This document shows positions 1 to 64,000 of a stretch of DNA of 64,000 nt, piece by piece. The stretch covers positions 5,580,001-5,644,000 of the forward strand of contig CM102289.1 of NCBI GenBank assembly GCA_046563655.1. The letters run 5' to 3'. Origin of the DNA: Yuukianura sp. NJ FZ-2021. Taxonomy: Eukaryota. Numbering within the stretch: position 1 is the stretch's first letter; every line of letters begins with the position of its first letter. Below the pieces are notes generated by a model. The model was not told the DNA's origin and did no database searches. It was given only the letters and a program-made list of their open reading frames with translations. The position numbers and the translations under genes were made by a program.

Positions 1-3000
1 CTGAATCCTATCCAAATACTCTCCTGTAACCACGTAACCTACATCACTCGGGGTCAAATAAGTTCTGTCTGTTGACCTCAAAAGGTCAATGACCTCTTCA
101 AGTGCCTTTTTCATGTAAATTTCAAACTCTACGCTACTTTTCACTCTAAATCCCATCCGATCTCCAAAAACTCCACCAACTACAGAAAGTACCGGATCAG
201 TTGATTCATTTGCAGGATGAATAGTTAATCCTGGAGAATCTTCTAAGATTGACCAATCGTCGTTCGACTCTTTGCTCCTCCCACTCATTACACCCAAGTA
301 GTTGAACAATATTGGCGGGAGAGGAACAGACTTGTCGTAGCCAATCAAATGACCGTATCCGAAGCCATGCGATGGTATGGCCCTCAGCGATTCTTTTGTA
401 ATTTTCAAAAGTTGAGCCAAGTTTTGTGTTCCAGCGATCTCCAATTTCACCGGAAACTTGGTTGTAAACCATCCAACAGTTCTGGAGTGGTCAACCGCCC
501 CTATGTCTTCTCTACCATGCCCTTCAAGTGTCACAAAAAATTCGGTGGAAGGAAACGCCCGTGACAATGCCAGTCCAAGAGCAGTTAGCAGAACATCGTT
601 CATTTCCGTATGATATACTCTGTGGGCATCAGACAACAAAAATGTCGTTGCAGCCTCGTCTAACGTAAAAGTAGCTTCGATTGCCGGTTTAGTGCCAAAT
701 TCAATTTTAGAGTTCATTGACCCCTGGGTCAACTGCTTCCAGTATGTCAGTTCTTCCGGATGGTCATTGGCATAACTCGAGCATGCGTCGACCCATTGTC
801 TGTAACTTGCTGTTTTTGGACCTAGACTCTGACCATGGTAAGCCGATTGCAGATCTTCCAGAATAATTCTCCAGCTAACTGCGTCTACAACCAAATGATG
901 AGCAGCGAGGAACAATCTGGCTCTTCCAGAATCATATCCATGAATGTAGCCTACAGTAAAGACACGCCCTTTTTCAAGGTCAAAAGAATCCTGCCAAGAT
1001 GTTAAGATTTTGCCCAACTCTGTGTCATTCTTCACTTTTTTGATATCAAGTACACGCAGCATGACCAATCTCGCCTCATTGTACGTCTGACTCTGTTGAC
1101 CTTGGAAGCTGGACCCCAGTATATCATGATGAGCCAAAACAGCGTGCAGTGCAGTAACTAATTTTTGTTTTTCCAGCGCTGGAACGTCAACAAGAAAAGC
1201 CTGATTCCAGTGCCCGGGAATTTCGAATTCTTTGGACCAAAACCAAGATTGAATTGGCAGTAGCGGAAAAGTGCCTTTGAGAATTCCAGTTTCACCAGAG
1301 AATTTGATTGGTTCAAAAGAATTAACATGGCAGAAGACATTGTCCGTTAGAGCCTGAATCGTTCTAAAGTCAAAAATATTTTTCACAGTTACGGAGAGCT
1401 GAAGTTGTTGGCGCATGCGTCCTGCTGCTTGGATACAAAGAATGCTGTCTCCACCCAAATAGAAGAAACTGTCTGTGATACCAACCGATTCCACTGGAAT
1501 TTTGAGCAACCCTGACCAAATTTCAGCAATGTCCAGCTCTGTTTGATTTCTCGGAGCCACTCGGACTCTTCCTTTCGTCACCAACTGAGATTCGGGATTC
1601 GGCAATTGTCGCCGATCCACTTTTCCGCCAGGAGTAAGTGGGACTTTGTCAATTTGGACAAACAGGGTAGGAATCGCATATGACGGTAGATGTCTTCCCA
1701 GTTCGATTCTCACTTCCTCTTCGTTTTTTACTTTTCCAACGTAGTAACCAATCAGAATCGTTCTTTCCTCTCCGTCATTGTTTTTACGCCCTTTGACCTC
1801 TACAACTGCTGCGTCAATTCCTGGAACGAGCTTCATGAAATGTTCTACCTCGCCTAACTCAATTCGAAATCCGTTGACCTTGACTTGAAAGTCTTTTCTG
1901 CCTACAAATTCCAGTTGACCTGTTACGCAGTCGCGGAAAACAAGGTCACCACTCTTGAATAATCTACCATTCCTGCCTACTTTTTTGTCCTCTTCAGTCT
2001 GAAACGGATTTGGAACGAAAGATTTGTCAGTCAATTCCGGCAAATTCAAATATTCCCGCGCCAAAGACTCTCCGCCAATGAACAGTTCGCCCAAGCAACC
2101 ATCAGGCAGAGCAGAGCCATTGGAATTTAAGACATAAAAAGTGTTATTAGCCAATGGGAAGCCAAGCACCGAGCTACGACTCCCCTCTATCTTGGTGTTT
2201 GTTACACACACTGCAGCTTCCGTCGGACCGTAGCGACTCATGACCTTGACCTTGTCTGACCAGTAGGCCGCTAAGGGTGGACTGAGCGTCTCTCCGCCAA
2301 TGACAATGCTTTCAAGGTCTGGATAAGTTTCTTTTGGCAGCGATGGCAATAAAGCAGGACGCGTATGCAAATGCGTTATTTTGTTGTCCTTGATGTACTT
2401 GGCCAAAGCGGGCCCTTCAAGAGCCAATTCCGAAGTGAGAAGATGAACAGTTCCACCAAGCAGAAGTGACGCAAAGATGTCAAGCGTAAAAGCATCAAAT
2501 GCGTAAGAAGAAAAGCTGGTCGTGATTGGTCGACGCCCTTCAGAGTATGTCGTAGCCTGGAAAGCTGCCACGGTATTCAAAATCGCTGAATGTTCAACGA
2601 GAATGCCCTTTGGTTTTCCCGTTGTCCCTGAAGTATAAATGCAATAAGCCAATGCCGATGGACTAACTTCTGGAAGTCTTATGGAGGGGTCACCAGAACT
2701 CTTCACGTCAATTAGCACAAGTTCAGCACAAATTGATTTCAAAAATTCAAAATTCCCGGAATTCGTAACCGCCAAAACGCGTTTTCCACTTTGTCCAACG
2801 TCTTTTATAATCAACTCAATACGTTCTTTAGGTGCTTCGTCATGAATCGGCACATAAGCCTTTCCCGCCAAAAGAACGCCCAAAATCCCAACGACAACTT
2901 CTTCATTTCTGTCCAAATACAGCAAAACTAAATCCGAATTTGAAACTCCCGCTTCCAAAATTTTGCGCGCCAAGGATTTGCTTCTCTCGAGAATATTAGC

Positions 3001-6000
3001 ATAAGAAAAGCTGATTCCATTGAAAACTATTGCAGTCGTGTCAGGAGTCGACTCGGCTTGACGAGCGAACCAATCAGTAACGGTGGTTTGTTTCCGCACA
3101 GGCGTGACGAATTTATTACGTTCAACAATCGTTTTAGTCAGCTGATCTTTGTTCATAAAAGAAAGCTTTTTGATTGGAAGCTGAGGATAAGAACCCGTTT
3201 GAGTCAAGATATGAGCAAAAGTGGCGCCAAAAGCAGCAATACCCTCTGAACTAAAAATGTTTGAATCGTATTTCAAATTGAAATACAACTGATCTTTGCT
3301 TTCTGTAACAATCAGGCTGAGCGGGTAATTCAAATGTTGGCGCGTACCAAGATGGCGCGGCATCAGTGAAGATGAAGTGACTTCAGGAAAGTTTTCATAA
3401 ACCAGTAAAGTTTCAAAAAGCCGTCTGCCCTGTTTCTGAATTTTGGACAAATCCGTGGCGGCAAATTGATTCGCTTTCAAAATCGTTTCTTGCAAAATTC
3501 TCAACGCCTCAAGAATAGAATGCTCTGAAAGTTCGTCATGATCAAATACTACTGGAAGTGTGTTGATGTACAGCCCAACCGAAGCTTCAATTCCCGGAAC
3601 GGGTAGAACACGACCGGAAACTGTCGTACCGACTACTGTCTTTTCACTCCTCCCAAATACACTCAGTGTTTTGTGCCATGCGTACTGCGTCGCAGTGTTC
3701 AAGGTCAAACCTTCTCGTTGCAACTTTTTCAAAATTTTCGTCTGACCTTTGCCTAGTTCAAAAATGTATTCGGCTGGAGATGTCACTGAACTTTGTTCGA
3801 GCAAATCTAGAGCACGACTGACATTGTGCTGAAACAAACCACGCAGGTCTAGCTGATCTGTCGCCTCGCATTGACTCCTGACCTGTTCCCAGTATTGCCC
3901 ATGTTCATTATTTACAACGGAACGTTCTAAATGTGCTTGTGCCTCTTCATAAGCAAAATCGACTTCAACCAAATCATGTTTTTCTGTTCCCAAGCACTCC
4001 TCATACTCGTCGTGAACAAAGTCCAGAAGGCGTGTCACACTCCATCCGTCCAAAATTCCATGATAGAAACTCAGCACAAAAACGGCTCCACCATCACCAT
4101 TTTCAATCAAAATTGTTCGAAAAAGCCCGGGTTTTTCCAAATCATAAGCCGTTGACCTATCAACTCCCAACACATTTTCAAGCCTCACCGACTCGTCTTT
4201 ATCAAAATGAGTCCAACAAAGTGAAGCCGATTTTTCGATAATTTGCAGGATCTCACCCGTCGTCCAATCAAATCGGAGGCGAAGAGAAGGAAATTTTAAA
4301 ATGGCGCGTTCCCAACATTTTTGCAATTTGAGGGCATCAGGAGCCTCTGGATAGTCAAGCAAAATTTGAACTGTGTAGGCGGGATCGTCAGGGTAAGTAA
4401 GCGAATGAAATAGAATTCCCTGTTGAAGTGAATTTGCTTTGTAGACTCCTACAATTCCGGACTCCGAAGTATTTTCTAAACGAGCCAAATTCAAATCTAC
4501 GTTGAGCGGAACATGAATCACAGATTTGATTCTGATGAGCGCGAAAAGATTTAAACAAAATTTGCTCAATCCTTCCTTCCATGTGGAATAAAAATTAAGT
4601 TCTCCATTTTCGTTGACAGTTGAATGAAAAAAGTGAGATGCAAAAGAAGGTTTGATGACAAAATGACCTTGACCTTTGCCCTCACTGTAAACAACGACTT
4701 GTTCCTGTTTTTCGAAAAAGTTGACCCCTGAAATTTCTCCCTTTGAACAGTCGCCAATGTTACCAGATTCGGGCATTTTGAATATCCCGCACTTTCTTTG
4801 TCCATTGCTCCCAACAGTAACGTAAGGAACTTCTGCGCGTGAGTCAAATCCAGAAATCGTGGCCAAAAACGCCGTCAAAATAATTTCAGAAGCCATCATG
4901 TCTCGTTTTTCAATGGCAAACAATGAGCGTGTTTCATCTTCAGTGAGAGCCAATGAATGAACAGGCTTGAGGTCAAAGGTCATTGACCCCAAGCTACTTT
5001 TGAGCGGAAAAAATGCTGGCAGTGTTTGACCATAAAGTACTGAAAGTAAGTTTTGTACAAAAGAACCCGCACCTTTTTCACTACAAACCTGCTTGTTGAC
5101 GACACAAAACAGTCGTCCGAAACCGTCCGAAAGCCCGCGAATCGTTCCGACAAAATACCCGGGTTTCTCTTGACCTACGCAACCCGCCCACTCTGAATAC
5201 AATTCCTTCACCTCTTGCTCTTCCATGAACTGGACATTGGCCGAAGAGCAGTTGACCTCTCCCGGGTACTCACTGTACGTCATAGTTTTAATGTCAAAGA
5301 TGTAGTCCAGTTGAGGAAAGTTTTTCAAAACTGAACTTACTGCGGTTTTTACAGCTTTGAGTCCCTGAACGTTAGCAGTCTGGACCAAAAACACATGAGC
5401 AGTAGGGTAGAGGCCAACGATCTCAGCATCAACATATCCAGTGTTACGCTGCCCGGCTGTTTCAGAACCGCCCAATGCTTCAATGTGCTCAGCTAGGCTT
5501 TTGATGGTTACGTAATCAAAAACGTCTCTAATGTTCACCTGAATGCCTACGTCTTTGCTAAGTCTCGAGGCGACCTGAATTGCTGAAATACTGTTTCCGC
5601 CTAGACTAAAAAAGTTGTCAACTAAACTAATTTGGTCTGATACGCCTAGTACTAACTTCCAAACATTTCTAATGTGTTCCTCCAGCGCAGTCAAAGTTTC
5701 AGAAGCTGGATACTGACCTTGGTGAGCTGACGGATCAGCCTTCGGCGATTCCTGGTCTGAGTCCTGAACGTGGTCTCCGTGGAGCGATGGCAGTTGTAGA
5801 GTTGATTCAATTGGCAGTGGCAGTAAAGTCGTTGGGTGAATAGCGTCAACCTTGGGGTCAAGTCCAGCAGAGCGCAGTTTCTCAATGGTGCTCAAAAAGT
5901 GTTCCAATTGGTTTCCGTGAAGACTCGTGGCAGTGAGACGTGTGATTGAGTGATGAAGAGAAGCAGCAAGAAAACTCTGAAGTACCGGTTTTCGTCCAAT

Positions 6001-6884
6001 TTCGAGTACGATACTTCCCTTCGGAATTTTTAGGAGACAGTCGTAGAAGAAGTAGGGCTGAGCTAACTGATCAATAAAGTAGTCGGCATCGACGACAAGC
6101 GAAGTGCTCTCTTGTTCGTGTCGCTTGGAAATCCATCGTTGAGTTTTCGTCAACGGAGTTGGCAGTACGGGTAGACCAAGGGGTTGGCAGAACTTGCGGT
6201 AGCCTTCAGTGAGACGCGTATGAGTGGGATGTTCAATTCCATCAAAAGCTACGTTGAAGATTCCCCGGTTGTTGAGATTGAGCAAATATTCGTCCATGAC
6301 TTCGGGATAGCCTGAGATAGTTACGGCCTTCGGGCTGTTTTGAATTGCGAGACAAACCCCTTGAGGTACATCGACCTTTGCCTCTTCCCATGACATTCCG
6401 ATGAGAGCCATTTTGAGCGGTGGGAGCGTTGCATTAGTAACGATGGACTCAGCAATACTCGCTAGGCCGATAGTTACTTCTTGAGTGAACGTTCCATCGG
6501 CATACGCTGCTCCGTACTCTCCGGCAGAAAATCCAATGAGTCCATCAAATTCCAAACCAAGTTCCCGTAGCAAATCCACAATTGCAACCTACAATATATT
6601 TAACATTGAATGAATTTATTGTACCGACAACAAATACGTAATTAGTCATGCAACGTTGCTTGAATTCTTACCTGAAATGCAGCTCGACAAGCAATGATAT
6701 CCTGAACGTCTGGTACGCCCCTCAGAACTCGCAAGAGATTGACCCCTTTCTTGTTGAGAATGGCATGAGACTTGAGAATAGATGCTCGGAAGACAGGAAG
6801 TTCCATGAAATCGTGGACAGAAACATACTCATCGCCAAATCCCGAGAAAACTAACCAAAATGGCGGACGAGATACAGACCCCAT
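1..6884 (-). CDS. Hybrid acyltransferase-NRPS (AT-T-degenerate E-C-A-T-E...), 3' end beyond window
   Basis: Exon 1 6884-6672 (MGSVSRPPFWLVFSGFG), phase-0 GT-AG intron 6671-6589, exon 2 6588 to <1 read by hand with no stop (2196 codons; absent from the ORF track because no stop lies in the window). Motifs: AT GFSAGE; T DNFFSLGGNSI (~5590); C FYHGILDGWS (~4050); A YTSGTTGKPKG, YGPTE, FKSGDL, QVKVNGFRIELGE, PGGKVDRR; T SFFYLGGDSI (~1450); E HHLVVDAVSW, TLEGHGRE, SRTVGWFTT. Confidence 0.93.
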
Positions 6885-8417
6885 TGTTGCTAATTTAGCT
6901 TCGGTCCTTTGAAGCTGTTGAGGTATCCAATTCCAAATGTTCTTAAAAACAAACGTTTATCTCCGTTGAATAAGCGTTTTGCAATAGTAACTCCCTCCAG
7001 TAATTCCCGATGGAGAACAAATTTCCTTCGAAGAAGTATTGGAAATGACGAGACTTAAGCTGGAGTCAAGGTTTAGTCAAAGTCATCCAGGAATCATGGT
7101 GAACATAACCGGTTTCCATTTCTCTAGACAAAATCAACCAACCTCGTTCCCAGTTAACTTTACTCACTGACACACTTCCGACGCGTCCAGACGAAACGAT
7201 AAAAGCTAGACAGGTCACCGCGAACGAACTAGAATTAAAGATGGAGGATGACGGTGAAAGAAGCAACAAAGACCGTGGCGCATGGCGGTGCTTGAGAGAA
7301 TTCGTTTTCCCGTGGAATTTAACTTTTTGTTTTTTGCGGGGTCGTACTATGAGATATCACACAACTCACTCCGCTTTCATGAAAAATTGACAGACTGCGA
7401 CATTTCAGAATTCAATAATTCTTTTAATTGTAGTAGTAATTGGAATATACTTATCAGCGTTTAATAACCTTAATTTTTGCAAAAAAACTTACAATTTGAA
7501 TTTTTTTTAAAAGTTCTTTTTTCCTTTTACTAGACACATTATCAAGTGTCCGGGACAGTGGTTTCCCTTTCCAGTATGCAAATGAAGCATGTAGCTCATC
7601 AAAATTCCAGAATACCACACAATCGATAAAAACTAGCCTAAGTTAAAGAATTTTAAAAACCAGACTTGTCAAAAACCGGTTTTTGGCACATGAAATCCGA
7701 GTGTAAAACCAAGAATCCGGCCCACTTGTCCAGTGCGACTCACCAAGGTTGGCAGTTTCACAAACTCCAGTGCGTTGATAAATGGATTTGATTTGTAGTA
7801 AAAAAAAAACCGGCTCCATTAGCATTTCAAATTTCGACTCTAATCCACCGGTTTCACAGTTTCACTGGACTACTGCGTGTACTTTCTCAGATTTTTTTTT
7901 GATTTTGAGAATAAAACAGAACAATAATTTTGAACGATAGCAAAAATAAAATTTTCAACGCTGCTCTCTAGACACAACGTGAAACCGGTTTGGGTTAAGA
8001 TTAACCGGTAATTGATTTCATGAACAAGGATTCACAAAAGACGTATGAAAAAAGGAAAGGTAGTCACTTTTCTTAGAATCTTGTTTAAAGACCTTAAATT
8101 TTACTTAGCTTTAAAAGTGAGTGTTAATTTTATTTACATAATCTTCTTTAATTGGAAGTTTACAATTTAACCCGTTTTTACGACACAAGTTGGCCGTCCA
8201 AATATATTTTTTATAGCCAAAGTGTCCATGACTGACGAGAGTGGACACGGGTGGTGTAGAGTGAGAGTGAGAGCACCCTTTGTCCGACACTCACCTCGAT
8301 CTCTATCGTAAACAAAAGTTACGAGAGAGACTTCATTTAAATTAGTAAATTGAACTCCCAATTAACTGTCACTGGACGGTGCCTACAGGATTACTTTGCA
8401 CCATCGCTCTATTCTCT

Positions 8418-11400
8418 ATGGTAAAAATTTTGTTGAATTTGTAAGCTTAACGTGGCTTGTATACTGTATTGATTTAATACCACTTTTTCGTGATCTTATT
8501 TAGGCGGAAACCGGAAAAGGAAATGTTTGTCCGGAGAAGAAGGCTTCATTTTTCAGTCGATTGTTTTTGCTGTGGGTATTGGAACTCAAGGGATGGAAAG
8601 AGAAGTTGACCCCAGCAGACCTTTGGGATCTCGATGAAGAAAATACAAGCAAAGTCCTCACGTCTCAGTTTCATTCGAAGTTTTATAACGGCAAAACGAC
8701 AACGAAAACTTTATTTATGACAATGCTCAACCTGCTTGGAAACTTGCTGCTTGCCGTCGGAATCCTTCAAATTCTCGAACAAATCGCTGGGTTTAGCTCT
8801 ACACACTTTTTCAAGTACGAAATTCAAAATAGCTTCGATAAAACTGCAAACAGCTAAATACTATGATTATTTTTTAACTTTACAATTAAATGTTGATTTC
8901 ATGTGTTTAGATTACTTCTTGGGACCGGAGAGTCAAATGTATCACAAGGGATTACTTACCTTTTACTAATGTCCGCCGTATCTGCTGCCAAAACTGTGCT
9001 GAATAACCAAGGTGCTTACCAACAGGGTACTGCCACTCTCCGTGTCAGATCCTACGTTATGAATTCCATATACAACAAATCCCTGACGATGGCAAACTAT
9101 CGACGAAGTGGTAAAGTTGACCGCCGCTTCTACCTATGTAATTAAGTTTTGAGCGAATGTCAACTGATTGATTATTTGTAATTTTAATTCCGACAGAATC
9201 ATCGATGGGTGAAATTGTGAACATGATGACAGGTGATTGTGTGGCAATTGAACGATTTTTCTCGTGTTTTCATCTATCCTGGAGTATCCCACTCACCATC
9301 GTAGTTTCTCTCTATTTCCAGTGGAACCTTCTGGGTCCTTCTGTCCTTGCAGGTTTCAGTGTCATGCTCATTTTAATGATTGTCAACGTTATCGTCGGAA
9401 ATCTGGCGACCAGTCTTTCTCAACAAGAAATCAAGGATAGAAGCCAACGCATCACGCTCATGTCCGAAATTCTTAGTGCCATTCAGGTGATGTCTAAAAA
9501 ACGAAATTTGAATTATACATAAAGAGAAACCTACTTAAAACTTGTTCCACACAGGAAATAAAACTGTACACACTGGAAAACGTATTTTCTGGTCGAATGG
9601 AAGTTTTACGAAATCAGGAAGTGACGTCCATTCTTAAATCAGCCCTCATTACCACAGCTCTCAACTTCTGCTGGTCATTTTCACTATTTTTGGTAAGACG
9701 TTTTTGTTTTTGAAAATAAGGATTCCGAACATTTGATTTCATATTGTTTCCTTAGATGTCGATCGCTACTTTTGTAACTTACGTGTGGATAGATGATAAC
9801 AACGTTCTAGATGCTCAGAAGGTTTTTGTGTATATGGTTTTGGCCAACTCCATGAGCGGTCCTTTGAAGTCTTTTCCAGCTGTCGTGGGAACAATTATCC
9901 AGGTAAAGCATTTCCTTTCCTAGCCTAACATTTTACATCATGTTTTTCTTCTTATTTCAGGCCAGAATTAGCTTGCAAAGAGTCCAAAGTTTCTTACGTT
10001 CGGCGGATATAGTTCCAGAAGTCCCTCCAGGAGAATCATGCAAAGAAAACCCATGTCGGTTTAGTCAAGAAATTGTAACAATTTTGCTAATCGCACTTTT
10101 GAGGTTAATTTTAATTTTTTTTTCTTGTTTGTGTAACAGACGCTGTTGACATCACAGATGGTCATTTCACTGTGGATACTTTTCATTTACGGAGCATCAA
10201 TGTCCGGGTTAAGAAGGGATCTTTGGTGGCCGTACTTGGAAAATCTGGATCCGGTAAAAGTTCTCTTCTTTCTGCCATGAATAGAAGTCAGCATGTGATC
10301 CGTGCCAGTGGCCATCAAGAGCTAAACGTAAATTATCTATTGCTGCTTATTCAGAAATTGTATTCATTACTAAAAAGTAGTATTTCACATTTCTCAGGGC
10401 GACAGTTGCCTCCTGACGCAGAGTCCGTTCATCCTCAACGATACAATCGAGTCTAACATTTTGTTTGGCCTTCCAATGCAGCGTGGGAAGTATCAGCGAG
10501 TGGTAGACGCATGCGCCCTTACGCCTGACCTTAAATCACTGCAGGACGGAGATCAGACATTGGCTGGAAACAAAGTAAATTTCGAAGTTGGTTAAAAGTT
10601 ATACTTTGATTAGTATTGATTTACCTTTTTGACTATGATTGCAGGGAAGTAATTTGAGCGGAGGACAACGGCAGAGGTAACCACGATGTACTAATTATTT
10701 AACGGTTAATAAGTTTTTACGTGATGATCATTAATTTTGTGATCTGCCTTCTAAGGATTGCCTTGGCTAGGGTGTTGTACAGGGACGTTGACATTTACTT
10801 TCTGGATACCCCACTGTCAGCAGTGGACGGACAAGTGGGGAGGGAGATCTTCAAGAAAGTAATTGGACCGCAAGGAATGCTCCAAGGAAAAACGCGGGTT
10901 GTGGTAGCCTCGAGTCTGCGTGATCTTGAGGCTGCCGATCAAATTCACGTTCTAGCTAACGGAGAAATTGTCAAGAGTGGAACGTTCAAAGAAATTGCCG
11001 AGTGGGAGGTAAGTTATGCAGTACCAGAAGCTAAATCCCCTGTTCGAATAACTCTCAAGGTCAAGGTTCAACTAAATCAATGGAAGTTTCTTTCAAAATT
11101 TCTTGCATTTTTAGGCCGAACTTGAAATCTTTGAAACCGACCCATCATCACCAAAAAACGAACCAAATCCGGGAAACACTACAAATGTTGATACTCCCGC
11201 CTCAATCAAGGATCCACGTAAGATTTCAGTCGACAAAAAGGAAAAAATGCAAAAGGTAATTAGATGTTTAAAAACCTTTAACTGTAAGTTCATACTAGTC
11301 TATCGATTTACATTTTTCAGGGTGTGGTTGATTCGCTGGAGAGGAAGGTAACGATGAAATTGCTTGATCGAGAGGATGAAAACGTTCTCTCTTCCAAATG

Positions 11401-13617
11401 GTCGTTTCTGCCATATTATCTGAATAACTGTGGATGGGCATTTGTCATCTCCACCATTGCAACTCATACCGCTCAACAAGGTAAAAAACGCTTTGTAAAA
11501 CCAAAGTTTCAGAGTATCAGTCAATCAAAACAACCTTTAAGCGAAATTGAATAATTCAATTCTTCTTTTCTCTAAGGATTTGCTCTTGCTTCGAACCACT
11601 GGTTGACAAAAGCTACAAGTCAATCAGAATCTTTAAACGAACGGGATTCCCATAGGAATCTTATGGTCTACGCTCTTCTCGGTATTGCACAAGGTAACTA
11701 AACAACTAAACATAATTGATTATGAAAGAATCAGAAGATCCATGATACTAATCTGGAAGTATCTCTGTCTGTTGTAGGGTTCTTCAACGCATGCTCGTCA
11801 GTGTTGCTTACGATTGGAACTTTGAGGGCTTCAGCGTCGTTACACAAGATGATGCTCCACAAGAGTCTTGGGGCCAAGATGGGTTTTTACCATATCAACA
11901 ATACAGCGAGCATCCTCGCTTCGTTTTCCAGAGACACAGGAGACACGGATAAACTTATGGGAAATGTATAATCTTTATTTCAAACGCCTGTTTTTGTAAA
12001 GGATACTATTTTATCATTATAACTTTTATTTCCAACTTTCAGCGACTAGTAGCGTGGCTCAGCTGTGCCTTCACAGTGGGTTCCACGGTGTCACTCATTC
12101 TGTTCCACCGCCCTCTGTTCTTCACTGTTGTCATTCCACTCACAACTGCTTACATGTATCTTCTTAAATATTTCCAAGCCAAAAACATGCAACTGAACCG
12201 CCTGGACATCGTAACACAAGCACCAATCTATGCTCAATTCAATGAGTCACTCATGGGAATGGAAACGATTCGGGTACTCAAAGCCGAACGCAGTTTCACT
12301 GCCAAGTTTCAGGGAAGTGTAGACAGACACCTCAGTTGCTACTTTTCTGCACTTGTCGCCATGAGGTGAGTTTCATCAGTTCTTAGTCCAATTTTGTTTA
12401 AAAAAAGAGGTCATGAACTAATATTGGCGCTGTTTAGGTTTCATTCTCTTTGTCTCGACCTTTTGGGCAACCTATTTGTGTTCTTCACTGGACTGTTTGT
12501 TATCTGGGGAAGTGAAGGTGCGTTGGCTGGTCTTTTAGGCGTTCTGCTCGGTTATGCCTTCCAAGTGACTGGAGCTCTAAACTCACTCATCGTGGTTACC
12601 TCGATGCTGGAAGGAGGAATGGCTGTCATCCAGAGAATCCATCAATACCAAAATCTCGCGCAGGAAGAGGAGGAGAGGGACGATTCATTCAAGATCACCG
12701 TTAATCCAGCAGACATCGTTGGAGAAATTAGTTTCAATCAATTGAATGCAAGGTATGCAGAAGACTTGGATCTCGTTCTGGAAGGAGTCACGGAGATAAT
12801 TCAGCCTAAGGAGAAGATTGGAATTGTGGGGAGAACTGGTTCCGGAAAATCATCTCTAATGTTAAGCCTCGTGCGTATTTTGGAGCCTGATGGAGGATCT
12901 GTGGCAATTGACGGAATTGACATAGCGAACATGAGGATAAGGGACTTGAGACGGATTGTTACGGTAGTGCCGCAAGTATGGACACAAGAATTTCAATTTA
13001 TCTTTTTTCTGTTGCCGAATTCCGAGTTTGCATTGTTTTTTTTTTCTTGTGGTCTTAGGATCCTGTCATTTTTTCTGGAACGGTGCACTTCAACCTGGAT
13101 CCCCTCAATGAGAGAAGCACTGAAGCGATTTGGAAAACATTGGAGAACGTTGGTCTCAAGGAATTCGTCCAGAATCTCCCCAATGGTCTCCAGCATTCTC
13201 TTGTTCCCAGGGATCCTATTTTCAGTTTCGGGCAACAACAACTTCTATCACTCGCCAGGGCTCTGCTCAGAGACACTCCAATTATGGTGTTCGACGAGGC
13301 GACATCTGTGATGGACGAAAGTTTGGAGGAAGTGATTAATCGATTAATGAAGATGGAATTTGGTCACAGAACAATTCTCGTCATTGCACATCGACTCAAA
13401 ACCATCATGGACGCCTCAAGGTTTTTAACATTTATTATTTTATTTATTATTTTTATTAAAATAACTAACTTCGATTTATTTGTAAATTAGGGTGATGGTT
13501 ATTCGAAACAAAAGAATCGCTGAATGCAGTCCTGTTTCAATTCTACTCAACGATCCAACCTCTCACTTTCATCGAATTTTCAACGGAGGATCTGATTCAA
13601 ATCGAAATCTCAACTAA
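8418..13617 (+). CDS. ABC transporter subfamily C (MRP-like), multi-exon
   Basis: ATG|gt micro-exon at 8418, then AETGKGNVCPEKKASFFSRLF. NBD1 GKSGSGKSS, LSGGQRQR, YFLDTPLSAVD; NBD2 GRTGSGKSS, FSFGQQQL, VFDEATS, IAHRL. Stop TAA 13615-13617. Confidence 0.92.
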
Positions 13618-13857
13618 ACGAAACAATTGAAATCTGAACAAAAACTCAAAAATAGCCATTCCGCCATCCAGCCAATTTTTAATGTTTAATTGTTTAAAGT
13701 GTAGCATTAGAACAGACATTTTATTTTGAAAATATTTACTTTGAGAACTTCTTAAGTACAACTTTGTGCCACTCTTGTTGATTCTGAAAATGTGACACAT
13801 TCGAAGGTTCAATTTTATTTAAAAGGGCAGTTTAGTTTTGTTCAATGTCGTAGAATT

Positions 13858-15444
13858 TTACAAGAATTTGAGTGTGGGCATTGGAAGTGGACAACCTCTC
13901 AGACTCCGCTTGAGCTGAATCGAAACAATGCTCGTGGCAACAAGTTTCTCCTTGTTGCCACTCGGATCGTTGAACAATTCAGTGGGAACAGGCGGATCTT
14001 TAGAGTCACTTTGGTCGGCAGTAGCTGGAACGTAATTGACCAACAATTCGTTGCCACCGGAAGGAATGTAGAACAATGCATCCACGTTCCAGCACACTTT
14101 AGCACTCCGTTTTGGCACGAATAGTACGCGGTACCCTTCGGAAGTTCCAATTCTCTCCGCTTGTCCTAAGCAAACACATTCTTCTTCACGTTTCTTCCCA
14201 AGTATTTTTAGTTGGCCAATGCTGATTGGTTGTCCTTGTCCACCAGCCTTCACATGTTCAAGCATCGCTCCTTCTCCAGCCAATCGAATCGTGGGAATGT
14301 CACGAACAAATAACTGCGTATATTTTTTTAATTTGAGAAGTTCCGCCAAAGACTCCAGCGTGAGTGAGGCAAAGTCAAAGGACTCTGTTTCTTGCTCCCG
14401 AATTTCTGGATGTCCCTTCTTGACGAGGCTGGCATTGAACCGATATCGCTGCATTTCGTTCAAGTATTTCCCACGGTGAGTCTCTAAAACCACGTGACTA
14501 ATTTCCAAGTTCCTCCGAGCGAAGTCCTTGAAATAGTCGGGGGACAATAGAAGTTCAAATTGTTGGTTTCGCCTTTCTTCCACTTTTTCCAGAATTTTCT
14601 TGGAGTCGACGGTTGCCGTTGGTGAAGCATTTTGAATTTCGAGTGAAAGGGCATGAAGGTCAAGTGAATCCAGGTTCCGAATGTCTCCGATGAAAAGGCG
14701 ACCACCGGGCGAAAGAAGCCGAATGCTCCGAACCATGACATCTTCTAGATAAGTTACGTTTGGAAAATACTGAACGACGGAGTTCAGAATCACGAGGTCA
14801 AACTCTTGCTTAGTCTCTTGTGCTTCAAAATTTTTCAAAATTGCAATGGCATCGCCATGTTTGATTTCCAGCTTCGGATTTTCTCCAAATCGTGCCTGGA
14901 GACGTGCTACCGCTTGAGCTGACAAGTCCGTAGCCACAAACTGTCGACAACTAGCGTCCGCAATTATTTTGGACAGAACAAGACCACTTCCTGTTTAAAA
15001 AAAATCCAAAAGTCGATCATTTGAAAGTTTCTCTGAAAAAACATCAACTAGTAATTGACTCCATACAGGAGACTCGGAATTACCTGAACCGAGCTCCAGA
15101 ACTCTGGATGATCTTGACCTGAGGATATTTTCGATCGTTTGCTGCTGCCATTCTTCCATGTCAGGGATTGGGATTGGTTCACCGGTGAACGTGCTCTGCC
15201 ATCCATGAAACAGATTCTCTTCCATCTTTTCATACGTCCCATCGAACACGCCTTCCCAATGGATAAGGCTTTTTTCTATGTTCTGCGCAGAATCTGTGCT
15301 CATCTGAATGTGAACAACCGTCTCGTCTCCATTTTGTTCAATACTGAAACTCTGCACAGCCGCATTGTCCTTTAACCAACGCTCAACAAAGGCGTTTCTG
15401 AGGGCTACTGTTGTCAACTCCTTTGGACTGGGATTTTTGTCCAT
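13858..15444 (-). CDS. Stand-alone SAM-dependent methyltransferase of NRPS N-methyltransferase type (~497 aa, 2 exons)
   Basis: Exons 15444-15084 and 14990-13858 splice to VLELGSGSGLVL. Also FHGWQSTFTGEPIP..MEEW, DLVILNSVVQYFP, GGRLFIGDIRN, ELLLSPDYF and NEMQRYRF, typical of N-MT domains embedded in NRPS A domains. Confidence 0.88.
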
Positions 15445-15773
15445 CACTTGTTTTAAAACAACTTTTTGAATTCAGTTTTGAAGCAGTCTGTGTTTCAAAA
15501 TTTGAAAACGGTCTAACTTAGTTAACGCTGAAGGTACAATGAAAATTCTTGGCTGAACCTTTCTGGAAGAGGTGCTTGGGTGCCGTTGGCAATTCCATTG
15601 GTATACCAAAGGCAACATTTTCCAGCTTTGAAAACCGGTTATGATAATTCGCGTAAGAATTACTTCTTTGAGCTGTATTTTTTTTAATCACGGCGAGCCT
15701 ATAGTTTTCTCCACTGATTTTTAAAATGTGTTTTAGAAAAAGTCGTTTTCTAACTCTGTGTTGAACTTTATTG

Positions 15774-16836
15774 TCAATTTTTTGCCTCCTCAATACTCCT
15801 GAGTTCCGTTCCCCAAGCTATCCGCTTCTGGAGTTGGATAGCAAATGAAGAAACTATAAATTCAAAAATGTCTGTTTAGTCACAAACGTCGAAAGAAATT
15901 GTGCTTAGATTTCGGTGCTTACACAAAGCATTACTTTCCTTTGTCGTTGGCTCGTTGTTGGTCAGAAAAATGACGACGACTGCTATGGCAATTGTTTCGA
16001 CGAATAGACCGAAGGCGAACACGGTTCCAAATCCTCCATATGTTAAAAGCTAACGTAAAAGCGACAGATAGGAATCCTAGTTCACAATGCTTTAAAGCTG
16101 TAGCAGAAAAATTTACCTGTGCTCCCAGCATAATTCCGAGGGGTTGTCCAAGTTGGAATGCCCTTAGTTAAAAATTTCAAAAATTTTACGAGGAATGTTT
16201 TTTGTTTGTTTGTTTTAGAAATTTCGATTTAGACATCTTTGTTCCTTACACATCCATGGTGCTGATTCGGAATGTCCGCTCCGATGGGGAAGTTGTTGAT
16301 ACGATATATTTGTAGCCAGATACTGCGTAGGCCACTCCTCCACCAAGAAATCCCACAGGAATGGACGCGACGAGCAGAAAGCCTGGTGGAAGCCAATACG
16401 GAAAGAGCGACACGAGGAAATACCCGCCTGCATAGAGAGCGAATCCAGTCAAAGGCAGGATCAGAGGAACCTTTGACCCCATCCGATCGTTCAGTTGACC
16501 CCAGATTAAGCCAAAAAATAGCGGAGGTGCAGCCTCCAGTAGGAGACGTAAGGAACCGAGAGACGCTGCCTCGGCCTCCACCGACTTCTCCAGGTCATGA
16601 TACTTCGTTAAGTCACTACACAAGGTCGCATTACCACTTTCCCCCAAGTGGTACAGACAGATCCTGTAGATGTAAAAGTTCTGAATGGTGATTTGGAGAG
16701 CATTGAGAACTACTGCTGTAGTGAAGACAATTACTTCTATGATAGTTAGATACTTCTGCGCAGACGCTTTGCTTGGCGTGATCGTTCCTCTGTCGTTTGG
16801 TTCTGGAATTAATGCAGAGGTTTCGTTGGATTCCAT
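15774..16836 (-). CDS. MFS transporter, SLC46/proton-coupled folate transporter-like; only the N-terminal 6-TM half seen, 3' end uncertain
   Basis: IWGQLNDRMGSK (MFS motif A-like), GFLGGG, SERTFRIS. Further exons give VAFQLGQPLGIMLGAQ and LLTYGGFGTVFAFGLFVETIAIAVVV, then a stop near 15774. Confidence 0.7.
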
Positions 16837-17694
16837 CTGTATAGATTCTAAAATGCTACGTTTATGAATCTGGAATATCAGAACTTGATCTCGACGGGGT
16901 CATTGAACGCTACTTGTCTGCGGGAGAAGCTTCTTTTTGCAAACGACAAAGCACGGGCTTGTCTGTGCTTGATAAATAACAAGTTTTAGATTCGCAAGTG
17001 TTTTACAAGTAAACCAACTTGAGTAACTAAAAAAATTTTTTTAACAAGAAAACGATAAAAATTTAACAGTTTTTTCCGCACTTTTTAGTGGGAATTTTGT
17101 GAAGGCGTTTTATTTTTGTTTTCTGGTTGATTAGGATGATTAGAATGCTGCATTGGGAATCTTTGTACTAGCAGGTCATGGTTGGGAAAATTCAGCTTTG
17201 TCCGTGACCTCTGGTTACTCTAATGACATGTACATGCCTGGAGTCGTGCCAGTGACCTTGCTAGCGGTGAACACGTAAAGTCTCATCATAGAATGGAGCC
17301 TAGGCATGAGTCCTGTCATTACACACCTCGACGGAATTCTTCATGTTGTCCAACCAGTTTTTTCCACTTTAAAGTAAAAAGAAGATGAAGATGATGCACA
17401 AGTGGAAAGCATTAAAACAAAAAACCAGCTCTGAATTATTCATGATTTTTTGGAAACTATCAAAGGAATACGCAGAGGTACACAGTAGAATCTGCACAGA
17501 TTCAAAATTTCTCTTCCTTCCCTCCACGATTTGGCCATATTACATAGTTGTAAACAGTGGCGCACCAACCAAACATTCAGGTTTAGTGCGTTAGTGCAAC
17601 TGATCTTCGAGGATTGCTAAAGTCCAACATAAGTTAGTCAGAGGTCACAACTTGTACAGAACCTGTGCAGAGGTCAAGAGTCAACGAGCCAATA

Positions 17695-20600
17695 ATGGGG
17701 AAAGCTCAAGCGTCTCCCGAGGATGAAGCCAATTTCTTATCCAACCTCTTTCTCTGGTGAGTTCAAAATTTTCTCTCTTTTTCACCCCCGTTTGTTTACG
17801 CAGCCGCATTTGTTATTCTTCGGAATGCTTTGGATTATATGCTCCAGTTTTTTGTTGATGTTAACAAATGTCGCTGATTGGCCAAACATGGCTTGCTGGT
17901 TGACTCTATAGCCTGAAGATGTGGCGGATTCAGTCGACTGTTTCAGATTTTGAACAGGTTTAGCAAGTAGGATTTAACGAGACTGGTGATGTTCAGGTTT
18001 AATGCGTCCCCATTTTTTTTAACAACACTCCTTCAAAACAGTTTCCTTTACTTTTAACACAAGTTGTACCACATGTTGATTTCTTTGTGTAGCTGGACAC
18101 TTCCAGTGTTCCGGAAGGGGAACAAAAGAGTTCTGGAAGAAGAGGACATGTACCCGTTAAGGCCGAAGAGGCAGTGTCACAACCTTGCGCTTCCCCTGGC
18201 AAATGCATGGGGTAATTCCTGTTTCAGAAAATGGTTGAAAACATTACATTAAAAAATACTTACAACAAATCGTAGAATAATACAGTTTTCAATTCATTGT
18301 ATTTTTTCACATTTTTTTTTTAGCAAAAACAGTTGCTGCCTCCAAACCGTCACTGTTCAGGGCAATGGTCAGTGTCTACTGGGCCAAGTTCACGCTCGTC
18401 GGCCTCATCTACTTGTTCAAAGAAGGAATTCTGCAGTAAGAACACACTATAACCTAACAAATATAACTAACATAATGTAAACACTTACTTGTGATTGGTT
18501 CCTATCGCAGAGTTTTCCTGTCCTTGGCTCTTGGTCAGTTTGTAGGGGCATACGGAAGTTCTGGTAATTCTCATAATACGACAGTGGTCTACATCGGAGT
18601 AGTCTTCATCGTCATATCCACTGTCTACGCATTCGTCACAAACCACTGGTACTTGAGCTCTGTGAAACTGGGCTTCACTGGATCCACCGCAGTGACTGTC
18701 CTCATCTTCCAGAAAATTCTCAGAATTAGCCCAGGAGCGGTCAATACCTCAGACAGCGCAAGTCCCATCAACCTCGTCGCTGGGGACACGAAACGATTTG
18801 AGGTGGGAATCGGTATGCTCAATGCAGTTTGGGTCGGACCCACCGTCTTTGTTATTGTGGGAACCATCTTGTGGCTCAAGTATGGACCAGAGATCATGGC
18901 AGGCTTTGTCATGATGCTTCTTCTGACAGTCGTTGCAGGTACAACTTTTGTAATAAATTGATCATTGACAGGTCGTTTTAAGTTGGCTTGTTTTAGCATT
19001 TGTGGGGAAATTGTACGTCGGTGTTCGGATAAGGTCGGCGGAAAACGCAGATGAGCGACTGAAACTATTGGACAACATCATCTCGGAAATTCGCATAATA
19101 AAAACCAATGTCTGGGAACGACTGTTTTTAGACTCCGTAGAAGCAGCACGCAAGTAAGGCAGTTGAAACTGTTTTTTAAATTGAATAGTTGTAAAAAAAA
19201 ATTTAAAGTTAAACTTTTTGACTAAGTTTTCTAATCTGATTTGTAGGAGGGAACTGGAAGCGATACGAGATCGACAGCTACTCACCGCTTTTTCTTTGAC
19301 GATTCAAACGTTGTACTCGCGCCTGACAATTCTTGCTACTCTTCTCACATATGTCATCGTCAATGACCCCATCACAGCCGAAAAGGTCAATTTCAAAAAT
19401 TGGACTTTCTAAATTTCCAGATTTCAAAGTGGATTTTCTGGAAAGTGATATTGATACTGTTCGCTTTATTAGGTGTTTGTAGTGATGTCGTTCTACAACA
19501 TCGTGACTGGAATTATGAGTGGAGCTTTTCCAGCAGCGGTCATGATGCTCGCAGAAATCCGTGTTTCCGTTAAACGGATTCAGGTAGTTTGAGCAGCTTC
19601 ACATCGACTTCGATATTGATTGCTAATATCCATTGACTTTTGACCCAGAACTTTCTGTTGCTGCCCGAATGTCAACGTGATGGAGTCAAACATCTCCCAG
19701 GAAAACCGTCTCCGTTCAAAACTTACGGAAAACTGAACATGAGTGAGTACAGCGGATCCTGGGGAAAAGGAAATCCACCAGCAATCGAAAACATTTCGCT
19801 TCGCGTTGGAGCTGGACATCCAATTTTTGTAATGGGACCAGTAGGGTCAGGCAAGGTCATTGAACTTTTTTGAAATGCCGATTTCGGCACCTTTTCATTT
19901 TTTTTTCATAAAAACTTTTTTTTTATAATGGTTTAGAGTTCTCTGCTCTATGGAATATTGGGTGAACTAGAAACGATTCATGGGCAAATCGAAGTCGAAG
20001 GGAGACTGGCATTTGCAGCACAGGCACCGTGGGCCTACACGGGCACTCTGCAGGAAAACATTTTATTTGGAAAACCGTTGAGTCAACCCTGGTACCAACA
20101 AGTTCTTGACGCCACCGCTCTGCTCGAGGACATCCGGAAATTTCCGAATGGTGACTTGACGGCGGTAGGAGACAAGGGAATCACTTTAAGTGGAGGTCAG
20201 AAGGCAAGAATCAACTTGGCCCGAGCCTTGTACATGGATGCAGACGTTTGTTTATTGGACGACGTCCTGAGCGCTGTAGATCCTCGCGTTGCGCAGGAAA
20301 TTTGGCAGAAGGTGATCAAGGGTTTACTGAAAGAAAAATGCGTCATTGTCGCCACGAACCAAGTCCAATTTATTGCCAGCGACGACTTTGTGCTGCTCAT
20401 GGACAGTGGCAAGGTCAGTGACCACTTGAAGAAAGTTATCCAATTGAAGTGAAAGCTCAAATATTAACTGTGTCAATGTAGGTGAAGGACTTTGGAACGC
20501 GATCGGACGTGGAACAGCGACACCCTGACCAGTTCCGGCAGAGTAGCGGACAGGAAAAGGAGAAAAATGAGGAAGAGAATTTAGAAGACGTCCACTCCCT

Positions 20601-23223
20601 CCGATTTCAAACTGGACTTGGCAGGTATTTAAACAATTTTTTAACATAATTAAATGTATTAGAATAAATTAGATTAAGTTCAGGGCTTGCAACAATTTTT
20701 ACTTACAGTTCGAAGGCAGCCAGCTCTTCGGAGTTGGCGCCACTGCTACCGTCGGGGACAAGCGCTCTGCGTGAAGACCGGCGTACTGGAATGGTTGGCC
20801 TCACGCTGTGCTGGCACTTTCTTCGAGCGGGAAACAGCCTTATACGCCTCTTGGTCGTTCTATTTCTCCTCATTCTGTCGCAATTGACCATGAGCAGTTC
20901 AGATATTTGGCTCACGAAATGGTATGCGAATCGCAGTTTTCGAAATTCTACTGGAATAAACGTTTTCCTTTTGTTGGCACAGGACCGATTTTTCTGAGAA
21001 GTTTCAGAAGTCACCTGAATGGTTTTACCCTGGAATGTACGTTGGTCTTCTAGTTCTGACTTTTAGCGTTGGGTGGATAGCAAGTTCTTGCTACTTCGTT
21101 CTCGGCGTAGCTTCTGGACGCATGCTCCACGCAGACGCAATTAACGCACTCGTTGGCACTAGACTGAGCTTCTTTGATAAAAACCCATCAGGTAGGTGTA
21201 ACGTTATGCGGGAGACAAGGATTGCAAGGGAAAATACAGAAATTCGATTATAAAGAAGTAACTGGAGGTGTTATAATTTTACTACAAATCTTATTATATT
21301 AACGCTTTAATTATTTTTTTAAGGGCGAATCATGAATCGTTTCTCGAAAGATATGTCCAACGTCGATGAGTACTTGGGACTCGTGCTCTTCGGAGTCATC
21401 AACGTAATATTCCACAAAATCAAAATTTTCAAAAATTAAACAAGAAAAACTTAAATTTTGCCATTTTTATTTGCAGTGTGGTTTGCAAGTGCTGGGAGTA
21501 ATTGGCGTCGCATGTTTCCTCAACCACCTACTCATTCCTCCGTCAATTGTGCTGTTTGGAATTTTCTACCTCCTGCGCAGGTTCTACCTCTCCGCATCTT
21601 CCGACATCAAACGCCTTGAAGCTATTAGTAAACACTCTCAAATATTTAATTTAAATAAATTAATAAATGAATTAATTAATTCAATTTGTAACTTTCCCAG
21701 CTCGGAGTCCTGTTTACTCTCTTCTCAACGTGGCTTTAGAGGGAATTGGAACAGTGCGAGCGTTCAAGCAGGAGCAGTACATGCTGGACACTTTCTGCAA
21801 ACTGAAAGACGCCCACTCCAGAACCTACTTCATGTTCCTGTTTACGTACACTTGGTTCACGCTCATGCTCAGTGTGACCATTCTGCTGTTCCAGACCGTT
21901 GTCATCCTCACATTCATCTACTTGGTCTCAGGTAACATACAAAGGTCAAGGGTCAAGGTCAATGGTAACAACAAAGATTCGATCACATCTTAGAAGTTGT
22001 GAATTTTTTTTGTAGACAAAGCCGCGGCTGCGTTGGTCATCACATCAGTGTTCACAGTCAGTGAAATTTTCAGTGCAGCAGTGCAGAGATCAGCCGATTT
22101 GGAGAACGATTTGGTTTCTGTGGAGCGTATAGTCGACTACGGACGGTTAGTACAAGAAGGTTCAGATGGCGGGAGCAACCGGTGGGTCAAAGGTGCTGGA
22201 AGCATCTCCATCGAGGACCTGCAGCTAAACTACGGAGAACACAATTTAGCTTTGAAAGGCGTTACAGCAGAAATCAAACCTGGCGAAAAAGTAAAAAAAA
22301 ATAGAAATTCAACGTCTTTTTTGAACTTTTCGATTTAAAACAAGTAAACACTGAATATTAAAAAATCATTTTTGGATTTTTGTGGTAGGTGGGTGTAATT
22401 GGAAGAACAGGAGCTGGAAAGTCATCAATTGTAGCAGCTCTTCTGCGATTGACAGAGCCCTCCGGCGGTCGGATTGTGATTAACGGCGTCGATACGAAGT
22501 CGCTGCGACTCAAAGAACTGAGATCAAACATTTCTGTAGTGTCACAGACGCCTGGTTTCCTCAACGGAACGCTCAGAAAAAACCTTGACCCGTTTGACGA
22601 ATACAGCGACGGAGAAATCTGGAGTATTTTGGGGTCACTTCAACTGATCTCAAAAGTCAAGGAACATCCAGACACCATTTACCAAGCGGTGAAGGAGAAT
22701 TTTTTGCTCTACTTTAGTAATTTGTACTAAAATGTGTCTAATTTATTAAAAATGGTTTAGGTCGACGTTGGAGGCGGAAACTTTTCACAGGGAGAACGGC
22801 AATTGATTTCACTCGGCAGAGTTTTGTTGAGTAAAAGGCGAATTGTGATTCTTGATGAAGCCAGTGCAAATCTAGACTTCAAGTAAAATATTATTTTTGA
22901 ATGTTAATTAATTTTTTTAACTAGTTTTTTGGAAGTTATTTGAATTTTTTTTTGTATTCTAGGACTGATGAACTCATTCAGAGTGTAATCCGTGACAAGC
23001 TAGAAAATGTTACAGTGATAGCAATAGCCCACCGATGGGAAACTATTGTCAACTACGATCGAATTATGGTTCTAGATGATGGGAAAGTCGTGGTAAAGAA
23101 AATTTTACAAACAGATACTTATTTCTGTCTTCAAAATCGAATTTAAAGCTTTCATTTTTTTTGTTCCAGGATTTTGATACTCCGCAAATCATTTTCCACA
23201 AACAATGGAATATGGAACCTTAA
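17695..23223 (+). CDS. ABC transporter subfamily C (MRP4-like), multi-exon
   Basis: Start [22 protein letters not shown]1 [34 protein letters not shown]2 [29 protein letters not shown]. Stop TAA 23221-23223. Confidence 0.92.
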
Positions 23224-24088
23224 ATTACCATTGCTGAGGCGGATTGGCTAAATTAATTTAAAATTTCAGTCAGACATTTTTGCTGCCAATTTTGCTCATT
23301 TTTAATTGTCGTTTTCATTATTTTCATTGATTAATGTAATATAAACCTAAAATAAAATAAGAATTGAATGTGTTCAAAGTCCTTGGGTTAAATTACTTTA
23401 AGACAAGACAAGTTCTTTGAAATCCGAATCCTGAACTGGGGACATAAAAAACCGAAACTGGTTGGATTAGCGTTGATAATTTATGCAGGAGCAGGTTGCC
23501 ACGCATGTTTGTGACAAAAATTACGACTAGCATGAAAGCAAAAACCAGTTTCAGTTCAGAATTAACCATTGCATGATTGATTAGAATTGCAAATGTGTAT
23601 GCGGACAACCTAGTCCTTCATTAGAACAATTAAACCGCATATCTCAAAACCAGTAAAAATTTAAGATTCTAAAAACACAAAAGAAACTATTCTCCAAATT
23701 TCAAGGTTTCCGTTTTATGGAAAAAGTTGAAAACTGGAGGAACGGGAATTTCAACTTTTGTACATTTTTTTTTCAAAAAAAAAAAACACATTTTTACAAT
23801 TTATACTTTTTACTGGGATGAATCACTATCGTCCCACGATGGTGTTCACCTTGAATTGACATATGACCTCGTTCGGAAAAAATTTTTATGCTCAAAGGCG
23901 AAAATGTATTATTCGGCAATATTATTTTTATTACTCTGTTATTTTATGATAATTCAAACAGCCTCGAGTCTGCCTTACATTTAGTTATTACTTAGCTTGT
24001 ATGTTTATTTTGTAATTTATACAAAATAGTACTTGTAATGATATTCCGCACAGAATACATTAATAATTTGTTGGCATTTGAAGTGTAG

Positions 24089-25890
24089 TTATTGTCTGCG
24101 TTTGAGTGACAACCACAGGCCGCTGAGTGGTTTGAAATGGGCGCCACTGGATCCTGCTCCCGGCATTACCGTTTTGGCGGAAGGTTCCAACTTGAACTTC
24201 AAAATCAAATTGCTAAGTGCTGCTTTCGTTTCAGCCAGGGCAAATCTCGTTGCAATGCAACTACGCGGCCCAATACCTAACAAAAGGCATAGCTATAATC
24301 AGCAATTACTAACTACTAGATTAAAACAAGAATTTTAATTAAGAAGGATTTACCAAAAGGAATGTTCGTGTATTGATTGATTTTTCCTTTGTTTTCTGCA
24401 TTGAACCTCTCGGGGTCAAATTTGTCAGGATCGGAAAAGTGACCTGAAATAATAAAATAACACTTCAACTCAAGAAATTTTCATTCTTTTTTTAAAAAAG
24501 AGTCTGAAAACCTTACGTTCATCTCGTTGTAACCCATACTGAGGTACAATGATGAGTGTGTCTTTCTCAATAGTTAATTTAGAGTTGGGCACTTTGAAAG
24601 GCTTGACCGTCATGCGTTCCAGTATAATGCTGTTGGGCCACTTGCGTAGAGTTTCCTGGATGACTTTGTCCAAGTATTGTAAGGTCATCACAGTATCATA
24701 GTCCAACTTCCCAGCACCTTTGACCTCCGCTTCCTTCAGTTCTTCGTACAATTTTTGTTGTACTTCTGGATGGAACGCCAACTCTTGTGCAGCCATCACC
24801 AGCTGAGATACGACTGTCGTCACGCCTGCAAAGAAAAACAAAAGACACTGCGCAAGGACCAAGTCCTCTGTCAGCTGAACGCGGCCATGCGAACTCTTGA
24901 TTTCCTGCTGTTTTTCAAAATTACTAAGGTCATCGGAGTCAGGCGGCGAGCCAGTAGTAGGTGGGGCAGTACTCGTTCGAGCATCCATCAGCAACTGCAG
25001 CAAATCGTCTCGTTTTTGCCCCGTTTTCTCTCGATGTTCAATTGTCTTGTTGATGACTTGTCGAAAAAATCTACCGGCTTCTTGATCCGTGATTGGAATG
25101 TTTAAAATTTCAAAAATTAGAGGGAACGTTAGACGGAGCTTGAAAAGAACTTGTTTCTTGAATGATGCAAATTGATTTTGAAATCTTCTGGCGTATTTTC
25201 CGAATTCGGATTCCTCTTTGGAGAAACTGGACGTTTCGAGTCCAAAGGCACAGGATGAGATGACATCCATTGCATATCGGGTCATAAGGTCATGGAATTC
25301 TGGATCTTGTCCAAGAGCAACTTCTTGGTCAATGAATTTTGTTAACTTTTCCGATGCATCGGTGAAGATGGAATACATTCTGCGAATCTTTCCGGAGGAA
25401 AAGGCGGGAGTTAGAGTAGATCTCAAATCCTTCCAGAATTGACCTTTGGTGTGTGTTAGGATTAGACCAAAAAGAGGATCAGTTTTGTCCAAGTTGGCAA
25501 CACGACGGTCCACAAAGCAATCGAAATCTTTTACCTTAAATTTAAATGGAGTTTTTTTAAGTTATTAAAATTTTCAAAATTGAATGATTTTTTTAAAGAG
25601 CCGAAACTAACCATAATGTGCTTGATGAGATCTGGGTCAGTGACGTATAGCACTGGCAATGAGCCTTCCATGTACCCGGTGTACCCACCACACCGTTTTT
25701 TCTTGATGGTATCGTACACTAGAAATTCAAATTCGTGTCGCGGGACCTCCCATCTTGATAACTTCAGTTTTGCCGGGTCAAAGACTTTGACTCCTCTTCT
25801 CTGCCAGTATGTCTTCGCTTTGAACCAATTTTTGAATTTGCCGCTGAAAAGCAGCAGGGTAATCACGACAGTTACTACGAGCCAGAACAT
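24089..25890 (-). CDS. Cytochrome P450, CYP3 clan (CYP6/CYP9-like), 4 exons
   Basis: N-terminal TM anchor, WKDLR, ETLRKW (ExxR), FDPERF, spliced heme motif PFGIGPRSCIA; I-helix FFFAGVTTV. Confidence 0.92.
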
Positions 25891-26254
25891 GTTGATCTGC
25901 TCTCTCCAGAACTAGAAGTAAGAAGTGTGTAGTTGTTCGAGTTAGCATCCAACCAAACCTGTTTTCAAAACATCATCTTGCGTTTTGGATTTAAAAAAAT
26001 GTTTGTTTTTTGAAATATTCCAAATCCTCACACGGAGCAAACCTCCACAGCGGAAAACCAAGAAAACCAAAAAAAAATGTGTCAAAAACATGACGAACCA
26101 ATCTTTTTTTTTTCGTACAACATTTTCGATTTATTTGCAATGTAGTCTCCATGTTAGGACAAGAGGCGGCAGTAATCTTAAAACGACAGTAAGATTGCTG
26201 CAAATTACTAAAATCTGAAAATTTTACCATACGCACTGTTGAGTTTTTTAAAAT

Positions 26255-28154
26255 TCATTTCCTGTACTCCACATTAACCAGAAGTGGGCTTCCAAGAGCA
26301 AATGCCTGAGGGGTTTGGCTACAGCGGCTAAATTTAAACTTTTGCAAAAGTTGAACTACGGTGATTTTCAATTCAGCTTTAGCCACTCTGTAGGCAATAC
26401 AATTCCGTGGTCCTGCGCCTGCGCATTAAATAAAACATTTCAGTGCCTAATATTAATGACCTTTGACCTACGAATGACCTTGACTTACCAAATGGAAGGA
26501 ATGTGAAAGGATTTCGCTTCTTTATGTTCTCAGGACTGAATCTATCGGGATCAAACTTTTGCGGGTCAGGGTAGATTTCTGAAATTTCAAATTTTAGTAA
26601 TTTTTGAGGTTCAACTTTTTAACAATTTTTTTCAGCGTAAGCTGCGATGCCGGATTTACCTGGATCATGATGAATCGCATGAATTGGAACAATGATCTGC
26701 GTATTCCGCGGAATAGTGACATTGTATTTTGGCGAATGCACTGCCGCATTTGTCCTCCTCTCTAGATGTAGGACTCCATACTTTCGAGTACTTTCCTGAA
26801 TTACTTGTTCCAGGAAGCCTAATTGCAAAATGGAGTCCAATGGCCAGGTAGGTTCGTTGTTCTCCAAGGTTTGAATTTCCCGGAACAACTTTTCTTGTAT
26901 CTCTGGATTGTTGACGAGTTCAAAAATGACGCAAGTGAAGCCTTCTAGCATATTACTGGACTGTGCAGTGAACAGGCTCATGGCACTGCCCACCATGTGC
27001 TCTTCAGTTGGCACGAACTTTGAATTAGTGTAAACCAAGGCCTTGTTAACCGTTCCGGTGCTTACATCCCTATTGTCATCAACTTCTTCCTGAAAACAAA
27101 GCAGAGAAGATGTCAAGAAAATTTAAACCGTTTTTTTCCACTTTTCACTTTTTATAGCATTTTAAAATTTTAAGAAATCGTTGACCTGCTCAGTGTTGCC
27201 CTTCTTCACCAAAGTCATCATTCGTCCAACAAAGGTGTTCCAGTTGGACATGACGCCATCTTCAAGATTCATTCTGCACTGTCGCAGAACATCTCGGAAG
27301 AAATTTACAGCCTCTGGGTTAAGGGCATGCACTTTCAAAAAATTCCCCACCCACGGATACTTCAAAATCATGCGCCATTTCCAAGTTTGAAATGCCGAAG
27401 AAGGGGCTGCGTGCATTCTGCCGGCAAAGGAGAAAAAGCCACCGGGTGGGTCATCGTAGGCTCCACTTTTCGTCCCATAAATAATTTGAACTGCGATGTC
27501 GGTGACGAAGCGATGAAACAACTTTCTCATGTCCACGGGTTCGTTTCCTGCAGCCTCCGAAATGAGCCGAGTCAGCTCTCGAGCGGAATCGGATATCATT
27601 GGACACATTGCTCGGATTTTTCCGGTAGTGAACATTGGGTTGATTGCTGATCGGATGTCTTTCCACTCTTGGTTTTTAGCATGAAAGAGAGCCCTTCGTG
27701 CTATGGGGTCACTCAACTCTGCAGAATTGACACGACGGTTGACACAACTCATGAAGTCTTTAACCTTGAGTAGGAAAAATACAAAAAAAAATGGTAAAAT
27801 GGTGTGACCTTGCCTAAGAAAAACCCGGAGATGAAATTTGAACCCATGACAGATCGATTGGCTTACAAAGATTTGTTCCAGAAGATCGGTTCCGTAAACG
27901 TAGAGAAGTGGAACGCCAGTTTCAAAAATTCCGGCAAACTCCGCGTGACCTCTGCGCTTCATCTCTTTGTACTTGGCAATCTCAATGTCGTAACGCTTGA
28001 AGACTGAATGTTGACCAAACTGGGACAAGCCAAGGGCCTCCGTGTCCACGAAGGGAACATTCCTCCGTGCCCAGTATGTTTCCCGGGGGTCCCTTCGCAA
28101 GTACCACCAAAGTCCGACGATTAAAGCAAATAGTAATACAAATTCCACCAACAT
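26255..28154 (-). CDS. Cytochrome P450, CYP3 clan, atypical I-helix, 5 exons
   Basis: MLVEFVLLFALIV anchor, WKDIR, ESTRKY, FDPDRF, spliced heme motif PFGAGPRNCIA; I-helix LFTAQSSNM. Stop TGA 26255-26257. Confidence 0.9.
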
Positions 28155-28794
28155 TTCACAGGAAGTCCAGAGTACGGTACGTGCGCTAGGTGCAACAGCA
28201 AAACTAGAACTGGCCGCTGCCATGCCGGTTTATTCAAAATCATTTTTTTTTACCAAAAAGGGCAAAACAGGTTCTGAAACGAGAAACATCGTATGAAACA
28301 AGAACGAGATTTGATCAAAACTAAAAAACCGAGATCGAGAGTTTCTGAATTAAAAAAAATTGTTTTCTGTTCATTATAATTTCAATTCTCACATTTCCAA
28401 AAATTCACTAGAAATAGAAACTGAAATAAAGGAATTCAAACCGGTACATTTTTTATTCATTCATTTTATACACATAGCATATAAGGTAGTAATAACATTG
28501 CAGAAAAGTTACTCTTTTACTTCTAAATAAAAAGCAAAAACCAATCACCGATTTTGAAAATACTGAGCAATTTTGCAGAAGCTTGGGTAGTAACATTAGT
28601 ATAAAACTAACCTTTTTGAATGAAGAACTGTGAGTTAATTTTTTTAAAGTTACTTTTCAACTCGAAAAAACAAACGGAATATTTTATGGTTTCTGTTTTT
28701 CTGTTACATCTAATTTTCTTATACTAATTTCACGCATTGCCTCCAGTTTAAAAAGCAGCGTATTTCTCTGGATTTTGTGACAGCTTTCAAAATT

Positions 28795-31700
28795 TTAAAT
28801 GGCAGTAAGCAAATTTTTGGCAACGGCAGTGATTGTTTGTTGTTCTCGAAGTTTACCACGCGGAATGACAATTCCCAACTCCTTCGATAGCCTATTTGTA
28901 ATTTCCAATTCCATGAGGGAATCCATACCATAAAGTGCAAGGGAGTGGCCTCTGTCAATCGCTTCATCATCTGGCAAAGACACGTACATTCTAATGCACT
29001 TCTCAATCAAAGTCTCAAGGTGCCCCAATTTCTCATCTTCTCCCGCCCCCTTAACCTTCAAAACCATTTCAGCCAAAACGTTACGTTTTCCCCCACTGAC
29101 CTCTGTCCCCTTTGTGCGTGACCCCACCGTGACCCCCTTCTTCTGCGCACGCACTTCCGTAAAATACTCATGCAACTTGGGATATGCAACCACTCCCATT
29201 TTTTCTGTGTCGAATCGGAGAATTGTTGCTTGGTCAAGACCTAGGCGCATGGCTCTTTCAAGGGCTGCGATTCCCTCCTTTGGCGTAAACCAGTGGATTC
29301 CACTGCGTTCGGTCAAATACTTGACCTGTTCAGGGGAAATATGATTTACTGCAATGCCGACATCTAACCAACCGCCCCAATTGATACTCGTCGCAGGTAA
29401 CCCCAGCTGATGCACGCGATACTTTGCAAAAGTGTCTAAGAAATTGTTAGCGGCAGTGTAGGCTGCTTGACCAGCAAAACCTACGTTAGAGGCAATTGAG
29501 GAAAAAAGAACAAAATGGTCGAGGTCAAAGGTCAAACTTTCTTCATGTAAATTCCAAGTTCCTTCGACCTTGGACTGAAAAGCTTCTTCAAAGTTAGTTA
29601 CAGAGAGGTCAGAAATTACACCATCTCGTAACAGACCAGCCGAATGGAAGATTCCTTTGAGTGGCGGGAGTTCAGATTTGATTTTTTGAAATAGTTCTTT
29701 CACTCCCGCCTTTTCACCAACATCCGACAGCATGACGACGGCAGAATCACCAAACTGAGCCAATTTGTTCAACACTTCGGGATCAGTCGGTTCTCGCCGA
29801 CCAGTTAAAATTACTTTACCAGCTCCCTGTTCCAGAAGCCACTCGGCAACCACAAGTCCAATCCCCCCAAGCCCCCCTGTGACCAAATAGGAACTCTCGG
29901 CATGAAACAATCTTGTTCGAGAACTCATATGCAGAACGTACTTTCCAATGTTCTTGCCCTCACTCATCTCGTTGAGCGTTCTGGCTAGCTGGTCAACACT
30001 TTTAACCTTGTATGGCATTCCTCTAATGCTTCCAGAAGCTAACAACTGTTCTATTGGAGTCACGTCTCTACCAAGATCCGTCATAAGGTCATAAACACTG
30101 TAGGTTACGTCGGGTCGGAGGTCATTGACCTCCTCTTTAGTCCAAGTATTGAATTTACTCATCTCAACAAATCTCCCGCCACCATTTTTTCGCACAACGT
30201 TCAAACTGGCTTCCTTAAACCCTTCAGCTGTAATCGTGTTTACGACAAGATCAACGCCCTGACCTCCAGTGTCCTTTAGTATTTCTTGTTCAAACCGAGT
30301 GTCAATTGAGTCATAAACGTGTTCAACACCGAAGACAGTGGAGAGGTAAGCTCTTTCTCTGTCACTTCCTGCTGTGGCATAGACAGTAGCCCCGACGTGT
30401 TTGGCCAATTGAATCACCGCAAGGCCGAAACCGTCCGACGCACCGTGAATCAACAAGTGATCACCGCGTTTGAGTTTTCCTGTTTCGTAAACACCGAAAT
30501 AAGCAGTGCAAAGTGGAACCGGGAGAGTTGCGGCTTCGTCGTAACTCATCCAGGAAGGAATGCGTAGGATGCAGGAAGCCGATTCAGGAGTCACGTGACT
30601 TTGAATTTGGCTGGTTTGCTGGAAAGAGCCACAAAGACGATCTCCAATGGCAAATCTACTGCCTTCACCAACCTGTTCGACTATCCCTGCAAAGTCTGTT
30701 CCAGAAACAGCTTTCTCTTGTCCACCAACGTCACTGTGAATGGCAACCTCTAGTGAATTGGGAGAAATGGAGTTGACCTTGATCACTGTGTCAGTGACCT
30801 CGAACGGTTTTAGGAGTTTTGGTTCATAGCGTCTGAGCCCACCGACTCCAGTAGCTGTGAGGCTAAACGGAGCCGCTGGTGGGTGGAACTCACCGGGCAT
30901 GAAGGTGGGATTAAACGGAACAAGACGTGCACAGACAGCTTTTCCTTCACGGATGACCACTTCCCGTTGAATGCCAGCATGACTCACGTGAGCCGTGATT
31001 TGGTGCGCAAGCGCAGAATGATTGTTTGTGTACTCCGTTTGGTCAATGTCAAGTCCAATTGCGTCAATATGTGGATACTCGCTAACAAAAGTTTTTAAAG
31101 CTCCTTGGAGAACTGTTCCCATAAAATTGGAGCCTAGAGATCCTGTCCCGTTCGAAATTGACCCTTGAGATACTGCCACAAATTTCTTTGTTTCTGCAAG
31201 GGAACCAACAAATTTCAGTGTATTCAAAAATCCACCAATCAGATTCTTTGTTACATTTTTGTCCAAATGACCTGACCCCTGAGTAGCTTCGTCTCCCAAA
31301 CCCCAGAGACTCACTACTCCTTCAAGCGTAGGAAATTCCTCAGCCAGCTCTTGGTGGTGGGCCAAATTTTGTGGGTCAAGGGTCACGTGAGAGTAACTAA
31401 AACAGTAGTCTGTATCTGCCAATACTAGCATTGCCCTGACTCCGAGGTCATCCATGATACTCTGTTGAACAGCTTCAGCAAGGGCCTGGACCTTGGTTGG
31501 TGCAAAAATGAGCCAATCAATTGTTTCTGTTTTGTGAATAATCTGCGCATGACCATTGTGAGTCAGTTGGGGAAGGGGAATCCATGATTCTGTGTAAAAG
31601 TCAAGCAGTTGCTGATTGCTTCTTAAATTGGTTTCAAAGTCGGCTTTTGTTGTGATCAGTTGAAGGATTTTGGAAGCGGCGACGAGCGTTCCTTCGCTGT

Positions 31701-34700
31701 CGTACAATTCAGTCGTGTCGGAATTGTTTTTGTCTAACTTAATGTAAAACGGAGCTTTGGCTTCTGATTGGCGTTTGTAAATGTGGCAGTATTCGAATTT
31801 GGCCGGAAGTACAATTGATGGGAAGTTGTTGTAGTGACTGGTTACCGGGTTCATGCAAGTACTATGAATCATGCCATCGAGTGTAGCAGGGTGAATGATA
31901 TGTGCCTCTGCGTCTTCGGGAGTGTTCATTTTGGCGACAGGGAAATCATCAAGGGGCCACAAGGTCGCGACGCTCTGAAACATGTCTTGGTATTCCAGTC
32001 CCGCTTCGGCTGCTTTCGGGTAAAATGCTGCCGGAATGCCTTCCGTGTTGACAAAGGTCATGTCAAGCTTAGGAAGTTCTGTAAGGCGATTGGGCCGTCG
32101 GGGCATTGACCCTGTGAAGTATTTTTCCAAAGTATCTCCCCGTTTGACCCACAAAGTAGCTTCGAGACCGTCAAAATTTCTGCTTTCCTCCAAACTGACT
32201 TCAATTTGGACGGGTTTTCCTTGCTCAAATTCTAATGGTTTGCTGAGTGTCACGTCCGTAACAGAAAGATGTTCGTAGTTGAGGTACTTCTGCGCACTGA
32301 GCAACATGTCAACGAAGCATGCGCCGGGTAAGATATACCTTCCAACCATTTGGTGACCTTTGACAAAAGCCACTTGGGGGTGGGTTAGAGACAAAGTGTT
32401 TTTGAACGTAGGCAGAACAGAGTGGGGAGAACGAAATGCCCACCCCAGGAGGGGGTGAACAAATTCGTTTACTCCAGATCCAGTGTGTATCTGGGGAGCA
32501 ATAGCCAAGTTGTACACTTTGTGATTGAATGGGTAGAAAGGCAGGTCAATGACCTTGGGTTGGTGACCTCCGTGTAACGCTGCCCAGTTGATGACCCCGT
32601 TCCAAGAAGTGTACAATTTAGCCAAACTTTTTAGAATAGTTGGCATTCCTTGAGGGTCAGCTGATCTTAGGCTTGGGCAAAGCGTCAAAGGCTCAGGAGA
32701 TGCTTGTGAAACAAAATTTAGAAGTGCCGGTTGTGGTCCAATTTCAATAAAAATTTTAGGAGCATTTGGCAAATTCAGGACCGTTTTGATAGCTTTTTCG
32801 AAAAAGACGGGCTGACGCATGTTTGAAGCCCAGTAGTCACCGTTGACCTTTGCTTCAACCTCACCAGTAACACTGGACACGAAAGTACAGAATGGTTTCT
32901 TATATTCTATCAAATCAAATGCAATTTTCAAAGAATCCCGAATTTTTTCAATATGTCTGGAGTGAAAAGCGTGAGAAGTGCTGAGCACTTTCATTTTTAA
33001 ACCAGGATTAGACGACAAAACAAAATTTTTGAAAGCTACTAACGATTCCTTGGGTCCTGACACGACACACTGCTCCTTTGAATTTACCGCTGCGAGGTCA
33101 ACCCAGTGACCTTTGACCTCAGTGGAATCAATATTTGCTGAGTTGAACTTTTCTATTAAACTCGTAGCATTTTCCTGACCTGTTCCCACTGCCATCATAC
33201 CCCCTGATTCTAAAGTTTCAACGAGTTCCCCCCGGGCGATAACGGCCTTGAGACCGTCTTCAAACGAAAACGCGCCTGCGCTCGCTGCACAACAAATTTC
33301 ACCCAAACTGTGACCAAGAACCACCGAAGGTCTAATTCCCAGTCCCTCCATCCAGAACTTGCCCAGTACATATTGAATTACAAAAATGGCGGGTTGTCTC
33401 CACTTTGGTCTGAGGTCATCAAAGGTCACTTCATCCTCCCACACAAGTTCTCTAATGCTCTTTCCCAGCATTCCTTTAAACAGAGCTGCGCATGGGTCAA
33501 AAAGAGCCCTGAACACTGGAGATGCATTGTACAGACCCTTAGCAACTTCAAAGTACTCAGCCCCTTGACCCGTAAACAAAAATCCAATAGGATCTGCGGG
33601 TTGACCTGCTACAACATTCACGTCTCCCTCAAACTCGAACTCCGTATCACCCAATTTGTCAATTGCACTGGCACGGTCTCTAGCCAAAATTGCAATTCTT
33701 TTTGAATGATGCGCACGCGTCGTTTGGAGACTAAACGCAACCTCGTCCATTTCTGGAGCATCAGACTCCAGTTTCTGCTTAAGTTTTTCGCAAAGAACTT
33801 CCAGTGATTTTGGCGATTTGGCAGAAATAGGCAAAAAATGAAACGGAACTTTCTGATCTAGCGGTAAACGATTTTCAATTGGAGGGTGGATGTGGGTGGG
33901 TGGAGCTTCGGCTAATACGACTGCTACATTAACCCCCGTTAACCCAAAATTGTTAAAAGCCGTAATCCGGGGTGATCCGGTCGATGGGTATGGAATCGGC
34001 CGTGTAGGAATAACGCCCGGAATTGAGTCAAAATTGATTTTGGGATTTAAATTATTCAAATGAATTTGTGGTGGAATCGTGTTATGTTTGAAACAAAGAA
34101 GTGTGTGGAGCAGACTGTGTAAACCGGACACGGGTAGAGTGTGACCAAAATACGTCTTGGCAGACGTGATAACCAATGGCTTTGGGCGTGGTATTTCAGA
34201 TCCAAACAATTCGACCAACCCGTTCGCTTCTAAGGGGTCCCCAACGGGGGTTCCAGTGCCATGGGCTACCATAAAACCAACGTCACTTGCTTCCACGCCT
34301 GCGTCGAGCAGAGCAGATTTCAGCACGCGCGTTTGAAGCTTTGGATTTGGCGTACCAAAACTTTTGCTGTAGCCACAGTTATTTGTAGCCACGCCTTTGA
34401 CCACGCCCAGAATCCTGTCCCCATCTCTTTGAGCATTTTCGAGTAATTTTACAACAATTACTGCCACGCCTTCGGCTGCAGCAAAGCCAGAAGCACTCTC
34501 ATCAAAAGCCTTACAAGCTTCACCAAATAACGCATCCGGCAAGTTGACTTGATTGCGCAGACGCAGAGTAGTTCCAGCGACGAGGGCCGTTCTGCAGTCT
34601 CCTTTGCGTAGAAATTGAACGGCTTCGTAGAGGGCTGTTCCGGAAGAGGCACAGGCAGTGTCACAAGCCATGTTTGGTCCATTGATACCGAGAAAGAATG

Positions 34701-35187
34701 CCAAAGTCCCTGGATATGCACTCCATTCTGTTCCCAAGTACGAGTACATTCGTGTGTTGTCGGACGTGGCTTCGTGAGTTGTTAGTTGTCGATATTCATT
34801 GTCGCAGATTCCAACGAAGACGCCCGTGTCAGTGTCCCAGAGGCTGGACGGAGGAATGCGAGCATCTTCCAGACTCTCCCAAGCTACTTCGAGGTACATA
34901 CGCATCTGAGGGTCCATGAACTCTGCTTGTCGTCGGTTGAAGTTAAAGAACGGGGCATCAAATTCGTCGACTGGACATGCGAGGTATCCCCTTGGCCATT
35001 CTCTGTTCGCCCATTCCCCCATGTGGTGACGCTCTTCAGGCGGAGAGGAAGTGTGGTTTTCTCCATTGATCATGACACGCCAAAGGTCGTCCAGGGAATT
35101 GGCTCCTGGAAAGCGACAACTTGCCCCGATGATGGCGACATCGAAGGCTCCACGGTACCCTTCATCTAGATGCCCCAAATTGCCCAT
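28795..35187 (-). CDS. Type I polyketide synthase KS-AT-DH-ER-KR-ACP (~2130 aa), single coding exon, no TE
   Basis: KS DTACASS, HGTGT, GHT; AT GHSLG, HAFH; DH HQMVGRYILP, HPATLDG; ER LLIHGASDGFG; KR LVTGGLGGIG, LRD, YTAAN; ACP YGMDSL. First ATG at 35187 follows an acceptor-like ttttcag; the ORF track start at 35256 is TTG. Confidence 0.95.
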   Translation of the reverse strand: MGNLGHLDEGYRGAFDVAIIGASCRFPGANSLDDLWRVMINGENHTSSPPEERHHMGEWANREWPRGYLACPVDEFDAPFFNFNRRQAEFMDPQMRMYLEVAWESLEDARIPPSSLWDTDTGVFVGICDNEYRQLTTHEATSDNTRMYSYLGTEWSAYPGTLAFFLGINGPNMACDTACASSGTALYEAVQFLRKGDCRTALVAGTTLRLRNQVNLPDALFGEACKAFDESASGFAAAEGVAVIVVKLLENAQRDGDRILGVVKGVATNNCGYSKSFGTPNPKLQTRVLKSALLDAGVEASDVGFMVAHGTGTPVGDPLEANGLVELFGSEIPRPKPLVITSAKTYFGHTLPVSGLHSLLHTLLCFKHNTIPPQIHLNNLNPKINFDSIPGVIPTRPIPYPSTGSPRITAFNNFGLTGVNVAVVLAEAPPTHIHPPIENRLPLDQKVPFHFLPISAKSPKSLEVLCEKLKQKLESDAPEMDEVAFSLQTTRAHHSKRIAILARDRASAIDKLGDTEFEFEGDVNVVAGQPADPIGFLFTGQGAEYFEVAKGLYNASPVFRALFDPCAALFKGMLGKSIRELVWEDEVTFDDLRPKWRQPAIFVIQYVLGKFWMEGLGIRPSVVLGHSLGEICCAASAGAFSFEDGLKAVIARGELVETLESGGMMAVGTGQENATSLIEKFNSANIDSTEVKGHWVDLAAVNSKEQCVVSGPKESLVAFKNFVLSSNPGLKMKVLSTSHAFHSRHIEKIRDSLKIAFDLIEYKKPFCTFVSSVTGEVEAKVNGDYWASNMRQPVFFEKAIKTVLNLPNAPKIFIEIGPQPALLNFVSQASPEPLTLCPSLRSADPQGMPTILKSLAKLYTSWNGVINWAALHGGHQPKVIDLPFYPFNHKVYNLAIAPQIHTGSGVNEFVHPLLGWAFRSPHSVLPTFKNTLSLTHPQVAFVKGHQMVGRYILPGACFVDMLLSAQKYLNYEHLSVTDVTLSKPLEFEQGKPVQIEVSLEESRNFDGLEATLWVKRGDTLEKYFTGSMPRRPNRLTELPKLDMTFVNTEGIPAAFYPKAAEAGLEYQDMFQSVATLWPLDDFPVAKMNTPEDAEAHIIHPATLDGMIHSTCMNPVTSHYNNFPSIVLPAKFEYCHIYKRQSEAKAPFYIKLDKNNSDTTELYDSEGTLVAASKILQLITTKADFETNLRSNQQLLDFYTESWIPLPQLTHNGHAQIIHKTETIDWLIFAPTKVQALAEAVQQSIMDDLGVRAMLVLADTDYCFSYSHVTLDPQNLAHHQELAEEFPTLEGVVSLWGLGDEATQGSGHLDKNVTKNLIGGFLNTLKFVGSLAETKKFVAVSQGSISNGTGSLGSNFMGTVLQGALKTFVSEYPHIDAIGLDIDQTEYTNNHSALAHQITAHVSHAGIQREVVIREGKAVCARLVPFNPTFMPGEFHPPAAPFSLTATGVGGLRRYEPKLLKPFEVTDTVIKVNSISPNSLEVAIHSDVGGQEKAVSGTDFAGIVEQVGEGSRFAIGDRLCGSFQQTSQIQSHVTPESASCILRIPSWMSYDEAATLPVPLCTAYFGVYETGKLKRGDHLLIHGASDGFGLAVIQLAKHVGATVYATAGSDRERAYLSTVFGVEHVYDSIDTRFEQEILKDTGGQGVDLVVNTITAEGFKEASLNVVRKNGGGRFVEMSKFNTWTKEEVNDLRPDVTYSVYDLMTDLGRDVTPIEQLLASGSIRGMPYKVKSVDQLARTLNEMSEGKNIGKYVLHMSSRTRLFHAESSYLVTGGLGGIGLVVAEWLLEQGAGKVILTGRREPTDPEVLNKLAQFGDSAVVMLSDVGEKAGVKELFQKIKSELPPLKGIFHSAGLLRDGVISDLSVTNFEEAFQSKVEGTWNLHEESLTFDLDHFVLFSSIASNVGFAGQAAYTAANNFLDTFAKYRVHQLGLPATSINWGGWLDVGIAVNHISPEQVKYLTERSGIHWFTPKEGIAALERAMRLGLDQATILRFDTEKMGVVAYPKLHEYFTEVRAQKKGVTVGSRTKGTEVSGGKRNVLAEMVLKVKGAGEDEKLGHLETLIEKCIRMYVSLPDDEAIDRGHSLALYGMDSLMELEITNRLSKELGIVIPRGKLREQQTITAVAKNLLTAI

Positions 35188-36733
35188 TGTTGAATTTTTC
35201 AATTCTGAAAAATAAAGGCAAAAGCACACTTGAGTCGGATAATTAACAAATGACAAACTTTGGAAATGTTAGTTAGTTAGTTTGAAAATGAAAACTGAAA
35301 ATTATAGCAGGGCTGTAACGCATTCTAGCATTTTTTTTTTTGGAAGTTGGGAAAGTAACACTTTTATGCTTACATTTGATGGAGTCCTGATTGAGTGATG
35401 GTGTTGGCGGCTGTCGTTTAGAAAACGGCTACCGTAGGAATTGCCCTGGAAGTTTCAAAAAAAAAATAAGCTATAAAACGGCAGATCAGTTGAGATAAAT
35501 GGAAAATTCTGAACTGAAGAGAAAATTAACTAGTAAAATGGAACATAACAATTAATTTAAATGCAGAAGCTTTTACTTGGAACAGAGTGAAACTATATAG
35601 GTGCGGTGCTCTAACCCTGGTGGACGATACTTCCAAAGTAGCGTGAAGATGCTGCCTGCACTCCCACCAAGCCTCAAATGAAAGTTACCAGCAACTTGGA
35701 AACTGGTTCTGGAAGTTTATAGGTACACCGGCATTCCAAGTCCTCCAGCTACTGAAAGCATCGTTCTCAAGGATATTACCAAACTAGTTACTCTTCCTAC
35801 CAAGAGATTCGGCTAGTTTTTATTACTAATATTAATTAAATATTAAATCAATATTAATGAAATAATATTAATAATAATATTAAAAACAATAGTAAATTAA
35901 TATTAATAAAATACTATTAGTTTACGAATTCATAAAAATATCAATTGAACAGTATAATTTATTTTCATCGCATCAAACAAAAGTAACATCAATGTGTAAC
36001 TTTGTATAATGTGTAGCTGTTGTCAGCATATTCTACTGGTCTGATTGTGACCAACAGACCATGCCATGACCAAGTGACAGAGACCACGTCGTCACCCGGT
36101 GATTTCCATTAACCTAACATGGAAAGCAGAAATTCCGGTCTTCGTCCGTCTGTCTCTTCTGCCAGAAAAGTCTGCCGCAGCCTAAAATGACCTTGACGTA
36201 AATGCGAAGAGAATTCCGGCCACTTACTTTTCAGCCTCCTTTGTAGCAAAAACCAGAAATACTTAAATACTTATACGCTAAAACCAGTTTCACAGGAATT
36301 TAAAACACAATTCTGGAAGAATGAACATGGATGGTTTGAAAAATCATTATTATTCCCTCAGTCTACCATCTACAACCGGAATCCACCTTGCTTTACGCAA
36401 TTGTAATGAATTCAGCCAAAAATGAATAATTAATGGGAACCATCGTAAACTTCGATTGGATTTGATTTGTGGATGAGTTTTTACGAGTTTCTCTCGAATA
36501 ACTTACCAAACAACATGTATTAATTTTCACTTTTGAGAATTCCCAACAAAAGCCTTTTTTACTCAAATTGAGGTGCGGTTTGAGCCGCAAGTAAAAATGT
36601 CGTAAAAAATGCAGTAAATTAAAAGAAAACCATTAGCCAGGATTCAATAATTAACATACTAGTTTCCAAATTCTTTTTTTTTTGTTTTAATTAACTTACG
36701 GTTATTAATGAAGAATAACCATTTGGCTATTTT

Positions 36734-39700
36734 TTAAGTAATTGTGGATTCTCGGTTAGACGGACTTTGAGCTTCCCGTGCTTGTAATCGCTCCATGATT
36801 TCAGAAGCGGTGTGAATAAACTCCGACAAAGCGATTTCAATTACTTGAACTCGTTCTTGTAGACTGCATTTGAAAAAACGAGTTGAACAATTTTTCAAAA
36901 TAACTTTCAAAAGTATTTTATGGAATACCCAGAATAATCTTGTGACGATTGGGGTCCAAATTGTGACATCCGACTAGTTTGTCTTCGAAGTACGCTGACT
37001 CTGTTGTCTGATGCATTGTGGTAATGGGTCTCTCCTTCATCTAAAATTGTTTCTCCTTCCAAATCATGCAAAACTTGTTGAGTTTCATCCTCATTTAGAG
37101 TTCGATCTTGGTCCAAATCAAAACGTGCCAAAAATAATTCAATTTCAATATCCGTAAATCCGGAACTAAAATTTCACGAAACACAAATCTTAGATTTTTT
37201 TTTCAATCGAATGAGAATTTCAAGAAACTAACCGTATTAAATTGGCACGAAGTTCGTCATAACTAATTTGTCCATCGGCTGCTGCCAATTTAATTGAAGC
37301 CTCCGCATCTACTTTTGTATTTCGTGTACCGATTTTTCCTTTGATGTTGTTGCCCCATCTTTTGAAGTAGTCTGCAATTTCAAATTCATTTCGCTGAGCT
37401 TGAATTTCAGCTTTGACTTCACTGTAAGTGTCGTTGATGATGGCCAAAAACATGTTCTAAAAATTATAACACCATTACAAAATCTTTAAAAGATCTAAAA
37501 TATGAAATATTAAAATTAATACTGCTTACCAGCAAAACAAAAAAGACAAAGAAGACGTAGGCAAGAAAGAAAATTGGACCGAGGGCTCGGTTTGCGGCTT
37601 CAATTTGTCGAAAATTGAAATCTCCAAGGATGAGTCGCAACAGAGTAAATGTAGCATTGACAAATGTACTAAAATCTTCAACCTAACAAGAACAAACCAA
37701 AAGTCATCAAAACAATCAAATCAAACGGCGACATCAAAATTTAAGTTATATTTTAGATTATTTTTGGAGATCTTCACCTGGGATCCAAACAGCAAGTAAC
37801 CCAATTGCGCAAACGCAAAGAATACAATGAAGAACATGATTGCAAATCCTCCGATGTCTTTGGCACACTGTCGAACACAAAAATCATCAAGTTAGGCTAC
37901 CGGATTAGGTTCATTAGGTTAACGTGGCACAAAACCTACCCTTGACAAGGTACTGGACAGTTGCGTCATTGTTTTGTTGAAAGAAATGTATTTGAAGACT
38001 TTGACCCACGAGAAAAAGAGACAAACGGAAACTGCGTGGTTGAACTGCGTCTCCCAGTATCCCAAAAATTCAAAATTGTGAAACTCGTTGGAATCCTTGG
38101 TGAGGTCATTCAATGTATCTTCAACCAGGAAGTAGCGATAGATGCTGAATGCAATGCATAGAAACGAAGTCTGGAAACAAAACATTTTAAGAATTTTAAG
38201 GACTTTTCAAATGATGAATGGTGATTTTGAATTGTTGCGTACAATAAGAATGGTGACATCAAGCCAAGTCCAAGGGTCAAGGATATAAGCTGGACACCCC
38301 AAGTGACACATCTCAACCAACTCTTGGATCAAGTAGTACAGTGTGAAAACGATGAAAAGAATTTCAGCAGGAAGAACAATGTACAACTCAATCCAAGTTT
38401 TGTAACGAATCAGTTTTACAGTTCGAAGTGTATATGATGTCATCACGCCTCCTGTCGCTGGAAATTCCCAAACAAGCCTGAAACCAATATTTGACAAGTT
38501 TAAAAAATTGTTTATATGAAGTTTTTTTTAAAAGCATTTGAGCATTTTAAGAAAATTCTTACTTGACCACACAGAACAAGTTGATGTTGGCATTGTAAAC
38601 TGTAAAATCCAGAAACACTGCACGAGTTGCTCTCGTAATCCACAAATTCTGCTTGAGTTGTTTCATTCTCTGTTTGGAACTGGCATAGTCTCGTTCTAAA
38701 TTTCGAACACCGCCGTTTCCAGTGTACCACGACAAGTGACCCCAATGCCAGCTACCGGAACTTCCTTCTCTGTAGGTCCATCTATTCAAACACGAAAAAA
38801 AATCAGAAGAACTAAATGTTTCCTAAAAATCTGTGAACAATCTTCATTTTTATGAACAAACAACTCACGCTGCTGCGATTTCCTGAGCTGAGGTTTGGTT
38901 CAGTTGTGGAAAGTCTACCCATTTATTGGTTCCATTGCTTCCTGTGTCTTCAACATCAAAACTGTACTCTGGGTAGCATTGACGATGCAATTGGCGGAAG
39001 TTGTCAGCTACCGGGCAACTAGCTGGCTTCACCCGAATCTAAAGCAGCAGTAGGAGTAACAAATTGGATTAATAAGTTAATTTAAGAATAAAAAATATTT
39101 CAAATGCAGTTACTTGTCGTAGACGCGGAAGACCCATGAGTTGATTTTCGTATAAAATTCCAAACTTCTTTTCCTCGGCAGTTATGAGTTCTTGGATAAA
39201 CAAGTTTTTCAAATTGGTTTTGTCAGCACCCGCAGCTCCGTACCAATTTTCCCAGTAAAGTCCTTCCAGCATCGGTCCTTCGACGTACTAAAATCAAAAA
39301 AATTCAACGTTAATTCTGGCAACTATGAATGGCTTCAAAAATCTGCTTGCTCTTACATTCCAAAAGTCACGAACGTCAGTAGACGTTTCAAACGTTTTTG
39401 AGTCATCCGCGTCTACATCAGATTCACGCGTTACAGCTTTGTCCACAAACAAATCTCGCATCACTTTAGTGTAATAGTAGCTTGACGCCGAATGATTGAC
39501 AAACACCACTGGAAATTAAACAAAATTTCAAGCACAGAAACAACGAAGAGTCAAAAAAAAGTCTTACTCGTGCAGAAAGTTGCCAAGTAGAACGTGTAGA
39601 TGATGAGTTCACGAACAGAGTACTTGACATAAAGTTCTCGGTTTCCTTTGGATGCTAGTTGGCGCGTGGCAAATATTGCTAAATGTCAAAACATCAAATA

Positions 39701-40041
39701 AATAAGATCAACTATATTTTGAAATACTAAAGTGTTCAAAGCTCAAAAAAATTACACATGAAGCAGTTGGCATTTTGGACAGGTTGAGTCGATTGACGCT
39801 GAAATTGGACTGCAGGGACTTGGGCAAAACTTGGTGACGCTGATGGACGCGGTGGAATTGGTTCAAAGTGTGACAATCGCTGAGTCTGACGAAATTCTGG
39901 AACGTGTGCGGAATCAGCGCTCTTTTGACGTACCAAGGCATGCTGATCCCAAGAAACGCTTTGTTTTCCTTTTTGAACTTTGTGATCGTCAACCGATGAC
40001 TCGGGGATGTCACCGTCGTCGCCGTGTTGAGAAACCGCCAT
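36734..40041 (-). CDS. PKD2: Polycystin-2 / TRPP channel, multi-exon
   Basis: [78 protein letters not shown]-hand [14 protein letters not shown]-terminal coiled coil. Stop 36734-36736. Confidence 0.92.
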
Positions 40042-40380
40042 GATTCAAAACTGGTTACTTTGCTTGTGCAAACAGCCTCTTCACTTTTTTTAGTATCTTT
40101 TGCTGTACTAATAAAATAGGAAACTTCGCTAAGTTTGTTTAGTTTACAGAAAATGCAGAAGGGAAACGCAAGTCATAAATAGTACCGCATTCGTTGTCAC
40201 AACAACAAAAATAAAAACGAAATTACCGAGAAAGAAAAATGAAGTCCAAGAGTTATCCTTCCTGCCTCTTTTACTTCGTTCCAAACATTATTAGAGGTTT
40301 AAAGTTTCACTCCGCTGAAAAGTCACTAACATTTGCCTACAAGGGTAATGAATGACGACGTTCTTAATAGACGTTAATAA

Positions 40381-41594
40381 TTAATAGACGTAGCACCGTG
40401 TAGGATCATAGTTCAATTGTTTTAAGATGTCTTGACAAGAATGCACCATGGGAGTTGGACCACAAAGTAATTGAATTCCGTCTGGAGAAGGCGGTAAAAG
40501 ATGATCTTGAAACATTTCCTTGTTGACGCGACCACGTCCGTTTGACCAACCTTCGGAAAAATTACTTCTTTAAATAGTAATTGAATTTTGTGGCAGTGAA
40601 ATTCTAATACACAAGTACCTGTTGGTGGTTGACTGAGGGTATACCAGATTTTCAGATTCTGCGGATGCGCTTTAGAAATTTCTTCAATATAATTCCGACA
40701 AAGAATATCATCTTCAGTTTGATTTGCGTAAATTAAAGAGACAACGGTGTTGCATTGCAGACTGGCTTCACCGGTAAATACAGCATTGAGAATTTGCAAC
40801 ATTGGTGTAATTCCGCTTCCTCCTAAGAAATACATGGAGACCAATTATTGTCTTAGGAGCCTGGTATTAGATGTTGTCGTACAAAAAGGTTTTTTAACCT
40901 GCAATCATATTTATTTGATTCGCTGTAAGAATTCTAGGTGGTGATTTTTTGTTTTCTCGAATTGTAAATTCAGCTGTCGTAGGATTGTAAACCTAAGAAT
41001 TTAGTTAACCGTCAGCACAGCAGTGGCATCAAAAATTGCTAAAGCTTCACAGTGTTACCATATGACCAGCGGGTCCTCTGACGTGTACGCTGTCCCCAAG
41101 GTTCATATTGTTCAGAAATTGCGACATTTTGCCCCCGTTTGGAAAGTTTGGATGTGTATCTTTAAAATATACCTTTAAAAAAAACAAGAATGAGTTTCTG
41201 CCACATAATTATCACCAAGATTAAACGAAGCTTGGTGAGACCTATAGTACACAACGTGTACCTTAATTATAAGATCCATGTAACCAATGTCACGATTTGT
41301 GCTGACTGGAGAGTATGTTCGGACGACCACTGATCCATTCACAACTGCAGATAGATTGATGTGTTGTCCAGGGGTCAGTCCCAAGCAAGTGTTTTCTGGT
41401 AAACGAAATCTAAAGCGGCGAGTGTTATGCGAAATAACAACTTTGTCAATTAACTGAACTTCATGCTTAATATTCGGATCCACAAGTAGTCGCGAAGGAC
41501 CTTGTCGACGACCACGGAAATAGTAGTAGCATGTCAAAAGGCCCGTTGTAATTGCAATTGAGAGACCAGCCATTACTTGAGCTTGCGTTGCCAT
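40381..41594 (-). CDS. CYB5R: NADH-cytochrome b5 reductase
   Basis: [57 protein letters not shown]. Stop 40381-40383. Confidence 0.92.
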
Positions 41595-42383
41595 AATAAG
41601 CGCCAGTTTTCGAACACTTTACAATTCGTTCCTTGAATTTTGAGTATAAAATCCTAGAACCAACATATATACCACTTTATACTTCCTAATTTATAACTAA
41701 TTCGCAATAGTATTTTTTGGTATTTGAAAAAAATTGGAAATGTAAAACTTACAAGTAATTGAGCTTTGCTTACCAAGTTTGTTTGACCCGATTTATTTAA
41801 GTTGGAGTCCAGCTGAAAATGGGCTATTAAGATGTTAATATTATGAATTACTGAATTACTAATTAGTAATTTCGGCTTAAGCCAAATGTGTTCCTAATCC
41901 TACTAAACTTTAAATAGCTTATACTCACGCCCCACTACGAACCATATTTTGCTGTTTTTGATCGTTAAGTCGAGGTTACAGCACAGGTACTGCTAAAGCA
42001 CAGTACACAGTACAGTTTGAAAGTCATAATTATTTTAACAACTAATCTTACAGTGACTGACAATGCAAACGAAATGGGCGGCAGCTGATCACGTAAATAA
42101 CCTGGTCGGACTAACAGCCATGCACCTAACTCGTATATGCACAAATTCCCTAACTAATAATATATTATAATATGATATTATTATATTTATAAAATAGACA
42201 ATGAAATTCATCGAACGCGAAACAATCAACTTGAAAAGTAGGTATTATATCCTAATTGTATTTTTCAAAGAAGAAACATCCACGGTCAGTTATCAGAAAG
42301 AGAAAGTAAGTAAATCATTTAGTAATAAAATTAGTTAATTCTAAGTAGTATGTGATATTATCGTGATAAGTTTTTCAATTTAT

Positions 42384-44707
42384 TTAGTCCAGTGTTTTTG
42401 AAATCAAAATTCCCTTCATGGCGTAATAAAGTACTTTCGTAATAATTCTTAAACTGTTTGGCTTTTTGTAGTAACCAAATTCACTAAGCTCCACACTCAG
42501 CGGTCGCAACGCTTTAGCTTCAAGTCGCAAGAGCAATTTTTGGTGCGCATGAGCCGGTCCAAATCCTATGGAGGGAGTTCGGTGTCAAAATTATTTTAAA
42601 GTTTCGCGCGTTAAAACATGTTCCGCCAATTAAAAACTAACGTTTTCGCGTATTACTTTAATGCGCGAAAACTTTTTTTAATTGCAGTAATTTTAAATTG
42701 CAGAAAAATTTTAAACGGGAAAAAGTCTAAGCGTACGTTAACGGAACGTACGCTTAGGAAACGTACGCTTAGGAAACGTACGCTTAGAAAACTTACGCTT
42801 AGAATGCATGTCCAATAGAAATCACATTACCAGAACTGATCAGAATTAGTATTCTGTAAATTATTATTTATTGTCTATTATTATTTATTACCTATTGTAA
42901 ACTATAAAACACTTCATTTCTCATATGCTTTGTAAGGTTTTCAAAAATGTGTAGCCCCATACAGTGTTGCTGGATATCCAGTTTTTTGACATTGCGTCCA
43001 CGGCTGGATATCCACAGGAAGAAATGGACGAATCCAGAGGGGTGGAGCTTTGCCCGCGGGGTTTGAAATACTTAAATCCAAAAAACTTAAGGAATTCAAA
43101 ATACCGTACAAAAACCAAGGAAATGTCGTTTTTGTAAGAGTTTTAAATAAATGCTTAATTTTAGCAATAAAAGAAACCCTTTTAAAATAAAATAAAAGAA
43201 AAAGATCCAATAACAATAAATAATAATTTACAGAATACTAATTCTGATCAGTTCTGGTAATGTGATTTCTATTGGACATGCATTCTAAGCGTAAGTTTTC
43301 TAAGCGTACGTTCCCTAAGCGTACGTTTCCTAAGCGTACGTTTCCTAAGCGTACGTTCCGTTAACGTACGCTTAGACTTTTTCCCGTTTAAAATTTTTCT
43401 GCAATTTAAAATTACTGCAATTAAAAAAAGTTTTCGCGCATTAAAGTAATACGCGAAAACGTTAGTTTTTAATTGGCGGAACATGTTTTAACGCGCGAAA
43501 CTTTAAAATAATTTTGACACCGAACTCCCTCCATAAAATCCAACTTTGGCGCTTCTGCGAATTTTTGCAATGATTTTAGTGGAACAGTCGTTGACATCTC
43601 CAAATCTGTAGTACGTTAACACAAGAAATGCCCCAGAAAATACCATAATAAGAGCCGTAGCAACAGCCGTTGCGTAGTCCAGTCGATTGTGGTACCCAAT
43701 GTAGACGACGAGACAGACAACATTGATGGACACCGCCCCATTGTTGGTCAACATCAGCAGGTAGTCCCGAGTCACCTCATTAAATAAGATCAAATCGATG
43801 TACAGTTGGCGGTAGTTGAGAATCAGCGTACCAAGGCCACTGGGAGAACCGAAGTCCTCCATTTTCAACGACTTGAGGACAAAGTTTGTCCAAAATGTAA
43901 AGACCAAACATAATGCGCCGGCTTGCACGACGCAGGAGCAAAAACTCAGAACGACGTAAAATTGGACCAAACAGCGCATCACGCTGATCAATGGTGATGG
44001 AACACATGAAAATATTGGGATCAATGACGCCACAAAAAGCGACATTTGCATGGAATACTGCAGCAACATGACGCTGAATCCCAGTGACCCATTGATGGCG
44101 GTTATTACGAGCAGGACGACGAAGAATTTGCAGTAAAATTGCCAGTTATATTCACAGTGACCTCCACTTTCATCTTTCCTTTGTTTAACTTTCAACTTTT
44201 CTATAAAAAAAAAACAGTTATGAATTTGAAAAAATTGATTTATTATTAATATTAATTATATTATTATTATTATACAGTATTTTGTGAACGACAAAACTAA
44301 CCTACCTATGCATGCCTTAACTTGGAACCCAAAACAAGATCATTTAAAAAAAACTTACCGCTTTGCAACATGTAATTTTCCAAAATCCTGTTTATGTTGT
44401 TTAAGCTCCTTGATTCAAATAGTAAAAATGTGATGTGGACAACATACGAGAGTAACATTATGAGACAGTAGATGACCTTTAGAAGCTGGATGAGCAACGC
44501 GTCCTTCGGTTCACCTAGAACAGAGGTCACGAAGGTCGTGAGAACGTAGACGAGGTGAATTGTGTGGTAGAATTTGGTCCACTGCCAGTGAAACGAGCCA
44601 GAGTAGGTGAGACGCCTACGTTCATGGTCCCACAAATAAGGCGTTTGACCGAAAACATTAGTCCAGAAGCTAATTACGTACAATAAGTTCGACAATGCGT
44701 TATCCAT
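42384..44707 (-). pseudogene. Chemoreceptor-like (GR/OR superfamily) 7TM gene interrupted by a TIR element
   Basis: Paralogous to the two neighbouring genes. Removing 42567-43535 and one TSD copy restores KVGFGPAH...LSVELSEFGYYKKPNSLRIITKVLYYAMKGILISKTLD* (stop 42384-42386). Confidence 0.85.
42567..43535. mobile_element. 969-bp non-autonomous DNA transposon with ~310-bp TIRs and 6-bp TSD (IS3EU-like termini)
   Basis: TIRs 42567-42874 and 43213-43535 begin TATGGAGGGAG and end CTCCCTCCATA. TSD AAATCC at 42561-42566 and 43536-43541. Internal 15-bp tandem unit ACGTACGCTTAGGAA. Confidence 0.92.
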
Positions 44708-45210
44708 ACCTTTTGTTCAAGCTTTCCAACGAAATCAACGAAAAAAATCCTTACTCTCAACTTTCAGTAACTTGAACGAATTTATTGCTTTGAAAAGAAA
44801 TTTGAACCGGAAAAATTTAGTTACGAAATTCTATTTTGTAGTATCGGCGAATCCCAATCTAAAAATATTGAAAAATTAACAAACCCCGGAATTTGAAAGC
44901 ACAGAAACGCCCATAATTTCGAGAGACGAATCCAAACTATAAAGTAATTTTTTTTGGGCCAAAATCTCATTTTAAATTTATGTGCAGACTCAAACAATAA
45001 CAACTATATGGAGGTCCGTCGTTTGGATAGTTAAAAAAATCTAAAAGAACTTAAACTACAATTGAAAAAAAAAAACTTTGAAAAACAACAAAAAAACAAT
45101 CGAACACCTAGTAGGATATAATAAAGCCTTTAACAAACTTATGCGCAGCATTTATTATTCTAATCCACAAAATTGTTGTTGTTAATCTAATATTCTGCCT
45201 ATTTCAGTTT

Positions 45211-46531
45211 TTAGTAAATTTTCTTTGAAATCATAATTCCTTTGAGCGCATAAAACAGCAATTTTGAAATTATTCTCAAACTGTTTGGTTTTTTGAAGTA
45301 TCCAAAGTCTCCCAAATCTATTCGCAGGGGCACGAGACTCCGAGCTACCATTCCAACTCGTACTTTTTCAAATTGGCTCCTACCACGCGCTTCGGTTTTG
45401 ACGCTGCGCCGAATCCGTCCAATAATTTTGATCGAGGCGTCGTTGATATCTCCGAAGCGATAATACATCATTACCAGGAACACAGCCGACACGATGGTTG
45501 CACAAACCGAACTTGCGGCAGCCTCAAAGGTCAATTGGTCATGATAACCAATATAAATGACCAAGCAAACGACGTTGACATAGATGGTCATGTTAATGAT
45601 CAGGATCATAAGGTAGTCTCGACTGAACTCGTTGATCAGGATGACGCCAATTGACATTGACCTGTACTGAACTATCATCCAACAAATGTCTTTGTATGAC
45701 GTCAATTTTACTTTTTTCAAAAAGTAAAGAATCCACTGACTCCAAAAAATGAAGACGCAAATTATCGTTGCTATTTCAACTATACCGGAAAGTAAAGTAA
45801 ATGCAATGGCAAATTGGGCAGTGAATTGCAAAAGTGAGTGGAACCATTTTGGAAATATGAATTGAGGAATAAGCGATGCAACGAAAGGTGACAATTGCCT
45901 AGGGTACTTGAAGACCAAAATGCTGACTCCAAAGGCCGTAGTAAAACAACCCGTCTGAGCGAGAGTTATCATGAATTTGGAATAAAGTTGCCAGTTTGGA
46001 GCATAGTTGTGCAGTGCGTATAGTATGGCGTCTTCGTTTGCTTGAATTGAATCTGCAATAAAACATAGCATCAATATCACATAAAATTTCCAATTCGAAA
46101 CAAGCGAATTTTCCAATTTTACAAAGTGCTAATGTGAGTACCCTAAATTGCCATACAAGACAAGAAATTGAATTTTTTTTACCGCTTAAAATTTGAAACT
46201 GGTCCAATACTCTGTTGATGTTGTTCAAAAATCGAGTTCCAAAGAATAGAAACAGGGTGTGTATGACGAATGCTATTGAAATGGCGATGCAGTACATGAC
46301 CTTGAGTAGCACTAGCATAAGGCCATCTTTCGGATGTAGCACAAGAGACCCAATAAACGCTGTCCACATGTAGAAAAAGTGAACAGTGTGACAAATTTTG
46401 TTCGCCCGCCATTTGAGCGTATTTGAATAAAAAAGTCGCCGTTGTTTGAAATTCCACAAATAAGGCGACTGTCCACACTTATGAGCAGTGAGGCAAACCA
46501 AGTAAATGATTTGCGACAAGTCGTTGTTCAT
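45211..46531 (-). CDS. Chemoreceptor-like 7TM protein (insect GR/OR superfamily), 2 exons
   Basis: Multiple hydrophobic helices; C-terminus PLRIDLGDFGYFKKPNSLRIISKLLFYALKG resembles the OR/GR TM7 region; phase-1 intron after QILS. Confidence 0.75.
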
Positions 46532-46982
46532 GGCTTAGCGTCGGATAAACGCAAACGCAATTCTATGTATTCGCTTTTGAATGGTCTTCTCCATTTCTCG
46601 TATGAATTTTTTGTAAATTGTTTTTATGAAAAGTGCGGAACCAGAGCATTGTAAATACCAACGTCTTTAGTGAAGTAAATGAAGATTTCTTGATAATGAT
46701 TCAAAGTGGTTTACTACACGAAGTGTTTTTGAAAAATTCAGAACAATAATGAAATTTGTTGGGCGTGTCAAAAAAAAGTGTTTTTGATAAAAAAAATCGA
46801 TCCACTCAAAGTTTTGACACAGTAAGCATGACCTTGGAAAAATTTGACTGTTTCCTATTGGCACTTGTAGAATAAAGTGGATTTCCTTTATACATAGAAG
46901 ATTAATATCTAACAATTTACATTAAGTTGCCAAACTTTATATACCTAAAAATTATTCTTGTTCACCTAAATAAGTTGTCTTT

Positions 46983-48462
46983 TTAGTAAATTTTTTTCGA
47001 GATCATAATTCCTTTGAGTGCATAGAAAAGTAGTTTTGAAATTATCCTCAAACTGTTTGGTTTTTTATAGTAACCAAAGTCTCCCAAATCAATTCGGAGT
47101 GGCATTAGACTTCGAGCTACCATTCCAACTCTTAGTTTTTCAAATTGGCTCATACCACGCGTTTCCGTTCTGACACTGCGCCGAATCCGTCCTATAATTT
47201 TGATCGAAGCGTCGTTGATATCTCCGAAGCGATAGTACGTCACTACCAGCATGACTGCTGACAAAAGCGTAACGCAAGCTGAGGTGGTGGCAGCTTCAAG
47301 GCTCAGTTTATTGTGGTATCCAATGTAGATGATCAAGCAAACGACGTTAACGTAGATGAGCATATTGTTGGTCAAGATCAAAAGGTAGTCTCGAGTGACC
47401 TCGTTGGTTAGGATGATGCATATTGACATTGACCTGTATTGATCTAGCATCCAGCGAATGTCGTTGTATGATGACAATTTTACTTTTTTCAAAATGAATA
47501 GGATCCACTGATTCCAAAAAGTAAAGATGCCAATTAACGCTCCTGCTTCAACTATGATTGAAAGTAAATTTAAACCAATTGCAAATTGGACAGTAAATTG
47601 CAAAATTGAGTGGAACCATTTTGGTAACATGAATTGAGGAATAAGAGATGCAATGAAAGGTGACAATAGCCTAGGGTACTTAATGACCAGAATGCTAGCT
47701 CCTAGCGCCAGAGTAACGCAGCCCATCTGCACGAGCGTTATGAGCAATTTGAAGAAAAGTTGCCAGTTAGGAGCATGATTGAGCAATAGACGAGGAATGG
47801 CGCCCTCCTTTGCTTGAATTGAAGCTGCAACAAAGCAAAAACTTACAAACATAACTCTTAAGGCAGCGTATGTTGCCACATAGGTTTGGGTAGGCAGAAA
47901 AATTGGATGCCAAAGTTGCTACCAACGTGTAGCCACTTATTGTTACCATAAGAGAAAACCGGAGTGACTACACCTTTCGACTACAATGGTCGATAATCCA
48001 TTCCTTGACACATATTAGTAACTAGGTCCAGATCTCAAGGACAAAATCAATTTAGTTCTGTGGGGGTCTTTTTAGAAATCTACCGTAATAGTAAAGGTGG
48101 AAAAATGTTTTACCGCTTAAAATTTGAAAATGATCCAATCCTCGGTTGAAATTATTTAAAAATCGAGTTCCAAAAAATAAAAAGAGGGTGTGTCCAAGGA
48201 ATGATATTGAAATGCCGAGACAGTAAATTAGCTTGAGTAGTACCAACATGAAGTCATCCTTCGGATGTAGCAGAAGTGATCCAATAAAAGATGTCCACAT
48301 GAAGATGAAATGCATCGTATGATAAATCTTGTTCGCCCGCCATTGAAGTGTTATTGAATAAAAAAGGCGCCTTTGTTTGAAATTCCACAAGTATGGCGAC
48401 TGGCCACACTTATTAACAAATAGGCAAATGTGGTGGATGATTTGCGACAAGTCGTCATTCAT
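46983..48462 (-). CDS. Chemoreceptor-like 7TM protein, tandem paralog
   Basis: Highly similar to 45211-46531 (MNDDLSQII..GQSPYLW; RFGDINDASIKIIGRIRRS) with the same intron position. Confidence 0.75.
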
Positions 48463-49056
48463 AGCAAAGCGTAGGGTAAGAACTGAGAAAAAAATTTTGA
48501 GAACAAAACAATTTTAAGTATTCGTTTTTGATTAGCGTTTTTTTTTTCAAATACATTTTTAGAAGTAATTAGTATTTATGAAAAGTAGGAAACTAGAACC
48601 GTATCAATACCCAAGTATTCTTTTTAGCTTTGGAATAAATGGGGAGAAGCTTCCCTTTATATTGATTACTAAAAACGCCACAAAAGTCTCTAATAGACTT
48701 TTATGCCTTTTATAACTCATATTATACCTCGTTGGTTTGCAAATGAATTGGACTTGTTTAAATTATTTAAGAAATCAACTGGAGTGTTGTGAAAATTTAA
48801 AACAAAACGGGAATTTTGTGGGCGTCTAAAAACGTTTTAAAAAAATTATTTGTAGAACCTATTTTATTCCTTATTATCATAACCGTCAAAAGTAAAATGA
48901 ACAAGTGAATCAGAATGAATGCTTAAGGTTTTTGGATTATAAAATTTGTTAGAAGGTAAAAAAAAGTTAACATTAGGTTAAAACAAAATAAAAAGTTATA
49001 AAATATTGAAATTTTTGTTAAAAGTAAACAAATGTTGGGCAATCAATGCTTTGAAT

Positions 49057-51155
49057 TTATACATAACATGGAAGGAGGAGAGCGAAACTTGTTACAGCGC
49101 AAGTGAAAAATGCAATTCGATCAATGATGCATGCAAGTAGAATCCATTCGGCGTTGAGCATTGGTGATCTTACGGTAGTGTCGATGTCGACGAGTGTTGC
49201 GGAGTCTTCAGTATTTGACACTTCGGGTTCTAGACTGATGCCGTTCAACTCGGCTTCATATGGTCCTATTTGTTGCCGTTCAGGTTGTTGACCCCGTGTT
49301 GGTCCCATGTAACTTAACGGATTGTTGTCCGATTTCGGAACCTGTTTCAACAAAATCACCAAATTCGACATTTTTAGATTCAAATTTTTCAAAATAAATT
49401 GTCTTTTTTTTTAAAGTTTATAACCAGAATACTTACAAACGGAAGCATGTGGCTCAGACAAAGGTATTTGACATAACTAGGATTGGCCAAGAAAAAACGA
49501 CAGCATTGCGGAGGACTGTATGCTTTCCGTGTTCTGGACAAATTGAGTACAATGACGGCAATTATGAGGGAGCTGGTAACCATGCCCAAGTTAGCCAAGT
49601 ATACCACCACTAAATGTAATCAGAATTTGCCATTTAGTTTATCATTTCAATTAATCAAAATGTAGGTTTAAAACTTTACCAATAAGCGGTAGATGATCTC
49701 CGAGTGCGGGTATTTTCGATTCAAAATACAAGAGGAACATGCAGAGAATAAGGAATTGAGCCAATCCGATTGTTAGTTTTCCTCCATGAGTTGGTGGCAA
49801 CATCATACCTAGCAAGTATACAACGCAAATAACTGCAACAAAACAAAAAAAAACATTAGCAATTACGGTTCCAAAAAATACAAGAATTTCGTACAAGTAA
49901 TCGGGGTAAGAAAAATGGCAGTGTAAGCCGGCGAATTTCGCTTAAAAGTTATGGAAAATGTGAGGTCAATCCATGGTTCAGGGCAGCATCTATTATTAAA
50001 AAGTTCAAAATGTGAAATGATTTTTAATACATACTTCTAGCATAAAATTTTTATAATACTTTAATTATTTATGTATTATACTTGTAATCAATTACTTACG
50101 GGTAGAACATAGCATTCCGATCAACTGATGTTTCGATTAGAGTCCACTCCGAATTTTCGACATAACTGTAGGGCTGTAACGTATAGGTTCCATTGTCCGT
50201 AGTATCGTTCGAATACGACCAAAATTCCAGATCGACTTCCTGTCCATGGTGTGTCCACGATCCGAATTTGAGTTGACAAGTATGTTTGTCATGGGGCCAG
50301 AGCGTCATGCTCAAAGAACAATGAGCAGCAACACGAGCTGGTGGAACCCAGAGGACGGATCCATTGGCATAGACAATCACATGCGTGTCGGCGTAGTGCT
50401 CAATATCTGTGGGATAAGCACTGAAAAGAAAAATTAAAATAAAACACCAAAATTTTACAAAAAGTTTACAAATTGTGGAAAAAGTACAAAATTTCATACT
50501 TGTTGTACAACGTCAAGTCCGGTTTCCAAATTTCGTCAGGGCCAAAACGAAGAACCCAATCTGTCAACGTAGTTGCGTTGTAAGCCAAACGGGAGTCAGT
50601 CCAAGACTTAAAAAAAGTTTAAAAAATTTAACTTCTTTCCGAAAAGTTTAAATTTTCTTTGGCAATTCAAAAAATGTCAGGAACAAAATAGTGAAAATTA
50701 TCTTACCATGCGGACCCAAGCGTTAGCTATGAAGACCTGTTCTTCCATATCCTATGAGTCAATTTAACAGTTAGTTTTTTACACTATGTTATACAAACAT
50801 TAGCAAACCATTAAAATTAAATTTATAAAACCAAATGACTAAATTCATTAACAAAACAAAGTAAGTTACAAATTCCTAACCAGTGTAAAGTAGTTGAGTG
50901 TAAATCCAACGTTGACTTTGATTGGTTGGCCGTCGGTCCTTGGAGGTGGCATTTTCGCGTCATAATTTTCCAGCAACTTGGTTCGCATCCCGTCAGCCGT
51001 ATTAGCATCACCTAAAAAAAATAAAAAAATGCATAAAATTTAAAAAAAAAACGTGAATGTGAAAAAAGTCAGGTGAAATTTTGTATAAGCTTCGCACACG
51101 TTGGATTTAAAATCCAGGCCAAAGTACACAAAATCTTCAAAACTTTCTGAATCAT
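49057..51155 (-). CDS. Divergent nicotinic acetylcholine receptor alpha-type subunit
   Basis: IWKPDLTLYN, Cys-loop CSLSMTLWPHDKHTC, GSWTH, spliced loop C YPCCPEPW, TM4 EWILLACIIDR. Signal exon at 51155 is tentative. Confidence 0.85.
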
Positions 51156-51657
51156 CGAAACTCTTCTCGCAAACAAACCAAAAATTCCACAAATTCGAAC
51201 TTCGCTAAAAAGTTCAAGTGTAAGCTCAAAGCTTCAAAGGAGTCAATGTATAAGTAAAGTCACACTTGGATAATAAGTCAAAGACAAACACAAGTCCAGA
51301 GTAATCATACAATTTGGTTTAATTTACACCAGTTGAAGGGAACATCTTCAAATATAGCTTAAACAAGAGTCAATTTAAAATCAACTTTTTCCAAATTCAG
51401 AAGTTACATGCATACAAGAGGATGAGAGCATGCGTGGGCGGTAGATTTCAAACCGGTTTTGAGGTTGACTCGTAGAAGTAAAAATTTTGAAATTGACCTC
51501 TACATATAAATTGAGCCAAGTTAAGACGTAAAAGTTAGCAATTCCGTTTCTTCAGCACAAACATGAAAAAAAAAAACTATGAAAAACAAAGTTTTTTAAA
51601 AACTGGAAAAAAAAGAAATGCAAATGAAAAAGTAATGAGGGATGAGTGCGCAGGCGT

Positions 51658-53300
51658 CTAAATAAACAGTGCAATGGCCATGATGAATGAAATGACCGAG
51701 AACAAGGTGAAGGCAGCCTTGTCGAACAGGTCAACTAGAGCAGCCCAATCGCCTTTGCGCAGTTTGTGTTTAGCAGGTTCATTGACCTCTTCCAGTGCAT
51801 TCTCTCCGTCTCCTTTCTTCGAAAAAGTTCGAGCCTTGGCTATGGAACCGCGGCGCTAAAATTCCAAAATTCATAAGAAATATAAGCATTATTTTAAAAG
51901 AGTTGAAACGCTTCAAATGTTACCGCCGGCGTCAACTTTTCTCCAAACGTAATGTAGGAAACGACTTTGGAGTTGAGCAAAATTTTTGCCCAGTCTGGAA
52001 TTTTTGTAGTTCCTTTTATTGCCGTCAAATTAATCAACGCCACCGTACAAACGATATTCAGCGTCGTCATAAACAGATTCCATGTGAAGAATCTCACTAA
52101 AGAAATTAAAACACAACACAATACAATTTAACATTCTAAATAGTTAAACAATTTAAAATTTGTAATTACCAATAGAAGGCACATGATCAATCGTTGGAAG
52201 ACGCATGCGGAAATAAATCATGTAGGCAGTGATAACCAAAAAATTGATTCCACAAATTGTGATGCGTGACGTTCCAGCAATCGGCATCAAAAATCCAGTT
52301 ACACTCACGACCGTGATCACTAATTTCAAAAACAAAACCTTTTTTTAAATTTCAAAAATTGTGACTGAAACTTACGTAAAACAGGAAGAACCAGCGTAAA
52401 AGTAATAATGGATGACTTCCTTCCAAGTGTAAAGTAGTAAGTGATGTCAACGTAACGTTCGATACAACAAGAATACGTTTTTGCTGTTCGGACAGCCGAG
52501 GACTCCCGAATGACCCATTGCGTATTGTTTGGAAAATTGTGACCTTCATAGGACATGACCTTGATTCTGGACTCGGATGACCCCTCAGGACCAAATTGAA
52601 GGTCAAGTTCATTTTCATTGAAAGTCCACGATCCAATTTTGATGTAGCATCGTTGTTCATCAAAAGGCCATCGCAGGAGGTTCATTTTGCAATTTGTAAT
52701 GAATCGAACTGGAGGAACCCAAAGAACAGTTCCGTTGCTTTGGACTAAAATTTGAGCCGCTTCTGCAAAGTCGTTCATCACCGTGGGTTTGGCTGTGTTG
52801 TACGTTGTAATTTCTGGAGTCCAGATTTCCTTTGGAGCGAAGTGGAGGTATCCAGAGGGGTCATAGGTGGACTGGTTTGCCCAGCGGAGTCTGTCGTCTT
52901 GCCAAGTCATAACAATCCAGGCATGAACTTCAAAAGTCTGTTGTTGGTCATCCTGCAACAATTTTAACAACATTTGCATGAAACATGTTTGCATAAATTT
53001 TAGTTTCAGGAGTTATGAGTATGGTTACATTAACATAACATGACTTACAATGTCATAATGAATGACACTAAGAAACGGGATTGTGACGGTGGTCATGTAC
53101 GGGTAAGGTTGAGCCATAGCATCATAGTCTCTTAGAAGTTTCTTTCGAAACCTTGGATCTGGAGTTCCACCAAAAACGAATCCTGAAAAGAATTTTTTTT
53201 TGTAATTCCTCAGAAAACTTGAATTTCTAGTTTAAAAAAAAGTTATTCGCTTACCAGAATTCATTAAAATCCCAAGGAGTAGAAGCACAAAAGTTTCCAT
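51658..53300 (-). CDS. Divergent nicotinic acetylcholine receptor alpha-type subunit
   Basis: Signal METFVLLLLGILMNS, IWTPEITTYN, Cys-loop CKMNLLRWPFDEQRC, GSWTF, loop C YSCCIERY, TM4 DWAALVDLFDK. Stop TAG 51658-51660. Confidence 0.88.
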
Positions 53301-53801
53301 TTTTGATCTCCTTCAAGGTTTCAATTTTTAAAACAACATTTTAGTACAAAATATTTTGCAGTTAGGCACTTGGAAACCATTGACAAAAGAGATGAGTTTG
53401 AATCTTGTCTGGACGACCAAGAGATCACAAAGCTGAAGCTGAAAATGTTCCTTTGTCAACTTCTCCCCCTCTTCATTCACTTGATTTTGTTCAATTCAAA
53501 TGAATTGGACCAATTTGTGAAAAATACAGTTGGAAAGGAAATATCTAGGAAAATATTCCACTTGTAGCGTCCATTTTCAAACCAAGCGGAAACTCATAAA
53601 AATTAAACTAACTCCGCATTGCTGATTTTTCCGTTCCAAACCAAAACAACTCATTTTGAGCTTCCTGTCTAACCCCCCTCCCCCCAACGCATACAATTTT
53701 GCCGCCTTTTTTTTCCAAACATAAGGTCAAGCATATTATAGTCAAGGATAAGGTCAATGACCTCTCTTTACCAAAATGGCCAACTTTCAACAAAAGCTCA
53801 C

Positions 53802-54676
53802 CCTGCAGAGTCGACGCAGCAAAGGCCTCTTCTAGAGAAATGACCGAGTGCGCATCGGTTCCGGTGCAGTTGTAAGCGGCATAGACGATGGTGCTGGCGA
53901 AGCCTGAGAAACTGTAGAACTTGATGTCCATCGGGTCTGGATCTCTCCAGCGCAGGATAGGATAAGGACTCAGTTCTGGAAACAGAGCGAGGTCACCAGT
54001 GACCGTGTTGTAGTCGATGATAAAACCACGGTAATGATCCGTTGTCAAAATATTTGGAGTACTAATAGCTGCAACTTCTTTTTCCATTCGGTCCACGAAA
54101 TGCTTCCGAATATCAGTTCGGCGGTTGAAAGTACCTCCGATGGCAATCTACCAAAAAGAGTAAAAATTCGTTTACATTTCAAAAAAAAATAATAATCGAA
54201 AGTTCAAAATTTACGGAATAATACGATCCAGTGTTCACGTCTTTGTCAACTGGAGCCAGGAATATATGAGCATCGGATTTCGCAAGAAATCGGACCACTT
54301 CACGCATTCGACCATTTTTAATATTCTTAAACGGGAAATAGTCGTTGTTAACGGCGTAGCCTTTGTAAATACCACGGTCACAATCTGTTTAAAAAAATCG
54401 AAATTATTCATACTGCAAGTTCCCAAATAAAGTTAAAAAAAGTCACTGACCTTCAAACGTAAAGTTGACACGTGAATGATGTTCTGGGTTTCCTGGAGTA
54501 GGGACTTTAATGTCTTCGCCAGGGTCAAATGGATCGGGATCTTCTTCTCCAGCCTTCCAGAATTGATTGTTGATAGAATCAAATTGAAATGTTACACTGC
54601 TCCCAGTAGTACTTAATATTTGACGCCAACACATATTTGTCCAAATCAGCACCAACAAACTAACTTTCACCCCCAT
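53802..54676 (-). CDS. Secreted FAMeT-like (Methyltransf_FA) domain unit; last clear exon ends at a phase-1 donor
   Basis: Signal MGVKVSLLVLIW; KSDAHI, IGGTFNRRTDIR, STPNILTTDHYRGFIIDY, LRWRDPDPMDIKFYSFSG; CAG G|GTGAG at 53802. Confidence 0.7.
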
Positions 54677-55121
54677 TTTAGTAAACTTTCTTTCACAAAA
54701 TTTCAACTTTTTAGCAATGGCTACCCTAGGTTAGGACGGAGTTTACCCGCCAAGAAAACGCAGACGAATGAATCTAAATGACTAAAAGTCTTCTGAAGGT
54801 AAAGGTGCTTCCATTTGAATCTAAATTTAGTAACGTTCACCTTGATTTCTGTTAAGTCCGACACTGATAACATTGTCTGTCTATGGACATCGGACCACAG
54901 TCATTATGCGCTTCATTCACACGGTAAATTTTCAAACCAAACGTTGGTGTCTTTTGGCTTACTTTCGAGACCAAAACTGTCTTAAACAAAGTAACAATTT
55001 GCAATTTTTGTCTTCATACTAGAAAAAACGACAAAGCTAAAGGCAGATCTCGTGAAGATAATTTGTTCATCTTGCAACTTGTATAAAAGTCAGTATCAAA
55101 TGAAATACGATTCTCATAAAC

Positions 55122-56058
55122 TCAGATGCAAATTGAGTCGTAAAACTCGCAATCAGTTGAATCTGAACAAAAGCAGAAATTGCAAGTGCAACATAGATTT
55201 TGGAAAATGAAAAATTGCAGAGGCAGAAAATGTAAAGACGCCGATGTTAAGCAGAAATGAGAAAAAAATAATGTAATTGAAAGTAGCTTACCGAAGTCTG
55301 AGCCAAAGATGTTTGCATTTGGTCTTGATGAAAGTCGACCTTTGACCTTGCAGTTATAAGCGACTTCGAGTATGCGCCCATTGTAGCTAGAGAAACTGAA
55401 GAAACGGATCTGAAGCGGAGATTCATCTTGCCAGGACAACAGAGCAACTTCACTTCCGGCCGGAAACACAAAAATGGATCCAGTCGCTGGGTGATATCGA
55501 ATAATAAAAGTGCGCCATTGCTGACCAGATAGAATACCGGGAGTGTTCAATTTGAGTACTGGCTTGGCTTGTGTCGTCCGTCGAATTTCACTGAAACGAT
55601 TGTTGTAGGATCCTAAGATAATCTAAAAATAAAAAATCAAGGTCAGACTCATGTTGCTAGGTCAAGGTCAACAACACAAACTTACTAAATACAGAGGCTC
55701 AATGGTAGTTGAAGATTGGGTCAGCAGAATGTGTCCATCTGAAACTCCTTTAAATCGTACAATCAATTCCAGAGTTCCATTTTGATTGAAAAAGGCTTCA
55801 GCGGCATGAAATTTTGTAAATCCAAAGGTACTGCGAATTTCTCTTGAGCAAACTGCAATTTCAAAATCACATCATTTTCATCTGCAATTGTAAAAATTAG
55901 AATTTTAAACTTTTTTTTTCAAATTACTCACTTTCTTGTTCAAATTCAACCTTGTCACCATCAGAAGTATGAATCGCGAATTGGCATACAGACAATTCAG
56001 TACCAAACAAAATCAAAACGAAAGCTAGAATCCAGTTTGTCGTAGAATTCGAATTCAT
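55122..56058 (-). CDS. Secreted FAMeT-like (Methyltransf_FA) domain protein
   Basis: Signal MNSNSTTNWILAFVLILF; VSDGHILLT, ILGSYNNRFSEIR, NTPGILSGQQWRTFIIRY, LSWQDESPLQIRFFSFSSY. Phase-1 donor at 55292; possible short terminal exon 55162-55122. Confidence 0.72.
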
Positions 56059-56409
56059 GTTGGCTGAATTTGAACTACGTTTACAACATTCTTACGAAAA
56101 AATGTGTAAAAAGTAAGTTAAGTTAAAGTGAGGCTAAAGAACGGAAATAAAGTAAAGATTAATTGGAAATCCCAGTTTTGCACAAAGAGGAAACTAAGAA
56201 GAAGATCACTTGCACTTCTCAAAAATAAGTGGTTAAAGATAACAAAGAAAATTTACTTGACTCTTTTCTTTGACAAAGTTGTTGCTTTGTGAGTATAGTA
56301 TTGGTAACTGTCGTAATCATAAGCGAATGTTTTAAGTATTATTGTTGTTACTTGGTCTTTCTTTTTGCACTGAAATGGAGAACGAGTCTTTCCAAATTAT
56401 TCAAAGTCA

Positions 56410-57992
<1,583 letters not shown>

Positions 57993-59179
57993 ATCTTCTT
58001 TTTTAATTTCGAAAAATAATTTGAGAATGTAAGTTCGTTCGAAAAACAAAGTTGGAGCTGGAATGTAGTGTCAACTGTCAAGTACACTCGTCTTACGTAG
58101 TAACGGGAAGTTGATGAAATCGAAATGGAATTGATAGTTGAAGCAAGAACGAAAGTGCTTGACTTCAGCAGTAATTTTTGGACTAGATAGACTTCGACTA
58201 GTATTTAATGTATTTAATGCTCTGACTAATGTGAAGAGGACGACCACTCCCTTAATTCCTTGTTTGACCTCTGGAGTGACCTTCACCAAGGAGTAAAGTC
58301 CAGGCAATACCAAAGTTTTAACGCAACCAATTTTCTAAATGAATGAATGAGTAATGTTGTTTGTTATTTGTTTATTTTTGTTTTTTTTTAACAGTTTTTT
58401 CCCGCCAAAGAAATTTCTCAAGTAACTCCAGATTCCAGAAGAGTTATGAGATGACTCTAAATACTAAATTTTATGAGTCATTCCTAATTTTTAGCGTCAT
58501 GTCATGTCGTCTTAACTTTTGACAAAATGACTTATTAGGTAAATATATCATTAGTCTTGCATCTTCATGATTATAGTGATACGATACGCACCATACGATA
58601 CGATATATGACATGCATCGCGATTACAATGATACATAAGATCATCAAGGGAATCGACCTACTGTAACTGTAACCGAATAGCATTTCTAATGTTTGCTTTT
58701 TCGACTGTTGTGGATGCTGGGAGGTCAATGTCATCTAATGCAAGCCCTTGTCATCTACTGCGGGCAATCTGACTGAAAGTCTCCGCCTGCTGAAGGTGAA
58801 AATAGATTTTGTGAAGCCATTGCTTCATTTACTATTTTCTGAATCCAACGGAAAAAATTCAAGCACAAAAAATCGTTGTTAGTTATTCAACATCAACGCT
58901 GCCAACTCCTACAGCAGTACAGGATTCAACGCTTACGCTCCGATTCCCAGCATCTCTGCAATAGATTACAAGGTGAGGTGAAAGTTCAATTCTCCTAAAG
59001 TAAATAATTATTTTCGTTGTTTATTATTTATAGGTAAATAACTTATAATAATTCGTGTAGTACCCTATTTTCTCGCGTTTAAGACGCGTCTTATCTGAGA
59101 AAATGTACAAAAAGGCAGTCAATTGATTGAAACTTAAATGGTTGTATATTATTTTTATATCATAGGGTTCAAGCCCAAG

Positions 59180-60007
59180 ATGGCCTTCTGGAGTCAGAAA
59201 ACGTTTTGTTTGATTACTGGAGCTTCCAAGGGCATTGGAAGATGTATTGCAGTGGAATTTGGGAAGAAAGTTGGATCTGGATCCGTATTGGTTCTAGTTG
59301 ATCGATCTGCTCAAGGATTGCAAGAAACCAAATCAGAACTGGACAATGCTGGAATCGCTGACATTAAAATTGTGACAGCTACGCTGGATTTAGAAAAATC
59401 AGAGACATCCGACTACCTCAACATCATCAACACTGCGCTGATTACTACTGGAACTTCTGCGGGGGACTTTGAACATTCGCTTCTGGTTCATAATGCGGCA
59501 TCCACCGGAGACGTTACACGTCGAGCTATTCAACACGACAATTCAGACATTCTCCGCGCCTATTTCGATCTGAACCTAAACTCCATGATTGTTCTCACAT
59601 CCCAATTTTTCAAGATTTTCAATGATACTGGAAAGCAGCGAAGCTTGATCAACATCTCGTCAGTCGCAGGAGTACGTCCCATCAAAACGCTCAGTCTGTA
59701 CTGCATCGGTAAGGCCGCTCGAGAGTCATTCATGCAAAGTGTTGCTGCAGAGGATCCATCGATTTCGTGCGTTAACTACTCTCCGGGGCCAGTCAACACA
59801 GAGATGTACTCAAATTTCATAAAAACCACTTATGATGCCGAAGTTGCAAAAACTTTTGAACAAATGATTTCTTCTGGACAAATAATTACTCCAATCCAGA
59901 CGGTTACAAAACTGATTGGAATTTTGGAATCCAGGAAATTTACCAACGCAGAGCATGTCGACTACTACGACGACGAGGCCCAGCCCAACAAATTTTTCGT
60001 AAAATAG
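59180..60007 (+). CDS. SPR: Sepiapterin reductase-like SDR, copy 1
   Basis: TGASKGIG, VHNAA, NISS, YCIGK, NYSPGPVNTEM, HVDYYD. Confidence 0.88.
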   Translation: MAFWSQKTFCLITGASKGIGRCIAVEFGKKVGSGSVLVLVDRSAQGLQETKSELDNAGIADIKIVTATLDLEKSETSDYLNIINTALITTGTSAGDFEHSLLVHNAASTGDVTRRAIQHDNSDILRAYFDLNLNSMIVLTSQFFKIFNDTGKQRSLINISSVAGVRPIKTLSLYCIGKAARESFMQSVAAEDPSISCVNYSPGPVNTEMYSNFIKTTYDAEVAKTFEQMISSGQIITPIQTVTKLIGILESRKFTNAEHVDYYDDEAQPNKFFVK

Positions 60008-61891
60008 TTTAATTATCACCTTCATGTCCATAATGTAATTTCTAATCCTCTCCAGAACTATTTCTTTTTTACTGCCAGGTTCGTTACGAACAATACTTTT
60101 TTGTAATACCTAATGACAATGATACAATACCTATATGACAATACTACCGATTAAGTCCTGCAAATAGGAACAACAAGCCATGCTAAAATTTCAAAACGAC
60201 GGAATGAGGAGTTCGACATATTTTTTCGTTTTTAATAAAAGACGCACGCCACACCGCTTTCATAGGTGTTGGCAAACAGCATCGGGTTGTCTAATTTATT
60301 ACGCTCAATTTTTTACACTTCACGCAATTTTTTTAAAATTATTACAATGATGTTGACAAAAACAGCAACGAAACAACAAACAACACTTCATTCGACTTCG
60401 TACTACAGTGATCGATCAGTTCGTACTGTGTCGGATGAAGAAAAACGGTTTTTATGTGCATAATTCTTAACAAATTTATGCAACCGGTTTTTAGTTGCCA
60501 TAGAACCGCAGCATCAGTTTGATTGTTAAAACGGTTTTTTGGAACCACGTTTAATAAAAATGTTGGATAAAATCTCAAAACTCTGATCGCCCATTTTACT
60601 CCAACCACTTTTTTGTGCACAGTTAAACACTTGGTACGCCATCTTTCTGAAGCATCAAAAATGTGCATTTCACATTTTTGATGCTCATTGTGTAGTGCAT
60701 GTGTACAAAATATGTGCACAGATATGTTGAAAACCATCAGAATTTTACTGCAAAATACTGATCAGTCTGAAAAGAATTTGCACACAACAACAAAGTCGTT
60801 GGTTGGTAGATCTTCACCTGCGGCTGGATCAAAATCAGTATCGTAACATTTAACCCCACGAAACTAAAAAACGCGCAATTGTGCACAATTAAAGCAACAA
60901 ACTAGAGTTCACATCCCTGTTTGTTTTTTAGGAAAAAGTTACGACTTTCGGTTGTGTGCACAGAAGGCATATGGGAACCTGGGAAATGTGCAAAAACGAC
61001 ATCACAAAAATTACGAAATGGAGTTTCACAGTTTTGATGACTGAGGCAAATAGTGTTGTTCAGCGAAAAGTAGACACCAACAAACTCAAAAGTTTGTTTA
61101 TTTTCAAAATTCTGGGGGGTTATGAGTACCAAATTCAAAAAAAAAATAACCTGCGCAATATAAATTCGTTTAAACGTGTCGTTTGTTGGCCTCAATCTCC
61201 CCCCAGAAATCGCAAATTTTAGAAAAAATGCCATGGAAACAATTTTGGGGTGTCTACTTTTCGCTGAACAACACGGTATAAAGTTGTGCAATGCAAGAAA
61301 GCAATACCGCAGGAAAAATTATTATTCTTCCATACTAAAAGAAAAACTGTAAGTGTCTTTGAATATTCTGAATCTAGCGTGAACTCGAAAGATGTTGATT
61401 TGGTTTCGTGAGTTGCTATGCTACGTGTGATTCAAGGTCAACTAAACTACATGACCTTGCATGGAGCTCTCCAGATTCTGGAGCTGCACTCACATATTTT
61501 TCTTTGTTGCTCCGCTCACTCCCGTGTCTGAAAAAACTTTTTTGTGACTATAGTCTTACCATTTTTTTCAACTTTATCAAACAAGTTAGTCTGCCTCAAT
61601 TCTTGGTACTCTACCTCCAGGAAAAAATCTAGACGATATAATATTCTACTTTTAATTGCTCAAAATGTCTTCAACCTGCCTTCGGCAGGTGCAAGTTTTT
61701 CATTAAATAAAAAGACTGATAGTTCTCACAAAAAAAGTTACTCCGCTTTTTATTTAATTCGCACACCGACCGACCTGTCGAGGTGAACGCAAGGTTTGCT
61801 GAAAGTTTTGCTTTTGAAAACTTGTGTTTAAGTATAAGTAATACTTAAAATTTTTGTAGCAATTGATTCTATACGTTTGTCACAGGTTAAG

Positions 61892-62770
61892 ATGGAATTC
61901 TGGAATCAACGAACATTTTGTCTAATCACTGGAGCTTCCAGGGGAATTGGAAGATGTATTGCAGTGGAATTTGGGAAGAAAGTTGGAGCTGGATCCGTAT
62001 TGGTCCTAGTTGCTCGATCTGCTCAAGGATTGCAAGAGACCAAGTCAGAACTGGACAACGCTGGAATCGCTGACATTAAAATTGTGACAGCCACGCTGGA
62101 TTTAGAAAAATCCGAGACATCCGACTACCTCAACGTCATCAACACTGCGCTGATTAATACTGGAACTTCCGCGGGTAACTTTGAACATTCACTGCTGGTG
62201 CATAATGCTGCAACTGTCAACGATTCCACCCTCCGAGCTATCCAAAATGACAATACTGACGTTGTTCGGGCATATATCGATTTGAATCTAAACTCAATGA
62301 TTGTTCTCACGTCCCAATTTTTCAAGATTTTCCACGATGCGGAGAAACAGCGAACCTTGATTAACATCTCCGACATGTCGTCACCCTCTGGTGGACAAAT
62401 AATATATAAAATGTACAGCTTGTACTGCATTTGTAAAGCCGCTCGTGAAACATTCATGAAAAGTGTTGCTGTCGAGGATCCTTCAATTGCTTGTATTAAC
62501 TATTGTCCAGGAGCAGTCGATACCGATATGCTATCCTACGTAACGAAGACCACCACGGATCCCGAACTTCGACAACAGTTGGATGAAACTGTTTCTTCTG
62601 GAAGAGTATTGGCTCCAATTCAAACCGTGGCAAAACTGATTGCAATTCTGGAATCTAAGAAATTTACCAAGGCAGAGCATGTGGACTACTACGACGACGA
62701 GGACCCCAGTACATGTCATTACGTTGTGGGCTCATCGGTATCATCATCAGTTTCGAAAATTGAAAAATAA
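61892..62770 (+). CDS. SPR: Sepiapterin reductase-like SDR, copy 2
   Basis: TGASRGIG, VHNAA, YCICK, NYCPGAVDTDM, HVDYYD; near-identical to copy 1 in the N-terminal third. Confidence 0.85.
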   Translation: MEFWNQRTFCLITGASRGIGRCIAVEFGKKVGAGSVLVLVARSAQGLQETKSELDNAGIADIKIVTATLDLEKSETSDYLNVINTALINTGTSAGNFEHSLLVHNAATVNDSTLRAIQNDNTDVVRAYIDLNLNSMIVLTSQFFKIFHDAEKQRTLINISDMSSPSGGQIIYKMYSLYCICKAARETFMKSVAVEDPSIACINYCPGAVDTDMLSYVTKTTTDPELRQQLDETVSSGRVLAPIQTVAKLIAILESKKFTKAEHVDYYDDEDPSTCHYVVGSSVSSSVSKIEK

Positions 62771-63491
62771 GTTTATTTTGAGAACAACCAAAATTTCTAT
62801 CTGATAATATATAATATATAATATATCTATAAGGTCAAGACAAACAATTTAAATTAAAAAAATTCGTTTCAATTAAACAAGGCAATAGAAGCCATTTCTT
62901 TTTAAGAAGTCGCCTCCCGTAAAATTTGGCAGTAGCAAACTGCTTGCATGCATTTGCATCACAACTTTGTCTTCGGAAGGCGAAAGTTGTTCAGAATTTG
63001 ACCTTTCTCATCTTCCCATCATTTGCAGTATTTTTTCAAAAATAAATCTGGAAACTCCAGCATCGTGGAGCACTATGATAAGCAGATCTCGATGAGATTT
63101 TTTTTTCTGTTTGGTACGGAGGCTGCGTTGAATCTCCTCTCAAGGTCAACTGCTCTTATTCTGCTGTCTTCTGCAACAGGTTTTCTCCGGAATACATTTT
63201 GAAAACTTTCGTCTTGCAGTTGCAGTGCTCTGACTGGTAAGAAAAACTATGTCTTTGTTAGTTAACACTGTGACGAAATAACGATACTAAAAACCTTACC
63301 GTAGTATGTAACATGTATGAGATTCCGATTCTGAGAAAACAGACAGATCGGTCGAAGTGCGAATAAGTAGAATTCAACTGCGACTTAAAGTAAACGTTAC
63401 ATATTCATAATGTATTTATATCAGTTATAAGACATTTTGTTTTACATTGTATTACATGCATAAGTATTCATTGTGTTCTTTATTTGGTTGA

Positions 63492-63995
63492 AGTAAACTT
63501 GGCGGCCAGACTGTCCCCACCCGTTTGAATTTTCGCGCTGCTTCCATTGTACCCACCCAGTGTCTCCATCGGATGGATACATTTGTCCCCACCACAACCA
63601 AAAGCAGTACGTCCACCTAGCGGCAATACAGTAACCTCCGAATTCAAGCTGGCAACGTTTTTTCTTTTTGATTTGGTAAATCCTGTTATATTTTCCCGCG
63701 CCGAAGGCGCGGCGGTAGGTTTGGTAAAGCACTCAATACTGATTAAGTCTGTAGCTTTAACTTATTCAGTTGCGCTATGTTGATTACATCTGCCATGGGT
63801 GGGCACAATGCAGCAATGCTACAACGTTGCCAGCTCGAATTCGCTAATTCCACTTCAGCCGCTAGGGGGACTCTCGGTGTACGACTGGTGGGTTATCCAT
63901 CCGATGTATCCATCCGGTGGGGACAATGGGTGGGTACAATCGAGGCAGCGCGAAATTTTGAACGGGTGGGGACAGTCTGGCCGCCCAAGTTTACT
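63492..63995. mobile_element. MITE-like element with ~90-bp imperfect terminal inverted repeats
   Basis: AGTAAACTTGGCGGCCAGACTGTCCCCACCCG...GGATGGATACAT at 63492 has its reverse complement ending at 63995. Internal hairpin CCGCGCCGAAGGCGCGG ~63696. No TSD identified. Confidence 0.75.
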
Positions 63996-64000
63996 CCGAC

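Follow-up and report, generated by a model that had tools for sequence, protein, structure and literature searches.

Horizontally acquired PKS and NRPS genes are already in print for soil arthropods. Springtails carry horizontally acquired biosynthetic genes (PMC5490193; PMC10531068), including an acquired PKS, OXA62418.1 (PMC10764717), and the accessible text on Folsomia candida reports a beta-lactam cluster (ACVS/IPNS/cmcI/cmcJ) and 36 antiSMASH clusters, with 30 type I PKS and 3 NRPS (PMC5490193). The locus presented here resembles these systems in that microbial-type PKS and NRPS genes are expressed and clustered in a soil-arthropod nuclear genome; in the accessible parts of the same papers, however, no cluster is described in which P450 and ABCC genes of host type accompany both a PKS and an NRPS, nor one that contains a host/microbe domain fusion (PMC5490193, PMC10531068, PMC10764717). 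Since none of its proteins closely matches a named protein, the locus is not among the published springtail loci.

Other animals also encode megasynthases for hybrid polyketide-peptides, made or predicted, namely PKS-1 and NRPS-1 of the Caenorhabditis elegans nemamide pathway (PMC10531068) and the NRPS/PKS genes of bdelloid rotifers (PMC11258130), as far as the accessible text of these sources goes. The rotifer NRPSs share 31–35% identity with the NRPS-type megasynthase of the present locus (gene 1). In C. elegans the PKS-1 and NRPS-1 genes are not known to be linked.

Layout and host of the locus

The window, which is the whole 64,000-nucleotide stretch of DNA analysed, holds eight genes in its first 35.4 kb without any further recognisable gene, in the order NRPS-type megasynthase, ABCC, methyltransferase, truncated MFS, ABCC, P450, P450 and PKS. 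The eight genes look like a compact group, part bacterial-type and part animal-type, apparently built for the synthesis and export of a fatty-acylated peptide. The features are as follows.

1..1296, minus: gene 1 E domain, E-type motifs; frame runs off the left edge
1324..1536 (approximate), minus: gene 1 carrier 2, second PP-binding stretch; GGDS motif, residue 1712
1597..3069, minus: gene 1 A domain; AMP-binding at 1174-1514, TIGR01733 at 1195-1596
3145..4449, minus: gene 1 C domain; Condensation, E 2.5e-52, profile 3-450 of 456
4450..5478, minus: gene 1 orphan region, 343 residues, between carrier 1 and C domain
5482..5676, minus: gene 1 carrier 1, peptidyl-carrier (NRPS) type; PP-binding, residues 305-369, GGNS serine motif
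5755..6588, minus: gene 1 MAT-like AT with post-AT linker; residues 1-278 of P0001, Pfam Acyl_transf_1
6589-6671, minus: gene 1 intron, 83 nt; GT at 6671, AG ends 6589; joins the long frame in phase
6672..6884, minus: gene 1 exon 1; ATG at 6884 and first 71 residues, N-terminal part of the AT
9172..13487, plus: ABCC (MRP-type) full transporter 1, multi-exon; ABC_membrane/ABC_tran, 6 pieces; limits are Pfam-supported exons, true start further left
13858..15444, minus: methyltransferase, NRPS backbone N-methylation (M-domain) type; exons 15444-15084 and 14990-13861, stop codon 13858-13860
14991-15083, minus: methyltransferase intron; removal clears the single in-frame stop and restores SAM-binding motif I
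15925..16836 (3' limit approximate), minus: truncated MFS gene; ATG 16836, MFS_1 at 16249-16899
18476..22727, plus: ABCC (MRP-type) full transporter 2, multi-exon; ABC families, 5 pieces; limits are Pfam-supported exons
24092..25561, minus: P450 number 1, CYP3 clan (CYP9/CYP6-like); p450 E 1.2e-43 and heme-region exon, 2 pieces
26258..28229, minus: P450 number 2, divergent paralogue; four p450 pieces
28795..35187, minus: type I highly reducing PKS, KS-AT-DH-ER-KR-ACP; ATG 35187, stop 28795-28797
35205..35373, minus: PKS 5'UTR spliceosomal intron; GT at 35373-35372, pyrimidine tract, AG ending 35205

Two minus-strand frames run without stops, from 1 to 6588 (2196 codons, still open where the window ends) and from 28795 to 35268 (2157 codons); in DNA of 44–47% GC, frames of this length are not a product of chance. 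Between 6.5 and 29 kb, 148 stop-to-stop pieces of at least 55 amino acids were screened against Pfam. ABC, methyltransferase, MFS or p450 families were matched by 19 of them, and two further pieces with matches (RMC1_N and DEAD_2) are both below the Pfam cut-offs and in overlapping frames. This screen revealed no housekeeping gene between the two synthases, as an earlier note on this DNA had claimed, and the long frames and Pfam matches place all eight genes, in order, where the note had them. Its view that the locus continues beyond the left edge also stands: the gene 1 frame has no stop before base 1, and the NRPS gene is incomplete within the window. Its right limit of 35187 is correct for the PKS start codon, but the 5'UTR intron and the leader exon, which starts at 35374 and extends upstream, take the unit to 35.4 kb or beyond.

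The animal setting was recovered as well. A PKD channel, two Cys-loop receptor ligand-binding exons and further intron-split genes are found at 37–63 kb, and the cluster genes themselves carry GT..AG introns. Judged from the CYP9/CYP6-like P450s and the MRP-like transporters, both intron-containing, the host is an arthropod.

Domain architecture of the two synthases

The PKS coding sequence is intronless, lacks a thioesterase and has Pfam matches to ketoacyl-synt, Acyl_transf_1, PS-DH, ADH_zinc_N, KR and PP-binding, with a complete set of catalytic motifs. Among solved structures it is closest to mycocerosic acid synthase (9d2z), to residues 7-2094 of which PKS residues 43-2151 align (E 5e-180); the Pks2 model NF041183 is matched with an E value of 3e-217 and 724 bits against a cut-off of 2400 bits. 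The PKS thus has the domain order of the iterative mycobacterial mycocerosic acid synthase/Pks2 family from end to end, including the absence of a thioesterase. Unlike the members of that family, to which it is ~30% identical, it is animal-encoded, has a spliced leader and bears HAFH in the AT, a motif usually linked to malonyl and not methylmalonyl units. Products of mycocerosic acid synthase/Pks2 enzymes are passed to a PapA-family condensation-type acyltransferase and, by analogy, the chain of the window PKS may pass to a catalyst of condensation type, such as gene 1 offers.

Gene 1 was described earlier as an NRPS. NRPS modules are present, but the gene begins with an animal FAS-type acyltransferase, and its first exon (a short piece without a Pfam match of its own) and intron had been overlooked. 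Pfam identifies Acyl_transf_1, two PP-binding, two Condensation and one AMP-binding domain in the long frame, the AT covering profile positions 71-290 of Acyl_transf_1. The best solved relatives of the AT are the mouse, pig and human fatty acid synthases (E 7.5e-36 to 8e-34), with sea-slug FAS-like PKSs at 1e-32 to 1e-29 and DEBS at 1.8e-9, and in the Atlas its top cluster, which we treat as a lead only, is a MAT family with 97% Eukaryota, Arthropoda being the commonest group. The AT can be aligned with the MAT of animal FAS and of the sea-slug EcPKS1/2 over 278 residues including the linker. The Ser/His dyad of the active site is retained in the alignment to the mouse FAS chain and Arg606 is replaced by Ala, where we take Ser581, His683 and Arg606 of mouse FAS to have these roles. 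Because Ala stands at the malonyl-binding Arg position, the AT should favour non-carboxylated acyl groups. It differs further from animal FAS in standing alone, without a KS, at the N-terminus of an NRPS and in its motif GFSAGE, where Phe replaces the His of GHSxGE. Among the 120 best matches to gene 1, not one has an acyltransferase domain. Based on these sequence comparisons, gene 1 is a host/microbe chimera, in which an animal FAS-type acyltransferase domain has been fused onto bacterial-like NRPS modules; that host and microbial parts are combined even within one gene is new in this analysis.

In its layout gene 1 resembles bacterial lipopeptide initiation modules such as the first module of PvdL, in which an acyl loader and a carrier are likewise followed by C-A-T. 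Carrier 1 matches NRPS PCPs of PvdL, LgrA and TycC, and the C domain has McyB (8.7e-37) and then the first C domain of PvdL (4.6e-32) as its best solved relatives. By contrast, the PvdL-type loader is a fatty acyl-AMP ligase and not an animal FAS-type acyltransferase, and gene 1 has the 343-residue orphan region inserted between carrier and C domain. This region has no match in Pfam (E ≤ 1) or the PDB (E ≤ 10), and a search of 1.84 billion representatives returned a single spurious repeat protein; its AlphaFold2 model is unusable (pLDDT 30.9). In the Atlas, again only as a lead, 29 of its 30 feature matches are Condensation clusters (score 0.96), which share 132–138 of 256 features with it, so the region may be a condensation-like domain that has degenerated and lacks the His motif.

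In the C domain the catalytic motif is YHxxxDG, with Tyr at the first His. The A domain exceeds the TIGR01733 cut-off (324.9 against 317.4 bits), has its core motifs and is related to LgrA (3e-153) and GrsA PheA (1.4e-80). The epimerisation domain that the earlier claim of a D-residue calls for is present and, by sequence, genuine: the E-domain chains of PvdL, TycB, GrsA PCP-E and TycA are matched at ~1e-50 and the plain C domain of LgrA at 5e-8. The NRPS modules are bacterial-like with at most 37% identity, the best relatives being Bacteroidota NRPSs at 35–37%, which together with the end-to-end match of the PKS to mycocerosic acid synthase upholds the description of both synthases as microbial-type.

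Tailoring and transport genes, integration and related loci

The methyltransferase (Pfam Methyltransf_12/11/25; piece 13861-14994, minus strand) has a sole PDB relative, 5wmm_A, annotated 'NRPS', an interrupted adenylation domain with an embedded N-methyltransferase to which it aligns at residues 566-844 (E 1.1e-21). Both exons align to one uninterrupted M domain within NRPS genes of two bacterial-like loci, L064 and L054, and these relatives support the N-methyltransferase proposed earlier and place it in the backbone N-methylation type. Unlike the embedded domain of 5wmm, this enzyme has a gene to itself, 7 kb away from the NRPS, which has a separate start codon, is extended at the N-terminus and is split by an intron; its action would therefore have to be in trans. 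We regard it, from these alignments, as a domain freed from an NRPS; to our knowledge an M domain is not used outside an NRPS.

The MFS gene comprises the first half only (~six helices). Over 180 amino acids it shares 52% identity with the MFS gene that follows the PKS relative in L001, the one metagenomic relative at greater distance with flanking DNA, and the later exons of that L001 gene have no counterpart anywhere in the window, in keeping with the half-MFS of the earlier note.

The host-type character assigned to the transporters and P450s was likewise supported. All three exons tested of ABCC 1 have TIGR00957 (MRP) as their best family, at colinear profile positions 411-509, 1084-1189 and 1188-1367, as do three of the four exons tested of ABCC 2; the fourth matches CFTR best, likewise ABCC. 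The two transporters are colinear with 24–50% identity across matched pieces and therefore not recent duplicates. The best named relatives of P450 number 1, whose N-terminal exon probably lies further right, are Tribolium CYP9e2-like/CYP9Z6 (35–37%), followed by Drosophila CYP9h1 and moth CYP6B; P450 number 2 is 27–29% identical to it.

GC3 of the cluster genes is 0.41–0.44, compared with 0.425 in flanking host exons, and each synthase correlates in RSCU with host exons at 0.71. In DNA contigs of a second organism from an independent study (X4), 30 of 30 bins of the 20–40 kb interval are covered, the locus is kept at ~93% DNA identity, and one contig of 2101 nt spans P450 number 2 to the PKS 3' end. 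In one metatranscriptome run (X6; one study, low depth) eight contigs fall on the PKS only, two of them with at least 99% identity, and one of the eight joins 35203 to 35374 across the 5'UTR GT..AG intron. The PKS is transcribed and its mRNA is spliced.

The conserved linkage considered earlier is found only for P450 number 2 and the PKS in the close relative and for PKS and MFS in L001, where the PKS relative is 58% identical, but the latter interval has no P450, which argues against an ancestral partnership with the P450 neighbours. L054 and L064 unite PKS, NRPS and embedded M domain; a common origin of these three is therefore plausible.

Proposed pathway and alternative readings

On balance we favour, by a modest degree of belief, the reading that this is an arthropod nuclear locus, with at least the PKS transcribed, in which microbial-type genes and animal P450 and ABCC genes form one exported-lipopeptide pathway. 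It is plausible from the gene content that the product would be an N-acylated, N-methylated and oxidised lipopeptide with a D-residue. The PKS would act iteratively on malonyl units to make a reduced acyl chain and, having no thioesterase, would hold it on its own ACP. The N-terminal acyltransferase of gene 1 may then shift this chain, or an acyl-CoA, onto carrier 1, the route from the ACP being conjectural; the C domain would link the acyl chain with whichever amino acid the A domain selects, and the E domain would turn that residue into the D form, with more modules expected past the window edge. The free-standing methyltransferase would N-methylate a peptide bond in trans, the two P450s would oxidise the product and the ABCC pumps would export it. 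The cluster would have been assembled in the animal lineage, by release of the methyltransferase from an NRPS and fusion of host and microbial domains in gene 1. The AT-PCP at the N-terminus of gene 1, ahead of the C domain, counts in favour of one pathway; the truncated MFS, the unexplained orphan region and the restriction of RNA to the PKS count against it.

In arthropods, both P450 and ABCC genes occur as large detoxification families in tandem arrays and could adjoin the synthases by chance, which also counts against one pathway. A clearly less probable but serious alternative is that the PKS and NRPS are functional and horizontally derived but serve separate pathways, with ordinary detoxification-family members between them, possibly in a permissive region that collects foreign DNA and fast-evolving gene families. 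The low identities within the P450 and ABCC pairs are like those of old family arrays, the L001 PKS is followed by MFS without an intervening P450, the RNA contigs on the PKS only (weak evidence at low depth) are compatible with it, and the F. candida clusters are mostly single-synthase (30 PKS and 3 NRPS; accessible text of PMC5490193). Against it, the two synthases are mutually complementary, the PKS having no release domain and gene 1 offering both an acyl-loading didomain and a C domain at its start; 7 kb separate the NRPS from a third microbial-type gene, the M domain, so that PKS, NRPS and methyltransferase fall inside 35 kb, and these 35 kb contain no unrelated gene.

It is unlikely that the synthases are long-acquired, decaying relics with residual transcription and no product. 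The truncated MFS gene, the Tyr in the C-domain motif, the GFSAGE of the AT and the 343 residues without a recognisable family signal would fit decay, but 13 kb of coding sequence is free of stops and frameshifts, the catalytic residues are all present, the transcript is spliced and the locus persists at ~93% identity in the second organism.

That the synthases are bacterial or fungal DNA mis-assembled onto animal DNA is effectively refuted, although the nearest named relatives of both are bacteria: identity to any bacterium is only 29–37%, GC and codon usage are host-like, the PKS leader, the methyltransferase and gene 1 all have spliceosomal introns, an animal-type domain forms part of gene 1, and the P450-2/PKS junction is bridged by an independent DNA data set. 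Integration of the cluster in the arthropod nuclear genome is solid.

Gene order and accessory genes

Two long stop-free frames, both on the minus strand, were found at 1..6588 (2196 codons) and 28795..35268 (2157 codons) in a window with a GC content of 36-47%. In the first, which belongs to the megasynthase gene 1, Pfam recognised Condensation and PP-binding twice each, AMP-binding once and a partial Acyl_transf_1; in the second, which belongs to the polyketide synthase (PKS) gene, it recognised both halves of ketoacyl-synt (N and C), followed by Acyl_transf_1, PS-DH, ADH_zinc_N, KR and PP-binding. The frame of gene 1 meets no stop before the first base of the window and leaves it there, so the locus does pass the left edge, as the earlier note had claimed. 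The gap between the synthases (6.5-29 kb) was scanned with Pfam as all 148 stop-to-stop pieces of at least 55 amino acids, 19 of which match the families named in that note.

Genes recognised by Pfam between the two synthases (window positions).
9172-13487, plus strand, ABC_membrane/ABC_tran, transporter ABCC-1 (six pieces)
13861-14994, minus strand, SAM methyltransferase
16249-16899, minus strand, MFS_1
18476-22727, plus strand, ABC_membrane/ABC_tran, transporter ABCC-2 (five pieces)
24092-25561, minus strand, p450, number 1 (two pieces)
26258-28229, minus strand, p450, number 2 (four pieces)

Matches to RMC1_N and DEAD_2 were both sub-threshold and on overlapping frames, and were taken as chance. 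No further family was recognised among the 148 pieces. Because the scan recognised nothing else, the order NRPS, ABC, methyltransferase, MFS, ABC, P450, P450, PKS and the absence of unrelated genes among them, both read previously from the sequence alone, are confirmed.

The methyltransferase frame is split by one in-frame stop, which is removed by a GT..AG intron (15083-14991) that also rebuilds the SAM-binding motif I. The sole solved relative is 5wmm_A (described as 'NRPS'; residues 566-844, E 1.1e-21), an adenylation domain into which a backbone N-methyltransferase is inserted. In each of L054 and L064, bacterial-like metagenome loci with a PKS of their own, the two exons align to a single uninterrupted M domain inside an NRPS gene, and the methyltransferase gene is thus homologous to NRPS-embedded M domains. 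As both exons match a single M domain, the methyltransferase is, on these alignments, an NRPS methylation domain that was set free and gained its intron later. This agrees with the N-methyltransferase originally proposed, N-methylation itself being a prediction. The MFS gene (ATG 16836) covers the first half of a transporter only, and the later exons of its relative in L001, a metagenome locus with a PKS, have no match anywhere in the window. The description 'half-MFS' therefore holds, and this half gene is possibly a remnant.

The large exon of P450 number 1 has 42 relatives, the best four of which are metagenome proteins (72, 55, 46 and 45% identity). All of the named relatives are from arthropods except one plant P450 at E 1.6e-5, the best being Tribolium CYP9e2-like/CYP9Z6 (35-37%), Drosophila CYP9h1 and moth CYP6B, which places P450 number 1, the one of the two that was compared, in the arthropod CYP3 clan. 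The two P450s share 27-29% identity. Of the seven ABC exons tested, to which, as single exons, whole-protein cut-offs are not applicable, six have the MRP model TIGR00957 as their top family; the seventh is best matched by CFTR, also of the ABCC family. Within each gene the exons lie at colinear profile positions, in the TMD-NBD-TMD-NBD arrangement of ABCC (MRP) proteins, and ABCC-1 and ABCC-2 are colinear with 24-50% identity across matched pieces. Since the P450 relatives are arthropod and the ABC exons MRP-type, the host is, judged by homology, an arthropod and the tailoring and export genes are of its own kind, as the suggestion of host-type P450 and ABCC genes had anticipated.

A DNA run from organism B, a second, independently sequenced organism from another study, has a word depth of 53-59 at 21334-22667 as against about 2-14 elsewhere, and one of its contigs 'goes back 713', from 22411 to 21699. 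Organism B may thus have several copies, or a rearranged form, of this stretch of ABCC-2.

To the right of the PKS, 125 pieces searched with Pfam revealed ordinary intron-split animal genes: a polycystin-type channel, a cytochrome-b5-reductase-like gene, two Cys-loop receptor ligand-binding exons, two Methyltransf_FA genes, a cytidylyltransferase and two short-chain dehydrogenases (SDRs). The cytochrome-b5-reductase-like gene (40384-41618, minus strand; FAD_binding_6 and NAD_binding_1) lies 5 kb past the PKS and outside the block, with the polycystin-type channel gene between them; a role as redox partner of the P450s is conceivable. A series of long open frames on the minus strand at 43506-48513 (250, 136, 305, 211, 311 and 153 amino acids) matches no Pfam family at E<=0.001 and could belong to a mobile element or to a large gene of unknown kind. 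The Methyltransf_FA genes (farnesoic acid O-methyltransferase-like) are adjacent at 53611-55622, minus strand. The SDR genes are single-exon and in tandem on the plus strand (59138-60004 and 61838-62767), the first with a weak match (27%) to an SDR adjoining the PKS in L054.

The PKS and the chimeric gene 1

The PKS coding sequence runs without introns from ATG 35187 to a stop at 28795-28797. One polypeptide carries, in order, KS-AT-DH-ER-KR-ACP, the mycocerosic-acid-synthase architecture of a highly reducing type I PKS, and the stop follows directly after the ACP, leaving no thioesterase. The protein aligns end-to-end with mycocerosic acid synthase 9d2z (43-2151 against 7-2094, E 5e-180) and more weakly with human fatty acid synthase (FAS; 1.9e-124). 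Against the Pks2 model NF041183 (E 3e-217) it scores 724 bits, far under the cut-off of 2400, and it thus shares the Pks2 architecture but is not the same enzyme. A motif scan located all of the catalytic residues: the KS Cys and two His, AT GHSxG, DH HxxxGxxxxP, the KR Tyr and NADPH motif, and the ACP Ser. The AT carries HAFH. In a search of 5.8 billion proteins the closest relatives are two metagenome proteins (58% identity over 99% of the query and 54% over 43%), followed by bacterial type I PKSs at 29-35%. Both these named relatives and the architecture uphold the description of the PKS as microbial-type.

Among 80 PKS-related metagenome loci, 11 share one contig prefix (L001, L002, L003, L005-L008, L010, L013, L018 and L032). 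They include PKS paralogues at 58, 54 and 45% identity, and the L002 PKS lacks DH and ER. A PKS family of this kind seems to be present in the related organism of that metagenome sample.

The long frame of gene 1 opens inside an acyltransferase. The true start is at ATG 6884, in a 71-codon exon that extends to 6672 and is joined in phase to the long frame by removal of an 83-nt GT..AG intron (6671-6589). No KS was found upstream: a tblastn search with the KS-AT of the PKS returned the PKS only, and the pieces at 6645-8361 have no Pfam match. The AT of gene 1 shares just 24% identity with that of the neighbouring PKS (E 1e-5). Its best solved relatives are the mouse, pig and human FAS (E 7.5e-36 to 8e-34, with 278 residues aligned, the post-AT linker among them), followed by the sea-slug FAS-like PKSs (1e-32 to 1e-29) and, far behind, the microbial ATs of DEBS (1.8e-9), LovB (5e-8) and PpsA (1e-6). 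By these pairwise scores (127 bits for mouse FAS, 40 for DEBS and 35 for LovB) the domain is closer to the metazoan FAS MAT than to the ATs of bacterial or fungal PKSs. An Atlas feature search, which we treat as a lead only, ranks first a MAT cluster with 97% eukaryotic members, Arthropoda being the commonest group (0.98; 208 of 256 features).

Aligned to the mouse chain, the AT of gene 1 retains Ser581 and His683 and has Ala in place of Arg606. In the mouse enzyme Ser581 and His683 form the catalytic dyad, while Arg606 binds the malonyl carboxylate and its loss favours non-carboxylated acyl groups. The domain of gene 1 should be active, though probably not with malonyl.

The AT is followed by an NRPS-type carrier domain with a GGNS motif, for which the PDB matches are PCPs. 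Between this first carrier domain and the C domain lies a 343-residue orphan region (residues 371-713), with no Pfam match at E<=1 and no PDB match at E<=10. BLASTP against the neighbouring C domain gave nothing usable (best colinear piece, E 0.98), the single phmmer match among 1.84 billion representatives was a tandem-repeat protein judged to be spurious, and a single-sequence AlphaFold2 model was unusable (pLDDT 30.9). The Atlas feature search offers, as a lead only, that the region may be condensation-like.

The remainder of gene 1 is an NRPS module, with C, A and T in order and with core motifs (Pfam and motif scan). The C domain is matched by Pfam at E 2.5e-52 and the A domain by TIGR01733 at 324.9 bits (cut-off 317.4), and a second carrier domain follows the A domain. 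Residues 1765-2196 form a true epimerisation domain, which scores approximately 1e-50 against E-domain chains and 5e-8 against a plain C domain and has the E-type motifs, in agreement with the D-amino acid predicted for the product in the first reading. The A-domain pocket was read by anchoring on the core motifs; its residue set matches no known code with confidence and no substrate is proposed. An Arg immediately precedes YGPTE.

The C-A-T-E portion shares 35-37% identity with NRPSs of Bacteroidota and others and 31-35% with those of rotifers and tardigrades. None of the 120 best relatives of gene 1 (proteins of 1207-3843 residues) contains an acyltransferase domain. Gene 1, first named simply a microbial-type NRPS, fits that name in its bacterial-like C-A-T-E portion but not in its opening, and is by domain homology a chimera of an animal FAS-type acyltransferase and an NRPS.

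Relationship of the eight genes and known arthropod systems

We infer, with slightly better than even confidence, that the eight genes form a single pathway. The PKS lacks a release domain, and gene 1 offers an acyl loader, then a carrier and a C domain, at its start; outside an NRPS, an M domain has no known use; and three microbial-type genes lie within 35 kb with nothing unrelated among them. In L001, a PKS relative (58% identity) is followed by a same-strand MFS gene 52% identical to that of the window, although L001 has no P450 between them. Also against a single pathway, the MFS gene is truncated, gene 1 continues outside the window, and arrays of P450 and ABCC genes are common in arthropods. 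That the genes are independent neighbours and not partners is less likely. As to linkage, the P450-2/PKS junction is bridged in a close relative (about 93% identity) and PKS/MFS linkage is seen in L001, there without the P450s. The metagenome scan revealed no NRPS relative with flanks, and for the NRPS, methyltransferase, P450s and ABCCs it brought nothing closer than the bacterial-like loci; the only RNA run to hold any of the locus was the metatranscriptome run X6, with its contigs on the PKS. That the genes are decaying relics is improbable. The locus is compact, intact, at least partly expressed and present in two sequenced organisms, and is therefore directly testable (RNAi/CRISPR and metabolomics).

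In the single pathway, the PKS would build a reduced chain iteratively from malonyl units, and the FAS-type acyltransferase would shift this chain, or an acyl-CoA, to the first carrier domain of gene 1. The C domain would then N-acylate the amino acid activated by the A domain, the E domain would yield the D form and further modules would lengthen the peptide, with the free M-type enzyme methylating in trans, the P450s oxidising and the ABCC pumps exporting the product. A possible though tentative history is that the animal grafted the acyltransferase of its own FAS onto an acquired NRPS to take the chain of an acquired, TE-less bacterial-type PKS, detached an NRPS methylation domain as a gene of its own, and recruited its own P450s and ABCC pumps around these genes.

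Horizontally acquired PKS and NRPS genes are already known from soil arthropods, and in this the locus resembles Folsomia candida. For that springtail 36 antiSMASH clusters are reported, including 30 type I PKS and 3 NRPS, most of the genes being classed as transfers, together with a beta-lactam cluster (PMC5490193). NRPS and NRPS-PKS genes have been surveyed in rotifers, nematodes, springtails and a spider mite (PMC10531068), and an oribatid mite expresses bacterial-type KS domains, the authors noting the absence of any reference arthropod PKS cluster (PMC7542773). The literature searched describes no fusion of a FAS acyltransferase to an NRPS, and no arthropod cluster that unites PKS, NRPS, M-type methyltransferase, P450s and ABCCs, the Folsomia cluster table, which lay outside the search, being a place where a similar locus might be listed.

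The locus bears on whether animals have true polyketide/nonribosomal-peptide gene clusters and how such clusters arise, and on how chemical defence evolved in soil arthropods. From the gene 1 fusion and the freed M domain it would follow that animal genomes go on remodelling the megasynthases they acquire and do not merely keep them, a natural example of the module grafting attempted by synthetic biologists. If the grafted assembly line is real, it would be the first demonstration of an animal cluster put together de novo, to domain level, out of host and microbial parts, and its product would be a type of lipopeptide so far unrecorded in arthropods.

Integration in the animal genome and transcription

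Four lines of evidence establish that the cluster is truly part of the animal genome. Introns are found in gene 1, the methyltransferase and the PKS leader. The GC3 of the synthases (0.41 and 0.44) is close to that of flanking host exons (0.425), with which the RSCU correlation is 0.71 for each synthase. The stretch 26-36 kb is present in six public runs; organism A, which may be the source, was left aside when counting independent support. In the DNA run of organism B all 30 bins of 20-40 kb are covered, and one 2101-nt contig spans P450 number 2 (27001) into the PKS (29107), with 113 letters differing in the first 1680. Eight contigs of the metatranscriptome run X6 lie on the PKS; two reach >=99% identity, and one joins 35203 to 35374 in the PKS leader. 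There the sequence has GT at 35373 and a pyrimidine tract with AG ending at 35205, a canonical intron at most one base from the joint. Because the joint coincides with this intron, the PKS is transcribed and spliced by a eukaryote. Contamination is scarcely credible. Within 20-40 kb, X6 has no contigs on the P450s, ABCC-2, PKD2 or intergenic DNA, which at depths of 2-9 is no evidence of silence.

Joints from 21437/21440 to 38063/38064, which would imply a 16.6-kb deletion allele, were rejected as an artefact because they rest on 22-25 A/T-rich low-complexity letters present at both places. Upstream of the PKS, at 35268-35335 and at 35818-35906, the DNA contigs from organism A lack 66-87 bases and have other letters in their place, marking indel alleles of the PKS leader or promoter region.

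Follow-up and report, generated by a model that had tools for sequence, protein, structure and literature searches.

NRPS and PKS genes in animals are usually described as wholesale bacterial imports. The MAT domain of fatty acid synthase (FAS) carries an arginine, Arg606, that binds the carboxylate of malonyl and methylmalonyl. ATs that lack the carboxylate-binding Arg are found in the AT(L)-ACP(L) loading didomains of DEBS and avermectin, where they load monocarboxylic acyl-CoA starters. FAS-derived domains also serve secondary metabolism in the AFPKs, which are reported, in the available part of PMC10764717, from molluscs and arthropods only. In the nematode nemamide synthetases PKS-1/NRPS-1, FAS-derived AT, KR and KS domains are joined to NRPS parts with bacterial affinities (PMC10531068, available part), and one supplement file of that paper contains no mention of an acyltransferase or T1PKS. 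The PKS-NRPS clusters of bdelloid rotifers occur in several copies, are induced by a fungal pathogen and are flanked by ABCB1, MFS transporters and a P450 gene; the main text mentions neither acyltransferase nor fatty acid synthase (0 mentions; PMC11258130).

The window analysed here, a stretch of 64,000 nucleotides from Yuukianura sp. NJ FZ-2021, holds an NRPS gene that is a clear case of one gene assembled from parts of very different ancestry. The mixing is at the level of domains, with an Arg-less FAS-family transacylase and its conserved intron heading a bacterial-type NRPS. Whereas AFPKs retain the full KS-AT-...-ACP frame, the window has the AT alone, inside an NRPS, and whereas the nemamide synthetases combine an entire FAS-derived PKS part with NRPS modules, the starter here is a lone Arg-less AT. 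No nematode protein was among the best relatives listed for the AT-T and C-A-T queries. The window shares with the bdelloid clusters the presence of PKS, NRPS, ABC, MFS and P450 genes, a likeness of gene content and not of compared sequences.

Structure of the gene

The gene lies on the minus strand, with the A of the ATG at 6884 and the first carrier domain ending at 5481/5482, which fits the interval 5480..6884 of the initial annotation. It encodes, in order, an AT, a T domain, an unassigned stretch of 340 aa, and C, A, T and E-like domains (Table 1). The initial annotation had also described an AT lacking a KS, bearing the only intron seen in the gene and followed directly by a carrier with the motif GGNSI, and all three points held. 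A tblastn search with two FAS N-termini gave a KS match only at 33868-35151, within a separate PKS gene, and none beside the AT within 27 kb. The single GT..AG intron was the only one in the visible 6.9 kb, and its removal re-created a FAS motif at the junction (AAFQ/VAIVDLL). The PP-binding match of the carrier, T1, followed the AT after a linker of about 45 aa.

Table 1. Features of the NRPS gene, in positions of the window
Feature	Positions	Strand	Details
Exon 1	6672..6884	-	Start codon and first 71 AT codons, the last being CAG; GFGDEY motif; Ile64 at the FAS F553 position
Intron	6589..6671	-	83 nt, GT..AG, phase 0, 29% GC, stops in 3/3 frames
Exon 2	1..6588	-	Single open frame of 2196 codons, continuing past the window edge
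AT, exon-2 part	5812..6588	-	Ser92 (6528-6526), Ala117 at the Arg606 position (6453-6451), His194 (6222-6220), YADG
AT-T linker	5677..5811	-	Acidic, polar stretch of about 45 aa, running from the AT alignment to PP-binding
T1, NRPS-type carrier	5482..5676	-	Pfam PP-binding, exon-2 residues 305-369; GGNSI, Ser404 (5592-5590)
Unassigned region	4450..5481	-	About 340 aa, after T1 and ahead of the first real C domain
Condensation	3145..4449	-	Exon-2 residues 714-1148; Pfam E 2.3e-52; YHGILDG, His 4062-4060
Adenylation	2047..3069	-	Exon-2 residues 1174-1514; Pfam AMP-binding E 1.8e-62; TIGR01733 324.9 bits against a cut-off of 317.4
T2 carrier	1339..1536	-	Pfam; LGGDSI, Ser 1446-1444
E-like condensation-family domain	1..1275	-	Pfam Condensation E 1.1e-54; AHHLVVDAVSW; cut by the window edge

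The AT matched Pfam Acyl_transf_1 (PF00698) at 59.1 bits against a gathering cut-off of 32.7, over exon-2 residues 1-220 and profile positions 71-290 of 319; since the match begins at profile position 71, exon 1 supplies the N-terminal 70 positions. Neither the 330 AT codons nor the 2196-codon frame contained a stop or a frameshift. The AT and the NRPS lie within one uninterrupted ORF, which makes their fusion independent of splicing. An in-frame open stretch of 24 codons upstream of the ATG (ORF 6642-6956) could be taken to mean that the 5' gene model is wrong, with exon 1 unused or an extra exon upstream and the AT truncated or preceded by something else. We regard such an error as very unlikely, because the alignment of the predicted spliced protein to insect FASs already begins at residue 6 and runs to residue 329, gap-free over the splice junction, because the exon boundary is identical in a relative, L001, and because tblastn with the two FAS N-termini found no KS-like or other FAS-like coding sequence upstream of the gene.

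A long residence of the gene in this genome is supported by the intron position shared with L001, by a matching GC3, which was 0.38-0.45 across all parts of the gene and in the adjacent animal-type genes, and by a DNA contig from a second study, all of which suggest that the gene is an old resident. The contig is 986 nt long and carries the intron and both AT exons, gap-free and at about 97% identity. Several variant contigs were present in one sample, a parallel to the several copies of the bdelloid clusters.

Downstream of the AT, the closest relatives of T1 were bacterial NRPS carrier domains (41-47% identity over T1), and the C-A-T part was bacterial-type, with 34-36% identity to its relatives. 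One of the 120 listed C-A-T relatives was an NRPS of Rotaria socialis, at 35% identity. In the PDB the C domain matched McyB best (1e-38), followed by the first C of PvdL (1.3e-32), which follows an acyl-ligase-T start; a 461-aa chain of surfactin synthetase scored 3e-21. The last domain in the window is called E-like from what we take to be an epimerization motif. The similarities support the view that the part of the gene after the AT is a bacterial-type NRPS. For the stretch of about 340 aa that separates T1 from C, no Pfam family was found, and phmmer against all proteins compared gave only marginal similarity to NRPSs, in the N-lobe region of C/E domains (E 0.006-0.1). An AF2 model of 344 aa from this region had a mean pLDDT of 34.5 and was unusable. 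As a guess, the region is possibly a decayed C/E-like half-domain without HHxxxDG.

Origin and relatives of the acyltransferase

A search of the PDB with the AT returned 33 sequences at E <= 0.01. The top 11 were eight animal FAS and three Elysia AFPK sequences (E 7.1e-32 to 7e-28), rank 12 was LovB at 2e-08, and bacterial ATs came at 5e-07 or worse. The FAS MATs of mouse (5my0), pig (2vz8) and human (2jfd) matched over 244/248 residues at E 7e-32 to 1e-30, and the ATs of the AFPKs EcPKS1/2 (PDB 9ctk, 9cq1) were nearly as similar, at 3e-28 to 7e-28. When 123 proteins were compared, the spliced AT scored 121-160 bits against 23 FAS-architecture proteins and at most 52 bits against the ATs of bacterial hybrids. 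In a tree of 48 ATs, 40 FAS-type rows, including the clade of the window AT, were split at 100/100 from eight bacterial PKS ATs, one of them the AT of the window's own PKS, and FastTree on 170 AT rows supported the same split at 100. The columns of the YADG motif followed this division, with Tyr in 141/143 and Asp in 142/143 FAS-type rows compared to Tyr in 3/24 and Asp in 0/24 bacterial rows. The position of F553, Ile in the window, was Gln in 22/24 bacterial rows. The Ser-His dyad, YADG and a residue other than Gln at 553 are thus common to animal FAS MATs and the window AT, but the window AT has no KS or linker domain before it and an NRPS-type carrier instead of a DH after it.

These comparisons confirmed that the domain, as judged by its sequence, is a FAS-type AT and not a bacterial PKS AT. 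The initial annotation, which read the N-terminus of the NRPS as an animal-FAS-type AT and proposed a separate AT phylogeny, was upheld here by the PDB ranking, the tree and the YADG columns, and the AT did not group with bacterial PKS ATs. Acidobacteriota-type KS-AT-T-C-A hybrids aligned with the AT-T query at 23-26% identity, over 93-100% of its length. An origin of AT-T as a unit from such a bacterial hybrid was rejected, given the bit scores of the hybrid ATs compared to those of the FAS ATs.

Within the FAS-type group, the window AT clade was basal, beside P0173 (98/77), and the remaining 36 rows stood together at 91/52. P0173 is a FAS-like protein without the Arg, and its ESM Atlas matches were generic AT-DH clusters. 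The matches of a Cys-loop exon in the same atlas carried no finer label than Eukaryota, Chordata/Nematoda. The group contained also a clade labelled as bacterial MAGs. In an AU test, the constraint placed the window clade and the bacterial ATs on the same side of one branch; as the tree is unrooted, this makes the window clade the first FAS-type branch, and the result (not rejected, p 0.347) bears on nesting and not on FAS-type identity. Of the earlier proposal that a host FAS domain was fused to a microbial-type NRPS, the FAS-type AT, the bacterial-type NRPS and their union in one ORF were supported, but the host as donor was not supported in that form, given the clade's place at the base of the FAS-type group. 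A homologue search with the AT alone among longer proteins gave two weak matches (E 3e-4).

Two metagenomic relatives, P0124 and P0125, shared 54% and 39% identity with the window AT, and 79/248 columns were invariant across the three. P0124, the nearer of the two, is encoded on a 20-kb contig. The catalytic Ser and His were kept in all of them, the Arg column read A/V/A, and the residue changes of the window AT were common to both relatives. The contig L001, 1960 nt long, has an intron at the same position and in the same phase as the window AT. It encodes the AT, ankyrin repeats and the probable start of an A domain, with no carrier domain between, so the pairing of AT and T is not fixed in the AT family. 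The window AT, P0124 and P0125/L001 mark a small, so far unnamed AT family that is found together with adenylating enzymes in architectures of more than one kind.

Residues of the active site

Residues were counted by column in the alignment of 170 ATs (143 FAS-type and 24 bacterial comparison rows) and placed by alignment to mouse FAS. The initial annotation had stated that the catalytic Ser is kept, that the position of the malonyl-binding Arg reads SIAE and that AFHS reads HPTH. The first two statements were correct and the third was one residue out of register. The GHSLGE motif is GFSAGE in the window, and Ser92, aligned to S581 of mouse FAS, falls in a column that was Ser in 143/143 FAS-type and 24/24 bacterial rows. 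YWRG is replaced by SIAE, which puts Ala117 at the position of Arg606, an Arg in 136/143 FAS-type and 23/24 bacterial rows, so the loss was upheld in a proper alignment. It is LAFHS, and not AFHS, that pairs with HPTHT, and the catalytic His194 is consequently conserved at H683 of mouse FAS (His in 143/143 and 24/24 rows); both catalytic columns were invariant in 167/167 comparison rows. Two further motifs are altered. The residue before the catalytic Ser is Phe in the window and His in 137/143 FAS-type rows, and GMGSQW is GFGDEY in the window, its Gln being kept in 119/128 of the FAS-type rows that have a residue there. Both changes could damage catalysis.

Loss of R606 changes specificity, and rat R606A showed more octanoyl transfer (Rangan and Smith, as cited in the literature). 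In the available part of PMC6954729, however, the murine wild-type MAT transferred octanoyl better than murine R606A, so that loss of the Arg alone is no predictor of a good fatty-acyl transferase.

The altered residues raise the alternative that the AT has lost its catalytic role through decay, or serves at the N-terminus for structure alone, and that the NRPS starts otherwise. The AT lacks three residues, the Arg, the His of GHS and the Gln of GMGSQW, the region after T1 also resembles a decayed domain, and in the 48-AT tree the stem of the clade measures 1.19 changes per site, a length that would fit either relaxed constraint or a new function. Against decay, the Ser-His dyad, GxSxG, YADG and the invariant columns persist in three relatives at 39-54% identity, the reading frames are intact throughout, and canonical splice sites have been maintained in two lineages. 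We consider a dead or structural AT quite improbable.

Possible roles of AT-T1

With moderate confidence, we propose that the most likely function of AT-T1 is that of an acyl-loading starter module fused in frame to the bacterial-type NRPS. Ser92 of the AT would be acylated from a non-carboxylated acyl thioester. The simplest donor would be an acyl-CoA (acetyl or a fatty acyl of short to medium length), an acyl-ACP being less likely, and the AT would then load the acyl group onto the phosphopantetheine that T1 would bear on Ser404. The A domain would activate an amino acid, to which the downstream C domain would couple the acyl group, and the proposed product is therefore an N-acylated peptide. 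Initiation with a lipo or acyl group would in this way be performed by a transacylase, a task that in bacteria falls to a fatty-acyl-AMP ligase or to a starter C domain.

The layout is that of an AT-carrier loading didomain with the Arg absent: the AT is N-terminal, T1 comes about 45 aa on, and C, A and T follow. An N-terminal AT followed by a carrier is likewise the order in DEBS and avermectin, but their ATs are of the bacterial PKS type and feed a KS, whereas the window AT is FAS-type and stands ahead of an NRPS C domain that it is proposed to feed. In PvdL (acyl-ligase-T-C) and SrfA-A (starter C), an acyl group on the first carrier is joined by the first C to the first amino acid, and we propose a similar role for the C domain here. 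The difference is that loading in the window would be a transacylation from a thioester, and not an adenylation or a direct use of acyl-CoA or acyl-ACP by C. T1 and C, moreover, are set apart in the window by the unassigned insert; T1 precedes C and A in the same protein, but with about 340 aa between, T1 may not feed C in a simple fashion. If the AT is active, it would represent a third route to the initiation of N-acyl (lipo)peptides, besides acyl-AMP ligases and starter C domains, and a compact, naturally re-specified FAS MAT that could interest megasynthase engineers.

AT-like proofreading hydrolases exist in trans-AT PKSs, and instead of loading T1 the AT could in principle free it of acyl groups, as a hydrolase or an off-loading enzyme. 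Such an enzyme would share the fold and the dyad, the active site is altered, and the sequence does not separate a transferase from a hydrolase. The AT is, however, N-terminal and directly ahead of the first carrier, which is the place of a loading domain, and no loader of T1 besides the AT was found in the gene by Pfam. We judge a hydrolase to be extremely unlikely.

The source of the acyl group was considered in the light of the PKS gene at 28795-35268, which is 22 kb from the AT of the NRPS gene. Its ORF stops just after the ACP (PP-binding at residues 2100-2151 of 2157), with no thioesterase. Within 35 kb there are the PKS, the NRPS, two P450 regions, a methyltransferase, an ABC and an MFS gene, and the PKS, the NRPS and the P450s share one strand. 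The AT might be a chain shuttle that takes over the polyketide once the TE-less PKS has completed it on its ACP, passes it to T1 and joins two separately encoded megasynthases. A hand-over of this kind is reportedly carried out by a free acyltransferase in the fungal synthesis of emericellamide. A ping-pong mechanism, with thioesters and ACP as the partners, is described for the MAT of FAS in the available part of PMC6954729, and this too would suit a shuttle. There was, on the other hand, no sequence link between the AT and the ACP of the PKS. The two ATs are of unrelated type (24% identity, E 2e-05), an additional PKS exon with a release domain may exist, and L001 has the AT type with no PKS in view on its short contig. 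We hold a shuttle to be unlikely, and the suggestion in the initial annotation that the starter is perhaps the product of the TE-less PKS, an inference alone, was not supported. The PKS is bacterial-type, with CurL as its best match (4e-150), and its AT is the distant one just described.

A wider scenario, doubtful to us, is that an Arg-less FAS-family transacylase was grafted in the animal lineage onto a horizontally acquired bacterial-type NRPS, serves as an ACP-to-PCP shuttle from the TE-less PKS, and belongs to an AT family, seen in L001 in the order AT-ankyrin-A, that would be a reusable animal 'loader cassette'. If the shuttle were true, two foreign megasynthases would be linked by a native-type domain as their adaptor. 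Passing a polyketide from the PKS to T1 is itself a special case of the loading model.

Gene structure and the fatty acid synthase character of the acyltransferase

The NRPS gene is one long minus-strand gene at the low end of the window (table below), and NCBIfam also identified its core as an NRPS. Joining the two exons gave AAFQ/VAIVDLL and so restored the FAS motif that the PDB alignment had shown. One uninterrupted open reading frame contains 259 of the 330 residues of the acyltransferase domain (AT) together with the whole visible NRPS, and the fusion is therefore independent of splicing. The second Condensation-family domain contains AHHLVVDAVSW, from which we presume that it is E-like.

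Coordinates of the NRPS gene, its Pfam domains and the neighbouring genes
Feature	Position	Strand	Remarks
Exon 1	6884..6672	-	ATG at 6884, 71 codons, CAG end
Intron	6671..6589	-	83 nt, GT..AG, 29% GC, stops in all three frames
Exon 2	6588 to base 1, past window edge	-	Single open frame, 2196 codons
Acyl_transf_1	exon-2 residues 1-220		Pfam 59.1 bits, cut-off 32.7, profile positions 71-290 of 319
PP-binding (T1, first carrier domain)	exon-2 residues 305-369		Pfam
Condensation	exon-2 residues 714-1148		Pfam
AMP-binding	exon-2 residues 1174-1514		Pfam
Second PP-binding	exon-2 residues near 1700-1750		Pfam
Second Condensation-family domain	exon-2 residues from 1772		Pfam
ABC transporter	12370-13311 and adjacent ORFs	+	Between NRPS and PKS
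Methyltransferase ORF	13858-14994	-	Between NRPS and PKS
MFS fragment	16246-16899	-	Between NRPS and PKS
P450 regions, two	24470-25561, 26619-28229	-	Between NRPS and PKS
PKS	28795-35268	-	KS-AT-DH-ER-KR-ACP, fully reducing; intron-free 2157-codon ORF
Cys-loop receptor ligand-binding exon	52326-53012	-	Downstream of cluster
Short-chain dehydrogenase ORFs, two in tandem	59138-60007, 61838-62770	+	Downstream of cluster

A comparison of the AT with all solved structures gave 33 sequences at E ≤ 0.01. The top 11 were animal FAS (8 rows from mouse, pig and human) and the animal FAS-like PKSs (AFPKs) of Elysia (3 rows), at E values of 7.1e-32 to 7e-28, followed by fungal LovB at 2e-08 and, below it, bacterial PKS ATs and a malonyl-CoA:ACP transacylase at 4.9e-07 to 7.9e-03. 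The 330-residue AT, assembled by joining exons 1 and 2 by coordinates in a script, was compared with 123 fetched proteins; over residues 6-329, alignments with 23 proteins of FAS architecture scored 121-160 bits, compared to 52 bits for the highest-scoring AT of a bacterial PKS-NRPS hybrid. When 1.84 billion representatives were searched exhaustively, 2516 hits were obtained at E ≤ 0.001, with only two close relatives, the metagenome gene calls P0124 (55% identity) and P0125 (39%). Next came multi-AT bacterial PKSs, whose scores were summed over 4-5 ATs, and after them FAS-like proteins with 30-36% identity.

Two trees, a FastTree of 170 ATs and an IQ-TREE of 48 (LG+C20+F+G4), agreed with each other. 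A 100/100 split separated 40 FAS-type rows, the window clade included, from 8 bacterial modular or hybrid PKS ATs, among them the AT of the window's own PKS. The window AT, P0124 and P0125 grouped together with 100/100 support, and the stem leading to them measured 1.19 changes per site. In the 170-row alignment, the Tyr and Asp of the YADG motif after the active Ser occurred in 141/143 and 142/143 FAS-type rows, compared to 3/24 and 0/24 bacterial rows, and the position of mouse F553 was Ile in the window AT and Gln in 22/24 bacterial rows. The initial annotation had called the AT animal-FAS type; the structure matches, bit scores, split and signature columns all bear this out, and grouping with bacterial PKS ATs was checked and not found.

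Active site and the proposed starter module

Alignment with mouse FAS and with the 170 rows showed that the nucleophilic Ser is retained (GFSAGE), as is the catalytic His (HPTHT aligned to LAFHS), with Ser and His each present in 167/167 other rows. The earlier reading of AFHS as HPTH was thus off by one in register; the reported loss of the malonyl-binding Arg and retention of the Ser were both correct. The carboxylate-binding Arg is replaced by Ala (SIAE for YWRG) at a position where 136/143 FAS-type and 23/24 bacterial rows have Arg. Furthermore, the window AT has Phe before the Ser, where 137/143 rows have His, and GFGDEY for GMGSQW. P0124 and P0125 likewise retained Ser and His, with Val and Ala in the Arg column and Phe and Tyr before the Ser, and 79 of 248 columns were invariant among the three.

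According to PMC6954729, the dyad consists of S581 and H683, the carboxyl group of the extender unit is bound by R606, and removal of R606 alters specificity. In the same paper, murine wild-type MAT transferred octanoyl better than murine R606A, and on that account the loss of the Arg alone has no predictive value for the substrate.

Judging from the sequence, it is moderately probable that AT and T1 form an acyl-loading starter module of the NRPS. Ser92 of the AT would be acylated from a non-carboxylated acyl thioester, the AT would then load T1 at Ser404, and the first C domain would N-acylate the first amino acid. Among solved structures, the first C of PvdL (1.3e-32), which follows an acyl-ligase-T start, was the second-best relative of this C domain. 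Among the main doubts are the additional active-site changes (Phe before Ser, GFGDEY) and the unexplained 340 residues past T1. No Pfam family matched exon-2 residues 370-713. The stretch of roughly 340 residues that separates T1 from the first real C domain (4450-5481, minus strand) has NKQVCSEKG at the expected C/E HHxxxDG site, and this region may be a decayed C-like domain.

The literature searched contained no account of an NRPS that starts with a FAS-type AT. In the available part of PMC10764717, AFPKs are reported from molluscs and arthropods only, and NRPS fusions are not treated. PMC10531068 describes many bdelloid rotifer NRPSs of variable architecture and states, citing other work, that the PKS domains of the C. 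elegans hybrid come from an animal FAS. The loading didomain, the acyl-initiated NRPS and FAS-derived domains in animal hybrids are known kinds, of which the window gene would be a variant.

Origin of the domains

P0173, a FAS-like protein complete in its FAS architecture, pseudo-KR included, was the sister of the window clade (98/77, IQ-TREE); its AT has Leu in the Arg column and Ile at position 553. The sister of this pair was formed by the remaining 36 FAS-type rows, with only 91/52, and an AU test (log-likelihood difference 7.06) did not reject, at p 0.347, a tree in which the window clade lies outside the other 37 FAS-type rows. The AT had been ascribed to a host FAS. By its sequence it is a member of the FAS family, but an origin in the host's own FAS was not supported by these values, and a FAS-like paralogue already lacking the Arg, such as one resembling P0173, would be an equally good donor.

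The ATs of P0173, P0214 and P0219 lack the malonyl-binding Arg (Leu, Met and Leu) and are placed close to the base of the FAS-type clade. All three proteins contain KS and AT, P0214 and P0219 KS-AT only, which is puzzling for synthases with a KS, whose extender units would have to come through an Arg-less AT. Also within the FAS-type group was a 99/98 clade of proteins bearing the label of a bacterial MAG or 'fatty acid synthase, animal type'. Its members (P0202, P0232, P0239, P0237, P0266 and P0272) are FAS-like megasynthases of ~2400 aa among the animal FAS ATs, some labelled as Gemmatimonadales or Gammaproteobacteria. At 90% identity P0202 had 11 members, each on a contig of its own, and it is thus probably not a one-off contaminant.

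The 1960-nt contig encoding P0125 (L001) has the same exon boundary as the window (TTCCAA/GTAAGT ... CCCAG/ATTGGG, phase 0, between the same two residues). On the same strand, 3' of the AT, it encodes ankyrin repeats (E 8.7e-17) followed by an adenylation-domain-like start (E 0.015, below any threshold), which suggests a putative AT-Ank-A architecture over 1-1959. No carrier domain was seen between AT and ankyrin repeats in these 1960 nt, and thus more than one architecture seems to pair this AT family with adenylating enzymes.

The NRPS part is of bacterial type, as initially annotated. Residues 700-1700 (C-A-T) matched bacterial NRPSs from Desulfobacterales, Motilimonas, Chryseobacterium, Serratia and Xenorhabdus with 34-36% identity over 99% of the query, and the single animal protein among the 120 relatives listed was a Rotaria socialis NRPS (35%). 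Bacterial NRPS carrier domains were nearest to T1 (41-47% identity over the T1 part). An AT like the window's occurred in 0/120 of the C-A-T relatives listed, and 0/150 of the best AT relatives had a C or A domain resembling that of the window. The combination is therefore unseen elsewhere in the collections searched, in which gene calls on eukaryotic contigs are fragmentary.

Genomic setting and the neighbouring PKS

The window DNA is animal, as marked by a multi-exon Cys-loop receptor ligand-binding domain (E 3e-41). GC3 was 0.38-0.45 in the AT, each NRPS part, the PKS and the adjacent animal-type genes, and this uniformity speaks against contamination and against a transfer in the very recent past. 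In a second study, one run yielded a 986-nt contig that spanned 5821-6806 without a gap and with 28 differing letters, so both AT exons and the intron were present in that study's DNA.

The KS-AT of the window PKS matched CurL at 4.1e-150 versus 7.5e-73 for mouse FAS, and by these matches the PKS is of bacterial type; it sits in animal DNA with GC3 equal to that of its neighbours. Its AT retains the Arg, has Gln at position 553 and shares only 24% identity with the NRPS AT. The ORF stops six residues past the ACP match and has no release domain. Given this and the clustering, an acyl hand-over from the PKS to the NRPS AT is conceivable.

The interval 8500-28300 between NRPS and PKS holds the gene set of a biosynthetic cluster. 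According to PMC11258130, ABCB1, MFS and P450 genes flank bdelloid rotifer PKS-NRPS clusters, and this flanking gene content is that of the window. Its main text contains 'acyltransferase', 'acyl transferase', 'fatty acid synthase' and 'loading' 0 times, although Fig. 5b or the supplements may show an AT box.

Many short contigs of 90-99% identity from one sample covered the NRPS gene at 3000-8000 (145 and 104 pieces), pointing to multiple diverged copies or alleles. The second study's contig carries 65 other letters in place of the 66 nt at 7488-7553, which lie upstream of the NRPS gene.

Follow-up and report, generated by a model that had tools for sequence, protein, structure and literature searches.

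A bacterial-type, single-module polyketide synthase with an altered ER cofactor site is a resident, transcribed gene of a probable arthropod

The usual view is that animals obtain their complex polyketides and peptides from microbes, and the stretch of DNA analysed here (64 kb, hereafter the window) raises the question of whether a long, uninterrupted polyketide synthase (PKS) gene lying among intron-bearing neighbours is a microbial-style enzyme that has become part of an animal genome, what its reductive domains could still do, and how a chain would leave it. The initial annotation had proposed a horizontally acquired, iterative and possibly ER-impaired PKS in need of an off-loading partner; its observations were confirmed, and its interpretation is partly supported by what follows. 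The coding sequence (28795..35187; all coordinates below refer to the minus strand) starts at a first ATG at 35187, ends with a TAA stop at 28797-28795 and, in the open-reading-frame listing of the window, forms one frame of 2130 codons without internal stop (the open frame, upstream extension included, spans 35256/35268..28795). The absence of introns holds for these 6.4 kb of coding sequence only, as an RNA contig reveals an intron in the 5'UTR. The neighbours are indeed intron-rich, as the P450 and ABC transporter genes are broken into separate frames (Pfam profile positions of the P450 continue across 27165-28229, 26622-27122 and 26382-26618, and the ABC transporter falls into numerous short frames). 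That the protein ends at its ACP was likewise correctly read: the C-terminus (...NLLTAI) reaches the stop 41 residues past the ACP serine (Ser2090), and the two relatives P0005 and P0052 terminate at the same point in the protein comparison.

The domain order is KS-AT-DH-psiKR-ER-KR-ACP, with Pfam matches for KS, AT, DH (PKS_DH_N and PS-DH), ER (ADH_N weakly, ADH_zinc_N and ADH_zinc_N_2), KR and PP-binding. The KS (residues 16-377; 34057..35142; matched by the Pfam N and C parts) carries DTACASS at 176, HGTGT at 309 and FGHT at 347, and hence a complete Cys-His-His triad (Cys179, His309 and His349); the AT (residues 536-842; 32662..33582) carries GHSLGE at 625 and, at 739, HAFH, which we take, as did the initial annotation, to be a malonyl-type motif. 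The DH (residues 911-1173; 31669..32457) shows HQMVGRYILP at 945 (HxxxGxxxxP) and LDGMIH at 1103 (DxxxH at 1105), the KR (residues 1766-1941; 29365..29892) GGLGGIG at 1771 (GGxGxxG), LRD at 1853 (B-type) and YTAAN at 1910 (YxxxN), and the ACP (residues 2073-2124; 28816..28971) GMDSL at 2087 with its serine at 2090. The KS, DH and KR motifs reported as intact were thus all located, the KR departing from 0/31 conserved columns. Between DH and ER lies a linker or structural psi-KR of ~290 residues (30793..31668), collinear with that of MAS, in which the Pfam search found no family and no methyltransferase-like domain.

This layout is that of the mycobacterial MAS/Pks2 enzymes, which share the domain order, a length of ~2100 residues, the ACP end and the lack of a TE, and which act as iterative single modules unloaded by a separate enzyme. 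Against Mycobacterium tuberculosis MAS the protein is collinear in a single stretch (16-2124 vs 7-2094, E 6e-180), and NCBIfam Pks2 gives a full-length match at 724 bits (cut-off 2400). The motifs of KS, AT, DH, KR and ACP and the collinearity are those of a MAS-like reducing module, whereas the HxAxGGVG NADPH loop of the ER is not present. The two further differ in that the PKS is only ~30% identical to MAS, possesses the HAFH malonyl-type rather than a methylmalonyl AT, and is encoded by an animal.

The ER (residues 1466-1752; 29932..30792) combines a conserved fold with altered cofactor motifs. As initially reported, HAAxGGVG is replaced by HGASDGFG (residues 1581-1588), in which Asp1585 (codon GAC, 30433..30435; no variant among the read-table rows listed) occupies a column that is Gly in 190/190 other ER domains and in P0005. 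Furthermore, Ile1628 (30304..30306) stands at the SR-motif Arg (Arg in 188/190 ER domains), the His of HxGK has become Asn (His1746Asn; His in 173/190 comparators), and the LNFRD segment, which had been described as not recognisable, is represented in the alignment by PNSLE (residues 1476-1480; 30748..30762). P0005 is canonical at all three columns (Gly, Arg and His), and its ADH_N score is 33.8 bits, as compared to 20.9 (below the cut-off) for this ER. Seven changes are specific to this ER, among which K1611E is aligner-dependent (HMMER sets the conserved Lys on Arg1610). A general relaxation of constraint on the domain was considered and is ruled out by the near-equal departures from conserved columns (16/59 here, 15/59 in P0005); the identity between the two proteins is 55% in the ER, 44% in the DH and 48% in the psi-KR (the failure of an ER-region protein search to return P0005 at such an identity reflects a word-index miss and not biology). 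The Lys and Asp equivalent to K422 and D444 of SpnB ER2, a proposed catalytic pair, are retained. The best reading of these residues is an ER that is catalytically impaired yet structurally retained, and the suspected impairment is supported by changes at columns invariant in 188-190 of 190 ER domains and intact in P0005.

A competing explanation, to which we accord a real but minor probability, is that the ER remains active, possibly at the cost of weaker cofactor binding, and that the enzyme is a fully reducing MAS-like synthase delivering a saturated acyl chain to the NRPS described below or to lipid metabolism. An overall conservation equal to that of P0005 would fit such an enzyme, as would the proposed catalytic Lys and Asp and the possible replacement of the conserved Lys by Arg1610; since the catalytic pair is kept, some residual or altered activity is indeed conceivable. 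Set against a working ER are the Asp in a 190/190 Gly column, together with the Arg to Ile and His to Asn exchanges, all of them specific to this copy, and the engineering of the same Gly pair in DEBS ER4, where, according to the passage of a review dealing with it (PMC5655351), changing GG to SP in the nucleotide-binding motif inactivated the domain and gave an unreduced product.

The statement that no release domain is present was borne out downstream of the gene, where 571 AT-rich nt (28224..28794) separate the PKS stop from the ATG of the P450, leaving no space for a TE exon and containing no frame of one. The window showed no MDR-family candidate for a trans-ER. A candidate partner for off-loading lies at 1..6884, where an NRPS begins at an ATG at 6884 (exon 1 6884-6672; exon 2 from 6588 to 1, running off the window) and is interrupted by a first intron of 83 nt (GT..AG). 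Its layout is FAS-like acyltransferase - PCP - 345-aa stretch - C - A - T - E. The acyltransferase scores 105 bits to the mouse FAS MAT and at most 37 to any non-FAS-type AT (LovB 37.1, PpsA 32.2, CurL 31.6 bits); its Ser and His are kept, and the malonyl-binding Arg of the FAS YWRG motif is aligned to Ala. We consider it plausible, as judged from these residues and the domain layout, that this acyltransferase accepts the PKS chain.

The proximity of the two megasynthases could also be coincidental, the PKS acting independently of the NRPS and its chain being freed by a hydrolase or acyltransferase encoded elsewhere, or coming off spontaneously; we regard this as possible, at lower probability than a handover to the NRPS. 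Mycobacterial MAS is itself unloaded by a separate enzyme, PapA5, and genes for CYP3-clan P450s and ABCC transporters commonly serve detoxification and are often arranged in arrays. The PKS and the NRPS are moreover separated by ~22 kb and six genes. What argues for a connection is that the PKS, the NRPS and an NRPS-M-domain-like methyltransferase also encoded in the window, all of bacterial biosynthetic type, fall within 35 kb, and that the NRPS opens with an acyltransferase-PCP loading pair that is otherwise without evident acyl source.

As to the type of the enzyme, the label of a microbial-style PKS withstood domain-by-domain scoring, since KS, AT and ER all rank bacterial cis-AT PKS above FAS. 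When scored alone against solved structures, the KS gave 289 bits with CurL, 266 with MAS-like, 197-206 with animal FAS and 199.5 with LovB; the AT scored best with CurL (169 bits), with no FAS among its best 60 matches, and the best solved match of the ER was CurK (144 bits). FAS and the sea-slug EcPKS1/2 score well under bacterial PKS for all three domains. By this ranking (an approximation of KS phylogeny, and the basis of the placement against FAS and fungal types) the KS is closer to bacterial PKS than to animal FAS; nesting in the animal FAS clade had been named as the outcome contrary to a microbial origin. In two KS trees (275 and 84 rows, both built without animal FAS, animal PKS, fungal or protist references) the PKS groups with P0005 and P0052 with a support of 100, and the three are sister to P0125 (88 and 93, respectively), the whole group being embedded in a comb-like array of bacterial KS. 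In the Atlas, every one of the nearest clusters is bacterial. The closest relative, P0005, is a metagenome protein 59% identical to the PKS, and close relatives amount to two metagenome singletons among ~15 billion proteins. A genome scan with alignment A1 returned only four loci, all in Actinomycetota MAGs and 28-31% identical, and a metagenome scan with the PKS yielded two irrelevant matches at 32%, the contigs of P0005 and P0052 not being recovered. A Legionella MAG protein clusters with P0007, but its KS domains do not stay beside the PKS clade in the 84-row tree, and no donor is derived from it. Taken together, these comparisons support a bacterial cis-AT type that is not FAS-like.

It is improbable, in our estimate, that the enzyme is instead native to animals, either derived from FAS (as a FAS-like PKS) or belonging to an old animal PKS lineage, and was never transferred. 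Animals do own PKS lineages, as stated in the cited portion of PMC10764717; moreover, the composition of the KS trees and the modest identity of the nearest bacterial KS (~35-39%) leave a eukaryotic donor or such an old lineage formally conceivable. Opposed to it are the low scores of FAS and EcPKS1/2 in all three domains, and the behaviour of a truly FAS-like AT in the same window (that of the NRPS), which scores FAS first. Animal FAS carries a methyltransferase-like domain between DH and psi-KR as well as a C-terminal TE, and Pfam found neither in the PKS protein; the 571 nt downstream contain no TE exon.

The PKS is a resident, transcribed gene. The same contig bears animal-type genes (Cys-loop receptor, polycystin, Methyltransf_FA, CYP3A4-like P450 and ABCC), and the host is an animal, probably an arthropod, the phylum being indicated by a single language-model look-up (Atlas: Arthropoda). 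GC3 of the PKS is 0.44, as compared to 0.41-0.50 in eleven other window frames, native and cluster alike. Eight metatranscriptome RNA contigs lie on the gene, two of them with 0-1 differences (parts of the PKS without RNA contig cover are evidence of nothing). One RNA contig carries the joint of an intron in the 5'UTR (GTAAGC...TTTCAG, ~35204/35205..35373, placed to within 1 nt), 18 nt before the ATG; the joint occurs in the RNA contig only and is absent from three DNA runs. Upstream of it lies a non-coding 5' exon without ATG (35374..35445), preceded by a pyrimidine tract and a CAG acceptor (the second acceptor, at ~35446); a 25-nt piece of the contig's unplaced upstream end has no match in the window, and the first exon is for this reason unplaced. 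Rfam gave no match in the 64-kb window, and a search with an exon of the Cys-loop receptor was likewise empty. The host-like GC3 and the GT..AG intron of the 5'UTR together indicate a resident gene and not contamination; linkage to animal genes, native codon usage and a spliced 5'UTR support the residence in the genome that the proposed horizontal acquisition implies. Bacterial contamination or an assembly chimera, which the long intron-free bacterial-type frames might recall, is scarcely credible given the intron-bearing and animal-type genes on both sides within one window, a GC3 equal to that of the neighbours, the spliceosomal intron, and the coverage of junctions, among those listed, by DNA contigs of two organisms (a contig of the second organism spans the P450-PKS junction).

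Other known systems match the locus in part. The cis-AT modules of curacin and jamaicamide synthesis (CurL for KS-AT; CurK, CurF and JamJ for ER) are the best solved matches of the respective domains, but they have canonical ER motifs and sit in bacterial multi-module lines, whereas the PKS here is a lone module. In fungal LovB-type PKS the ER-like domain is structural and not catalytic, and double bonds stay in the chain when no trans-ER steps in; LovB differs from the present enzyme by a C-methyltransferase and a C-terminal condensation domain. The genes of nemamide PKS-1 and NRPS-1 are not known to be clustered in Caenorhabditis elegans, where these two megasynthases make an animal hybrid polyketide-peptide. 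That system, as summarised in the relevant part of PMC10531068, has PKS domains that are FAS-derived and multi-modular, unlike those described here. Among soil animals, bacterial-type megasynthases comparable to ours are reported in passages on the springtail Folsomia candida (antiSMASH finds 30 clusters of type I PKS and 3 of NRPS, PMC5490193; PKS OXA62418.1 named as horizontally acquired, PMC10764717) and on bdelloid rotifers (~40 clusters, fungus-induced, PMC11258130); the cited passages make no mention of a domain layout like the present one, of ER impairment or of a fusion between FAS acyltransferase and NRPS.

On balance we favour, with some confidence, a single-module reducing bacterial cis-AT PKS of MAS layout, long resident in the animal, in which the ER is impaired and the chain is handed to the NRPS. 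In such an enzyme the AT with its malonyl-type motif and the KS, KR and DH with their intact catalytic motifs would build the chain, and the ER, while keeping its fold and the Lys/Asp pair, would have lost NADPH-site residues through Gly1585Asp, Arg1628Ile, His1746Asn and the replacement of LNFRD by PNSLE. The enoyl intermediate would be left unreduced or poorly reduced and the chain would carry trans double bonds; because there is no other module, the PKS is most likely used iteratively. As the protein lacks a release domain, the neighbouring NRPS may take the acyl chain over from the ACP. With a PCP and a condensation domain placed after the NRPS acyltransferase, the product would be an N-acylated (lipo)peptide, which might then be tailored by the CYP3-like P450s and exported by the ABCC transporters. 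More tentatively, and with a likelihood clearly below that of this core scheme, the locus may represent a hybrid line assembled by the animal, in which an ER-silenced bacterial-type PKS feeds a host FAS MAT that lost its malonyl Arg and became exon-joined to a bacterial-type NRPS, with CYP3 P450s, the methyltransferase and ABCC transporters finishing and exporting the product. If true, an arthropod genome would have combined foreign with native components into a biosynthetic cluster.

Bacterial-type PKS are already known in soil animals, and the present gene appears to be another of this kind. The family to which it belongs is nearly unsampled, being represented by the two close metagenome singletons, and its members differ in their reductive domains: P0005 has a canonical ER, this PKS an altered one, and P0052 neither DH nor ER. 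The three may therefore serve as a natural series for the switching-off of a reductive loop after the entry of a gene into a new host. With a transcribed bacterial-type PKS and an NRPS on one animal chromosome, and genes of host type for tailoring and export in the interval, the locus suggests that the animal produces a compound of its own for defence or signalling.

The PKS is encoded on the minus strand by a single open frame (35268 to a TAA at 28797-28795), whose first ATG (35187) opens 2130 codons, and along which Pfam families succeed one another in the order KS, KS-AT linker families, AT, two DH families, MDR-type ER families, KR and carrier domain. Every motif named for it in the initial annotation was recovered in its place (KS: DTACASS, HGTGT and FGHT; AT: GHSLGE and HAFH; DH: HQMVGRYILP and LDGMIH; KR: GGLGGIG, LRD and YTAAN; ACP: GMDSL), and the frame, which carries neither a methyltransferase-like domain between DH and ER nor a TE, ends 41 residues past the carrier serine. 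The best full-length solved relative was the mycocerosic acid synthase (MAS) of M. tuberculosis, aligned in one stretch (PKS residues 16-2124), and the NCBIfam Pks2 model matched end to end, at a score far under its cut-off. The proposed microbial style of the enzyme was borne out, since KS, AT and ER each score bacterial PKS above FAS: against solved structures, the KS reached 289 bits with the curacin PKS protein CurL, 266 with a MAS-like PKS and 240-260 with DEBS (eukaryotic structures: Dictyostelium PKS16 222, animal FAS 197-206, LovB 199.5), the AT scored best with CurL (169 bits; no FAS was among the best 60 matches listed), and the ER gave 144 bits with the curacin protein CurK and 131 with SpnB ER2 (FAS 86-92, EcPKS1 63). 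The ten closest Atlas clusters were all bacterial. A FAS-derived domain in the PKS would have been recognised, as the acyltransferase of the NRPS gene in the same window scored 105 bits against mouse FAS and at most 37 against any AT not of FAS type, whether bacterial or that of the fungal LovB. We also observed two changes specific to the window copy at KS columns conserved in at least 90% of 272 KS domains (Asn to Tyr at residue 346, 34150-34152, in a KSNIGHT-like motif, and Trp to Tyr at residue 400, 33988-33990), where the metagenome relative P0005 keeps Asn and Trp, respectively.

In a word-indexed search across 5.8 billion clusters, just two of the 120 top proteins listed, the metagenome singletons P0005 (67% in KS) and P0052 (57%), exceeded 39% identity, and a full HMMER pass of the DH-psiKR region over 1.84 billion representatives gave 481 bits for P0005, 142 for a multi-module protein and 122 for P0052. 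P0005 has the same architecture and C-terminus as the window PKS; P0052 (52% identical in the alignment of the PKS with its relatives) encodes KS-AT-psiKR-KR-ACP in an unbroken frame from which DH and ER are both missing, and the reductive loop varies within this PKS family. In both KS trees (one of 275 rows, to which 768 KS domains from the retrieved proteins had been reduced; the other of 84 rows, made up of the 24-row neighbourhood, 21 named rows and one in six of those remaining, with one long-branch row omitted) the three proteins formed a clade with support 100 and a long stem, sister to P0125 (KS-AT-DH-CMeT-ER-KR-ACP-R; support 88 and 93, respectively). Clade and sister branched among bacterial KS (Leptolyngbya, Mycobacterium, Chloroflexota, Streptomyces) in a comb of poor resolution, the rows including no animal, fungal or protist references. 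The putative gene transfer into the host looks old.

The DNA of the window is that of an animal: beyond the two giant ORFs, frames matched Cys-loop receptor ligand-binding domains (50099-53012), a polycystin channel with a polycystin domain (37922-38822), two Methyltransf_FA genes, a cytochrome-b5-reductase-like gene and SDRs, and a 311-residue frame without explanation had arthropod proteins as its closest ESM Atlas clusters (no more than a lead). A search using one of the receptor exons gave no match. Several minus-strand frames of 250-310 residues without any Pfam match (43506-47918) are possibly a chemoreceptor array, to judge from one frame closest to arthropod 'odorant receptor'-type Atlas clusters. 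GC3 was 0.44 in the PKS and 0.41-0.50 in eleven other window frames. The stretch was covered by four public DNA runs from one sample, one DNA run from a second organism (a contig of which spans the P450-PKS junction, 27001-29107) and one metatranscriptome, which placed eight RNA contigs on the PKS (two with 0-1 differences), one of them reading through the stop codon without break (28697-28927). Another RNA contig omits 35204-35373 at a joint absent from three of three DNA runs; on the gene strand the omitted stretch reads GTAAGC...TTTCAG (to within one base), and is a spliceosomal intron 18 nt upstream of the ATG. The gene had been described as intronless, which holds for its coding part and fails for the whole gene, whose 5'UTR carries this GT..AG intron. 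The short 5' exon (35445-35374) lacks an ATG and follows a pyrimidine tract and CAG, and the 32 further upstream letters of the RNA contig (at 35443-35480 and beyond), which match nowhere in the window, represent either an additional 5' exon lying beyond the window, one that has diverged, or a spliced leader. In DNA contigs of the likely source sample, 66 bases of the intron are swapped for 30 others (35268-35335) and 73-87 bases are omitted farther upstream (35818-35906), both being structural variants that distinguish haplotypes or individuals. Contamination is ruled out for practical purposes by the native GC3, the RNA contigs and the spliceosomal 5'UTR intron. The PKS is a real, expressed, bacterial-type and MAS-like gene in an animal genome.

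The altered ER was likewise confirmed, the glycine loop reading HGASDGFG (residues 1581-1588) and PNSLE standing in place of LNFRD. We compared 190 ER domains from 189 proteins (setting aside the window PKS, its longer duplicate P0001, P0005 and P0052), and found Asp at position 1585 (Gly in 190/190 comparators), Ile at 1628 (Arg in 188/190) and Asn at 1746 (His in 173/190), where P0005 keeps Gly, Arg and His. Across the LNFRD segment, counted in 192 rows of which about 27 have gaps, the window carries Pro where 152 rows show Leu, Ser where 156 show Phe and Glu where 161 show Asp, and P0005 reads LNYKD; Pfam ADH_N gave 20.9 bits (under cut-off) for the window versus 33.8 for P0005. An apparent window-only K1611E was discarded as an aligner artefact (HMMER pairs the Lys with Arg1610). 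A general erosion of the domain was rejected, as at 59 columns conserved in at least 90% the window departs 16 times and P0005 15 times (nine common to both), identity to P0005 is 55% (above that of DH and psi-KR), and the Lys and Asp aligned to SpnB ER2 K443/D465 of chain 3slk_A (K422/D444 in the published numbering) are kept. The KR departed at 0/31 conserved columns, the KS at 12/64 versus 11 for P0005, and no variant at the Asp1585 codon occurred among the public-run differences listed. According to a review (PMC5655351), DEBS ER4 yielded the unreduced anhydro product once its HAAAGGVG motif had been mutated to HAAASPVG. The radical copy-specific changes cluster in the cofactor site, the remainder of the ER being under constraint, and it seems rather likely that the domain retains a structural role while its catalysis is abolished or greatly reduced; judged on sequence, the ER is probably silenced.

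The PKS has no release domain, as had been claimed. Between the stop codon and a P450 ATG (28223) lie 571 AT-rich bases in which all frames are interrupted by stops, the 141 frames of at least 75 residues outside the two giant ORFs yielded no thioesterase or hydrolase family, and P0005 and P0052 terminate at the same residue, so that a spliced TE exon, for which the downstream check came out empty, is very unlikely. Leftward lie, in order, two exon-split P450 genes (24473-28223; larger exon closest to human CYP3A4), two ABC transporter genes (8504-13487 and 18476-22727; at least one of ABCC/MRP type), an MFS fragment, a methyltransferase and the NRPS, the P450 and ABC genes being host-type with many short introns. 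The only solved relative of the methyltransferase frame (13861-14994, minus strand) is the M domain that interrupts an NRPS adenylation domain in 5wmm (83 bits); as the frame opens partway through the MT fold, a further exon should lie upstream. The NRPS gene (6.9 kb in the window, minus strand, continuing past its edge) starts at ATG 6884 with a 71-codon exon and an 83-nt GT..AG intron within its FAS-like part. Its first domain is an acyltransferase closest to animal FAS MAT, with GFSAGE for GHSLGE, AYADG resembling FAS GYADG, the His kept and Ala aligned to the malonyl-binding Arg of YWRG, whose loss by mutagenesis of rat FAS reportedly makes the transferase favour plain acyl over malonyl groups. 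A bacterial-type PCP, about 345 residues without Pfam, NCBIfam or solved-structure match (4447-5487), a condensation domain with YHGILDG, an adenylation domain, a PCP and a TycA/GrsA-like epimerisation domain follow, and the gene is a chimera of an animal-FAS-like acyltransferase joined to a bacterial-type PCP-C-A-T-E. Since this acyl-loading pair without its own acyl source lies 22 kb from the ACP-terminated PKS, the earlier idea of off-loading is attractive; we tentatively suggest, giving it slightly less than even weight, that the PKS chain may be passed onto the NRPS. This link, together with a gene-cluster reading, would be the bold part of our interpretation.

Our literature search, which covered main texts, found nothing on this PKS architecture, no impaired ER in such a gene and no FAS-transferase/NRPS fusion, though supplements may list such genes. 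AntiSMASH is reported to give 30 type I PKS and 3 NRPS clusters in Folsomia candida (PMC5490193), one PKS gene of which is cited as horizontally acquired, and true PKS are stated to be few in arthropods (PMC10764717); springtails, rotifers and nematodes carry NRPS genes (PMC10531068), and in bdelloid rotifers about 40 acquired NRP/PKS clusters are induced by fungal attack (PMC11258130). Bacterial-type PKS genes are already known from soil animals, and the PKS described here adds to these.
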